From positions 9,548,001-9,612,000 of the forward strand of contig OX597834.1 of assembly GCA_951406725.2 (NCBI GenBank): DNA of 64,000 bases, written 5' to 3'. Source of the DNA: Octopus vulgaris (taxonomy: Eukaryota). The notes below the pieces were generated by a model. That model was not told where the DNA came from. It saw only the letters and a list, made by a program, of their open reading frames with translations, and made no database searches. Made by a program: the position numbers and the translations under genes. This document shows, one piece after another, positions 1-64,000 of this stretch (positions are counted from its first letter, which is position 1; each line of letters begins with the position of its first letter).

Positions 1-566
1 ATGGAAATTGAGAATATACGTTTCATAGAGTAACGTGACTAGTTCGTGATCCAGTCTAGTTGAAGTCCATAAACACAGTGAATAATTTGTGAATACAGGT
101 ATCATCTGTGAATAAACTAAATTTTAAAAACATTTGGGTTGACAAAATATTTGGATGCTGATAAAAAGACAATATGAGAAGCGGTGTATTTTGTAGTAAA
201 CACTCGCATACTGTCAGATGACAATTTAAATAAATTTGTGTAATCTGTTGAAGTATGCGTATCACTATATTTTGCTCTGTGTAACTGTGAACGTACGAAA
301 TGTGAATATTACTGAAAAGTTTTAGAACATACAGAAGAGGGCCACACCATTTAAATATATATATAATGTGTTTATGTATGTACAATCTTTCTAACACACA
401 CGCTAATATACATACATATTATATATTTGTACATATAAAATAAATATTTGAAAATGTGTGTGTGTATATATATATATATATACATACATATATATATATG
501 TGTGTGTGTATGTATATATATATAATGTGATTATGTATGTACAATCTCTCTCACACACACTAACAT

Positions 567-616
<50 letters not shown>

Positions 617-1120
617 AGAGAGAATGATTTGCACATACACGCTTGTGTTTGCATTAGATCAAACATACATAAATCATATCTTAGTGGTGAAACATCATTA
701 AAATTATGGAATCCATTTTCTTAATTTTGAAAACAGATTGGAAATCCGCCATTTGCCTCACTTGATGTACGTCCGTTGGTCACGAAGTAATATTTTATGC
801 TTATTCAATGTACTCTCATGTATATAAATTATTAAATAGAAGAGAACGCTCACATCGTAAATAAGAATGACCAGCAACGTCCATTTTATCCTTCGGATGA
901 ATTTCCTATAAAGCAATAAAATTTTATTATTATTTCTTCTCTGCTTGATATGAATTAATTCTAGACTAGGTTTCAACCACAACGTAACGATATTGAAATT
1001 GTTTGAAAATATGGAATTCATTGCTGTTTCTTTGTTTATTTCGGAACTTCATATTGGTTTTATAACAATCACAAAGTAAAGTTTATTTATAAAAATAGTA
1101 TTTTCTGTTCTTTTGTGTTA

Positions 1121-1326
1121 GGCGGCGAGCTGGCAGACACGTTAGCGCGCCGGGTGATATGCTTAGCGGTATTTCGTCTTTCGTTACGTTCTGAGTTCAA
1201 ATTCCGCCGAGGTCGACTTTCCTTTCATTCTTTTGGGGACGATAAATAAAGTATAATCGACTCAATCCCTTCGTCTGTCCTTGTTTGTCCCCTCTATGTT
1301 TAGCCCCTTCTGGGCAGTAAAGAAAT
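1121..1326 (+). mobile_element. SINE family B (tRNA-like head, Deu/Nin-like central domain), near full length
   Basis: GGCGGCGAGCTGGCAGA head (A-box-like), GAGTTCAAATTCC (B-box-like), central GTCGACTTT-CCTTTCAT...GATAAA, tail AGCCCCTT...AAAGAAAT; matches copies at 30878 and 42844. Confidence 0.85.
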
Positions 1327-1737
1327 ATATATATTATGAGACAGTTGTTATGTCCTTTCGGGAGCTGTGACTTTGTCTAGCTCTTTACGTTCTCAACTCG
1401 TTAATTTCAACATTTCAAATATCGTAATATGTACTGTACATCACACACAGATACATTTACTTTCAAAAATTCATATGAAAGGCACATATAGAAAACAGCT
1501 AGCAACGAGGAGACGTTTTCATTCTCATAACCGAAGATTTCTTTTTGGCTTTGCGTTGATCTCTTAAGCTTAACAACGTACTAATTTGAGTAGATTGAAA
1601 GTAGGTAAGGTAAAATATATTGACCATGAGCAGAACGCACCTCATGAACAGACATTCCAATTTATGGCGGTTAAAACCACGCTTAGAGTCGTCTACGTAG
1701 TAAGTCAAATGGTTTGTTAAATCACATATAAATACAA

Positions 1738-1772
<35 letters not shown>

Positions 1773-2153
1773 CTTACAAGAACATACACTCACGAGGGCG
1801 CATACTCATAAAAAAATACTATCTATATATTTGTCTATCCTTTTATTGTCTGTCTGTCCATCTCATTATTTCACTCTCTCTCTCCACACGCACACACACA
1901 CATACACACACACATACACACACACACATATATATTTGCAAAGAGTAAACAAGAGAGACAGAGAAAGGCAGAAACAAGGAAAATGTCACTTATATTTGAA
2001 CACTATACAAATATACTTTAAAAGAAACTCTTCTTTTAATTTTTCTAAATTTAATTGTTTAATCGTTACATTTGAAAAAATTTCAAATGATCGAAACCGG
2101 TACTGAAATGTTATTTATAAAATTATTTTAGCATTTTCTATCTTGACTTGTTT

Positions 2154-2196
<43 letters not shown>

Positions 2197-3629
2197 GGGA
2201 GAGAGAAAAAGAGATGGGTAGATAGCTAATAAATTGGGCACCGGACTAAATATCTCTTATATTAAATCCATTTATGTTCTTAAGTAGAATGGGAGTCCAT
2301 AGTCTGTTGCTAACTCACCCCAGAGATGAAGTATAGCTGCCATGCTTGTATATGTCTATCCACTTATACCATAAAATCCACATCACTCCGAAAACCGAGT
2401 CCGAAAATTTTATCGATATATTTTCTCCAATCATATACTTACGCATTAGATATACGCACACATAATGTAGACACACACGATAATACCCTCGCAGACAGAT
2501 ATATATAATACACTCTTATATATGTTCTATATTTAGTTGTCGTTGGGTTTTATGATACCAATCGAGAGACATCTAGGAAGCAATATTTATTATTTACTGG
2601 AGCGAGAATTGAGAATGCTAGAATTGACGTCCACTGCAGTCACCAACATAGCAACACATTTGTGAAGCTAGTCCAATTCTTGATTTGGTCAGAAAACTAC
2701 ATGAAAAATATGCATGAATCGTTACGTAGTTTTAATGGAGAATCTCTCAGCACTGTTGGAATTCACTTTTCATGAATAAATTGGAGACAACAATTTTTTT
2801 TTATATATATATATATATATTGTCTACCATTCCATTCGAATATAAATATCTGCAATTACTACGACACACGAATTCAACCATACTTGCACGTAAACTCACA
2901 CAAAACATATACACGCACACAAACAATTATAGTTATGTATTTTGTTTTTGCTACCAAATGCCTGTGTGTAATGTTTGAAACGTCTCAGAATGAATATGTT
3001 TTGAAGCTTCTGTCAAAAGGAACACATTCCTAAGTGAACCTACTGAAAATATTCTGTTATATTGTCAAAATCAATATGAAAAACATCGAACATAGAACAC
3101 TGTGTCGTGTATTTTTATTTCAACCGTAATGTCCAATCTGTAGCCTTTTCTTCTAATATTATTTTTTTTTATATATTCCATTTAATCTAAGTGGAATATA
3201 TTACTAAGTAAAGGATGGTAAATTACAAAAATGAAAGAAGATTACTTCTTAGTAATGGAGAAAATCTTCTTCGAGAAAAACACATTTTCTATATTGCTTT
3301 ACTCAAATATATTTAAGTATGTTTTCCATCAACGTGTATGACAACAATAACAGAAGCCGATGAGAAGGTATTTATGTTGTTCATACACCTGGTACAAATA
3401 GAACCCAATTTTTCCCTCAAAATATAACCCAAACAGCTTTGAAAACAGAATAATACAAAATATGATATATTAATATGTCGGTATGTCTGCGCCGTTAAGA
3501 AATTCGCTTAGCTACCACGCGATCTCGATTTCTGTACTTCAGTATGACATCTTGGGCGCTTTCTTCTGTAGCCCAGAGCCATGAAATAAACTGCGAGCGA
3601 ATTAGATAGGCGAAAATTGTGTAGAAACC

Positions 3630-3940
3630 TATATTGTGAAGAAGCTTTCTTCCCAACCAAATGGGTTCAGGTTCTGTCCCACTACATGGTGCCATGAATA
3701 AGTGTCTTCTACCATATCCCCGGGCCGATCAATGTCTTGTGAGTAGATTTGGTAGAAGGTATCTGAAGGAAAATCATCACATATATACGGTATGTGTCTG
3801 TCTTTGTGTTTGACTCCCACTACAACTTGACAATAGTTGTTTGTTTGTTCGTTTACGTCCCCGTGATTTAGCGGTTCGGCAAAACAGAGCAATAAGTGCT
3901 AGGCTTCAAAACAATGTATTGGTGTCAATTTGTTTGATTG
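3630..3940 (+). mobile_element. SINE family A, diverged copy
   Basis: Colinear with the 19690-20104 copy (AAGTGTCTTCTAC, TTGTGAGTAGATTTGGTAG, TTTACGTCCCCGT, TTAGCGGTTCGGCAAAA). Confidence 0.75.
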
Positions 3941-4727
3941 GAATACAATTACTAATAGATTCCTTGATGAGAGTTGTGTTGGGCAGCTAATTAAGCACCT
4001 AAAGCAAGATGCGATATTGAACACTTAAGCTTAAAATTGATATAAACTAAAATTTGAAATAGCTTGATTTCATTTGGGATTAAATACTAGCTATCAATTT
4101 GTTTGGTATTCGTTTGTATTTCCCCCCCCCCTTAGCATTTGTAATTGTATAAAATAAAATATTTCCGAAAGGAATTAAACAAAACGGGTCATGAATATTG
4201 ATTGGCATGCTTTCATCTCTTCACTGGGATGTATTAGCTGTATTATAAAAATAATCATGGGGTTTTATTCTATTTAGAAATTGCAATAAGCTAATATTCC
4301 TTCTATCGTAGTCAAATAAATACTCCTTGGTTCAGCGAGTTTCCACAGGATCTCCACTGCGACGGTACTCAGCTTATATGCTTATTTATTCATACATACA
4401 TATACACATGTATGCATACATAAACTCATATATACATACATACATTCATATAATCATATATAAACATAAACGCTTTGGTTCATTCAAAACATAGTAATAA
4501 ATACGCCATTTTAACTAAAATAAATACCATCGTCCCATGATAACTTGCGCTATGAAGCGTATTTGATTAAATTTGAAATGAAAATGGCGGAGAGATCGTA
4601 GTATAATACTAATACTATAACTAGGGAGTTAATACGAATTCAAAATACATCTGGTTTTGTTTTTGTTTGTATCTACATTTGTAATTGTCTCCGTTGTCGA
4701 CGTTGTTGTTGCCATCGATAAGAGGTC

Positions 4728-5119
4728 ATTAGAAATATTGAATTTCTAAATGTCTCAGAGAGACATGAGCGTTGGTGGGGCGATATAGGGGTTGTATACT
4801 GTCAACATAACGTGACAGTCCCATAAATAGAATCACACTGCCGCTATTTAGCCCTAGGAAGCATCGACACTTCCTGTCGGCTTTGACACATTCCTGTGTC
4901 CTTATATTTGCAAAGGGGAAGCAAGCACCCCGTCAGCAAGGATTAGCACCTGGAGACATGTTTCTGGGTCTTCTCCGTCATCAGTCCAGGGAAGTAAGTC
5001 CTGCTAGCTGAGATGGCTGCGACCAATTTGTAAAAATATATAATATTTTCAGTGAAATTTATTCACTGGCTACCAAAATTAGAAATATTGAATTTCAAAA
5101 TGTCTCAGAGACATGAGCG
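4728..5119 (-). mobile_element. 306 bp hammerhead-bearing insert (4772-5077) between 44/42 bp direct repeats; retrozyme/PLE-like
   Basis: ATTAGAAATATTGAATTTC(T/A)AAATGTCTCAGAG(AG)ACATGAGCG at 4728-4771 and 5078-5119; internal HHR at 4949-4990; no ORF. Confidence 0.75.
4949..4990 (-). ncRNA. Minimal type I hammerhead ribozyme motif
   Basis: Minus strand CCUGGA-CUGAUGA-C-GG(AGAAGAC)CC-A-GAAA-CAUG-UC-UCCAGG: perfect 6 bp helix I, intact CUGAUGA and GAAA, palindromic ACAUGU helix III, GUC triplet. Confidence 0.8.
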
Positions 5120-5960
5120 ATGGAATCAGTCCATAGAAACTCATGTCTAAGCCGTGTCTGTAGTCTTTCGTTTTCAGATGGAATGAAACTAGAACTGCAA
5201 TATGTAATGTACCATGTCATTATCTCACCACCGTGTTGTCTATTGAAGGAGATGTAGCTGCTATTTCTTGCACGTCTGCCGACCACGTAGTCCTTCCGTG
5301 TTCCCGCGTTTGTATTGACTTCAATCGCTTACTTAACTTTATACTGAAAGATAAATATACTGGTGCCCACAGTATCAGACACGCATCAGTTAGTCGCTCG
5401 TACAAGTAGGTTTCCTGTCCCAACGAATACCAATTCACTTGTAATACAAATACGTTTGAGAAATCATGCAAATCATAGAGCTTAATTCGTTTCCCTCCGA
5501 AATTGGTTAGCTTGCTTTTGCATATTCCGTGAAGCAAAATACACGAATATTATGAATGAAAATAAATATACATACAAAAACTGCAATCGTTTTAAATTAT
5601 GGACTCTGTAAATATCAGTTTTCTATGTAAACGAGACTCTCGGGGCAAACGTCTGTCATGGGAGAAAGAGGCAGCAGTGTAGTATGAGTACTTATAGTTT
5701 AGTGTGGACGACTTGTTGCAAATGCTGCTTGTAATTAGAGTGACACTAGACTCAAGTCTCGTATTGCACCAGATTCAAGTGACTTCATTGCCTGTGAGCT
5801 ATACGATGAGTGACAATGTGAAATAACAGTTTCGTGTTCCAGACGCACACACACACACAGTCTCGCATACACCCATAAAAACATACACACAAACAAAACA
5901 AAAACTAGTAGCCAAGCTTGTAAAAATGGTATCTATTTTATTCGACATAAAGCTGTAAAC

Positions 5961-6005
<45 letters not shown>

Positions 6006-6006
<1 letters not shown>

Positions 6007-6400
6007 GCGCAGGAGTGGCTGTGTGGTAAGTAGCTTGCTTATCAACCACATGGTAAGCAAGCTTCAGTCCCACTGCGTGACACCTACTATAGCCTCGGGC
6101 TGACCAAAGCCTTGTGAGTGGATTTGGCAGGCGGAAACTGAAAGAAGCCCGTCGTATATATGTTTATATATGTATATATGTGTGTGTCTGTGTTTGTGTG
6201 TCTCTGTTTGTCCGCCCAACATCGCTTGACAACCGATGCTGGTATGTTTACGTCCCCGTAACTTAGCAGTTTTGCAAAAGACACCGATAGAATAAGTACT
6301 AGGCTTACAAAGAATAAGTCCTGGGGTCAATTTGCTCGACTAAAGGCGGTGCTCCAGCATGGCAACAGTCAAATAACTGAAACAAGTAAAAGAGTAAAGA
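6006..6400 (+). mobile_element. SINE family A (tRNA-like head, internal TA/TG microsatellite, LINE-like tail)
   Basis: GGCGCAGGAGTGGCTGTGTGGTAAG head to GGCGGTGCTCCAGCATGG...GAAACAAGTAAAAGAG tail; small internal deletion and inversion. Confidence 0.9.
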
Positions 6401-6401
6401 G

Positions 6402-6432
<31 letters not shown>

Positions 6433-6480
6433 GTGTGTGACGAACTCCATAACATAAACTTTGGTTAGCCTCTGCCATAT

Positions 6481-6522
<42 letters not shown>

Positions 6523-7030
6523 ACAAAAAGAAAGAGAGAGGGAGAAGCGAGTGGGAGTATTTCATTTAGTCTCTTTACTATATAATATTAAATATCAAAT
6601 AATGAAATATTAATGTTTTCGCGTTCACCTCCAACATTTCAAAGTCAGAATAAATATTAGGCATTTACAGGAGATTTTTTCGTGTATAATTCTACTACAA
6701 ATGTATGGCTTTGAGCCAATGTAGTAAATTGACAATCAATGTATACATTCTTTGTTATATAAGCTGCTTACATATATATATATAACAGCATTGACTTCCA
6801 GTATGAATGCGTAGGATTTTGTCTCCTGTTCAGATCCACTGAAGCTGAACATGTTAACGACGTCTTAACAATGTTCTAGCGTTCAACCAAATCCGCATCG
6901 ACTACACAGTTTGCTTTTTCTTTACAAATATATTGTAAGCTTTACCTATAAATTGCTTATAAATATACACGTACATAAAGCATACAAACATTATACATGA
7001 ACTTATGCGCACACTTACGCACACAAACTA

Positions 7031-7079
<49 letters not shown>

Positions 7080-7193
7080 CATACGTACACACATTCATGT
7101 ATGTGTGGGAGGGTATCGTTGCGTGTGTGCGTGAAACTAATTGTCAAACAATCACAAAAAATTATTGAGGTAATCCAATATATATATAATACT

Positions 7194-7460
7194 GTGGAGG
7201 CACATGGCAAAGTGGTTAGAGCAGCGGACTCGCGGTCGAGGGATCGCGGGTTCGAATCTCAGACCGGGCGATGTGCGTGTTTATGAGCGAAACATCTAAG
7301 CTCCACGCGGCTCCGGCATAGAGTAATGGCGGCATTTCTGCTGACTCTTTCATCACAACTTTCTTTCACTCTTTCCTCCTGCATCTTACAATTCACCTGC
7401 ATCTTACAATTCACCTGCGAAACCTATATTCCAGGCGTGGCTCGAGAAGGAACAAATAAA
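7194..7460 (+). mobile_element. SINE family C, 5' part
   Basis: tRNA-like head GTGGAGGCACATGGCAAAGTGGTTAGAGCAGCGGACTCGCGGTC...GGTTCGAATCTC; homologous to 24559 and 56407 copies; 18 bp internal tandem duplication CCTGCATCTTACAATTCA. Confidence 0.8.
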
Positions 7461-8385
7461 TTTCAAAAAACAATACACAATGCTATACAAAGCAAATTAA
7501 AATTGTTGCACTTAATCTAAAAAGATTAATTATATTTTACTGAAAACCCGGATAGAAACGAATAAATATGTCATTGTAATACGACAAAATGAATTCCAAA
7601 AGCCAAGTATTATATTCATTTTGTGGGTTTGGGTTGGGTTAGACAACCATTATTAGAAGAAGCATCTACGCTCTGCATCTATAGGTCTTGTGGCGTACTT
7701 TTTCTGGTACTTGCCCATTATAGAAGATTATTGGATGTCACTACGGAGGGGTAACATGAAAGCAGGCCACATTTTATTACATTTACCTCACCAATCGACT
7801 GTCCATTAATTTAATCTGCGAAATCTAAATTAGGAATACACATACATACAGACTTACATAGAAAAATACAGTCACACTCACTTATGCAAACTACTTTAAC
7901 TAAAACCCTTCAGAATATTTTGTCTGTCTGGCACTCAAACGAATTTAACAATCCAACGACCTAAACCAACTTTCAGTAACGCAGTGTTAATAAAAATATA
8001 TAGCAATAAAGAATGCTGCGTAAAACTTGAATCACAATTGCATTCAATGTGCATTCAGTGAAAAGAGTATAAAATGAAGAAGAAAGTTGATAGAAGTTGA
8101 GGCTGAATCAATCACCAAAAGCATTAACCAAATAAAACCTCAACCACTGCGTCGTTCGTGCGTTCCCTCGGACAATCTAATGCAATACAAATTACTTGAC
8201 CAATAGCGTTCTCCTAGAAACTAGAATTTGTTCGTGTTTAGCATGTTTCTCTCTTTCTGTATATATCGAATTCCAGACGCTTCGTTCCGAATCTCTCATT
8301 GTTCACGTTATCTACTACCCTTCACTGGACATTCTCTTGATACACACACACACATATAAATACATACACGTATATGTAACCACAC

Positions 8386-8431
<46 letters not shown>

Positions 8432-8643
8432 CCATATATATATATTTAGCCACACACACATATATATATATAACATATATAGCCTTACAGATATATATAA
8501 ACATACATAAATAACACAAATATATATATATATATATATAGCCTTACACAATTATATATAAACATACATATATAACACACACATATATATATATATATAT
8601 GTATATATACATTTAACCACACACAAATTTATATATGTAAACG

Positions 8644-8688
<45 letters not shown>

Positions 8689-8762
8689 TTTTCTCTACTT
8701 CCAGAATTCGAGTATTATTCTATGTGCTTCGAGTATTCCAGTATTATTTATCTGCTTACACT

Positions 8763-8805
<43 letters not shown>

Positions 8806-9386
8806 CATATGCACACACAATACATACAAGTATATGCACGTACACATTTGTATGTGTGTATTAGCAAAAATTTGTTAGATGTCTCAAGATATGACAGTTT
8901 GGTAGATGCCACTCATTAACAAACACTCTTGGCTTCTAAGTTAAAGGAAAGTTTGACATTTGCATCGAAGACTCGGCCAGTTGACGACCATTGCCAACAT
9001 AAAATGAATTGTAATCGGAAATGTTTGTACTTACCTCTCTATATTAATATAGACAGGCATATAGATAGATAGATAGAGAGAGAGAGAGGGATAAAGAGAT
9101 ATTCAGATGCATACATGGGCAAATAATCAACACGTGTCCTATTTATGGATAATGATTCTATAGCTATATCACTATCATTATGTATCTATATATCTATCTA
9201 TCTATCTATATATGTATATATATGTGTGTGTGTGTGTATGTATGTATACGTGTGTATGTATAAATATGTTTGTACATATATATATATATATATATATACA
9301 TGCATAGTATATTTACCAACAGTATATTGAATAAATGATATGCCATAGTGGGTTACACCCATAACCCCTATCTTACTTTGTACTAT

Positions 9387-9429
<43 letters not shown>

Positions 9430-10311
9430 CATGCATACACACATAATATATAGATGTCGCTTGCTTGATAAATAGATAGATAAACAGAGGAAAGGGTGAA
9501 TTTTAAGCAAAGAATATCTAGTCTTTGGCTCAATAAATTGATCGTATCACATCAGGGCAGAATTCTTAATAGATCGTTCTATTTCGTAAACACATTTCGC
9601 ACTATGGATATTTATTTCAAGGAATGGCCTTTTAGATACAACCTTTTATTATTTATCTCTTCACTCTTCGCTTGTTTGTTTATAGTTTTGTTTTAGTTTT
9701 ATTTGTTGTTCTTGTTCTTGTTCTTTTTCCCGACTTGCTGACTGGTTAATATTAGACCGAAGCAGATATATCAACCGTTGCAATTGCATTCCTGGCTATG
9801 TTACTTTGCAATATCGAATCGGCAGACAAAGAGAAAATAGGAGAGAGAGAGAAAGCGAAAAAGAACAACAACACCACAATCTAAAAGGAAAAAAAAAGAG
9901 TAACAACAAAAACAATAGACACTACTAACAAAAGTGATGTAGAAGAACCAATAACTGCAGTTGTATATGCAGCGAAATTGGACATTCTACTACATACACT
10001 GGGAACGGTAATGCTTGGCAGTTTTTATAGCCTATCGATTATGGAGTGAACGTTACAAGGAAAGAACCTGCTAGCAATACTTTCCATCGACTGATGCTCG
10101 TGAATAACTCTTCTAACGCTATAACTATACAGATCACAATCTTGAGAGACCATAAAAACCGCCGTGTGAACGTATGAATAGCATAAACTGAGCTGAACAT
10201 TTTATGTATCTATTTATTTATGTATTTATTTTCGAAAGCTACAATGGCAACTAAAACGTGGATGAGCATCTAGAGAAATTTTAATTCTTTTTGTCTTAAT
10301 CAACCATGATT

Positions 10312-10440
10312 TTATCATTATTATTATTATTATTACTCTTATTATTACTATTATTATTATTACTATTATCATTATTACTATTATTATTACTTTTATTACT
10401 ATTATTATTATTGTTGTTATTACTATTATTATTGTTATTT
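10312..10440. repeat. (ATT)n/(ACT)n microsatellite
   Basis: Direct reading. Confidence 0.9.
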
Positions 10441-10672
10441 GTGTGTATGTGTAGAGATAGTAGTTAACATGTTTGGCAAACCGACAGGAAGGCACCAGGA
10501 ATACTGCTTCTTCGAAATTTCCTCGCCGATCAGGTCAGATATGTTAATGTGCTATGCTACCTCTGCTACAGAATATATTATGTACAGCTGATTTGAAAGG
10601 AACATTTCGGCGAAGTAGTGATGGAATTATTTTCGGTTCTTGAAATGCTGCCGTGGTCGAGTTTCGCCGTCC

Positions 10673-12364
10673 AACATCGCAGGATCAGTTTATTTACTGT
10701 CCGATTGGATGTACTCTGTGTTCCAATCCATAGTGTATCAGATACTAAGGAAGTGATTTTAATCTTACCATGAAAAGAAGTACTTTTCTAAAACAATGAT
10801 GGCACTACAGAAGCAAAACCGTATTTTATGCACACATATATACACACACACATGCACATTTAAAGTGTAGCATCATACACATGTGAAGTTACCCTTATGC
10901 ACATTTACTCGCATTCGTAGATACGTTCATATTTTGTGTATGGGGTGTGTACTCACACGAAACTCCAGTTTTCTCTGAATCTATTTTTCGATGAAACACT
11001 TATAACATATTATATCATATCAGAAAACCTCAAGTTATTATAATTACAATACTATTGTTGCATTATTCCCTTAACTATGTTGAGATTTCCAGATGCACGA
11101 CACCAATTGTCTCTACCTCGTAAAATATACTTAAAGCACCCGTCCATTTCAGCGGCGAAAAAATTATTGAAATATGGCGAATACATTTTTCTAATAAATA
11201 CCTATTTTAAGTTGATGAAATTACCATCTAAAGATTTACAGTATGAAGCACTGAAGTGATTTCTACCGGTGACTTCTCCCGCTTAAACACTCCGTCTACT
11301 TCAAAAACTGAAATTTCAGAACTGAAATTTTAGGAAATAAACTAATATTATCGTCCGAGATATTTATCGATTCATGCCATCAAATTTCCAAGCAATCGTT
11401 GTCATCCGAAATGATTTATAACGACACAAAACCACATCAAAAAGCGGAATACCTGGGAGAGTGAGCGCAATGATCAACACTACAGCATAATATTCTGCGA
11501 CGAAATACCCCCAGAATGTCTTTCTTATACTATACAAAACGAGCTATCTTTGGCTATATTTATTATGAATAGGGTATATGCTTTTTCAATCACAGCAATG
11601 GCGCCAAGCTTCTTTCAAATTAAATCCATGCTACTTTGATATTTGTTATTATATGTGCGACAAAAAGCACCCATGCTAATGACATCACAAAACTTATATT
11701 TTCCGTTATATCATCTGTCTGCGTAAATATATATGACTATCAGTTCTGCCAAATATTTTGACGTCTGCGTTATGTATGAGGGTGGAAGAATATTAGAAAT
11801 AAGGCAATAATTAAGATTTGCTGCAATTTTGTACTCCAGTCTGTAGTTCATGGGGAAGTTTAATAAAATCAACAGATGTTCGAGACGTTTTGATGTTACC
11901 ATCAGTTTACAAGTTTTTTGTATGCTTCTGTGATTGTGTGTGAGTGAATATGTGTGTGTGTGTGTGTGTATGTATGTTTATGGCTGAGAATAAGAGAGAG
12001 AAGGTGAGCGATAGATGGAGTGGCTGGTTATATGGTTATAGCTTGGTTTACAGACGTCTCAGTAAAGTGCTGATGACGAATGAAGCATATTTCTTCTCGC
12101 TTGCTATGTACACACACAGATATATGTGACTATGTGTATAAGAGTGACTTCACATGCGTGTGAAACTACACAGTGAATGTGCATGTGTGTGTGTATGTGT
12201 GTGCATAAAATACCACTGGTCCGTCTAATGCCATCATTGTTTTAGAAAGGTGACTCCTTTCATGGTAAGATTAAAACCACTTGCATGGCATCTGATAGAT
12301 TATAATAGGATTAGAACGCAGAGTACATCCAATCGGGCATTAAGTTTATCAACCCTGCGACGTT
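10673..12364. repeat. Old long inverted repeat pair (arms about 10673-10904 and 12132-12364, ~1.2 kb spacer)
   Basis: Shared blocks in opposite orientation: CCGATTGGATGTACTCTG, TTTTAATCTTACCATGAAA, TTTCTAAAACAATGATGGCA, GTATTTTATGCACACA, CATGTGAAGT. Confidence 0.8.
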
Positions 12365-12369
12365 TGCCT

Positions 12370-12433
12370 TAATAACTGACGAGATGCCGGAGCAGATTTC
12401 CGCCACCGACATCCGAAACTCGGAGCTTTATTA
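12370..12433 (+). ncRNA. Type I hammerhead ribozyme motif with U16.1-to-C change (probably inactive)
   Basis: UAAUAA-CUGACGA-GAUGCCGG...CCGACAUC-C-GAAA-CUC(G)GAG-CU-UUAUUA: 6 bp helix I, long helix II, helix III with 1 nt loop; downstream sequence homologous to 54500-54548. Confidence 0.7.
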
Positions 12434-12934
12434 TGCCAACCGAATAACTGTCACATATTATACTACACACACACACACACACACACATAGATATATGCAG
12501 CCGAAGTGAGTATGTTATATTCACCCGTTCAATCTTAACGATGCTAATAAACAGTTTCCTAATAAATTAAGATTTGTCGACTATTTAATGTCAAATAACT
12601 TGTCGCAAGTCACTTGTAAAATCATTGACAAATATTGATTAGTTCCTACCTAATTTCATGACACATCTGGTGTTTCTTTTTACAACACATACCCTTATAA
12701 CCCAGTGTCTTAGGGAAACATTGACGCACATATATAACCTTGTATATACGCAAGTGTGTCAAGATATGTGTAAACTTTACGCCCCGATGATCAATGATTT
12801 TTATTCTCGTTGTCATATTTACATAATATTGAATGAACGATAGTAGTTGATTACTACATGTTGTTAGAATGTAAAAATAAAATAACAATAAGAAATACTT
12901 GAAATTAAGAATGCAGACTCTGAAAGATGCGTTC

Positions 12935-13110
12935 GGGGAGAACGGTTAAAACGCCGGGCGAAATACTTTCGTCCGTCTTTACGGTCTGTATTCAAATTCC
13001 GCCGAGGTCGACACTCTTTTCATCATTTGAGGGACGATAAAATAAATACCAGTTGTACAATAGTGTTGATTTAATAGTTTTAGCTCTTCAGCCCAATGTT
13101 TCAGAACCCC
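12935..13110 (+). mobile_element. SINE family B, degraded
   Basis: CGCCGGGCGAAAT...TTCAAATTCCGCCGAGGTCGAC...CGATAAAATAAATACCAGTT. Confidence 0.7.
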
Positions 13111-13395
13111 AAATTAAAAGTGTGCAAAAATCTATACAGTCGCTCTACCTGTTAAATTAGCAGCCCAAAACCCATCACATTTCCCCGTCTTATGATATAC
13201 AAAGGTATGTCCATTAATGTGGTTGTAATTGCATAATGATAGTAAGACTAGTACTATAGTTCACCTCGAGTATGGGCATAGCTGTTGTCTTGCGATCGCA
13301 AGTTTACAGATTGGTCTATGAGGCAGCTGAATTTATAAGAAAATATTTCTCTTCGACCATCCAAATCTAAACACGCATACACATATTCTCTCTCT

Positions 13396-13815
13396 CTTTT
13401 ACTCTTTTACTTGTTTCAGTCATTTGACTGCGGCCATGCTGGAGCACCACCTTTAGTCGAGCAAATCGACCCTGGCACTTATTCTTTTGTAAGCCCAGTA
13501 CTTATTCTATCGGTCTCTTTTTGCCGAACCGTTAAGTGACGGGAACGTAAACACACCAGCATCGGTTATCAAGCGATGGTGGGGGGGGGACAAACACAGA
13601 CACACAAACATATACACACACACACATACATATATGTATATATATATATATACACATATATACGACAGGCTTCTTTCAGTTTCCGTCTACCAAATCCACT
13701 CACAAGGCAGAGGTCGGCCCGAGGCTATTGCAGAAGACACTTGCCCAAGATGCCACGCAGTGGGACTGAACCCAGAACCATATGGTTGGTAAGCAAGCTA
13801 CTTACCACACAGCCA
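13396..13815 (-). mobile_element. SINE family A
   Basis: Reverse complement of family A, tail TTTTACTTGTTTCAGTCATTTGACTGCGGCC to head CTTACCACACAGCCA. Confidence 0.92.
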
Positions 13816-14180
13816 TAAAAATGACACAAATAATCCTTTCGCCTCGTACAGTCAATAAAATAACTAATATCTAGAGCGAGGTGTGTCCTAACTCTCTAAA
13901 TACTGTTTCTTAAAATTGTATAATAGTAATTATGTAACCAGCTTAATTGAGATATTCTCTTATTAGGATCCATTCTTCACAAACCAACAAAACTCAAATG
14001 CTATCGAAATGCACTTGGTGATTTTGCCTGCACTAAAACAGGATTATAGGATTATTTATTCCATTAATTTGCATCCATCCTATTCTGTCTTTTCTATATT
14101 CTTGGTTGCTTCGCTGAAATTCTGTAGAGCTTTCTTATGACGCATCGCACTCTGATCATGTACAATATATATATATGTAT

Positions 14181-14389
14181 ATATATGTATGTATGTATAT
14201 ATGCATGTATACCGCATTAAGGACATATGCATGCTATTAGAATGTGCTGTATATAATATGAGATAATATATATATATGCATATATATATATATATGTATA
14301 TGTATGTATATATGCATGTATACCGCCTTAAGGACATATGCATGCTCTTAGAATGTGCTGTATATAATATGAGATAATATATATATATA

Positions 14390-14395
<6 letters not shown>
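14181..14395. repeat. Tandem duplication of a ~110 bp unit within TA-rich sequence
   Basis: GCATGTATACCGC(A/C)TTAAGGACATATGCATGCT(A/C)TTAGAATGTGCTGTATATAATATGAGATAAT occurs twice. Confidence 0.9.
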
Positions 14396-14437
<42 letters not shown>

Positions 14438-14451
14438 TATATATATATATA

Positions 14452-14491
<40 letters not shown>

Positions 14492-14686
14492 TATATATAT
14501 ATATATTTATATATATACACAAGACTATTGAAAAGGTTGCAAGACGCAACGAAAATTTTAGGAAAATAAAAAATGAGTGCGTTAAATAATAAGACACAAA
14601 AAGAAAATTACTCTCCCCAGACACAACAAAATATGCTTCAACACACGAACACACATATTGAATCTTGTAAACCAAATCCAAAACCG

Positions 14687-14725
<39 letters not shown>

Positions 14726-15015
14726 TATTGCTGAAAGTAATATCAAATTTATGACCATATCTAATATATTGTCATATATAACGCCTGAGATATTGCGATA
14801 AGCAACGAAATATTGGTTATAAAGACACATGTAAGGCTTTAATTAATATCATGTTCGCCACATTTGTCACATGCTATCACATATAAAATATCTCACCTCG
14901 TTATATATCAGTGTAAATATCACATATAGTCTTACCTGATCTTACATATCATCTCAATATATCGTAAATATGACACATTTAAAGACATGTCAACGCCCTC
15001 AAGTATTATACGTAA

Positions 15016-15337
15016 GTGAGGGCGCGTGGCTTAGTGGTTAGGGCATTCGGCTCATGATCGTAAGGTTGTGAGTTCGATTCCCGGCGACGCGTTGTGTCCT
15101 TGAGCAAGACACTTTATTTCACGTTGCTCCAGTCCACTCAGCTGGCAAAAATGAGTTGTACTTGTATTTCAAAGGGTCAGCCTTGTCACTCTCTGTGTCA
15201 CGCTGATTATCCCCGAGAACTACGTTAAGGGTACACGTGTCTGTGGAATGCTCAGCCATTTGCACGTTAATTTCACGAGCAGGCTGTTCCGTTGATCGTA
15301 TCAGCTGGGACCCTCGTCGTCGTAACCGGCGGAGTCT
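15016..15337 (+). mobile_element. SINE family D, full length with 12 bp target-site duplication
   Basis: tRNA-like head (TGGCTTAGTGG A-box, GAGTTCGATTCC B-box), TGTGTCCTTGAGCAAGACACTT central motif, 3' part shared with family C; TATTATACGTAA at 15004-15015 and 15338-15349. Confidence 0.92.
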
Positions 15338-15770
15338 TATTATACGTAATGCAAAATACGATAGTGAGACAGCCTTGAGCATCTTAGTTGTTTTATCGTA
15401 CAGAATATCTTATTTAATCTCAGAATAATATTCAGGCGAAAATAACGGCTAAACACAAACTGGTTAAGTATAATGTAATTATTATCACGTCGTTTACAAA
15501 TGCCTGATCTTTCTTTCGTTGATACACGTCGCCATAAGGTGACTGCTTAATATATTTCTCTGTTTTTGTTACTCGCTCGACATTTTTCTCTCTCTCCCCT
15601 ATGCATGTCATTATATATGCTTAGCGACTGATGCACACACACACATACACACACACACAAGCACACACATGCACGCACGCACGCACTCATTTATATTGAA
15701 GGAGAAAACTAGGGAAAAATTGTTTGGCATTACATATGTTTCATTACTAATAGGAGTTACGTATGTATAT

Positions 15771-15838
15771 TTTGATTTGATTTTTGATTTTTCCAGTTTC
15801 AGCTCATGAGCTGTGGCCATGCTGGGGCACCGCCATTT
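15771..15838 (-). mobile_element. Isolated LINE/SINE 3' tail related to the family A tail
   Basis: Minus strand GGCGGTGCCCCAGCATGGCCACAGCTCATGAGCTGAAACTGG followed by AAAATC-type repeats. Confidence 0.65.
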
Positions 15839-16489
15839 TGTGTACAAAAGAATGTAAACCATCTATTGGTAATTGTTCACAGCGAGAATCAAAAGAATAT
15901 GCATACACGTACCATCACACACTCTCTCTCACACACACACACACACGTATGTATAAATGTTCTCTATGTACTCGAGATCAAAGTACTATTCATACAGACA
16001 TCATAATATACATTCAGCCCTTGATTGGATATTCAATTCATTTACTCAAGATCTTCCAATATTTATGGGGGAAAACAGTATGGATACCTTAGTTATACAA
16101 TTACATAAAATGCACGCACACAACGCGCTGATATTTATACGAGATTTTATAGGAAGGAGTCTTTGAAAGCAGAACACAATTTAACGCAAGAATACAAAAC
16201 TAATTACTCGCCGTGTATGCATGTGTGAATGAAAAAGTTAATAGAACCGTTCATTACTGTTAGAACAAATAGAGCATATGTACTACGCAAACACCGAGCT
16301 GAATCAACCATTTTCGTCATAAAAGTAATAATGGAAATGATTATTTCCCTCGAAGATATGTAAGGGTTTTTTTTTTTTTGATATGATCATACTTAAGTGT
16401 AAGTATATTCAAGTGACATAACGTGTACAATGAATAAGATACAAATTTACACAAATATACGTCTGTATATCCACACACCCTTATAAACA

Positions 16490-16596
16490 TATATCTATAC
16501 ATATATATACACATATACACATACATATATATATATATATATACATATATATACATATATACATATATATATATTCACCTATATATATACACATAT

Positions 16597-16639
<43 letters not shown>

Positions 16640-16654
16640 TATATATATATACAC

Positions 16655-16687
<33 letters not shown>

Positions 16688-16749
16688 TATATATATATTC
16701 ACCTATATATATACACATATATACATATATATATATATATTCACCTATA

Positions 16750-16780
<31 letters not shown>

Positions 16781-16785
16781 TCACC

Positions 16786-16816
<31 letters not shown>

Positions 16817-16845
16817 TCACCTATATATATATTCACCTATATAGA
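16490..16845. repeat. Compound TA/CA microsatellite with five ATTCACCT interruptions
   Basis: Direct reading. Confidence 0.85.
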
Positions 16846-17093
16846 TATTATTGTATGTTGTAATTGTGCAAGCATATGTATATATGTGGATACATACATA
16901 TATTTATATGTATGTCTATCTATATGAATATATCATATATAACGTCTATACGTAATTAAGGCAGTATAAAAAGGTAAATATATATAACCTATCGACAGTG
17001 TGTATAGATTAAACATGACACATCGATAGATATGTGTGGGTGGGTGTAGATATGTGAAGGTTTACGTATAAACACACACAAACATACACGCAC

Positions 17094-17138
<45 letters not shown>

Positions 17139-18023
17139 GCTAGCTGTTCTAATTGTACGTTAAAGTCAAACTGTTTTACGACCTCCAACGCAAACGTATT
17201 CTCGAATGTAAATATGAATGCAAGAGCTCGCAAATACAGGTATACCTAAATATATTCCAGTGTAAATATGTTGAAGTAGCATGACGTATCGAACAATATG
17301 TGTGACGTATAAAACTATATATTTAGGCAAACAAACAACTATATTTACACACATATATGCTCGATGATCCGTATACATGTGTTCAGAGAGACAGGGCGGG
17401 AGAGTGTAAAAACGAAAGAAATATTAATAAACACATATCTATACGTATATATATTCATATATAAGCAGAAATATAAATAGATAGATTGATGTAGAGGTAG
17501 ATTGATGTACATATACATACCTAGATAGATGGATAGATACATCGATAGACAAGTAGATACCTAGATTGATAGTTAGATAGAAAGATAGATAGATGGATGG
17601 ATAGATACGTACATACATACATAGAGAGAAGGGAAAGATATATATGTACGTATATATATATATATATATATAGATAGATAGATAGATAGATACATACATA
17701 CATATATATATTTTAGTCAGCTGTTACGTAGTCTTCAAATTTACTGCCTTACAACCAGACTCAAACATTCTCACATCAGGATTCATACGATTCCACAATC
17801 ACGTAATGGATCATTAAAATTCACAATCATACTTATATCGCTATACACACATAAATATGAATAAGAAAATCTATCTATCTATCTCTCTCTCTCTCTCTCT
17901 CTTTCTCTGTGTGTGCGTGTATATATATATATATATTCATATATCGTAGATATACGTATCTGTGTGTGATTGCATCTGTATATTTGTGTTTCTGTATTAT
18001 GCTCAATCACGGTCAAACAGACA

Positions 18024-18054
<31 letters not shown>

Positions 18055-18064
<10 letters not shown>

Positions 18065-18606
18065 ATATATATATATATCTTTATGGATGTATGTATGTAA
18101 GCATATATATATGTATGTATATATATATATATATCTTTATGGATGTATGTAAGCATATATATATGTATGTATATATATATATATATCTTTATGGATGTAT
18201 GTAAGCATATATATATGTATGTATATATATATATATATCTTTATGGATGTATGTAAGCATATATATATGTATGTATATATATATATATCTTTATGGATGT
18301 ATGTAAGCATATATATATGTATGTATATATATATATATCTTTATGGATGTATGTAAGCATATATATATGTATGTATATATATATATATCTTTATGGATGT
18401 ATGTAAGCATATATATATGTATGTATATATATATATATCTTTATGGATGTATGTAAGCATATATATATGTATGTATATATATATATATCTTTATGGATGT
18501 ATGTAAGCATATATATATGTATGTATATATATATATATCTTTATGGATGTATGTAAGCATATATATATGTATGTATATATATATATATCTTTATGGATGT
18601 ATGTAA

Positions 18607-18642
<36 letters not shown>
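18055..18642. repeat. 50 bp minisatellite, about 11 copies
   Basis: TTATGGATGTATGTAAGCATATATATATGTATGTATATATATATATATCT repeats with exact 50 bp period from 18241 to about 18610. Confidence 0.95.
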
Positions 18643-18645
<3 letters not shown>

Positions 18646-18991
18646 GGTATGTATTCATTATACTCAGGCACATATTTTTATTTGTTTTCCTCCTCAAACA
18701 CCCAGTTCTAATGGAACTGTGTGATCGAACTGAAGCCATCACTTACATAATCGATATTCATTTAAAAGACGAAAGAGCGGTTCGTTAGTAACATATTCAG
18801 CCTCGGCTGAAAGAACATTTATAAGCAAACGTTTATGTTAAAATTCTCATACTGTTCAGTGTCTGAAACGAAACAATATGGAGCAACCCATCACACACAC
18901 ACACACACAGAGACACACACATGCACACACATACGCACAAACACATCTACACATATACACACACCCATGTTTAAGCTTGAGTGTGAAAAAA

Positions 18992-19036
<45 letters not shown>

Positions 19037-19133
19037 ATATATATATAGAGAGAGACAAAGACAGCTGGAGGAACAACGGGCAAGTGCATGTATACATACA
19101 TATATACACACACTCACGTCATATACACACATA

Positions 19134-19164
<31 letters not shown>

Positions 19165-19320
19165 TATTCTCTCCCTGTTTATTTCTGTGTTCCTTTCTGT
19201 CGAAGAGCGTAGGCTCGAAACATAAAAGACTTTCTCACTTTCCCGAGCGTTACACTAACTCACCTATTTGTTGTTTATACACCTGTCTTCATCTTTCGCT
19301 TTTTTGTAATTTCCACCCCC
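19165..19320 (+). mobile_element. (TA)n-flanked PLE-like fragment with variant hammerhead motif at 19193-19228
   Basis: CUUU-CUGUCGA-A-GAGC(GUAG)GCUC-GAAA-CAUA-AAAG; TA tracts on both sides; related to 37505, 41580, 53935 and 61131 fragments. Confidence 0.7.
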
Positions 19321-19689
19321 ATATATATATATATATATACAAATCTGCATATGTGTGTGTGTGTTTGTGTGTGAGGTTTGTATGTGTATAGATAGATAGA
19401 TAGAGAGAGAGAGAGAGATCATGTGAGGGAAATTCGTTATGAAGCGAGATTTCAAAAGTGAAAGTTCGAGTGATCAAGCATTGACAACGTGATAGGATGG
19501 AATTATCTGTTCAAGGTTGAGGTATTCAAAATATTGACATTGAATGATAGCTTCATTTCTAAATTCGCTTAGTCGAAGAAAATGTATCTTTTATAAGAAA
19601 GTATAGCACGCAGCAGCAAAAAATATTATACATGTATAATTGTATTAGTGTGTTCATGTGAAACGTCTTAAATTTTATGGATATATATA

Positions 19690-20104
19690 GGCGCAGGAGT
19701 GGCTGTGTGGTAAGTAGCTTGCTAACCAACCACATGGTTCCGGGTTCAGTCCCACTGCGTGGCACCTTGGGCCAAGTGCCTTCTGCTATAGCCCCGGGCC
19801 GACCAATGCCTTGTGAGTGGATTTGGTAGACAGAAACTGAAAGAAGCCTGTCGTATATATGTATATATATATATATGTGCGTGTGTATGTGTTTGTGTGT
19901 CTGTGTTTGTCCCCCTAGCATTGCTTGACAACCGATGCTGGTGTGTTTACGTCCCCGTCACTTAGCGGTTCGGCAAAAGAGATCGATAGAATAAGTACTG
20001 GGCTTACAAAGAATAAGTCCCGGGGTTGACTTGCTCGACTAAAAGGCGGTGCTCCAGCGTGGCCGCAGTCAAATGACTGAAACAAGTAAAAGAGTAAAAG
20101 AGAG
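19690..20104 (+). mobile_element. SINE family A, full length
   Basis: Complete head (GTGGCTGTGTGG A-box-like, GGGTTCAGTCCC B-box-like), CORE-like CACCTTGGGC-AAGTG, internal microsatellite, GTAAAAGA tail repeats. Confidence 0.95.
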
Positions 20105-20134
20105 TATGTGTTTGCCTGTGTGTCTGTATATATC

Positions 20135-20549
20135 ACTCTCTTCTCTTTCTCTTTTCTCTTTTCCTTGTTTCAGTCATTTGACTGCGGCCATGCTGGAGCA
20201 CCGCCTTTAGTCGAGCAAATCGACCCCGGGACTTATTCTTTGTAAGCCCAGTACTTATTCTATCGGTCTCTTTTGCCGAACCGCTAAGTGACGGGGACGT
20301 AAAACACCAGCATCGGTTGTCAAGCAATGCTAGGGGTACAAACACAGACACACAAACATACACACACATATATATATACATATATACGACGGGCTTCTTT
20401 CAGTTTCCGTCTACCAAATCCACTCACAAGGCATTGGTCGGCCCGGGGCTATAGCAGAAGACACTTGCCCAAGATGCCGCGCAGTGGGACTGAACCCGGA
20501 ACCATGTGGTTGGTTAGCAAGCTACTTACCACACAGCCACTCCTGCGCC
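20135..20549 (-). mobile_element. SINE family A, full length, tail-to-tail with the previous copy
   Basis: Near-identical reverse complement of 19690-20104. Confidence 0.95.
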
Positions 20550-21145
20550 TCCTGTGTAATTTAAAATCAAAAGTTTTAAAAATTACTTGGAATTCCAACA
20601 AAAATTAATGCTAATTTCGATGTTTCATTTACCTCTACGAGTTTTGAAAACCTTGAAGTTACTGAGAGTGGTAAAAGAAATGTATTATAAGGATTTGGAT
20701 CAGAGACAAAAGTAGATTTGTTGGAAGTAAAAAAAAAAAAAAAACGTGAGCGGAAGCTTAACGAAGGGAAAGCGGGTGAGAAATAGACAATTGTTAGAAA
20801 ACGTGCTGAAAACTAGATAAAAGGAAACATGAGACGAAAACTGATAGCCTGATTCAGGGAACTGTATGGGTGTAGGATATTAAAGGGATGGAAGTATCAT
20901 AAATATAATCAGAAGCACGGTTGGCATAAAGAGAATAACTGAAAAACTACAAAAGAGACACAGGAAGAAATTCATGTTTTGTATGAAGCAACCGATTATG
21001 AATTTTAAAAATATAGGAAGACATAAAATTCGAGAGTAGTGATGTTCGGATGTTATATGCATTCATACGTGGCTCGCACGCTTTCAAAGATAAATATATT
21101 GCATTCATGCGCCATTTAAATATTTTCTTTTCTGTTTTTTGTTTT

Positions 21146-21240
21146 TTTTCTGGTGAAGGACTAGCGTTTGAAACGTAAATATTCCTTTTAAGCATGAATC
21201 TAATACATCATTCGTTAAAACTTCTCAATCTCGTTGTCCA
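21146..21240 (+). mobile_element. Decayed hammerhead-bearing fragment
   Basis: UUU-CUGGUGA-A-GGAC(UAGC)GUUU-GAAA-CGUA-AAU at about 21147-21180; core has A6-to-G and helix II relies on G.U pairs. Confidence 0.5.
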
Positions 21241-22094
21241 AATTATGCCTTTGTACTCGTGGCCTTTTCCATTTGTAAATAAATGTGTATTAGTGTATGC
21301 GAGTTTGTATGGGTACGTGGGTATGGGTGTATATTTATCAATATATGAAACTGAACGTTACGATGCGCTCCGTCATAGATGATCGCGGTGGAAGACAAAA
21401 TTCTACCTTTTCAGAAATATAGAATAGTTGTCAAAGGAACAACAGCATTTTGCCAAACAGTGTACGCTGTAAGGAAAATGGAAAGAGTAAGGGTTGATAT
21501 AGTATAGAACCTATCGCATGGTAGAAAGAAATCTGAAGTCAACGATAATCTATTCACGTGAATCAAGCTGCTACAGTACATACATATACACACACACGCG
21601 CACACATATGTAAACACACACACACACACGCATGCAAAAAGTACACAACCACACAAACACACACATATATATACATATGCACACAAACACAGAAATACCT
21701 ATATATATATAATATATATTTATACATACTAAGATATATATATATATATATGATATATATATTTATGATATATATGCATGTATATATATATATATATATA
21801 CGTGACAAAAATCGATAGTCTTTCAATCGCTAGTAAAGCACTGCGTAGTGGATTTCAGAAAAACACACGCATTATCACCATAATATCTATAATCTACAGC
21901 AAAGTGAGATGAAAGTGGTTGAAGCATAAAATGTCATTTAAAAGTTACTGTTTGACTTTCACGTATATATTATATAGAGAACTAACGAGTATGTATTTTA
22001 ATTCTCTAAGCTCCATTAACTATCTAAAAACCAGCCTTAACGAACTGCGAAATTCTATAGTGTTCTAAGATCATCTCTTATTTACAGCTATACA

Positions 22095-22098
22095 TACT

Positions 22099-22144
<46 letters not shown>

Positions 22145-22265
22145 AATTTGTAAGTATAGTTAGATATATATGTATATTAATATATATGTATTAAATACGC
22201 AAATATACACACGTATATAATATGCATATATATATGCATAAATATATATGCATACATATATATAC

Positions 22266-22296
<31 letters not shown>

Positions 22297-22673
22297 CATA
22301 TATATACATATATAATATATATACATATATTTATATATATATATATGCATATATATATACATATACATATATTTATATATATATACATATGCATATATAT
22401 ATATACATATATTTATATATATATACATATAATTATATATATATATACATATATTTATATATATATACATATATTTATATACATATATATATATACATAT
22501 ATTTATATATATATACATATATTTATATATATATACATATATTTATATACATATACATATATTTATATATATATACATATACATATATTTATATATATAT
22601 ACATATACATATATTTATATATATATATACATATACATATATTTATATACATATACATATATTTATATATATA

Positions 22674-22709
<36 letters not shown>

Positions 22710-22720
22710 CATACACACAT
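22095..22720. repeat. Long compound (TA)n/ACATAT/ATTTAT microsatellite
   Basis: Direct reading. Confidence 0.95.
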
Positions 22721-23620
22721 AAATACGTGTCTGTGTGTGTTTGCGTGTATGTTTTTTTGATCTGGCTTCAATGCCATAACTTAACCGTTAACTGGATGAT
22801 TACGTGAAGGTAATAAAGAAATTTAGTTTCAAAGCAACATTTTTTTTGTTGTATATTTTTTTCCTTTTTGGAAAGTATATTTACTGCAAAATTGTCGCAA
22901 ATGAAAGCAATCATAAATGAGTTGAGAACAAATACAACCATAATAATAATAATAATAATAATAACAATGATGACGATAATAATTTCTGTGTTCGCCACAA
23001 GGGTGATATTTGAGGGAGACATTATAGGGGGAGAGTACGTAAAATGAAGGACTAGTTATCTAGGCTGACTAAATTGTGACAAAAGAGGGATGGTAAAGCT
23101 AATATTGATTTCATTTAAGACCCGTTTTTGTTCATGGAAAACACGTTGTAGACTCTTCTTCATCATCATCATCATAATCATCATCATCTTCATCTTCTTT
23201 GATCATTAACAATTTTGTGCAGTGTACAACGCTCGGATTTGAAAGTCTGGGCAACAACCTGTACGCCATGAGAAAGGGAATTTAAGGAGAATAAGTTTAC
23301 TTACGTAAAATGAGAAATTCTTGTAAAATTGATTCAGATTCTGTAGGAGTCTGAGATTCTGGGATCAGCATCTAAGGTTGTAGAAAAGTCAAAGAAATGA
23401 TTGATGAGTTCACCTTTGAAAGTATTTACTGAGGTTATATAGGCTTTGATAGTTGATTGTTCTAACGTAGGTGCAAAATATTCGAATGAAAGTGAAAGAT
23501 AGGTCAGGTGAGAGACCGGTAGGTGCCTTGGTGGGGAGGATGGATATGAATGAAGATTAGAGGCGTTAAAAATAATAGAGTAATGTGGACCAGTTGAAGC
23601 GATGTAAATTATAGATATAT

Positions 23621-23654
<34 letters not shown>

Positions 23655-24019
23655 GAATTATAGATAATAAATTTAGATAAGCGAAAATGTATCACATTAG
23701 GAATGAAACAAAACAAAGCAAAAAGTTTGTAAAATGGAAAGTAAAGTTAAATATCACAAAAATTATTCTATGGCATAAACAAAAAATATAAACAAAATTT
23801 CCGATTAAATCAAATCCTTGAAAAACAACAAGAAAGAAAATAACATGCGACCAAATTCCGAGGAAATTAAACTATTTAGGGCAGATTTTTCGATAAGAAA
23901 GCGTACAGCAATCATGAAGATAAACACATAAACGTGTGGGAAATTAGAGTAAAAAAATTTTGTACGGAAAAAGTCGCCATGACAGAGAGAAATTTTGAGA
24001 TACATTTTCTCTCTTTAGC

Positions 24020-24559
24020 ACTCCGTTGGTTACGACGATGAGGATTCCGGTTGATCCGAATCAACGGAACAGCCTGCTCGTGAAATTAACGTCTAAGTGG
24101 CTGAGCACTCCACAAACACGTGCACCCTTAACGTAGTTCTCGGGGATATTCAGCGTGACACAGAGAGTGACAAGGCCGGCCCCTTGAAATACAGGTACAA
24201 CAGAAACAGGAAGTAAGAGTGAGAGAAAGTTGTGGTGAAAGAGTACAGCAGGGATCACCACCATCCCCTGCCGGAGCCTCGTGGAGCTTTTACGTGGTTC
24301 TCAGGAATATTCAGCGTGACACAGAGAGTGACAAGGCCGGCCCCTTGAAATACAGCTACAACAAAAACAGGAAGTAAGAGTAAGAGAAAGTTGTGGTGAA
24401 AGAGTACAGCAGGGATCACCACCACCCCCTGCCGGAGCCTCGTGGAGCTTTTAGGTGTTTTCGCTCAATAAACACTCACAACGCCCGGTTTGGGAATCGA
24501 AACAGCGATCCTATGACCGCGAGTCCGCTGCCCTAACCACTGGGCCATTGCGCCTCCAC
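24020..24559 (-). mobile_element. SINE family C, full length with 161 bp internal tandem duplication
   Basis: Head GTGGAGGCGCAATGGCCCAGTGGTTAGGGCAGCGGACTCGCGGTC on minus strand; 24132-24292 repeated at 24293-24453; tail ...TCGTAACCAACGGAGTG. Confidence 0.92.
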
Positions 24560-24776
24560 TTTGAGATTCATATAGTAAAGTGGAAAGAAATTAGGCCAGA
24601 CCTGGTCTGAGTTTTCGTGCTAGATGGATTTACATAAGAACATTGCGATATACATATATGGGTGTATAACGAGGAGTCAGCTTTACTGTGCCTAACTACA
24701 GGAAGAACCTGTCTAATGCTGGACGACAATTTGAAAATAAATGCTGCTTTCAATTAGTAGCGAATTATATATCAAA

Positions 24777-25216
24777 CTAGCAGCATAGTCCGGCGGTGCC
24801 CGGGTATGTAAGAGCCACTAGTAGGCAACGGCTAATCCCAATCGGGTCCTTTCTCTCAAGGGAACGAAGGCGCATGTGTAAGTTGCAATGTCTTCTCTTC
24901 ACTCGAATACTTTTGTGTATACGATGTTCCTAGCTGTCCCTTTGGGCGATAAAAAGGTCGAGTTGTGTCCCCTAGACAGAAAATGTGTTGCATATAAAAA
25001 GCTTAGATTCTCGACCCCATGTCGAATTTATCGATTCTTTTCAGAACTGGAGGAACTTTTCAAAATTTTCGCTGCGTCAGTTTTGAATTATGACATTGGG
25101 CTATGTGTGTGTCAAGTCTCATCAGAATTGGTTGAAAGCCGTGGTCAGGGTGAGGGTACAACCTGATAGACACACAGACACACAGGCAGACAAACTGCCG
25201 TTTATATATAGAGAGA
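24777..25216 (-). mobile_element. Non-autonomous Helitron
   Basis: Minus strand begins TC(TCTCTATATATAAA), ends with GC-rich hairpin CCGGGCACCGCCGG then CTAG, inserted between A and T with no TSD. Confidence 0.8.
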
Positions 25217-26269
25217 TAATTATGTAGATAATTTAACAGGGACAATTGCCGATTTGATATGTATATGAGAAACAGCTAATGCTAAATGAAAAGATGTTGT
25301 AAAAATAGTAGAGAAACGAAAGGCCCATTAATGTGTCTTAGTATGGACTTGAGAAATTATAAAGAAAATCTACGTCGAAAATACTTGCATTGCGTTCATA
25401 AAAAAATACACGCCGTTATCCCTCAATTGTGAATCAAAGGAAACCTACACCGCTACAAGGTAACGGAAACATATTACGTGTCATTTAGGAAATGACATGC
25501 ATCAACAGAGAGTGGTCTTAATACTAAGAGTGGAAAGATACACAGAGCGGAAGGAGTACATTTCGATATTAACAGAAGCATGAAAAAGAGCGGTAAAAGA
25601 TGGAGTCTAAAACTCCATTTAATGGAGAACCAGTCGATCAGGAAATGCACTTTGTTTGCATTCCTTTGTACCAAATACAAGTGCACATTCCTGCTTGTGA
25701 AATACTCATCTAATCAGCCCAGTCTCATCACATTTACACATAGCGCAGTAATCTAACATACATAAAGCCTCTTCCCCAACACTTCCTTTTACATGAGTGA
25801 ACTGAATAAAAACACTAAAGATTTCTTACATAATTTATACAGTAAATTATTTCTGTAAGTACAAACATCAGTTAATGAAAACAAAGTATCTGATGGGTGA
25901 TGCACACCCTGTGCGAAGATGTTAATGTTATTATTATTGTTATTATTAGTAGTAGTAGTTTCACCATTATAGCTACTTATACTCCTGTTAAATTATGTAA
26001 TCAGCTCGTAAATAAACGAAACTCTCCGAGTACAAACACGCACGCACACACACTGAGTCGCATATCTATGTATGTATTTATGTATGTTTGAAGATAATCA
26101 AAGAAAATTTTCATTTCGAGCCATTCACGTAATGAGAATTTCTGCCAAATTTGGTGAATATCCGTTCAGTCGTGGCCCAATAATTTTGCAAACAGACAAA
26201 GATGAGTGATTACAATACCCTGCATTCGCTTATGCACGCGGGGTAACCATCATTGTTTCCAAATTGTAG

Positions 26270-26635
26270 CAGAGATCTGGATTTATGAGGGCAGGAACAA
26301 GTCGATTACGACGACTGCAGCCCTTGAATGCTACTATATTTTACTGACCCTGAAAATATGGAAGGGCAAATTTGACGTCGGCTCGATTAGACCTCAGTAT
26401 GTAAAGAACAGAAAGAAATAATAAGTAGAACGTCTGAAATTTGGAGGAGGGTGTAAACTATAACATCGACCCCAGGACATAGGTAATAGTTCGATCTTAT
26501 ATAGCGTAAATCGATCTCGAAAGGAAAAACGGCAAAGCCGACTTCGGTGGATATGGAACTCAGAACATAAGGACGGATGAAATGCAACTCAGAATTATGT
26601 AGGGTGCGCTAACGATTCTAACATCTCACCACCAT
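26270..26635 (-). mobile_element. Two degraded SINE family B copies in tandem
   Basis: Two rounds of (AG)TCGA..AC..CGAC..CAG / GAAGGGCAAA..GAC.TCGG / CTCAG motifs. Confidence 0.65.
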
Positions 26636-26904
26636 AAAAGTGAAGATAAAAATGAAAATAGTTAGCTACAACGACAACAAAAGCAAACATGTTTATAAAA
26701 AAATGTAATCGTTGTTTTTCTAAATACAAAAATACAATCAGGTAACGGGAAATTGTCGAGATGATTTTAGGGAAATGAGATAAATGCGTTCGATAAAAGC
26801 ATTCGTGAGAAAAAATAATAAAACTATACTAGAAAAATAAAACCTACTTTTTACGTAGAGAAATCTAGTGTAATTTGATAAAAGGTGTGAAAAGATATAA
26901 GATG

Positions 26905-27006
26905 CAATTATATATATATATATATCCATGTATATATGTGTGTATGTATAAATATTCGTGCATGTATGTTTATATATATATACATACATATATATGTATA
27001 TATATG

Positions 27007-27098
<92 letters not shown>

Positions 27099-27225
27099 TG
27101 TATATATATCTATATATGTATATATATGTATATATATATATATCTATATATGTATATATATGTATATATATATCTATATATGTATATATATCTATATATG
27201 TATATATATCTATATATGTATATGT
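26905..27225. repeat. Compound (TA)n/TATG/TATC microsatellite
   Basis: Direct reading. Confidence 0.95.
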
Positions 27226-27837
27226 GTGTTTATATGTCCTTTGTTGACTCTAGAAATTCTGTAACAATAAATACTGATGAACAAGGTAAAGCAAGTACAC
27301 AGTATAGAATAGATAACAAGCAAGAAATAGCTAACGTTAAATAAAAGCCTATCATAGGTTTTTTGCGAGTAAAGGTATGAAAGTTCATTGATAAAACTGA
27401 ACTCAGTGTTGGTTTCTGAGTCAACAAGAAACCATACTTTGCATAATTTCAAATACGATGATTAAAATCAAAAGAAGTCTTACTATGTGTTAAGATGTGT
27501 GCATAACCTCGCCTTTCCTCTTACGTTTATATCTGTATCAGTACAATTAAGCTTCCGCTTACATATGCGTACGTATATGTGTGTGCGTGTGTGTGTGTGT
27601 GTGTATTTATAAACACGTGTATGTCAAATGTATACGTACTCAGGAAAAACTAAATTGTAAGGTCTGGAATTTCAAAATGGCAGAGAGTATATGATGGAAA
27701 TTATTCAAGATTTATATGGCATCAGGACAAATTAGCTTCGCGGTCAATTGAGGGCAATAACTCTTGTAAAACACACACGCACTTTCCCTCTCTCTCCTCC
27801 TGTCTCTCTCTCTATTAATCTCTCTCTCTCTCTCTCT

Positions 27838-27875
<38 letters not shown>

Positions 27876-27976
27876 GGATAGATGTATTTGTATACATATT
27901 CATACAGACATTGATATACACTGCTCTTTCTCTCGCATTTACTCACATATAAATGTGATGTACATATCTACCTGTA

Positions 27977-28023
<47 letters not shown>

Positions 28024-28589
28024 GCATGCACTCACATACATATATATATATATATATATATGTGTTTGTTTGTATGTATTACATGTAAGTGTGTGTATCT
28101 ATATTTCTCTATATGTCTGTATATAATAATATACATTGATTGATATTAAATCGTGTGGGTTTTTTTATGCCGCACTCAAAATTACTTTCGATTGAAATAT
28201 AATCATTAGCCAGAAATGGAAAACGTTTTTCGTTCATTTATTAATTAAAAATCAAACTTGTGTTCACTTTTAATATATTTTAGTACGTTTATATGAAATA
28301 CAACACATTAGTTGTGTTTCTATAAAGCACAATTAAGACCATGACTAACATTCAGTGAAAACGTTTGGAAAAAGCAATATTTTATTCCAGCTTTCGACAT
28401 CAGTCATTCTTACCAAATGATACTGTTTCTGTTATAACTAATACTGCTATTACGCTGAACTGAGTGAGAATTATGCCAATTATATGAACTTAAAGTGTAA
28501 ATTATTTCGTCCACTCGTTATAGATGGCTATCATATGTGATCTCGGAGTGGTGTTGCAACGAAGAACATACAAACTCGGTAGTAATGTT

Positions 28590-29420
28590 GATTTGGAATT
28601 TTGGCTCAAGGCCATCAAGTCCAAGTCGGAAGGCAAGTGAATTACCTCGGCCCCAGTTCTCAAATTATTTTATCGACCCTGAAAGCAAAGCAGGTCTTGG
28701 AAGTATTTGAACTCAGAACGTAAAGACAGAATTCCTAAAAGCATTTTGCGAAATGTCTTAACGATTCAGCCAAGTCTCCGACTTAGAAACTCCGTATTAA
28801 TATAAGATATTTTATCCGATTCTCTGTTACTGATTATCCACTGTCCGGATTATACCAATACATCTATCGAGTTTAGGTAGAAAGCCACTGGTATCAAGCG
28901 GAAAGTGTTAATTGGTTACATCGACCCCAGTACTTGACTGGTACTTTGCGTTCTGTATTTCAAACGGGTGATAATCGAAGTTGACCTCGGCGCGATTTGA
29001 AGTGAGAACGTAAATATCAGAATTACCGCAAATTATTTTCTCCGCGACTCTAAAGATTCTGCCGCCTTAACGACTCAGTAATCCTTTCTTCTATAGATAC
29101 GAGGTCAGATAGTTTGGGGTAACGGTTCGAGTCGATAGCCTCAACCCCAGTGTGCTCAATTAATACTTGTTTCATTGATCCTGGAAGAGTAAAAGGTAAA
29201 GTCGACACACAGAATGAGAAGAGGCATAGTGCAGCAATGTTGTCGCGAGAGGCTTGAGCCGGTTACATTGCCCCCCAGTGTACGACTGGTGCGTATTTTT
29301 TGTACTCCGACATGATGAAAGCTAAAGTCGACCTCAGTGACATCTCAACACGGCGCGTAAACAAACAGACCATATATCGCCAGACATTTTTCCGACGTCA
29401 AACTCTTTGCGCGCTTGATG
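28590..29420 (-). mobile_element. Cluster of four degraded SINE family B-like copies
   Basis: CCCCAGT...GAAAG..AAAGTCGAC-type blocks recur near 28650, 28925, 29145 and 29272, all in the same orientation. Confidence 0.7.
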
Positions 29421-29605
29421 ACATTTTTTATTGATTTTGAATCTCAGAAGCCAAAGTGCTAATTGAATTTTTACTTTTTTTTAATGTAGCAGTATTACCA
29501 AACATTTGATAAAATCATAGCATATGGCATACATTTTTATAACTAACATTTTATAATTGAATAAGCAATGAAAAGGCGTAGAAAATAACTCAAACTCAGT
29601 CGTTT

Positions 29606-29893
29606 TGAAAACCTCCCCCTTAGTGAAAGCGGAGGCATTTTTTGGCCTCATGACTAGCAAGAAGTAATTAGATTTTGGGATGGATCCGGTACCTGACAAG
29701 GAATCTGGATTATTTATCCTGATATTTTACTTAATTTTTGGGAGCGGTCGGGTTCATTTTTGGTATTCTAGCTTGTGAGGGCAGTCGAGTTTTTCTCAAA
29801 TATTCTTATTTAAGAAAATCATCTCTCGCTAGTCGTTGAGAGGGCGTTGGTGTTCCCTTGACAGAGGTTTGCGTATTCTGAGTGCTCTTGTTT
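29606..29893 (+). mobile_element. Helentron-associated (DINE-1/HINE-like) non-autonomous element
   Basis: 5' ACCTCCCCC with nearby inverted partner GCGGAGG, 3' subterminal TTGACAGAGGT followed by short hairpin GCGTATTCTGAGTGC and T-run. Confidence 0.55.
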
Positions 29894-30579
29894 TCTATTA
29901 TTCTTCTACAGCAATCTTTTGTAAAAGTTAAATGAAACCTTTATTATTAAAATACATTCATTTGTTAATACGATGAATGGGATAACCTTTTAAGCCACCT
30001 TAACATCAGGTCCAACTAGAAATAGCAGCTAAATCCTACGTTACCGGTTTAATACTTGATGTACTTCTTGAATCGCGTTTCTCTGTTGAATAAAAACAAA
30101 GATCATACGCACCAATGCCTCGATGACTGTTTATGTTCGATCGTATTGACATCAGTGAGTCTCTCTTGCAAGGCGAGTAAGTTTAGTAGACTTTTTCAAC
30201 TGAGATTTTTAGTTTTACGCTCACAAACATAAATAAGAAAAAAATGTAAAATACACACAACATATGTGCGTGCGCGTGTTTGTGTCTGTGCGTGTGTTAT
30301 GCTATAGAACGTTGATACAATTACTCAGATTATGAGGTAGCTCTTTGTATTTTAGTATTTTAAAATTCGGTTTTGTTTCGTTGGGAATTGGGAATAATAT
30401 AACGTAAGAAATATATAATTCATTCTTTTGAACTTTTCTTCGTTTCATTTAAACCAGTGAGTATGGCAGCTACTTTCCAATCGTATATTATTTGACTGAA
30501 ATATACGAATATTTATAAAATACCCAAATTATCCTTCATAGATATGCATTCCTGTGTGTGTTTTTGTGTTTGTGCATGA

Positions 30580-30631
<52 letters not shown>

Positions 30632-30656
30632 TATTTGTATTTATGTGCTGAGTGTA

Positions 30657-30713
30657 TTCCACTGATGAAGGCAGAGCATTTTTTATACAAAGTCAGAAAT
30701 CCGGGATCTAGAA
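30657..30713 (+). ncRNA. Minimal type I hammerhead ribozyme motif
   Basis: UUCCA-CUGAUGA-A-GGC(19 nt)GUC-A-GAAA-UCC(G)GGA-UC-UAGAA: intact core, AUC triplet, helix I 4 of 5 paired; starts about 35 bp after a (TA)n tract. Confidence 0.65.
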
Positions 30714-30877
30714 ATATCCAGTAATTTTTTTACCAGTTTATTTTGTCTCTTTGTTTTCTGTCCTGGTGCTATATGAACATTTAATGTGGTCTAAGAGTCA
30801 AGTTTTGACTGCTATTTTCAGTGTGGTGGTATCTCTTAAATACCCCAATTTATAATTATAATTGTAAATAATTATTC

Positions 30878-31098
30878 GAGCTAGGCAGAAACGTTAGCAG
30901 GCCAGGAAAAATGCTTAGCCGTATTTTGTCTGTCGTTACGTTGTGAGTTCAATTGCCGCCGAGGTCGACTTTGTCTTTCATCCTTTCGGGGTCGATAAAT
31001 AAAGTACCAGTTACGCACTGGGATCAATGTAATCGACTTAATCCCTTTGTCCTTGTTTGTCCTCTCTATGTTTAGCCCCTTGTGGGCAATAAAGAAAT
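30878..31098 (+). mobile_element. SINE family B
   Basis: GCCGAGGTCGACTTTGTCTTTCATCCTTTCGGGGTCGATAAAT...AGCCCCTTGTGGGCAATAAAGAAAT. Confidence 0.9.
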
Positions 31099-31189
31099 AT
31101 ATTACATTTGAAAGGCTTTAGTCCCATGCCGGCCACTTGACAAGATGGATATTTAAATTTCTATCTTATCCTTATCTTTATTTATATAG

Positions 31190-31248
<59 letters not shown>

Positions 31249-32370
31249 ATTGATAGATAGATAGATAGATACATAGATAGATATACAAACATTCATAAAT
31301 ACACATATATTGAGTCTGATATGAAGGGGACAACTCATTAAAATCATATTGCAATCTATATCTGAAAATATGTTCGATATCTATAAAAGAAATCTCGGTA
31401 GCAACGTATAGTTTCCATAATAGACAGAATGGTTTACTTATATCCTCCCCATCCAACAAAATTTATTTCTCATAAAGATCATCAAATCAGTTTTTCTCAT
31501 AATCCTTGGCACAGGCTAATCGATCAGGACAATTTAATCTGAAGATTGCAGCAAACATATCCCATATAAAAATTCATTTCTAAAATTATCCAGAATAGTC
31601 ATTCCATTATAGAACGTTAGTAATGTAGAAATGGAATGCTTAAACTGTTTTCGTGCGACAAATGGATTTGTTTTTTTTTTGTTGGATAGAGTTTTATCCT
31701 TCTACGAATATCTGATAATTAAATTTCTGGTCCTCATCTTAGCCACCGAGAAATCTGACGCTAAAATTGTTATCGACAAACAACAAGGAAACAAAAGGAA
31801 ACACCTAATTTTTATTTTTCATTCAGCTCATCGTCGTTGAAATAATTTAACAATAAGAATATCAATCGTAGTCCTTCATGGAAGCATAAATTGTGTTTGA
31901 AATATTGGCATTAAATTTTGACACGAGTGCAGCAATATTAGTAGTTGATCTCATCGTTTGCTTTTTGTTTTATATATGTTGCTATTAGGTTAGACATGGC
32001 TTCTGCCAATCTTTTGTCGAAACATATCTAACACATCCAAGTCATCTAAGTTATCGCTGATTTACTAATTTTATACGTCACAGGAATATGATTTCATGGA
32101 AGCTCGACAGCTATTTCTAGCAGGTTTAATCAGCAAATCACTTGGTTTCTTTCTTCTTTTCATATCAAGAATGTTGAAAAATCAACCAGCATGCCTTGGC
32201 CATTGTATATCCCTGGAATTTTTTCTAAAGGGAAAATAGACGATGTGCTTCATATCGAAATACCTTCGGTTAAACAATTTTTGCTAAATCGAAGTTGGTA
32301 GAAATTTAAACATTGCCAAAATAACCGTATGCCTCATAAGCTGTCTACTCCGGTTCCATTGTTGGTAGAC

Positions 32371-33509
32371 AATAATAATAATAATGGTACTGCAGGCTAC
32401 AACAGAACAAATAGCATGGTACAGTAGGCTTCAGATTGCAAGCTCTACTCATGCTAGACTTCCAACAAAACCTTAATTAAAAGCTATGTAGCGAAATACG
32501 ACCTCATATAAACATTCTTTATTCTAGACGGGAGATGGCGATTTTACTGCGCATTGTAGCACAAAGATTTTTTTTTAGCTAGTTGGGGCAAGGTATGTAT
32601 CGGATCTGCTGGTTGATATAACTATAATCCAGATACAACAGACATGCCAATAAGATACAGCTTTCCTATTGATTTTTCCTACTGTTATGAGCTTTCGATT
32701 TGTGTGTAAATAATTAAAACAACACAAAAATTGCTGAGTGTTTTGTTTGGTTTGATAATGTTTTGATAAGTTTTGATCACATGGTATATCAAGATATACT
32801 TGAACTGAGCTGAAAAATTTATTTCCTCTCAGATGGAGGGTCAATCATGAAACGCCAGATTACTTTTCAACCAGCGCCATATCAAGTTATCTAAATTCAT
32901 ATATTTACTATATTGAAAATTTACTGTCTGTCACTAGCAATTAAACATCAATATGTAGAGAAATGACAGGATTTAGGGTTAAGATAAATATCAACGTTTC
33001 TGGAGTCTTCATTCGTGGTGTGTTATACATAAAGTGAATTTGATTAGTTAAGTGTCTGTGTTATGTTTCGTTTGATGTTATCAAACTAAACGTTCGGAAT
33101 CATGCACACATGTGCATTGTGTTAGGAATAAATTGCAATACAAATGCATCCAAATAACTATTGCACTTTGGATATTACTTTGATATCATACAGTCATACG
33201 AACATCTTTCATTTCAAGTTTATTTGATGTCTTCCAGCCTCAGACTAACTAGTATCATTGCTTTAACTGAGAAGAAGAAGAAGAAGAAATAAACAGAATT
33301 ACTGCTCCTAAAAATCTATAAGTGGTTATTAACGAACAGAAAGATGGTGCAGTAATAGTTAGTGATGCTAAATTAATTAAAACATGTGTAGTAAACACAT
33401 TATTAATTAGATAGTAATAACGTCAGTTACCTAGATCATTAAGGATTCGAATATCAGATTGCTCTAAGGATATGACGCTAGTCCATTAAATTTAATTCTT
33501 CTTTATTTC

Positions 33510-33544
<35 letters not shown>

Positions 33545-33846
33545 CAAAAACTGTGGCTTGCAAAGATTCTCTGTTGTATGTGGATTATAAGTAGATTAAC
33601 CAGCAGATCCGATACATACCTTGCCCCAACTAGCTAAAAAAAAAAAAGCTCTTTGTGCTAGAATGCGCAGTAAAATCGCCATCTTCTGTCTAGAATAAAG
33701 AATGTTTATATGAGGTCGTATTTCGCTACATACCTTTTAATTAAGGTTTTGTTGGAGGTCTAGCATGAGTAGAGCTTGCAATTTGAAGCCTACCGTACCA
33801 TGCTATTTGTTCTGTTGTAGCCTACGGTACCATTATTATTATTATT
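32371..33846. repeat. Young long inverted repeat pair (arms 32371-32642 and 33570-33846, ~0.93 kb spacer); possible foldback/long-TIR element
   Basis: Arms are reverse complements over ~270 bp with scattered substitutions; both outer ends are (AAT)5; no TSD or transposase seen. Confidence 0.9.
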
Positions 33847-34078
33847 TTATCATTGAAATTTTAGATCGATTAAGTTTAAACAAGATAGTTCTCTAAAGTA
33901 CACAAAATTCGTTGCACTGAAAAATGATTAATACATTTTAAATACAGATCCAAGACATTTGATACCTAAGTTTACCTAGAAATCTAAGATGATTACTACG
34001 TTGAGGTGATCCGCAAATATCATGAAGAAACATTCCAGGCGCACCAAATTCAGATTAGCTTTTCATTTTATTATACCA

Positions 34079-34454
34079 CTAGCAGTATCGCCCGGCGTTG
34101 CTCGGGTTTGTAAGGGAAATAACTATATAAACATTTTTAGAGAGTTATAGCCAAAAAATGGAAAAAAATGGTAATTTTGTTTTTAAATCGTTGACTCGTA
34201 GACATTTTTAGAGAGTTACTTCCCTTATATAATAACGAAAAAAATGCATTAAAAATGGGGAAAAAATTATGGTAATTTTTCTTTTAAATCGTAGACTCAT
34301 CGTAGACGCGCGCTAATACCCTAAAGGGCTCGATATGAATCACGACTATAAGATACCCGGTTTTGGTTAAACTGCACCGCAAAATGTGGGAGTAGTTAGG
34401 AATCTAAATCGTAGGAGACAGACACTCACACAACTTCACTTTTATATATAACGA
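34079..34454 (-). mobile_element. Non-autonomous Helitron
   Basis: Minus strand TC(GTTATATATAAAAG) start, CCCGAGCAACGCCGGG hairpin, CTAG end, A|T insertion site; internal imperfect duplication of ACATTTTTAGAGAGTTA...TTTTAAATCGT. Confidence 0.8.
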
Positions 34455-35229
34455 TATAACCTAGCGGAAGCAGTAATCGCTGTTGTGATCCCAAACTCTG
34501 ATCTGGACAACAGGCGCTCTACTTGCATTACGTTGTAAATCACTGATGTAAAATATTTGTTCTCCAAAAATAATAGAATAAAATAAAAAATTCTCGCTGT
34601 TTCCATTCGAGAGGACTAGAGACAACTAAATGTCTTCTGAGTATTTGCTAACTAGTATTGACTACTTTGTATACCAATAAGTTGACGTGGTGATATTTAT
34701 ATGGTTGGTTAGCATACAAGATAATAAACACTCTGTTCTCAGTTAAGTCACTTAAATAAGGAAATGTTATATATCACTAAAAACATTACCTGCGCAACAC
34801 AACAACAGAAACAGCGAAAAATGGAAGCACAGAAAAGAAAACAGTTATAAAACGAAATCTGACACTTTATTTAGAAACGAATGTTATTTATGCTTTATTT
34901 TTAACTTTGAAAATATGTATTTTACATATAAAGACACGTTTGTGTTCTAATCAAATTTATTACCTGTTAGATTTGTACAACTTATGAAATTAGTTGTATT
35001 AGAATTTTTAATCGCACCTGCTCAATGACAAGTAAATATTTTATTAACAGAAAATTTACGATAGTCGCACACTGTGCATACACTAAGAGTCTAGACAACA
35101 TTGTCTGAATACCATGAATATTCAAATAGCTATTAAACATACGACTGAAGTGGTAGAGTCAGGGACTTGTCCAAATTCTTGACCATAGAAAGGTAACTAA
35201 ATGCGAAAATTACATATATATATATATAT

Positions 35230-35452
35230 ATATACTTTATTTTAAGCAGCAGAAAATTCAACAAAATCTGTTACTCTGAGTTTCTCGTTGCCGTTCATCA
35301 GACAGTTTTTGCTAGAATGAACGGCAACGAGAAACTCAGAGTAACAGATTTTGTTGAATTTTCTGCTGCTTAAAATAAAGTATATTACTCTACCACTGGT
35401 ATTTGAGTACTCTTTTTTCCACCTTGTTTCACATTTATGTGTTTACTCCGGT
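35230..35452. mobile_element. PLE-like inverted pLTR fragment: perfect 69 bp palindrome plus tail, embedded in (TA)n
   Basis: 35230-35298 is the exact reverse complement of 35317-35385 (18 nt spacer); TA tracts on both sides; contains a hammerhead. Confidence 0.8.
35268..35305 (-). ncRNA. Minimal type I hammerhead ribozyme motif
   Basis: Minus strand CUGU-CUGAUGA-A-CG(GCAA)CG-A-GAAA-CUC(A)GAG-UA-ACAG: 4 bp helix I, GNRA-capped helix II, GUA triplet. Confidence 0.8.
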
Positions 35453-35475
35453 CTATATATATATATATATATATG

Positions 35476-35703
35476 TTCTTTTATTCTTTTACTTGTTTTA
35501 GTTTTTTGACTGCGGCCATGCAGGAGCACCGCTTTTGGTCGACCAAATAAACCCCAGGGCTTATTCATTGTAAGCCTGATACTTATTCTATCGGTCTTTT
35601 TTGCCGAATCGCTAAGTTACGGGGAAGTAAACATGCCAACTTCGGTTGACAAGCGATAGTGGAGGGACAAACACAGACACACACATAAACATACATACAT
35701 ATA

Positions 35704-35760
<57 letters not shown>

Positions 35761-35861
35761 AGTAGTTGAATGAATTATCTTATTATGGATAATTCGAATT
35801 AACCGATACCTGGGTAGCAAATTTTGTTAATTCGTCGTTCAACTCCATTCTTTCATATATT

Positions 35862-35900
<39 letters not shown>

Positions 35901-36045
35901 GAAGGGCTTTTTCTCAGTTTCCGTCTGCCAAATCCTTTCACAAGCCTTTAGTCGGCCCGTGGTTATAGTAGAAAACACTTGCCCACTGTGTCACTGTGTC
36001 ACAGAGTCATGTGATTGGGAAACAATCTTCTTACTACAACATTTG
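35476..36045 (-). mobile_element. SINE family A, split by a ~95 bp insert in its internal (TA)n
   Basis: 3' half 35476-35700 and 5' half about 35897-36045 match family A; 35759-35855 does not. Confidence 0.8.
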
Positions 36046-37107
36046 CTTTATAAACTTTAGCTCCCAAAATGTTAATCGATCATAGGTTACTGTAGAAGAT
36101 ATTTACCGAATGCTGTGCACTGTGTCTGCATCGAACAAAGAATCACTTGCTACCGAAGCAATCTGCTTCTACTTAATGTTCTTGCCTGCGCCCGTCCTCT
36201 ACAAAATATTATAAATCGGGACGTTAGACAGATAAATCCAAATGATGTAAGGTGTTTGATTGATGCGGCTCATTCGTTGCTAGCACTCCCTTTTCCCCTT
36301 TGTCATGAAATGTAATATGATCGAAAGCTTTCAAAGATTTTAACTGTGTTTCTTTACGCTTTTGAAATTGTTGACAGACACAAAAGAAATGTATTAACAA
36401 AGGAAGAAAATAGCAAAGGAAAAAGAAAGGGAAAAGACGAGAATTGACAGAATAAATGATTGAATGAATGAGAGAATGAAAATACAAAATACAGAAGATT
36501 AGAGTTAAATGAAATGTCAGAGGAAGGATAATAAAATGCCTTTAAATGTTATCGATCGAGATGGAATCTCCCAAGATGTTATTGATCTGCACAGACTCCT
36601 AATCCTAACCTGGTTTATTCATGTGATTGCGTACATGACCCATAGGATGATAATACTTTGACTAACAATCCTTCTCAGACGATTTATTCGTGCACGAATT
36701 GTCTAAAATACAAATAATAGATGAATGGCTTTGAGGCGAACAAAAGAGAGGAAGACTTTCACTTCGCAGTTTTGTATCCTAAAATAATAGCGTATATTGA
36801 AATATCTGATTAGGAGCTTTCTAAGCTGGAACTGTTATACGACAAATACCCTCCTTTCAGAGGATTTAGATGATATATTAATCAATCACTTTTATAAGAT
36901 CAATATCAATGATCATTGACATTGTTTACGTTATGAATTATAGAGTTCAATTAGTTTTCAGTTATTTATAGCACTGTGCTAGATTTTTGCCACATATTTT
37001 TCTGCTAGTATCTTATGAACTGATATAATTTTATAGAGTGTTACCGTCACTGAATCGATATCGTGTCATGATAATAATACAATAATGGTAAATATAACAA
37101 TAATAAT

Positions 37108-37318
37108 GGTTTTAACATTTGGTACAAGGCCACCAGGTTCGGGTTTAAGGGCAAGTCGATTACACCGATCCCTGCGATCAAACAGTACTTATTTTACCGA
37201 CCCCGAAAAGATGAAAGGCAAAATTGACTTCGGTGGAATTTGAAATCAGAACGTGAGGGCAGACGATAGAATGCTAAGCATTTTGCCCTGCGCCCTAACG
37301 ATTCTGCTAGCTTGCCTC
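37108..37318 (-). mobile_element. SINE family B-like
   Basis: GACCCCGAAAAGATGAAAGGCAAAATTGACTTCGGTGGAATTTGAA...CTAACGATTCTGCTAGCT. Confidence 0.8.
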
Positions 37319-37368
37319 ATTTGTTATTGTTGTTATTATTATTATTATTATTATTAATAATTATAAAA

Positions 37369-37471
37369 CCCGAGGCTATAGTAGAAGACACTTGCCCAAG
37401 GTGCCACGCAGTGGGTTTGAATCCGGAACCATGTGGTTTGTAAGCAGGCTACTTATCACACAGCCACTCCT
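37369..37471 (-). mobile_element. SINE family A, 5' fragment
   Basis: CCGAGGCTATAGTAGAAGACACTTGCCCAAGGTGCCACGCAGTGGG...CACACAGCCACTCCT. Confidence 0.85.
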
Positions 37472-37476
37472 ATATC

Positions 37477-37503
<27 letters not shown>

Positions 37504-37507
<4 letters not shown>

Positions 37508-37645
37508 CGAGTGTACAGCAAACTTAGCAGGAAAAGCGAGAGAACAAAAAACCAGCGTATTTGTTTGACGCCCGAGAAAAATGGAAACGTTTTAGAAGCC
37601 TTGAGCTTACGGTCTTCGATAGAAAGGGATGACAGAGAGAGAACA
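37504..37645 (-). mobile_element. Decayed member of the GAGC/GCTC hammerhead-fragment family, abutting (TA)n
   Basis: Minus strand TTTCTATCGAAGACCGTAAGCTCAAG...GGGCGTCAAACAAATAC...TACACTCGAACT; homologous to 41580-41700 and 19165-19320. Confidence 0.6.
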
Positions 37646-37895
37646 TGTCGGAATTAATGGTTCCATGTTGCTTGCTTACAGATATGCATTGTTGTCTGCG
37701 TTTATTTACAAAGCAAAGGATTTATCCGTAAATGACTGAGAGAACCACTACGAAATTAGGTTATTTATATAGTTTCCTAAATATCAGAAATAATTTACAT
37801 TCTATTATATGTAATGTATTTATTTGATTCTTTCATCGTATTTGTTACAGTCGTCATCATCATGTCTGTGATCATCGTCGTCATTATGAGAAATA

Positions 37896-37949
<54 letters not shown>

Positions 37950-38399
37950 ACTTTTGTTGAATTTCAATAGCCAATTTGCTTATGTCTCTCATTAGTCTCT
38001 CATAAAATCGCAAAAACTCACATTTATTCCATGTTAGAAGTAGAGAGTAATATTTTCGGCTTTAGTAACACTGCATTTCTGTTACTTTTCACTGATTGAC
38101 AATGGTTCATTGTATTACGTTCGAAAATAGGACTAACATCTGTTACGTCGAACTCCATTTTAATTTTAGATTCAAAACGAATGATTTTTTTTTAATTCTA
38201 TATTTTACATTTTATTGTAAAAAGCGAATTCGATGAAAATAATATTTACGCATGATGAAATTTATACCATTTGAATGACTAAGTGCGAATGACTATTTCA
38301 AGTCAATAAATTTTAATTTGATAAAAATCTATGCAATTTATGTATATTGTTGAAAGTTATCTAACTCTCTATCTATCGATATGACTGCGTACCTCTCTC

Positions 38400-38405
38400 T
38401 ACATC

Positions 38406-38446
<41 letters not shown>

Positions 38447-38544
38447 TATATATATATATATATATATAGGTATATTTTTTGACATTTATATACATTTCTA
38501 TTGATATATTTATATATATATACTTATATATTGATATATATATT

Positions 38545-38584
<40 letters not shown>

Positions 38585-38626
38585 GACGAACATTCATATA
38601 TATACATATGTATTGATATATATATT

Positions 38627-38662
<36 letters not shown>

Positions 38663-38889
38663 GATATACACACACACACACAGACGAACATTCATATATA
38701 TACATATGTATTGATATATATATATATATATATAGATATATACACATACATTGATATGCATTGATATGTATATACATATATAAGGAGAGAGAGAGAGAGA
38801 AATTCATACATACATATTCATCTGTATATATATATATATAAATATATATCGAGCTTGCATATATACTTAGTAATGTATACATCTTATAC

Positions 38890-38931
<42 letters not shown>

Positions 38932-39050
38932 GTGTGAAAATTATACATTTTTATCGTATATGTATATACACACACTTACGTGCACACAGACGCACACACA
39001 CATACACTCACACATATATATATACATACATTCGTCTGTGTGTGTGCGTA
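38400..39050. repeat. Compound microsatellite with a duplicated CACAGACGAACATTCATATATATACATATGTATTGAT unit
   Basis: Unit at about 38579 and 38677. Confidence 0.85.
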
Positions 39051-40503
39051 TATTTACATGCATATTCGCATTTACTAAAATCCTGCGACTAGTACAAACG
39101 TTTCCCTCATAATTGCTGTCTTAATTACCAAGAATTGAGGTAAGTAGTTCATGAATTCTATACGATTCATAAGCAATCTATACAACAAAGTGTTTGCTAA
39201 TTTGCAACGTAACTTAATTTTCTCAACCACTTTCCCATTGTAAGTAGTTGATAAATACGACCGATTTTGTTTGTTCATGGAATTGTCTGTTTCGGTTTTT
39301 AAATTCAAGCCTCCATTTCAGTAGTTGTGTTAAATGCCACAATTATTAAGTAAATTATACCAACAGTAAACTGCAGTAGCATTTAATTGAGGAATTGCGT
39401 CTGTTTCTGCGAGTTTTTGCATGTTTGTGGTTTTTTATGTGGAATTCTGTGCGCGTTGTTCCCTTTCTGCTTTCTGTACTACTTTAAACATTTTCACTTC
39501 ATGACATAAAACCTGATGGAATCTACAGCTTAACAAATTTTTTGCAACCAACACTACTACTACTTCTACTACTACTACTACTAGAAGTAGTAGTACTACT
39601 ACAGCTGCTGCTATTAAAACTATGAACTTTATTATTATTCTCAATGGCTCCACTGCTATCATCCTCATTATTTTGCTAAATATGTCATACCCTCTAACTA
39701 CATTGATTTGAACATGCTAGAAATGCCCGCGTCATATTAATGTATATTCAATGTCCTTCGCTGTCTAAGTACTTATTATATGCATAGATATCTTATACCT
39801 TATATCTTAATGCGGTTATCGAACCCATTACCCTCTTTGGTCACTCATACAAAGTTAATTTATTCACGGCTATCCTGATAATTATGTTTTTGTAGGTAAA
39901 GCTAGAATGCGAGATATGTGATTTTAGACACGAGCGCGTAATATGCTAACGGGTTAGCTGCTATTTCTCGCAGGATATATTCCCATGCAGCATATTAGTG
40001 TAACAAGCTGGTATAGTGTTTCGCGTGTCGGATGTTTAGTTACATTTCTCCCAGCTCTTTACATCCAGTTTTCTCTTTCATCCATTCATCGGTAGAACCA
40101 GTGAAACACTGGAGTCATTGCAATAGACACTTACTTCCCGTTAATTTTTTTTCTGGTTTTGTCCCAAAATTTGAAACAGATCTTCAAGTAAAATAGACGC
40201 AATCTAAAGCTGAAACCGTCGTGTCAAGAGTTTCAACAAGATTCATGAATTTACATGTTCGCTGACAATAGGTTGAACCAACAGACACTATGGTTCGTTT
40301 AAAACGCTTTAAGATATACACGCTATCTTCTTAACTCTATACAAAGCGAAAGGTTTTGCAATTAACTTTTACTTTTAAAGAATATAAATGAAAAACTCTG
40401 TGCATATTACATTGAGTACTTTCACAGACACACACTAATACAGACGCAATGAATCACAAATATTCAAACACGCACACACTATATATGTGTGTATATATAT
40501 ATA

Positions 40504-40559
<56 letters not shown>

Positions 40560-41579
40560 ATTCACAAATGTTGCCTAAATAAAGGAGTGGTGGTTAATCG
40601 TAATAGACGAATGAAGGATTGCGTCAAAAATTTAAGTCCTTAAAAGAAATTCCATTCCAGATTCTTTAAGTGGTTCTGAACTGCATCAACTACTGTATTA
40701 GGCCAATAAATTCATTGAAGAGCTTTGGTAGGGAATAATTACAGAACTGGCAATAAATGGATATGAAATAGCAGAAAGCAATGGCCCACATTATTATAAT
40801 GTTCCTCTACAGGTTTATTGTGGTTAAACCTCTTATTTTATGCGCATGTTTCAATACAAATGGATGTTCCCAATAACGTTAGTTGTTATTACCTAAGTTA
40901 ATTAAAGTTTTAAGACAGCTCACCCTGGAACATTCGCACATCAAGTACTATAGTTGAGATAACTAAATTACAGAAATGGTTTAATTATTGTTAGTTGTAG
41001 TTTATTTTCTTTTTCTCTTAAATTTATAATTTTCTGCGATTCACCCCTATTTAGCAGATTCTATCGAACTATGCTTGATGATATTACAGCTTGTAAGTTA
41101 TCAAACAAATTAGAGAATGACTCTATCATTCTTTACGTAAGCTGGTTCTGCTGTAGATTTTGTATCATAATAGGATAGTATCTCAAACCTCTTTGGAATT
41201 TAATGAAACATCATTCAGACATTACACGTTATATACCAATGTCTCAAAAGAAAAAGAATAACATCTAAAAGACGAGGTTTATATTAGAGCTGACCACAAA
41301 TTATGTTAGGTTTTCTACTTACGTTTCTACGAGTCCAATTCATTTATATTCCGTTCCAAATGTTTGAAGATTTTGCAAACTCGATATATTTTTGGAATAT
41401 TTGAAAAGATGAACAAAACACAAAATTTATTATGACCACGAGAAGAATAAATAAATAAATATGTATTATATATATTTTTTTCTAAATACATATATACATA
41501 TATATGCACAGCACATACATGCATGCATACACACATGTACATATATATGTGTGTTTGTGTGTATGTTTATGCGCGCGCG

Positions 41580-41700
41580 GATCGTAGAACGTAGGCTCAA
41601 AACGTCAAAGAATATTCCATTCTTCCTGAGCGTCAAACTAATGAAGATGTTTTTTGTTCCATTGCATATCTTTGTCACGTGTGTTTTATACATTCGAACT
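41580..41700 (+). mobile_element. Decayed member of the GAGC/GCTC hammerhead-fragment family
   Basis: GAACGTAGGCTCAAAACGTCAAAG...CCTGAGCGTCAAACTAAT...TACATTCGAACT followed by (TA)n. Confidence 0.6.
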
Positions 41701-41943
41701 GTATATATATATATGTGTGTGTGTGTGTGACGGAAGGGAAATGGAATTCACTAGACTTTCTTGTAGGTTGTACCACCGGAATGAGTGTATTTTCCCTGTC
41801 GTTAGGTAATGGATCTTGAGGGTGAGAGACAAAGTTTGAGCAGAGAGATTTAGAAGATGCGTCCGGTGAGAAGTTCTGTTCTAGTGTCAGTTACTTGACA
41901 AGCGTGTCCTATCATTTACTATGACATGTTACTCGAATCGAAA

Positions 41944-42235
41944 CGACATTTTTTCACGCTAAGAGTTGCTGAAGCATGGAACAAACTGCCGGCATCAGTT
42001 GTTAGTTGTCGGAGCACTGCATCCTTAAAAACTTCCATGCTTTCTGAGATTCGCCAACACTACACCTGATTTTCTCCCCTCCATACACACACAAGCATGT
42101 ATCTGACTCATAAATTGTTCGCTTTCCAGGCATTTGTACATTACTGCATATACTTTATACGCACTTTCTGACAAGTTGTGGTGCACCTGAGCACTGTATA
42201 CAATAATTTCATTATTATTATTATTATTATTATTT
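41944..42235 (+). mobile_element. CR1-type LINE 3' end (ORF2 C-terminus, 3' UTR, (ATT)n tail)
   Basis: 41944-42069 translates RHFFTLRVAEAWNKLPASVVSCRSTASLKTSMLSEIRQHYT*, matching the FFxxRVxxxWNxLP motif at the CR1/L2-group ORF2 end. Confidence 0.85.
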
Positions 42236-42843
42236 ATGACACAGCAAATGGAGAGAGTGAAGTAATGTTTCACAATCCGATGTACGACTTCATATAGAAC
42301 AATAATTCCACGCCCTCTATCGTAATTGGTTTTGTACTTGCTACACTGTTTCAGCTATGTAAATATTACCCCTACACGAAGCATAATACCGTCCAAATGG
42401 AGTCAACCGTTGGTTCAGGGAAGTATTTGTTACTAGGATCAAATGTGGTCCAGATGTGACCATCAATATGTATTATCACACGGACTTAATATAAGTTTGC
42501 ATTTATATTAACAAATTGTCGCTTCATATTTTTAAAACGGTGAGATATGATTTGAGGAAAATTTAACTGTTCTTGCAAACAGGCTGAACAAACATGTAGA
42601 CGTTTGATCATTAGCTCTTGTAAATAATGTTGAAGAGATAGGTATTCCGTGAGGAATTACCGAAGATTGCAATGCTGATTATTTATCGAAACTAAAATAC
42701 ATGTGTAATTTAGACGGATATCGTTTCAGAGTAAGTTGCAGAGCTGCATACATCTTATCTTGATCTGTGTAGTGAGAGTAATTAGCTACCTTTAAATAAA
42801 ATGCGGCTATCCTGTCTCTAATAGCAAACACTTTTACGAAGGT

Positions 42844-43127
42844 GAGGGCTGCGAGCTGGCAGAATCGCGAGGGCGGCGAGCTGGCAGAATCGTCAGGGCG
42901 CCGAGCTGGCAGAATCGTTAGCACGCCGGGCGAAATGCTTAGCGGTATTTCGTCTGTCGTTACGTCGTGAGTTCAAATTCCGCCGAGGTCGACTTTGCCT
43001 TTCATCCTTTCGGGGTCAATAAATTAAGTACCAGTTACGCATTGGGGTCGAAGTAATCGACTTAATACCTATGTCTGTCCTTGTTTGTCCCCTCTGTGTT
43101 TAGCCCTTTGTGGGTAGTAAAGAAATA
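42844..43127 (+). mobile_element. SINE family B, full length with triplicated 5' end
   Basis: Three copies of AGGGC..CGAGCTGGCAGAATCG, then a consensus-like body. Confidence 0.92.
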
Positions 43128-43526
43128 GGTATCTCTTTATAGAATGTATTTTAGTCTCGTGATCAGAAACCGAATTCTTAGAAGGAATGAAGAGTAATTA
43201 TGGTCTGAAATGTGGCAATCAACTGGAGCTTCTAGGGTGTAGTGACAATATCAGGCAAGATATTTATATACATATTGTCAATCTTGCCAAAAACACTTGT
43301 TCAAAAACGCACGTACAACCTTCGGTAATGTTTTCATATATATTGTTCTTCTATTTCTTGATAAAAGGCTTCTTGCTTGAAATGTCAATACGCCTTTCTC
43401 CTCTCAGCGTAACGTACTGATACTATGTATTTGTGGAATTTGTTTTCCTAATGTTTTTTTATCGCAATTTTTTTGTTATCTGTATTACATTCACAACAAC
43501 AGACCACCTACCACTAAGTCACTTCA

Positions 43527-43569
<43 letters not shown>

Positions 43570-45443
43570 GGACTGTAGTATCAGTTGTGAGATGTATTTG
43601 CCTCGCGGGAAGTGTAGAAGATTATAGACTTTAGATAAGAAAGTTTCGGATTCTTATTGGCAATAGGGAAAAAATTGGAGATAATAGTCATAAGAAAAAC
43701 AAGTTTATCTAAGCTTATTCAAATGGAAAATATAAGCGTATTTGTAGATTTTGTGATTGGATTTAACACACTATTACCTGATACGCATGCACATAAAAGA
43801 CACATATATATATATAAAGAAGAAACATACAGGTACTCGTAGTGAAATCGCATATACGTACACTTCATAAACGCGTGTTCACATGTGTTGTTTACCTATA
43901 AAAAATACATATTCGAGTTGTCATTACAAGCAAGAATAATGCTGAGACTACTGCCCACACACAAACCAAACACATACACAGGGATACACATACATATGAA
44001 GAAATTTAGACATATTCACAAACATATTAATAAATATATGTGTACGTATGTATTTGTGTGTGTGTGTGTGTGTGTGTGCACAAGCAAGAGACGGAGAGAC
44101 AGACAGATAACTGGACGTATATCATTGTGTGTATGTATGGTCGTATATGCGTCTGCGAAAGAAGAAAACAGTATGTGTGAATCGCTAAATGTGATTTTAT
44201 ATTAATCCAATGGATAGCATCAATCCAGAATAGATTTATTGTTAGAACCGATTGTAGGATTTATATCCACTTCCCACACAATCTCTCCCTCTTCTCTCTC
44301 TCACCCCTCACTCTCTCACACACACTTGCATATATCTCTACTAATTAATACACACACAAACACTCACATAGACACACACACTTTCATGTCTGCTCACGTT
44401 TCACACTTTGGTTAGCTTCGGATCAATTATTAGGCGATATATGTTTATCTCCAAAACAACGTTAAAATAGCGTAAAATATAAAAAAAGACCGCAAAGAAG
44501 AGTAAATGGTGAGAAATTATACTAGAGTTGACTTATATTCTCGGAGCCTATATGTCTCAGCAATCTCGAACATCCCTCTTTGTGTGTTTAAGTGTAATAT
44601 ATTTTATTAAATTTTTGGAATAAATACTTAAGTGTCGTTATTATGTTTCGTGATAGTTAAACAGTGTCAAATAATGTGTGAAATTAAATTATTTAACTGT
44701 TTTGTTTTGTTTTTGATGGAGATGAATGAAGGGACGAAGAAAATACGAACAGAATCAAATGAAGCTAGAAGAAAAGATCTACAGAAAATTTGCGCAAAAT
44801 TACACTGATATTAAGTAACCAAACAAACAGTTTGAGTTCGTACGCAACGCAGCACGATGTGTCTACCATGACGCCTTACTTCTATTAAATAACTACGCGG
44901 TAGATATAATTGCTTGCGTGTATAGTTGACGTCAGACGAAGTAGGAGCCACTTTATCATGGCTCCAAAAATAGCCTATTTACTTGTATTTTTTTTTAACG
45001 AATTAAGCCACGCCGTCAAAACAGACAACTGTTTCAATTACGCTTTATTTGTTAAATTTAATATTTTCTTTATTATTATTTTTTTTTAGGTTTTTAGATT
45101 CAACTACAATTATAGATTTTCAGTATTTTTTTTTTCGCAATAGTTATGAAATTTGGACATTTTTATATGCTTTGAACTCATTAGTCTGTACACTCTTTAT
45201 TGATGAGGTAAAAATGTTTAACGTATGAAGGAAAACAAAACTAAAAAGAAAAAGAAAAATAACCAAATAAGTCTTACTATTTTTATTGTCTTCGAACTAT
45301 ATTCAGTCCATTTAAAATAAAATAAAATTACGCTTTAAATAATTGTTCCTCTCGTGTCAGATGTTTACATACCGAAAGCTATTAGACGATATAATATGTA
45401 ACACACACAGACATATATATTTCTCCATTTTTCTTTTTCTTCT

Positions 45444-45488
<45 letters not shown>

Positions 45489-46117
45489 AGAGAGAGAGAG
45501 AAATATACATACCTACATATATACATGTATTGATTTTTATATTTTCAGAGGAGGTATACGCTTTCTGGTCAGTCAATACTGTAAATAGTTTTAAAGTAAT
45601 GCGCTTATTTCTACTCATAATTCTTTTAAATTCAGTCGCAGTATTTTCGATTATGTGATTCTATCTCACGTTCCTCAATCGACAGTTTAATTAGTTACCT
45701 GTAATTTACTGAGTCAACAGACATTATACATCTTTTTTTTTCTTTTGCGACAAAGTTAAGAAACATTTTTCGGCGATGGATGAGTCTCTTTCCTTCCAAC
45801 ATTGATCAGAGTGCAATATCACTGCGGAATGTGATGATTATATCTTCTGTACTTTGCTTCGAGGGTGGCCAATTCAATGATTGCGCAAAAGAAAACGATG
45901 GTGCCACAGCGTAACTGCAACGCAATGTTTGGTAAATAAAATGGGATGAAATTATAAATAATCACTACGTAATTTAAAATATTACGTGTATGCTACAGAT
46001 GGCTATTTGTACGTTGATTATATCAGATCCACCCTGAAGAATTTACCGTTTCTTATGCAAAAGCACTTGGCTTAGTGGTGAGGGTCTTCAATATAGAACT
46101 GTACCACGTTTTCAGTT

Positions 46118-46257
46118 CACATTTCGCCGTGGTCGACTTTGCCTTTCGTCTTTTCGGGGTCGAGTTACGCAATGGGATCAATGCAATCGACTTAATCCCT
46201 TTGTTTGTCCTTGTTTATCCCCTCTAATTTTAGCCCCCTGTGGGCAATAAAGAAATA
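46118..46257 (+). mobile_element. SINE family B, 3' part
   Basis: CGCCGTGGTCGACTTTGCCTTTC...AGCCCCCTGTGGGCAATAAAGAAAT. Confidence 0.8.
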
Positions 46258-48269
46258 TATATCATTTGAAATAAATCTGCTCTATGTATAACAACTCTTG
46301 AATTGAATTGTTAACACACTTTTCATTGAAAAGGAGTAAAAGACTTCGTATTTTATAACAAAATACGTAGATTCATGTTCTTCTCTAGCAAACCTGATCA
46401 GATAGATATGATCATGTAGAAATTAATAAATTTGTTATTCATTTCTATCTTATATTGTGTTATAGAGAAGAGTTTAGAGGCATATTTTTTAAAGTATATG
46501 CTCTTCAACAGCTCTCGTGTAGATATCACAAACGTTTTAGCACATACGGATAATACCGTTTTCTCCAAAGGTGGTAAACATTATTATCGTGACAAATAAA
46601 CCATCGTATCCACTTCCACTATATTGCCATACCTTTTTCCCAACAACTGCAACCAACTCACCGTATCTAGTGCAGATGTAAGCTTTCTAAGCATCTATAT
46701 TATTTCTACTAATACAGTATACGTTGATTCCTCTCTGATTTGCTTCATTCCACAAGACTATTAATAATGCGACTGCGTTATTGCTATGTTGTAATAGTTA
46801 CATATTAATTTCCGAAACAATCATGTTCAGAAATGTTTTTATGCGTATATGATTACATATAATGAATAGTTTATTTCTTAACATAAATACTGTGCGCGTA
46901 TATGTGTATATAAATACACACATACACAAATACATACGTAGATACAGATATGCATAAGAAAATGGCGGCTTGTAAGTTTGCATATGTAGCCGTGCCTCTA
47001 TGTATGCAGCTGTGCAGGTGTCTTTAAATGTGAGTTAATGTTTTTATAAACATGTGTACAAACATATATATTCGACTAAACGATAGACAATATCGCTACA
47101 TAACTATCATAATGGCTCCTTACCAAAAAGTTAGTGAATTAAATATTAAATTATAAAATTTTTAGATTCATTTCAAAAGAAATATTCATTGTTCTAGAGA
47201 AATGATATTTCCTGAAATCATAGTCGACGATATCAGATATCAATCGGTGCAATTTTCACTCTTATGTATTTATTTATTTATTCACTCATTCATTTATTTG
47301 TTTGAAAAATAAATAAATAATCTTAAAAGTATTTCCACTAACATTTAATAAAATGTGTATAATCTAATTATACTTCATTCAATTGAAATAACTGCATATT
47401 ATGCATCAGTTATTTCTTAAGTTTAACTCTACTCAGACGAAATTTGTGTGAACAATATGTGTTTGTGTATGTATATGCGGTGTGAGTATTTCTATGGCCG
47501 CAAGCGTGTGTTCGTGCGTGTACATCTCTATTCATACATACACACATATATTTATGTCTGTCTCTCGGTCAGTCAGTATGTGTGTGAACATGTTTGCTTT
47601 TGTATATGTTTCGAGGGTGAGAAAATTTGTAGATAGTTTTCAAAGAATTATTCTATTGAAATATTAGATGGATAAGTTCCAAAAGCAGATAATTGATTTA
47701 TTATATACGCAATTAATCAAATTGTGGGCCTTTAGGTTATATAACATATATTTTGTAAATAATACAAAAACTATTTGCTTAATTATATATTCGTTCAATG
47801 GAGAGGAGAGGAGAATTTCGGGTGGTCATGTTGTACATAATATTTTGCATCCGTTGTATATGTATCGAAAGTATGAAGGTATTTGATCGCCAACTGATGA
47901 GGGAATGTGCTTTTGGGAGCCTGTTGTAAGTTATCTTTTTTCAGTTTTCTCCCCTATATGCTTTTAGTCCTTTTTACCACCTTATTCACTACATACACAT
48001 ATATAGATTATATGTATGTGTGTATAGATATATATATATATATATATATGCATGTATATATGTATGTACGATGTAAGAAATTGAGAAACAGAGTGAGAGA
48101 TTAATATGAAACAATTAAGAGAAAGAAATATAGAATTGTTTCATACTAATCTCCAGCATGGATGACAGCAAAAGGAATTTCCACTCAAAGCTATACCAAA
48201 TAAAATTCCGATAATTATTTTGTCCGACGCACAAACTATTCAGCACGTTTGCAGCTTAGATAATAATAT

Positions 48270-48550
48270 TTCTTTCTGTTATAGTAACAGGCCGGAATTT
48301 TGGTGGGTGGGGCTCAACTGGTAATTATTTTATCGACCCCGAATTGATGAAAGACAAAGCCGATCGCGGTGGAGTCCGAACTCGGTACCTAAAGATGAAA
48401 CGCCGCTAAGTATTTCGTCCACGGTGCTAACGATCCAGGCAGAATAATTATAACAATAACAATGATAATTTCTTTTATAGGCACAAGGTCTCAGCAGAAT
48501 TTGAACTCAGAACTTACAGATATAAGAATTTAATTTGACATCCAACGATA
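48270..48550 (-). mobile_element. Degraded SINE family B-like fragments
   Basis: TTTTATCGACCCCGAA..GATGAAAG, GCCGCTAAGTATTTCGTCC, GAATTTGAACTCAGAAC. Confidence 0.6.
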
Positions 48551-48799
48551 CTAATAATAATAATAATAATGATAATAATAGTAATACAGTTTTGGCACTA
48601 CAAAAGGTGTACTAGGGAAAATATGTCTTGGAATTAAATTACCTTTCTTTGTTCTATTATGAGTCGTTGAAGTAAACATTTGTTATATATTTGATCGAAT
48701 GCAATCTCCCAGTGCGAGGCACTCAAATCATTGCTACCAGCATTATTGATCTTGTGGCTATATTAACGTTTATTATTGCAAGCCCGACAACAATGCTGT

Positions 48800-48965
48800 G
48801 GTCACTGCTGCTACTACTGTTACAACTTCGACAACCACCACTGCTGCTGCTCTTGCTGCTGCTATTACTACTACTAGTATTGCCTTTATGGGTGTTGATG
48901 GTAGTGATCGTGATGGTGATGATGGTGGTGCTGATTGTAGTGGTGATAGTATTGGTGGTTGTGAT
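48800..48965. repeat. (CTG/CTA)n and (GTG/ATG)n trinucleotide low-complexity tract
   Basis: Direct reading; source of the poly-L/V ORF. Confidence 0.8.
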
Positions 48966-49076
48966 TAATTTCTTTGTATTATTCAGGAATGGCGGGAACA
49001 AGAATTTCCTACAGACGAGTCCTCATAACTGGAGTCGTTCATAATGCATTCATAAAACTGGAACCAAAAATTCTCC

Positions 49077-49178
49077 CTATAGTAGAAGACATTTGCCCAA
49101 GGTACCACGTAGTGGCACTGAACCCGGAACCATGTGGTTGGTAAGCAAGCTACTTACCACAGAACCACTCCTGCGCCT
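49077..49178 (-). mobile_element. SINE family A, 5' fragment
   Basis: CTATAGTAGAAGACATTTGCCCAAGG...CCACTCCTGCGCC. Confidence 0.85.
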
Positions 49179-50539
49179 ATCTGGTACAATATCTGGTTAT
49201 TCTGCCAGCAAACCAATAAGGAACACCATTATGTTAAGGAAATATTAATCTTCCTGACAGGATTCTTGTGTGTGCGAGTGTTGTGCTTAAACAGCCTTAA
49301 CTATGGAACGAAATGAATAGCACCATAGAAATATTCTGGAGTTGGTTTGTTCGATTAGAATCCTTGAAGACGATGCTCCAGCGTGTCTACAATCCAATGA
49401 CTTCAACAGTAACCAAATCAATGTGGTTTAAGTTATTCGCAATCTTATAACGGTTGTGTGTGACTTTGAATAGACTCAATAGTTATTTGTAGCTGGGTAA
49501 AATTCTGAAAGAGAGCGTTTTTGTTGTAGGTATTCCTCAATTCACCGAAATGGTTTTTGAAAATAAATATTGTATAATACAGCCCGGATTATAGTAAATC
49601 TGAAAAGATAAGAAGAACTGCTTATCGCTTGGGTAGCTCCTGTCAAAGAACTGCTCAATTTGTGCCAACACATGCTTAAACAACAACTTATTAAGCAAGG
49701 GCTCCCATGGTGACTAGCTTCCTTCAGTTAGTGTTATCGTTGGTATAACCCGAGTCTTCAAATTGTATATGATTATATCTTTCAGTAAGTACCCACCCCC
49801 ACTCAAGACAGACAACACTGTTATGTTTAGACAACCAAGTAATAAACATTTGTAATTCGCTCAGAAGTGACAAAATGATTTTCGTAGGTTGTAATCGCTT
49901 CGCATTTGTTCCAGGTAATAATGCTTTGTCTACGTCTAAATAGTGTGTAACTGCAGTGGAGTGATGATTATTCCTGTGTGTTTACGTGTGTAATGGATTC
50001 TTTTACGTTATTACATTTTATCTATTCTTTCCTCGTCTCAAGTGGTTTACTTGTCGCTGTTTAGTAGTTGTGAAAATATTTGACAGCGTCCGTCGAAATA
50101 TCTCTCCGCATAGAGTAATTCGTTCCAGTGTATTCGTTCCGCCAAAGGATTTGTAAATGTTGCTCTTGGGAAGACGGAATGGTAATTTATCACGTCGACA
50201 TCCAAGCAGCATGATAACTTAACATCTATTAAGCTCCATAGAACATGCTACATAGATAAACACAAACTCGCAGGTGCGAGTGTTACTACACACACACACA
50301 TATATATTTGTATATTTGTTTAGACGTACATAACATACACGGCTTTGTCTACATATTTATGCCACCACAAATCGCAGTATCACACAGAAACATGCATATG
50401 TAAGTGTGTACGCGTGTGTGTGTGCGTGTGATATTTTGTGAGAGCATGTAAATAGATAAATATATTAAAGTTAGCTGATTAAAGTTGTGCTTCTTACAAC
50501 TGTTTGAAAACTTTGTTATCTAGGTTCTTACAGCCAGTA

Positions 50540-51030
50540 TTGCCGAGTTGATCGTCAAAAACACTAACGGCATTGTGATCGTCTTTACGTTCCGAGTTCA
50601 AGTCCTACCGAGGTCGACTTCGCCTTTCATCCATTCAAGATAGATAAAGTACGAACCAATCGATTAGTGGGGTCGTTGCAATCGAACTACCCACTTCACC
50701 GAAATTACTGCCCTTGAAACTATTATCATTATCATCATATTCATCGTCATCATCATCATAATCATCATTATCAACACCACCATCATCACCACCACCATCA
50801 TCATCATCATTATCATTATTATTATTAATAATAATAATATTCTGCGAGCTGACACAATCTTTAGCACGTCTCTCGTTATTTCGCCCGTCTTTACGTTATG
50901 TGTTCAAATCCCTTCGAAGTCGACTTTGCCTTTCATCCTTTCGGGGTCGATTAGATAGATACCAGTTACTCACTGGGGTCCATTGAATAGGTACCACCAA
51001 ATTTCAGGCCTTGTGCTTCCAATAGAAATA
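50540..51030 (+). mobile_element. Two SINE family B copies separated by a (CAT/ATT)n tract
   Basis: GTCGACTT.GCCTTTCATCC at about 50613 and 50919. Confidence 0.75.
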
Positions 51031-51088
51031 ATAATAATTATAATTATAATATTCATGATAATGATGATGAAAATGATGATCATCATTA

Positions 51089-51123
<35 letters not shown>

Positions 51124-52204
51124 GCAATAATAATTACATAGCGGACAAACATTCTAAGCGCACAAATATATTCCGTTAGGTATAGCTCGTAGCACATGAG
51201 TAGGTTTATATATGTGTGTCCATGTATATGAATATGTGTATACGTGCGAGCACGTGTGTATGTGTGTGTGTGTTTGTATGCACAAACACATTACTTTGTA
51301 AAACATGAATTGATTTAATTACAAGGTATACACCAGTGTATATGTCTGGTGTGTGCGTATACGTGTGACAGCACTTCAAAACACACGCCATACTCCAACA
51401 CCTACACATATGCAGACATATACTCACACAAATATATTTAACTGGGTGTATACACTTGAGAACTCTGTATGTGCACAATGTGTATGTCCACCTGTCCGTC
51501 TCTGTCTGATTACCCCTTCTCTCTCTCTCTCTCTCTCTCTCTACCCCTCAAAGTCTCTGCCTCTGCTTCTCTATATTTCCCTTCTTCTCTCTGTCTGTTT
51601 GTCTCTCTCTCTCTCTCTCTCTTACTTTCAGTTTCACTTTCACTTTAGAGAGTAACTTGATCGAATTTATGTTCACTTTCACAGTGGAAATAATTGTTGA
51701 AGCTGGAATTGTTAAAAGTTTAGTAGAGATTACAGTCCCATGAGAAAAAATGGTAGAGCAAGCAAAGAGAGGAAATTGAGACTTGCAATTTACAAATAGT
51801 GAAATTGATCTCCAGAACGGTTAATGAGACGATTCATTTTTAATCATTATTCAAGTATGTTTATTGATCTTTGTAGTGCAGTCAATCATAACGAACGAAG
51901 TGAGGAGAGAGAATTGGTTTAAACTGTACCCTAGAGTGAACCAGTCGGCGTTGTTGTTGCTTTCGTTGTTGTTCTTGTTGTTCTTGTATAACTCTAGGTC
52001 ACTCCTGACTGAGCAGTCCTATGATAAAATATTTATAGGCCATAGCCATGCCATCTAATTTTAAGGTACAGTGTATCTTGCACTGCATTATGCAATTTAT
52101 TCTTCCATTTTATTTATTGACTGATTTGAAGACGGTTCGTTGTAATTTCAGTGAGAATTGCCTACAATATTTTTTTTTTTTTGAAATTGAGGTATTGACC
52201 TGTT

Positions 52205-52430
52205 CCTTCTTTCATTCTTTGATTTGATTCAGTTATGTGACTATGCGGCTATGCTGGAGCACCGCTTTAAAGGGGTTTTTTTAGTCGAAGAAATCTCCCA
52301 TAGGACTTATTCTTTGTAAGCTTAGTATTTAATATATCGGATACTTTCGCCGAACCACTAAGTTTCTTTGACGTATACACACCGAGATCGGTTGTCAAGT
52401 GATGGTGGCAGGACAAACATAGACACACAA
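52205..52430 (-). mobile_element. SINE family A, 3' half running into an expanded microsatellite
   Basis: GCTATGCTGGAGCACCGC, GGACTTATTCTTTGTAAGC, ATCGGTTGTCAAG, GGACAAACA. Confidence 0.8.
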
Positions 52431-52580
52431 ACATATACATTTAGAGAGAGAGAGAGATAGATAGAGAGAGAGAGATACATATACACAAACGCATACACGC
52501 ACATGTATATATATATATGTATATATATACATAGATATACACAAACGCATACACACATATATATGTATATATACATACAC

Positions 52581-52621
<41 letters not shown>

Positions 52622-53439
52622 CACAAACACATACACACACACGCACATATATATGCATATATACTTAAACACACACATATATATATACATATATAACTTA
52701 GTTTTTCAAACAATTCTTGGTGATAAATATCCAAAAAAAAGAGGGTTTTTCGACATGAATTTCGCATGCATCTACAGAGCACAAACGCTTAAGATTTAAA
52801 GCGATTATACTGACGTCGACATTAACGTAAATATTTGTTTAACCCTGGAGCAATCCTTAACAAGCCGACCGGTGAATAAAGGCCTTCCTGTTAAGTCCAT
52901 CATTATTTTTTCGAAGAATTAGTGTTCATCAAATTACGTGTTGTATGAGTCTATTTTTTAACGTAGGAAGATACGATGAAGATACGTTGTAAGACGGCGT
53001 ACAAGATTCTCATTAGTACATATGTCATACACAGACTTAAAACACACGTACATACGCATTCGTGTGTTGTAAATAGTACTTCACTTTCCTTTAAAATATG
53101 TTAGCTAATTAGCAAAGGCTCGTTATTCAAGCACTATTCGGAAACGGAAGTTATCATTGGGCGACATAATTAATGAAGTCTTTATGAATTAATTTCTATG
53201 TTTATTTCATTAGCTTCTTCTACATCAGTTCCTTAATATGATGCACTATCTGTAAAACAGCGTAGCTATTTAACACTAAACATATAGGGAGTCTCTGTAC
53301 AGTCTATCGATATTTTCGAAATAGCAGTCAAATCACACTTAGAATAACATATTATTATATACACACGCGCGTGCACACAGAGGCAGACATACACATATAT
53401 ACACACACACAAACACAAGCACATATAATTCTCAAAGTC

Positions 53440-53800
53440 TTTTAACTAATGAAGCCAGACTTTGGGGCGACACACTAGGGTCTTTCAATATCAGACGTGG
53501 CCACTGGTCTCTATTCTCTATCATTTGTAGGAGGTTCACAGTGCTATAGTGTGTCCAGATCTTGATATTATCAAACCAGAATTGTCTCTGTCTGCCTTTT
53601 AATCCCCGTCCTACAACTGTGCGCAGAAGAATAAATTTTGGACAGGGAGTTATAGCGAGATTATTGACCGTCCCGGATAAAATTCCGTCGTTTTGCCTGT
53701 GAAAAAAGTGTGGTTCGTTTCTGTCAGCAAATTTTGTTCAGTTGCTGCCTGACAAGACTGTTTGTTTTGTGTTCTGTGTGTAGGATGTGCTGCAGCCTTT
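53440..53800 (-). pseudogene. RTE-clade LINE ORF C-terminal fragment with stops and a frameshift
   Basis: Minus strand RLQHILHTEHKTNSLVRQQL...AKRR...SRYNSLSKI, frameshift, ILLRTVVGRGLKGRQRQFWFDNIKIWTHYSTVNLLQMIENRDQW; matches the RTE end motif ILxGxVxGxRxRGRxRxxWxDNIKxWT...DRxxW. Confidence 0.8.
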
Positions 53801-53934
53801 GAAAACACGTACTTGTGTTCAAATACCCGGCTTCTTCATTTCATGTCAGCTATAAAAATCAGTTTTAAAGCTCACACAGATGGATCCTTCTTTACGCATA
53901 TATATATGGATATATACATATATAGCTACACGTG

Positions 53935-54080
53935 GACTGTTGGCGAATTTTTTCTTACTCCTTCCTTTTCATTTGGACGTTACTATGTCTCCTGTTTCAG
54001 AAGAAGAGCTTTGCTCAAAACGTAAAACCACTACTCTTTCTTTCCTTCTCTGAGAGCGTCTTAATAATAGTTGTACGTCG
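53935..54080 (+). mobile_element. Hammerhead-fragment family copy with inactivated core (53994-54028)
   Basis: GUUU-CAGAAGA-A-GAGC(UUU)GCUC-AAAA-CGUA-AAAC; colinear with the reverse complement of 61131-61345. Confidence 0.7.
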
Positions 54081-54116
54081 GGTTCTGAGCAAGTCAGATC
54101 TGGAATAAATTATGCT

Positions 54117-54620
<504 letters not shown>

Positions 54621-54985
54621 AGCAATACATACATATATATCTGTGTATGTATGTATGTATGTATGTATATGAGTGAATAGACAATCAACATATTTAGTAG
54701 GAGTTACATAACTGATTTAAAGCAGTTTGATTTGGTTCCATGTCAGAGAATGCTTCGCGGGTTTTTAACAGAAGCCCGTCTTTCAAGAGACGAAATTATA
54801 AGTCACATACAGTCGAATCATGCAGTTAAATAACACACACACACACAAACACACACACACACTCTCACACACACACACACACACACACACATAGCCAGAT
54901 AAATACATACATATATGTTTAACTGTTTATAAATGGAGCTGTCATATCAATTCCAGCAAATGGCGACCCACTATTTGTTATACTA

Positions 54986-55372
<387 letters not shown>

Positions 55373-55865
55373 GCAGGTCGAGACCCAAACTGTTTTAATA
55401 TCACACTAGAATAAATGCGTCGCGCCACATAGCGTCTGTGTCGATGAACGTCATTAGCTAGTAACAGGATCCGATATAATATTCAACCCCGTGCTCCTGT
55501 TACATTATACTAACATTTGAAAATATTGATATTATAATGAATCGCGAGGAAAAACAAATGATTTCGTCCAAAGACTTGAAGAGAATGTATTCAGGATGTT
55601 TGTTCATCTCAAATGTTTTCACCCGCAGCGATGCCACTACGACTGGCTGCTGCTCATTTGATGTAAAAGAAAAACGAATTCATTATCAGGTTTTGTTATA
55701 CGTTAACTTTTGTTTTCCTTCTTGATGATGTTATTGCAGTCGTTTTGGTTTAGCCAATCTAATGTCAACATTGACCGCATGGTGCTATCATTGACTAATA
55801 TATCCGATATAAGATATCTAGGCTATTATTATTATTATTATTGCTGTTGTTGTAGTTATTAATAA

Positions 55866-55960
55866 GGGCCGAGCTGGCAGAAACGTTAGCCCGCCGGGTG
55901 AAATGCGTAGCCGTATTTCGTCTGCCGTTACGTTCTGAGTTCAAATTCCGACTTTGTCTT
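55866..55960 (+). mobile_element. SINE family B, 5' fragment
   Basis: CGAGCTGGCAGAAACGTTAGC...GAGTTCAAATTCCG. Confidence 0.85.
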
Positions 55961-56199
55961 TCTTCTTCTTCTTCCAATCAGGACTACCGCATTAGCCACA
56001 AAGAATAATCTCTAATTCAAGCTACTAAAATGCATGTGGCAAGTTGAAGATCCACCCACCACACGCGATAGATTGGCGATTGCACGGTTACAAAGGCTAC
56101 GTTGTTATTCTCATTCCGTAAACGATAGCTTTTAACGGGTGACGAGCTGAACCATCATTGGGTACAGAGGATTCACAATCTAGACCAGGGTCTGAAAGT

Positions 56200-56407
56200 A
56201 TTATCACACCATAGTGGCAAAAGTAGGAATAAAGAGTGAGGGAAAGTTGTGGTGAAAGAGCACATCTGGGTTCACCACCAACCCCCGCCTCGTGGAGCAA
56301 AGGTGCTTTTGCTCAATAAATACTAACAATGCCCGGTCTGGGAATCGAAACCGCGATCTTACGACCGCGAGTCCGCTGCCCTAACCACTGGGCCATTGTG
56401 CCTCCAC
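56200..56407 (-). mobile_element. SINE family C, 5' part
   Basis: GACCGCGAGTCCGCTGCCCTAACCACTGGGCCATTG.GCCTCCAC matches 24516-24559. Confidence 0.88.
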
Positions 56408-57069
56408 AGCTCGTTGTTGTTGTCATCGTCCTCGTGATTGCTGTTACATTCTGGATTGGACTTGTTGGGGTAAAATTTCAACAATGAATATGCTATAACG
56501 TTTTATTCTATAAACCACAAATCACTGAGTACCTATAAAGTAGCATACTGTGATTCTAAGAATATTTAGCTGCCATTGCTAGCCGTACAAGTAACCACGT
56601 ACTATTCTCTCACGTCAGCACGTAATGTTGAGCGCAATAAAAGAAGGTTGTGAAATCATTGGAGAATTTATTAGCATTGATTCGTCTTTCAACATCTAAG
56701 ACTTCAATGAAGAAATATTAATGTCGGCAATCCTAAAAGATTTCTTTCATTTATTTATCGATTCTATTCTCATTGTTGTTGGAATCATGATAGCAAGGTG
56801 GAGGTATCCGTTACTACTACAATGAAAATCTCGTACGATGTTTCGGAGGGTCCCCTTTAATTTATGTGTCAACATCATACTAATGCAGCCGTCAATTCCT
56901 GCTATATTTACTAGTTCTATAACATAAAGACGAATGAACTAGCGGGATCGCAATTATTAGGAATAACGCTAATTTGAACAATTGTGTTAGACGCTATTAG
57001 AATAAATTATATTACATATGAGAAGATTATATGTCTGTATGTGCCCGTGTGCATCTATATTTGTGTGTG

Positions 57070-57460
57070 TGTGGCTGTGTGGTAAGTAGCTTGTTTACCA
57101 ACCACATGTTTCCGGGTTCAGTCCAACTGCGTGGCACCTTGGGCAAGTGTCTTCTACTATAGCCTCGGGCCGACCAAAGCCTTGTGAGTGGATTTGGTAG
57201 ACGGAAACTGAAAAGAAGCCCGTCGTATATATGTATATATATATGTGCGTGTGTATGTTTGTGTGTCTCTGTTTGTCCCCCTAGCATTGCTTGACAAGCG
57301 ATGCTAGTGTGTTTACGTCCCCGTTACTTAGCGGTTCGGCAAAAGAGACCGATAGAATAATTACTGGGCTTACAAAAGAACAAGTCCCGGGGTCGAGTTG
57401 CTCGATTAAAGGCGGTGCTCCAGCAGGGCCGCAGTCAAATGACTGAAACAAGTAAAAGAG
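57070..57460 (+). mobile_element. SINE family A
   Basis: Colinear with 19690-20104, missing only the first few bases. Confidence 0.93.
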
Positions 57461-58389
57461 TATATATGTATACATATATGTATGTATTTATTTATTTATA
57501 TTTGTGTGTGTTTAATTTAAGTTCTTGAAAGAGCTGTGACCGGCTTCGAACAAAGCAACAAAACTATTTGATTTAAGAGACTCCCCGCTGTTTGCAAATA
57601 TGTAGTTGAGTTACTGTGTTCGTTGAACTGTCGATGCATACAGCAAATTTGGTCCATTTATTCGTATGAGAAACTGACTTTTGAGAATTTGGGGAACGTT
57701 TATGTATGCATGTGTGGAAGGTTGTGAGTGACTGTTTCCGTATGTATGTGTGTTTGTGTGTGTGTAGATTTGGTAAACAAATAGAATAAATAAAACTTAA
57801 TAAAGAGTATATATATTTTAATATTTTTAATCGACAGAAGTTATAATTGAGTGAAGTGACGTGTCTCTGATTCATTAATCGGCTGAGAGCTATAGTACAA
57901 AATATTGCCAAGAATACCATACACTGAGATTGAACATAGAACCAGTTGGTTGGGGAACAAACTTCTCATCACACGGCTATGTTTAAAAACATTTGTTTGT
58001 ATACATATAAACCAACAAACACGATTTATGTAATTCTGTGTTCGATTGGCAGATCTCGATTTTACGCTTAATCGCTCTACCCCCTCCCATACTTTCTTCA
58101 AATAATACCATTTCCTCTCAATTTTTCTATTCAAGGTAAGCTGATAGAGAGCGTAAGATTTATAATAAATCGTGTTACAAAGATGACTGTATTACATGTG
58201 CTGTGTATATAACATATATATACACACACATATATATACATACATATATAATAATGATAATAATATTAGGGAGTATAACTCCAAACTTACAGGGAAAAAT
58301 TCAATTTAGTGTTAAATCAAATTTCACAGTATAAATATAATATATTATGCTTGAGTTGCATAATAGTGGTTTTATCTCTAATTCATATT

Positions 58390-58456
58390 TTATACATATT
58401 TATATATATATATATATACACACATTTATACACACACACACACACACATATATATG

Positions 58457-58494
<38 letters not shown>

Positions 58495-58505
58495 CACACA
58501 TTTAT

Positions 58506-58538
<33 letters not shown>

Positions 58539-58625
58539 CACTCATTTATACACACACACATATATATATATATATATACACATTTATACACACACACATA
58601 TATATATATATACACACACATTTAT

Positions 58626-58658
<33 letters not shown>

Positions 58659-58660
58659 AC
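58390..58660. repeat. Compound TA/CA minisatellite with CATTTATACACAC anchors
   Basis: Anchor recurs five times. Confidence 0.88.
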
Positions 58661-61062
58661 CACGCAAACATTTGCCAATAGCGTTATTAATGGCAGTAGG
58701 GGTAATTGTTATTATTATTATTTATAGCAAAATGGACGAGACGTATAGTGACCTACATCTGTGCTTACTGTAGTTGCCACCATAACAGTTTTAGGAGCAT
58801 ACACACACACTCACGTGCACACACACGTGCACACGCAATTATGTATACACACACACACACACACATATAGATATATATACATATATATGCACACACATGC
58901 ACACAGAACCCAGAGTCTCCATCTCTCTTCAATCCTATATGATTTCTAATCAGATCGCTCACGACTTCCATTACTGGAGAGAGGTCATTGTAATTTCATC
59001 CACTCGCCGTTTGTCTTCTGTTATACACACTTTTCAGTAATACATACAGAATACAAAATATCTGGCAAATATCACTCAAGAGAATTTTAAACCACTAGCC
59101 ACCAATGATTTGCTGATTAGGTCGACCATTCTCAAGAGCTGAAATTAAATTCATTGTGATTTATAATCTAAATGGTGCATTCCACTTTTAAACTTATTCA
59201 GCTGATTCAAACTAGACATGTAAACGAGTCTAGCGTTTCTCCTCCAATGCTATGTATCTCGTACTTTCACTCAGTTCCTTTTGTTTTCTACCGTACAATA
59301 ATGACTAACTCAGTTAAATTCCTTTATCTTTCCTTTCGCTTGTATTATTTAAGAAGCATCTTCGTTGTTCAGTGAAATACTTCAAGCAATGCTTAACATG
59401 AATGAATGATAGTATATTATACACTGTGTCTATAATAGCGTCCTTGTGAATTACATTTGTGGCGAATTCATGTCTTTCAGCAGCACGTATTGCGTCAAGT
59501 TTCTCTTGTCTTCGATTAGTATTACTTGAATGAAGTCTAATATATGTGCTTGTATGTATCGAAGTGAGAATAAGTTCGTATTCGTTTGGAGGCGTGTATC
59601 TGTAATCGTATATGCCTGTGTGTATGTTAGAAAAAGAGAGTGAGAGACAGAGACAAACAGAGACAGAGTTATATGTAGAGACAAAAGTTCTATAAACCTA
59701 CTAAAGCAATTACACAGTACATGCAAACTTAGTTACTATGACGGATCTAGATCAAACTTGTGACCAACATTTTGCACATAAATTCAAATATTTAAGCAAA
59801 CGAAGGCGATTGGAATATGGGATTTTATTTGGCATTTGACCTGCAAGGAAAGGCAGTCAAATACTCTAATATTACACCGTAATCTTTTTAAAAAAAGATA
59901 ACCTTTTGATAATGTAGAACTGGTTCCACTGAAGCTGAAATCAATACGGTATTGTCAAGACTGGAACGTCTTTGATGATAGTTTTGTCTCCTCAGAGTTG
60001 AGTTGAAAAAACTGAAAAACAAATAGCAAACAATACTTGAAGCAGTCTTATGGAATATGCTGCAACACACAATCCATTATCGACGAAACTCTTTTGAGGT
60101 TGTGCTCCAGAATGGCCGCAGTCCGATGTCTGAATTCAATAAAAAACATTTCTGCTTTGATATCTGAAATACAATCTTTAGTGGATATTCAATTGTAATC
60201 AACACTTTCGTATTTTTCACCCCCCCCCCCACCTCTTATTTCGGTTGTTAAACAATTTCGTTTTGTCTTTATCTTCATGCAACCGCACCTTCTTATAGTT
60301 ATTGTTTTTATGGTTTAACCCCAGGTCAGTTCTTGATTGAGTTTACATTATGATTAAAGGCATATCTCAGTTATAATCATCCTACATTTTGTCTGATTAA
60401 AGCGAAATTCTGTTTCTTCGTTTTTGGATTCTATTTCTTTATTTTATTCTTATTATTCTTTTTGTTTTGTACTTGAAATTATTTCCGATTTAGATGCGTA
60501 TCGTTTGATGCAACGAAATCGCATTTGGGATTTCAAACGAAATCTGCATTTTTTGTGAACATTATCAGGAATTATTAACATTATCATAGTTATTATCATT
60601 GAGTAACAACATCTGCATTAGCATTGCCATCTGCATTAACATCCTTCAAATCCTCTTCATGAAAAAAGGATTACTGGATGTAGCCATTACCATATTGTCA
60701 AAACGTTTGCACTGCCCACTTTTTCTTTGGCAGACCCTAAAAAATTACCTACGCTGAATATGTTACAAAAGCACAATTAATCTCTCGCTGTGCTCACGTG
60801 AGGATAAGATTTCGAATTCAAACTGTAGCTGCTACAATTCAGTTAGATTAGCCGTCCCCTTTTTATTCTTTTACTTATCTCAGAAATTCCACTGCGCCCA
60901 TGATGGAGCAACGCCATTAGTCGAATAAATCGACCCCAGAACTTATTCGTTGTAAGCCTAGTACTTACTTATTCTGTCGGTATCTTTTGCGGAACCGTTA
61001 AGTTACAGCGCCGTAAACACACCAACATCGGTTGTCAAGCGATTGTGGGGGGATAAACACAG

Positions 61063-61130
<68 letters not shown>

Positions 61131-61135
<5 letters not shown>

Positions 61136-61345
61136 TAATCCAAATATGAAAACACAAAGAGAAAACACAACAACGCGAGGACGTGGAACAAATATAGTGT
61201 TATTGGACACTCAGGAAAGGAAAGGAAGAAGGAGGATTTAACGTTTCGAGCGGAGCTCTTCTTCAGAAACATAGGAAAAGGAAAGATCCAGAGAAGGGAA
61301 GACGGAGGGAAAAAAATCCCCAACGGTACACACACGGTTACATTT
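61131..61345 (-). mobile_element. ~215 bp PLE-like/retrozyme-like insert
   Basis: Interrupts a SINE at the edge of (TA)n; homologous to 53935-54080; carries the HHR below. Confidence 0.75.
61236..61270 (-). ncRNA. Minimal type I hammerhead ribozyme motif
   Basis: Minus strand GUUU-CUGAAGA-A-GAGC(UCC)GCUC-GAAA-CGU-U-AAAU: intact core with one extra A after A9, palindromic ACGU in place of helix III, GUU triplet. Confidence 0.75.
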
Positions 61346-62184
61346 TACGACAAGCTTCTTTCAGTTTCCGTCTACCAAACCCACTCCGAAGGCTTTGGTA
61401 GGACCGAGGCTATAGTAGTAGACACTTTCCCAAGGTGCAACTTAGTGGGACTGAACTCGGAACAATGCTGTTGCGAAGGAAGCTTCTCACCACACAGTTA
61501 CGCCTGCCATATTTCAAAGGAATTGTAAATACCTTGTCTCAATATCGTCATCTTTAAATTAAATGAAATCGACTTACGCCCACCATCGAAATTTTTGGAT
61601 TCGTGTCAAACGTTTAAACCAAGGTTATGCATAGTTGTGACATAGCGTAGCAAGGCTGGACGTTTCAATTACATTCCATTTCCATCCCATAGTATTCCTT
61701 TCTGTTTCTGTCCAATTTGTCTGTCAAGCTTTGAAGTGATCTCAGGTTATAATCCTAGATCACTTCAAACCTGTATATTAGTGTAATTATTGTAAAAGTA
61801 TCTGCCCAAATTGACAGGTATGAGATCGAATCCGGTACCTTGTTGCAGCGGAGGAGACGTCCCGAAAATATGGCCATGCAGTGGCGTTGTTTCTACGATT
61901 AATTTTAAGGTTGCAGCTTTATTAAACATTGTGATGAGGCTGAACCTGTAATTCATGAGTTGACTGTTTCTGACGAACACATTCGGTGTTTGTCGGATTC
62001 TCAGCTACTCACATGGTTTTCAAACCAGTAAAAAGATTTGCCGAGGGAAAATTTGCTCGTGGCATGCGGCAGAGATTCATTTGTTAAAATAAATGAGATG
62101 AATCATAGAGGCAACAGGGAAGATGGTTGTGGGCATTTAGCTCATGATAGAAATCACACCACTTGAGAACCTGTGAAGAGAAGA

Positions 62185-62350
62185 CGCTAGTCGGTACCAT
62201 CGACTCTAAGACTTGACTCGTATAGTATTTTATCAAACCTGGAGGGTTCGAAGTCAAACTTAAACTCACCGGGATTTGAACTCAAAGGGAACAAAGAGAC
62301 GTGGCAATGAAATTTAATCTGATGATCTAAATTTTCTGTCAGCGCACTGC
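62185..62350 (-). mobile_element. Degraded SINE family B-like copy
   Basis: CATCGACTCTAAGACTTGACTCGTA...TTTTATCAAACC...GGATTTGAACTCA. Confidence 0.5.
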
Positions 62351-63549
62351 TGCTCTAACACTGTTAAATATCACCGCTGAAATGCATTCAAATGGAATGA
62401 TCCCCTTGTTGTCATCACCGTCGTAGTTGGTGTTGTTATTGTTGATTAGTTTGATGTCAATTTAGATAACCCAGACCCGTGATCAAAAGCATACAAACAC
62501 TGACCTTCCGTATTTTAGGAATATGTATGACTTGATACCAAATGTTTTGTTTTCTTTTATGTAACAGAAAAGTGTGAATTTTGAAGAGATCTGGCTGGCT
62601 TTTCTAGCTTCTGCTCGAACGAATCACACTTTAGGCGAAACAACAAAAACAATATTCCGAATACTTGAACTGAAGACCTTAGTGTCGGTAATCGAACATC
62701 GTATCAGTGGAAACACCAGAAGCTATTAACAAGCCAACAGAGCTAATGCTCCCAATTACAGATACTTGTTATCACATGAACACCGAAGTAGAAAATACAA
62801 ATATTTGATGTTTGACTATTTATTTCACACACATATGGATGAAATGGTTTATCAGATTGTTTAGCAGGCAAGATAAAACTTAAAATTAATTAAACAGGAT
62901 AATTAGTTGCATATGACTGATTTCGGTTGCATTCGCTGTGGAAAGTGTAAGATATAATTAGATTGATTAATTAATTAATAATTCATCAGTTGCTGAAATA
63001 TGGAGGAAATATACATTTGAAAACAACTACAAGCCACATGCAATGCATTACTTAGTCATTGCTGTGCATTCTGGTTTCGAATCCAGGTTTAATCTGTTTT
63101 AAAATTATATATTTCATAACATATAATACTTTCTAACATGCAAACCATTCGCCCGATGTTTTGTTTTTACTCATGGACGAACACTCCGGGGTATTTATCT
63201 TACAATACACATCTAAAAGTGGAGAAATGTATTCAGTATTTGATTACAAGCAAGGTCACACAGACAGAATGTAAGGCAAATACACTCATACTGATTTTAA
63301 CCACGTGTGTGAGTGAATGGGAGAGCATGCAATAGAACCTTGAATGCTTCACAGCCACTAGTGGAATCATCTTTGGCTGGGCATCTTCAGGTTGGAAATG
63401 AAGGTTGAAGATTCCAGATGCGACATGAGGACGCTGAACAGTATTGAAACATAACAGCTGTGCGCTAAGAATTAAGGATCGAATTATCATGACGTAGCGA
63501 TAATACTCGTATATATATATACACATACATTATATGTATAAATACAGTC

Positions 63550-63583
<34 letters not shown>

Positions 63584-63585
<2 letters not shown>

Positions 63586-63977
63586 AGCTGTGGGGTAAGT
63601 AGCTTGCTTAACAACCACATGGTTTCGGGTTCAGTCCCACTGCGTGGCACCTTGGGCAAGTGTCTTCTACTATAGCCTCGGGCCGACCAAAGCCTTGGGA
63701 GTGGATTTGGTAGACGGAAACTGAAAGAAGCCCGTCGTATATATGTATATGTATATATACGTGTGTGTTTGTGTGTCTGTGTTTGCACCCCCCCCCCAAC
63801 ATCGCTTGACAACCGATGCTGGTGTGTTTATATGTCCCTGTAACTTAGCGGTTTGGCAAAAGAGACCGATAGAATACATACTAGGCTGACAAAGAATATG
63901 TCCTGGGGTCGATTTGGTCGACTAAAGGCGGTGCTCCAGGATGGCCGCTGTCAAATGACTGAAACAAGTAAAAGAGT
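63584..63977 (+). mobile_element. SINE family A
   Basis: Colinear with 19690-20104 through GAAACAAGTAAAAGAG. Confidence 0.93.
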
Positions 63978-64000
63978 ATATGTATTCTCATGTACATCGA

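What the first reader, a model, noticed from the sequence alone, without database searches (positions are those of the whole stretch)
4949..35305. Three different hammerheads share a non-canonical N.A mismatch at 10.1-11.1
Seen: at 4949 the core reads GA-C-[GG..CC]-A-GAAA, at 30657 GA-A-[GGC..GUC]-A-GAAA, at 35268 GA-A-[CG-GCAA-CG]-A-GAAA. Established: most natural HHRs have a G10.1-C11.1 pair; a single extra A after A9 is known from the CChMVd viroid HHR and is what the 61236 family shows. At 35268 the A.A is present in both palindrome arms, so it predates the inversion. Inference: this is a recurrent core variant rather than decay, and strict descriptors would miss it.
Basis: partly seen in the sequence, partly recalled or inferred. 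Interest (0 to 1): 0.72.

Follow-up and report, generated by a model that had tools for sequence, protein, structure and literature searches.

The report
Transposon hammerheads with unpaired helix-II base
These are hammerhead-shaped RNA motifs in very common jumping repeats of this genome, and the odd unpaired spot is shared by whole subfamilies rather than being damage, but sister subfamilies carry a normal pair or other mismatches there, so it is likely a tolerated weak point that would slow self-cutting, similar to variants already in print.

Summary
All three N·A junctions are at the stated places and are subfamily traits. A·A (35301) has 3,899 exact matches, 100 of 100 listed A·A, and sits in the terminal repeat of an intact Hydra-clade Penelope-like retrotransposon. 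C·A (4984) is in 66 of 73 copies of its subfamily. The 30662 family has A11.1 in 98 of 100 listed copies. It is not a special N·A motif. Sister subfamilies of the 35301 element amplified with A-U, A·G and A·C (2,664 matches). A sister subfamily of the 4984 repeat carries U-A and U·U. The position is a substitutable 10.1-11.1 pair, likely lost more than once. Mismatches here are in print: U·U in 14 of 25 Hydra-clade families, C·A in one algal element, and an axolotl U·U hammerhead that cleaves. A 2014 descriptor already allows extra N10 and N11. I did not find high-copy A·A/A·G states described, but could not read Lünse 2017. Cleavage is untested. Earlier scan notes describe a different helix II mismatch (C·C) in another genome. 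Verdict: new variant of a known kind, modest interest.

The parts
4949..4990 (-). Family B type I hammerhead motif, C10.1·A11.1 (4977/4965); this copy has lost one helix II pair relative to its family
4728..5122 (-). Family B ORF-less repeat insertion (unit about 337-350 nt, circularly permuted, partly inverted here) that carries the 4984 motif
30655..30715 (+). Family C type I hammerhead motif, A10.1·A11.1 (30669/30695); helix I and outer helix II decayed in this copy
30588..30876 (+). Family C ORF-less repeat fragment beside a (TA)n run; permuted repeats spaced 358-497 nt in three loci
35268..35305 (-). Family A complete type I hammerhead motif, A10.1·A11.1 (35294/35285), same sequence as in the intact element L092
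35317..35385 (+). Inverted second arm: truncated hammerhead from A6 on, A·A at 35321/35330, no C3-G5 and no 5' strand of helix I
35228..35455 (.). Whole family A insertion: two inverted, 5'-truncated terminal-repeat pieces of a Hydra-clade Penelope-like element between (TA)n runs; the plus arm runs on into the 5' leader
61236..61270 (-). Family D minimal hammerhead with one extra A after A9 and a G10.1-C11.1 pair (comparison case, no mismatch)

Best explanation
The three motifs are type I hammerhead-shaped sequences of high-copy repeats (one in the terminal repeat of an intact Hydra-clade Penelope-like retrotransposon, two in short ORF-less repeats), and their unpaired N·A is a subfamily trait that likely arose by substitution in an ordinary 10.1-11.1 pair and is predicted to give a slower, dimer-assisted self-cleaving RNA. 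Shown: copy numbers, subfamily states, the intact 727-codon frame flanked by two A·A motifs 3,365 bases apart, and compensatory helix I changes in family B. Inferred: in family A the order A-U, then A·G, then A·A; in family B C·A, then U-A, then U·U. Also inferred: loss of the pair costs about 1-2 kcal/mol in helix II and is offset by a long self-complementary helix III formed between two copies. Inferred from published PLE models: the RNA is cut slowly and either re-ligated into a circle or often left uncut, so reverse transcriptase can read through the cut site, as nearly all genomic copies require.
For: Family A: 3,899 matches with both sites left open, 100 of 100 listed A·A. 2,664 matches with non-A at 11.1; of the first 100, G 53, U 39, C 8 by hand count, all A10.1. 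These classes differ at linked sites; four sites group G with A and U with C, and the U class is the most diverged (6.1% vs 1.7-3.1%; 92 copies). [quoted passage not shown] Family B: in the CCUGGA background 73 of 73 have A11.1, with 57 CG, 7 TG and 9 CA at the CpG, which is symmetric decay of C10.1. Genome-wide 70 have U10.1 (58 U-A, 12 U·U) against 10 CpA, mostly in a subfamily with two compensatory helix I changes. Family C: A11.1 in 98 of the first 100 of 559 matches; A·A in 30 of 30 best-scoring loci. Census: 12 of 31 hits have a mismatch, in 7 lineages. Folding: A-U -2.1 vs A·A -0.4; U-A -4.4 vs C·A -3.5 kcal/mol; the A·A dimer minimum shows helices I and III between strands. Precedent: the axolotl U·U motif cleaves 22% in an hour as a monomer and better as a dimer (PMC7229834 section 15).
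Against: No cleavage data for any of these sequences. Perreault 2011, citing Ruffner 1990, says U·U is the best-tolerated mispair, so N·A may be much slower. The G class is less diverged than the A class in my sample (1.7% vs 2.4%), so divergence alone does not order them, and no outgroup roots the series. A hammerhead-like dimer is the clear energy minimum in only some of the 12 copies folded. No autonomous partner was found for B or C, so their link to Penelope-like elements rests on analogy. 0 of 42 family A arms start at the predicted cut, so genomic copies give no positive sign of cleavage.
Confidence: 0.68

Rival explanations
1. The motifs are catalytically near-dead passengers: the core drifts because cleavage does not matter for copying, and only the fold is kept.
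For: All four bases occur at 11.1 in amplified subfamilies. U4C is in 19 of 19 G-class, 14 of 19 U-class and 3 of 3 C-class copies. 41 of 42 arms run across the cut site. Naiad elements spread without canonical hammerheads (PMC8557442 passages).
Against: Core boxes are kept across families whose helices share no sequence. Helix I covaries in family B. The A·A class has canonical U4 in 47 of 50 copies. U4C still allows viroid infectivity (PMC3088659 passage). The U·U axolotl motif cleaves.
Confidence: 0.14
2. The junction is the known extra nucleotide after A9 plus a second inserted A before G12, with the true G10.1-C11.1 pair kept one step further out.
For: In B and C the first Watson-Crick pair is G-C. 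The 2014 descriptor names these slots extra N10 and extra N11. One row of that paper's Fig. S3 has AGAAA after a G-C helix.
Against: Sister subfamilies have A-U or U-A at the same two places with no length change. In family A the next pair is C-G. Only 1 of 31 census hits has the 5' extra alone. Sequence cannot fully separate the two numberings for B and C.
Confidence: 0.1
4. The three copies are individually mutated descendants of paired hammerheads.
For: Two of the three window copies are decayed at other positions.
Against: The mismatch is shared by most copies of each subfamily.
Confidence: 0.01

Closest known systems
Hammerheads of Hydra-clade Penelope-like elements (Craig et al. 2021, PMC8557442; read: passages, section 11, supplement Files S1 in part and S2)
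   Same: Type I motif near the 3' end, palindromic helix III of several bases, (TA)n insertion, RWK/DKT/CxCX5C protein motifs. 15 of 25 listed families have a mismatch at the base of helix II (14 U·U, 1 U·C). PLE-X1_cBra, outside the clade, has C·A.
   Different: No listed Hydra family has N·A, and the passages I read do not discuss the mismatch. Here A·A, A·G and A·C occur, with a 2-bp helix II and GNRA loop, and the unit is 3,365 bases (theirs generally under 3 kb).
Axolotl retrozyme hammerhead HHR_Amex2 (Cervera and de la Peña 2020, PMC7229834; read: passages and section 15)
   Same: High-copy type I motif with a mismatch at the base of helix II and a stronger helix III; short repeat units of similar size to family B.
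   Different: U·U rather than N·A, long tandem arrays, and shown to cleave and form circles. None of that is shown for B or C, which occur mostly as 1-2 permuted units.
Minimal PLE hammerheads (Cervera and de la Peña 2014, PMC4209133; read: parts 1-2 of 4 of the text, whole supplement PDF as extracted text)
   Same: Located in terminal repeats and proposed to work as slow dimers. The descriptor allows extra N10 and N11. Fig. S3 has a Hydra U·U row and one AGAAA entry, which by line order (29th of 56, my count; columns not kept) would be an A·A case.
   Different: Their consensus has only the 5' extra base with G10.1-C11.1 and a 2-nt helix III, like the 61266 motif. The three motifs here have 4-8 nt between A15.1 and U16.1.
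Natural U10.1·U11.1 hammerhead (Perreault et al. 2011, PMC3088659; read: passages)
   Same: A natural mismatch at exactly this pair.
   Different: A rare U·U case, not high-copy retroelement families with purine mismatches.

Membership tests
Type I hammerhead ribozyme | Core CUGANGA...GAAA...UH in type I order | tested here: met
Type I hammerhead ribozyme | Helices I, II, III around the core, with covariation | tested here: met
   Helix I compensatory changes in family B; helices differ in sequence between families; window copies B and C partly decayed
Type I hammerhead ribozyme | Watson-Crick 10.1-11.1 pair (usual, not universal) | tested here: not met
   C·A, A·A, A·A; natural exceptions are published
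Type I hammerhead ribozyme | Match to an Rfam hammerhead model | tested here: not met
   No hammerhead family at E<=10 in 3 of 3 stretches
Type I hammerhead ribozyme | Self-cleavage after N17 | not testable with these tools
   Indirect test negative: 0 of 42 arms begin at the cut
Hydra-clade Penelope-like element (family A) | Single RT plus C-terminal GIY-YIG frame flanked by terminal repeats with hammerheads | tested here: met
   727-codon frame in L091 and L092, motifs 3,352-3,365 bases apart; domains read by eye, Pfam gave 0 families
Hydra-clade Penelope-like element (family A) | RWK motif, DKT motif, CxCX5C linker, CxxC/CxH near the end | tested here: met
   LRWKAF, SDKTRN, CNCKNESSC, CRLC, LCRH in the translation, against the definition
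Hydra-clade Penelope-like element (family A) | Insertion into (TA)n | tested here: met
Hydra-clade Penelope-like element (family A) | RT phylogeny inside the Hydra clade | not tested
   No tree with published Hydra proteins was built
Non-LTR retrozyme (families B, C) | Short ORF-less unit with a type I hammerhead, repeated head to tail | tested here: inconclusive
   Permuted repeats spaced 337-350 (B) and 358-497 (C) bases; one two-motif tandem (L259); no long arrays seen; no PLE frame attached in 10 paired loci
Non-LTR retrozyme (families B, C) | Expressed as circular RNA | not tested
   No expression search was made for B or C

The most novel reading that the evidence does not exclude
One recently amplifying retrotransposon lineage has run a natural mutational series through its ribozyme core (A-U, A·G, A·C, A·A at 10.1-11.1, linked with C or U at position 4), and these changes tune cleavage down to the level at which reverse transcriptase can still read through. 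The subfamily with intact frames pairs the lost base pair with a canonical U4, which would be core epistasis selected between transposon subfamilies and would give a ready test of whether Penelope hammerheads cut at all during transposition.
Probability: 0.15. Interest if true: 0.62.

Novelty: new variant of a known kind. Interest (0 to 1): 0.32.

Why it matters
Practical: about 4 in 10 descriptor hits in this genome sample (12 of 31) lack a 10.1-11.1 pair, and Rfam missed the three motifs tested, so censuses that demand the pair undercount. Biological: Craig 2021 states that hammerhead function in these elements is still unclear. Family A offers natural, high-copy alleles at 11.1 and at position 4 in an otherwise near-identical background, which makes rate-versus-success comparisons easy. 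The principle that this pair can be a mismatch is already published, which caps the surprise.

Tried and rejected
Whole-window Rfam scan: the 150 best of 279 matches shown were miRNA look-alikes of (TA)n and palindromes; 129 were not shown. Pfam gave 0 families for the 727-residue frame. Autonomous partners for B and C: none by tblastn in the loci held. The PLE-like fragments beside L114 share no continuity with the B unit. CpG decay as the source of U10.1 in family B is accepted for the CCUGGA background (7 TG vs 9 CA) and rejected for the rest (about 63 TG vs 1 CA by subtraction, whose patterns differ slightly). The pattern was meant to catch both backgrounds but caught only one. Pile-up of 5' ends at the cut: none (ungapped estimate, indels shorten some extents). 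Other window matches: the 62670 match has no relatives in the loci held and the 25125 repeat lacks a clear helix III, so neither is counted as a hammerhead. Papers not held: Lünse 2017, PMC47061, PMC2271363. Lünse 2017 and its alignments may already list these states. Searches behind 'not found in print': (listings only, except papers named as read). Li 2026 bioRxiv: part 1 of 5 read, supplements closed. PMC6765202: passages only.
Full report
Setting. The window is G000:C21:9548001-9612000 in a 2.8-Gb, 227-contig genome, 34% G+C and rich in (TA)n. Earlier scan notes call the genome octopus-like; I did not test that. I call the motifs A (C3 at 35301, minus), B (4984, minus), C (30662, plus) and D (61266, minus).

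Observation. All three junctions are as described: C·A in B, A·A in C and A, each between CUGAUGA and GAAA, followed by a self-complementary helix III segment, UH and helix I. The plus arm of the 35268 palindrome also has A·A but begins at A6, so it is not a full hammerhead. D has one extra A and a G-C pair. My descriptor found 31 motifs in 1 Mb of evenly spaced stretches and none in the reversed DNA. Rfam found no hammerhead at the three motifs.

Family A. With both junction sites left open, the pattern has 3,899 matches, and the 100 listed are all A·A. Same-strand pairs about 3.36 kb apart flank a 727-codon frame, intact in L091 and in one of the two copies in L092. [quoted passage not shown] These are the marks of the Hydra clade as defined in PMC8557442 section 11; Pfam gave nothing and no tree was built. 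A slightly looser pattern demanding non-A at 11.1 has 2,664 matches; of the first 100, 53 are G, 39 U and 8 C by hand count, all with A10.1. A 3' tail pattern has 7,719 matches. The classes are subfamilies with linked differences. Four sites group G with A and U with C, and the U (A-U paired) class is the most diverged, 6.1% against 1.7% (G), 2.4% (A) and 3.1% (C), on 92 copies. I infer A-U, then A·G, then A·A, without an outgroup. The non-A classes mostly carry U4C (19 of 19 G, 14 of 19 U, 3 of 3 C), while 47 of 50 A-class copies have U4. Contigs of runs X16 and X19, coded as other organisms, show the same A/G/U states at 11.1 and U4C.

Family B. 146 matches; of the first 100, 57 C·A, 34 U-A, 6 U·U and 3 others by hand count. 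In the window copy's helix I background, 73 of 73 have A11.1 and the CpG at 10.1 decays evenly (57 CG, 7 TG, 9 CA), so C·A is that subfamily's state. Genome-wide 70 copies have U10.1 (58 U-A, 12 U·U) against 10 CpA. Most of those fetched belong to a subfamily whose helix I has two compensatory changes, in which C·A also occurs. C·A is therefore likely ancestral here and U-A derived. The unit is about 337-350 bases, circularly permuted, without a frame.

Family C. 559 matches to a 3'-side pattern, A11.1 in 98 of the first 100. A·A in 30 of 30 loci, which were chosen by similarity to the window copy and include it. It is also a permuted ORF-less unit in (TA)n. No autonomous partner was found for B or C.

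Census. Of 31 hits, 17 have a direct pair (7 from one tandem array), 12 a mismatch (5 from family A), 1 a 5' extra only, and 1 was parsed as a 3' extra but is better read as G-C. The 12 fall into 7 lineages: A·A twice, C·A, G·A, A·C, U·U twice. Relatives of three census lineages differ at this junction, on 1-2 copies each. With B and C, 6 of 9 mismatch lineages have A11.1. The position switches between paired and unpaired states again and again.

Mechanism. From established hammerhead structure (recalled), the 10.1-11.1 pair stacks on the sheared G12·A9 pair and G10.1 helps bind a metal ion, so a mismatch should slow but need not stop cleavage. Folding gives helix II -2.1 kcal/mol for A-U against -0.4 for A·A, and -4.4 for U-A against -3.5 for C·A. 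The A·A monomer is predicted to misfold, while its dimer minimum has helices I and III between strands and helix II within each; this clean dimer appeared in only some of 12 copies. The same trade, weak helix II with stronger helix III, is described for the axolotl U·U motif, which cleaves 22% in an hour as a monomer and better as a dimer. Of 42 family A arms, none starts at the cut and 41 run across it, so the copied RNA was uncut or re-ligated. I put 0.68 on a slow, dimer-assisted ribozyme with a tolerant 10.1-11.1 position, 0.14 on a near-dead passenger, 0.10 on the double-insertion numbering, 0.07 on a selected N·A contact and 0.01 on decay.

Prior art. Perreault 2011 reports a natural U10.1·U11.1. 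Craig 2021 File S2 lists 25 Hydra-clade families: 14 U·U (two rows identical), 1 U·C, none N·A, plus C·A in PLE-X1_cBra, under the heading canonical motifs. Cervera 2014 treats the 5' extra base as typical, allows an extra N11 in its descriptor, and has one AGAAA entry in Fig. S3. I found no text on A·A, A·G or A·C states or on switching between subfamilies, but Lünse 2017 was not available.

Verdict. The new parts are the purine mismatches in a recently amplified intact element and the natural allele series. New variant of a known kind; interest 0.32.

Noticed in passing
L225-L254, L137, L219, relatives of window 61266: U4C cores (CCGANGA) are common: most non-A family A subfamilies, a second A·A lineage (L219) and many family D copies. 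Some CUGA copies may be CpG decay of a CCGA master.
   Followed up: partly
L125:2334-4560: Tandem array of 7 canonical type I hammerheads about 359 bases apart, a typical non-LTR retrozyme.
   Followed up: no
L132, L143, L209, L136, L161: UUGANAA cores (U3-A8 covariation, described for Schistosoma in PMC4209133): 9 hits in 1 Mb against 1 in the control, including a three-copy family.
   Followed up: no
window 12376-12430 (+): A further hammerhead-like motif with G10.1-C11.1 and a long helix II; 6 relatives in the loci held.
   Followed up: partly
L092:1064-8598: Two near-complete family A elements head to head (99.8% identical over 3,528 bases), one intact and one frameshifted.
   Followed up: partly
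L265-L294, window 35228-35455: Most family A insertions are tiny palindromes, and many turn at a short self-complementary site about 14 bases before the core.
   Followed up: no
L032, L043, L119: Family B has two helix III lengths (4 or 8 bases between A15.1 and U16.1), differing by a 4-base duplication that keeps the palindrome.
   Followed up: no
window 20056-20194: A long inverted repeat that scored as a miRNA look-alike in Rfam.
   Followed up: no

Follow-up and report, generated by a model that had tools for sequence, protein, structure and literature searches.

The closest described relatives of the element presented here are the non-LTR retrozymes of metazoans, which include mussel elements of about 350-390 bp and HHR_Amex1 of the axolotl (Cervera and de la Pena, 2020, PMC7229834). 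RNA circles have been shown for the mussel retrozymes, whereas the octopus family is known here from sequence alone. Plant retrozymes are built differently, with type III hammerheads in true long terminal repeats (LTRs), a PBS and a PPT, and target-site duplications (TSDs) of 4 bp (PMC7229834). A further point of comparison is provided by Penelope-like elements (PLEs) and their non-autonomous derivatives, MRC1 among them (PMC8557442; PMC4209133; 10.64898/2026.07.22.740005). Craig et al. (2021, PMC8557442) list among PLE features a truncated 5' end, partial tandem repeats, 5' copies in inverted orientation and a "tail". The enzyme that moves animal retrozymes and the circular origin of PLE partial tandems are both stated to be open (PMC7229834; PMC4209133), and a recent preprint says that invertebrates were not tested (Li et al., 2026, 10.64898/2026.07.22.740005). 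No cephalopod example appears in the main text of the metazoan retrozyme paper (PMC7229834). The literature searched yielded no description of an octopus hammerhead family or of the LINE targeting reported below; one may exist in Repbase, in subscription journals or in the retrozyme papers' supplements, which lay outside its coverage. The octopus family is classed here as a metazoan non-LTR retrozyme.

The window analysed is a 64,000-nt stretch of Octopus vulgaris DNA (contig OX597834.1, positions 9,548,001 to 9,612,000), and all coordinates below are positions within it. The insertion occupies 4728-5123 on the minus strand, as do all its features. It amounts to 1.13 units of a non-coding retrozyme unit of about 350 nt, 5'-truncated at 5123 and with its 3' end at 4728. 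It contains a pair of direct repeats of 44 and 42 bp (4728-4771 and 5078-5119) enclosing an insert of 306 bp (4772-5077), as an earlier note on this DNA had claimed. Alignment confirms that the repeat copies differ by one substitution and one 2-bp indel, and if one more mismatch is allowed the pair even reaches 4775 and 5123, in an alignment of 48 columns at 91.7% with E 3e-13 within the window. The 3' overlap copy (4728-4775) holds the main fixed 3' end of the family and small hairpins at 4729-4749 and 4750-4766, and the 5' overlap copy (5078-5123) is the beginning of a truncated second lap, a partial tandem resembling a pseudo-LTR. About 55 nt before the main end, 4783-4799 corresponds to the alternative fixed 3' end of other copies (40 of 86 matches) and resembles the PLE "tail". 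Two hairpins at 4865-4900 are predicted in intact family members too, and the GACACA-TTCC-TGTGTC hairpin described earlier is present at 4885-4900. The long extension of helix I has its 3' arm at 4903-4948, the 5' start of a cut-to-cut monomer, and its 5' arm at 4991-5042, the 3' end of that monomer, which is partly decayed in the window copy; the outward pairings proposed earlier (TCAGC/GCTGA, AGGA/TCCT) are present. A unit hairpin follows at 5050-5068. The stretch 4992-5020 is empty in the window copy, and in other copies it is the target of an L1/Tx1-like LINE flanked by 13-23 bp duplications. The longest ATG-initiated ORF of the window copy has 31 aa, which bears out the earlier statement that there is no ORF. 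No pol III A or B box occurs in the window element, and an ORF for reverse transcriptase (RT) and GIY-YIG endonuclease is absent from the window copy, nor does one run into the unit at the loci examined. The flanks are essentially single-copy on both sides, the copy is without TSD and without an adjacent inverted piece, and no contig was found joined across the insert as an empty allele. In the 5' flank, two 9-nt patches at 5124-5150 match the element (the hammerhead arm and an inverted piece of the repeat), and are possibly aborted template switches, or chance.

The predicted ribozyme is a type I hammerhead at 4949-4990. Helix I pairs CCTGGA (4990-4985) with TCCAGG (4954-4949) over 6 bp, and is followed by the core CTGATGA (4984-4978), helix II (4977-4965), GAAA (4964-4961), a palindromic helix III (4961-4956) and the GTC triplet, with the predicted cut at 4955/4954. 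Helix II has C.A at its base and one further broken pair, being weakened by a substitution at 4974; helix III is of the short 6-nt form and has only 1-2 bp. The earlier note had placed the cut at the same site and called the hammerhead the best-formed of the window, and it is the better of only two candidates in a strict window scan. Rfam returned nothing at gathering score for the window element, and no hammerhead at E<=10. Relative to its subfamily the copy has changes at 24 of some 292 positions, several rod pairs are lost, and it folds weakly (z -2.3 linear, z -3.0 circular). Since it carries one weakened hammerhead and no second in cis, it is probably a dead end; in itself it is an ordinary decayed member of the family. 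Two more CTGANGA...GAAAC motifs lie in the window, at 35268-35305 (minus) and 61266 (minus), the first inside an inverted repeat at 35230-35385. The window also holds many copies of another repeat family of about 430 bp (5962-6440, 13371-13832, 19681-20550, 57053-57511 and 63531-63981), including a head-to-head inverted pair at 19689-20550.

Genome-wide searches, which cover the 2.8-Gb genome, place this copy in a dispersed family. A DNA search gives at least 70 matches, from 40 scored of 2228 candidates. A 29-nt core of the repeat has 320 exact matches and a 31-nt hammerhead-core pattern has 101, with none for the reversed-pattern control in either case. The unit is 350-352 nt long, non-coding and multi-copy. 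Laid on a concatenated 350-nt unit, the 30 best loci span from less than 1 to 1.8 units with no flanks in common. The copies are permuted and partly tandem, their overlap varying from none to about 390 bp, so that the window pair, described earlier as unusually long, is a short example of a variable overlap. The repeat forms the terminus, and also an internal part, of other copies with unrelated flanks. It thus travels with the element, as the earlier suggestion of a retrozyme-like monomer of about 350 nt copied slightly more than once would have it, the RNA itself being likely circular. The longest inserts found are two dimers of 2.1 units, and no long tandem array was seen beyond this length, in contrast to many published retrozymes. 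Two hammerheads occur in three tandem copies (L017, L091 and L092). Two laps within one insertion diverge by 0-12%, usually, though not always, less than do separate insertions. In the 1.8-mer L017, the units belong to different subfamilies 5' of the cut and have a common 3' side; ligation of a heterodimer at the cut would produce such a pattern. Recombination with breakpoints at this position was considered and rejected, as linkage across 95 copies shows no break there, a few mosaics excepted. At least five further retrozyme families (L122, L140, L143, L145, L159, L160, L180-L184, L194, L195 and L274) are built alike, with a long helix I, the hairpins in the same order and AT-rich 3' ends; their cores are divergent, and in some of them core bases have changed.

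The ends of the insertions were read in a hammerhead-anchored sample of 86 of the 101 hammerhead matches, several of which overlap the first 30 loci and a few of which repeat one insert or stem from a segmental duplication (L088/L089, L086/L087). Two fixed 3' ends, separated by about 55 nt, account for 69 of the 86 copies: the site at unit phase 35-47 (window 4728) serves 29 of them and the site at phase 328-346 (window about 4785) serves 40, and the remaining 17 copies end elsewhere. The 5' ends are scattered, and 22 of the 86 copies are longer than 355 bp. An adjacent inverted 5' piece accompanies 27 copies, 21 of which end at the same two 3' sites. A 3'-anchored sample comprised 60 loci, drawn among the first 100 matches listed for the 3' end; 36 of them terminate at this end, with inversions in 21 of the 36. 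TSDs of at least 7 bp (7-14 bp) flank 7 of 44 uncomplicated copies, against 31 of 1892 control pairs. The insertion targets are AT-rich or microsatellite DNA, and a microsatellite directly follows the 3' end in 35 of 69 copies, compared with 5 of 69 at +300. Fifteen of the 36 terminal copies extend as far as the cut region; 5 of these begin no more than 6 nt from the cut (P about 0.004, post hoc and with ends refined by eye), and the other 10 run through it. The copies beginning at the cut suggest that cut RNAs exist, and the run-through copies are compatible with either a circle or an uncut multimer. This anatomy resembles that of PLEs: copies are truncated at the 5' end, form partial tandems (pLTR) and may have an inverted 5' copy beside them, the repeat contains a hammerhead, insertion is biased towards microsatellites, and two 3' ends are separated by a tail. 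The octopus tail is longer, about 55 nt versus 30-40, and the octopus hammerhead has a 6-bp helix I with a long extension, unlike the minimal hammerhead of PLEs. The variable overlap length and the TSDs of 7-14 bp speak against a true LTR. The family, while resembling plant LTR retrozymes in being non-autonomous and hammerhead-bearing and in having a proposed circular RNA intermediate, differs from them in its type I hammerhead and its variable overlap.

Comparison across several families supports the predicted fold. RNAalifold on 19 sequences from several families gives 30 pairs, 16 of them with two-sided changes, which cover all six helix I pairs and parts of the extension of about 50 bp. 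In this prediction the core is mispaired with helix III, an outcome to be expected of a weak helix III. Among 87 distinct hammerheads, 65 have a helix III that is perfectly palindromic, with 8 sequences of 6, 8 or 10 nt, and the palindrome was not required by the parser. The parser did require pairs in helices I and II, which makes those pairing tallies partly circular, and they are not used as proof. A palindromic helix III is the form described as cleaving as a dimer (PMC4209133), and by this feature the family's hammerhead is classed as dimer-type. Most hammerheads (64 of 87) have the C.A mismatch at the helix II base, and cleavage may therefore be slow. Slow cutting may be a property of dimer-type hammerheads (PMC4209133), and of nine predicted Xenopus retrozyme dimers, eight gave no cleavage in vitro and one cleaved (Li et al., 2026, 10.64898/2026.07.22.740005). 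When folded as circles, intact cut-to-cut monomers form closed rods with their ends paired (z -7.9 for L002, -9.8 for L018). The octopus family resembles metazoan non-LTR retrozymes in its 350-nt non-coding repeat with GC below 50%, its single type I hammerhead per unit, its short palindromic helix III, its absence of LTR, its TSDs above 4 bp when present, and its predicted rod-like circular fold. It is unlike them in occurring mostly as dispersed copies, from sub-unit to 1.x-mers, with no long arrays seen. Type I hammerhead, unit size, tandems and lack of a true LTR are each what a metazoan non-LTR retrozyme has, as far as sequence can tell.

A helper was sought among the PLEs of the octopus, whose RT and GIY-YIG sequences are abundant in the genome (4785 and 2209 candidates, respectively). 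Protein searches with the PLE fragments of locus L019 lead to a large family whose 3' repeat is unrelated to the unit. In this one deeply sampled PLE family, the unit is found at none of 29-30 RT-anchored and 29-30 EN-anchored loci, L019 excepted, where it is inserted antisense in a PLE copy. At L198, unit copy and PLE sequence are separated by about 400 unrelated bases. In the 86 and 60 unit loci of the two samples, no PLE ORF runs into the unit, and what lies upstream of the hammerhead is more of the same unit or else unrelated flank. Unlike PLEs, then, the octopus unit has neither RT nor GIY-YIG ORF, and no partner with common sequence was found in these searches. The family is non-autonomous. 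Since no autonomous PLE carrying the unit was found, a PLE helper is proposed from insertion anatomy only. An antisense hammerhead look-alike in the PLE ORF of L019 was dismissed as a codon coincidence, its helix I not being formed beside the cut. The sampled PLE family, like the octopus unit, has two main ends, which are about 40 nt apart as judged by eye. An abundant decayed PLE family (L253-L282) has (TAT)n/(AAT)n endings at two main sites and a degenerate hairpin resembling a minimal hammerhead in its 3' repeat, after the GIY-YIG ORF. No record containing the octopus unit is registered as RNA. Family sequence does occur in contigs of presumed-RNA runs from five studies, material that reveals neither strand and ends nor level or circularity. 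Three match the window copy exactly across the cut, and summed depth is higher 3' of the hammerhead, neither of which is used as evidence. They also hold joints that go back 334-341, of a kind that genomic tandems have too.

Another mobile element enters the unit itself. Tx1-clade LINEs are known to target other transposons, as with Tx1 in Tx1D and the crocodilian Tx1-Mar (PMC4494074). In the octopus, 5 of the 86 unit matches are preceded by a common non-unit sequence, an element of about 1.65 kb with one ORF of up to 467 aa and a CCHC knuckle below the Pfam cut-off. When copies are selected by the tail of this element (85 matches, the first 30 examined, within L105-L164; e.g., L090, L117, L131 and L163), a hammerhead core lies 21-36 nt downstream of the tail in 24 of 30, against 2 of 360 control windows. 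The targets come from several retrozyme families, at junctions that vary. Duplications of 13-23 bp enclose most of the 19 full-length copies that were examined; stacks separated by target occur, and so do copies at unrelated sites. As would be expected of an invader, the LINE lies inside the unit between duplications, with several junctions, in stacks and at unrelated sites. At L163, an RT ORF stands directly upstream of the hammerhead-adjacent tail common to the LINE, and a relative at L189 has APE, RT and zf-RVT. Among the 120 homologue matches listed for the LINE there is no named Tx1 reference. By analogy, its targeting matches the Tx1 type (PMC4494074): it has a CCHC ORF1, APE-RT ORF2 relatives, an AATAAA tail, TSDs of 13-23 bp, stacks separated by target, and a target inside another mobile element. 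The target differs, being the 5' arm of a hammerhead helix in retrozyme families of diverse sequence. Composite LINE-unit copies have themselves spread, with unit-type 3' ends and inversions. Elsewhere (L165-L168 and L185-L192; C4, C14 and C1), head-to-tail stacks of 5-7 related ORF1-only elements were seen, some with near-identical intact ORFs of 457 aa; one stack ends in an APE-RT LINE (L189), and three end at the same non-hammerhead repeat. ORF1-only elements are known as HAL1 or "half-L1", to which the octopus ORF1-only invader may be likened. A stretch of about 19 nt that precedes the LINE at its 5' junction in L111 resembles the 5' end of U1 snRNA. In L085 (2216-2316) and L328, a fragment of the unit abuts the middle of the LINE ORF, an arrangement suggestive of template switching between unit RNA and LINE RNA.

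Taken together, the locus is, in our judgment with good confidence, a decayed 1.13-unit copy of a non-coding 350-nt non-LTR retrozyme which was likely transcribed in tandem, self-cleaved, circularized and reinserted by a PLE. The dispersed family, unit length, partial tandems, 3' and 5' end pattern, inversions, short TSDs, targets and covarying fold are all observed; the cleavage, the RNA circle and the helper Penelope element are what we infer from them. A cycle of this kind has been proposed before (PMC7229834; PMC4209133). Tandem master copies are likely transcribed, and their dimers would cleave themselves as a double hammerhead into cut-to-cut monomers. The helix I extension of about 50 bp would then hold the monomer ends together for a host ligase to close the circle. 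A PLE protein with RT and GIY-YIG endonuclease would nick AT-rich DNA and prime at either of two AT-rich sites, which lie about 175 nt and 230 nt downstream from the cut. On a linear monomer, copying would stop at the cut; on a circle or an uncut multimer it would run through and start a second lap. The window copy would have gone 46 nt into this second lap, leaving the "direct repeat".

The same family and the same PLE helper could also do without a circle, if the template were an uncut linear transcript of two or more units, or if the enzyme jumped between templates end to end. No insert seen exceeds about 2.1 units, the two units of L017 come from different subfamilies, a combination for which a monomer circle does not account, and dimer-type hammerheads may cut slowly (PMC4209133); yet the ends of intact monomers are paired in their folds, with z scores of -7.9 and -9.8, circles have been shown for mussel retrozymes of 350-390 bp (PMC7229834), and several copies begin at the cut, as if cut RNAs existed. 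A circle-free template therefore seems to us unlikely, though it deserves to be kept in mind. That the unit would be the pseudo-LTR of an autonomous Penelope-like element, of which the copies are 5'-truncated ends, is improbable: copies never continue upstream into a shared PLE ORF in the 86 and 60 loci, and the PLE sequence found nearby at two loci is explained by the antisense insertion at L019 and separated by some 400 unrelated bases at L198, even if the anatomy matches a pLTR, retrozymes of Xenopus share homology with pLTRs (10.64898/2026.07.22.740005), and the deep sampling covers one PLE family.

Mobilization by a LINE, for instance the adjoining L1/Tx1-like family, or an origin as a deletion product of an ORF1-plus-unit composite, is a still slimmer prospect. 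In its favour, 5 of 86 matches run together with the LINE tail, and composites have spread, with unit subfamilies that recur from one to another; against this, the unit has no poly-A tail and no 3' end in common with the LINE, the composites end at the unit's own 3' sites, and the LINE sits inside the unit between 13-23 bp duplications, with varied junctions and head-to-tail stacks, and at unrelated sites as well. The earlier note had also entertained a very long TSD around a non-autonomous retroelement, and had named a single-copy insert with an unrelated local duplication as a refuting outcome. A TSD or local duplication, to which only the look of the window locus lends itself, has almost no chance of being right. 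The long-TSD reading is refuted because the repeat is part of the element, with 320 exact matches to its core and an overlap that varies between copies, and the core recurs as terminus or internal part of copies with unrelated flanks; the insert belongs to a dispersed family rather than standing alone. The decayed retrozyme copy reinserted by a PLE thus stays the preferred explanation.

These data may be read as a chain of parasites in three tiers, to which we give an even chance: Penelope elements would copy circular hammerhead RNAs, and a LINE would home to the 5' arm of the hammerhead in retrozyme families of diverse sequence and become cargo of a protein-coding retrozyme of about 2 kb. In this chain Penelope copying would start from fixed internal priming sites, the LINE lineage would comprise autonomous and ORF1-only members, and the composite would be spread by the Penelope route. 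Homing of a LINE to a ribozyme arm is a type of target not found in the literature searched. In the octopus family, the ends of hundreds of dispersed insertions can be read individually; they carry PLE signatures and define two candidate priming sites and a predicted cut. The mapped sites and cut provide concrete substrates for an in vitro test of PLE mobilization. If the three-tier chain is true, the insertion ends would be direct genomic evidence that PLEs mobilize animal retrozymes, from cut linear and circular templates alike.
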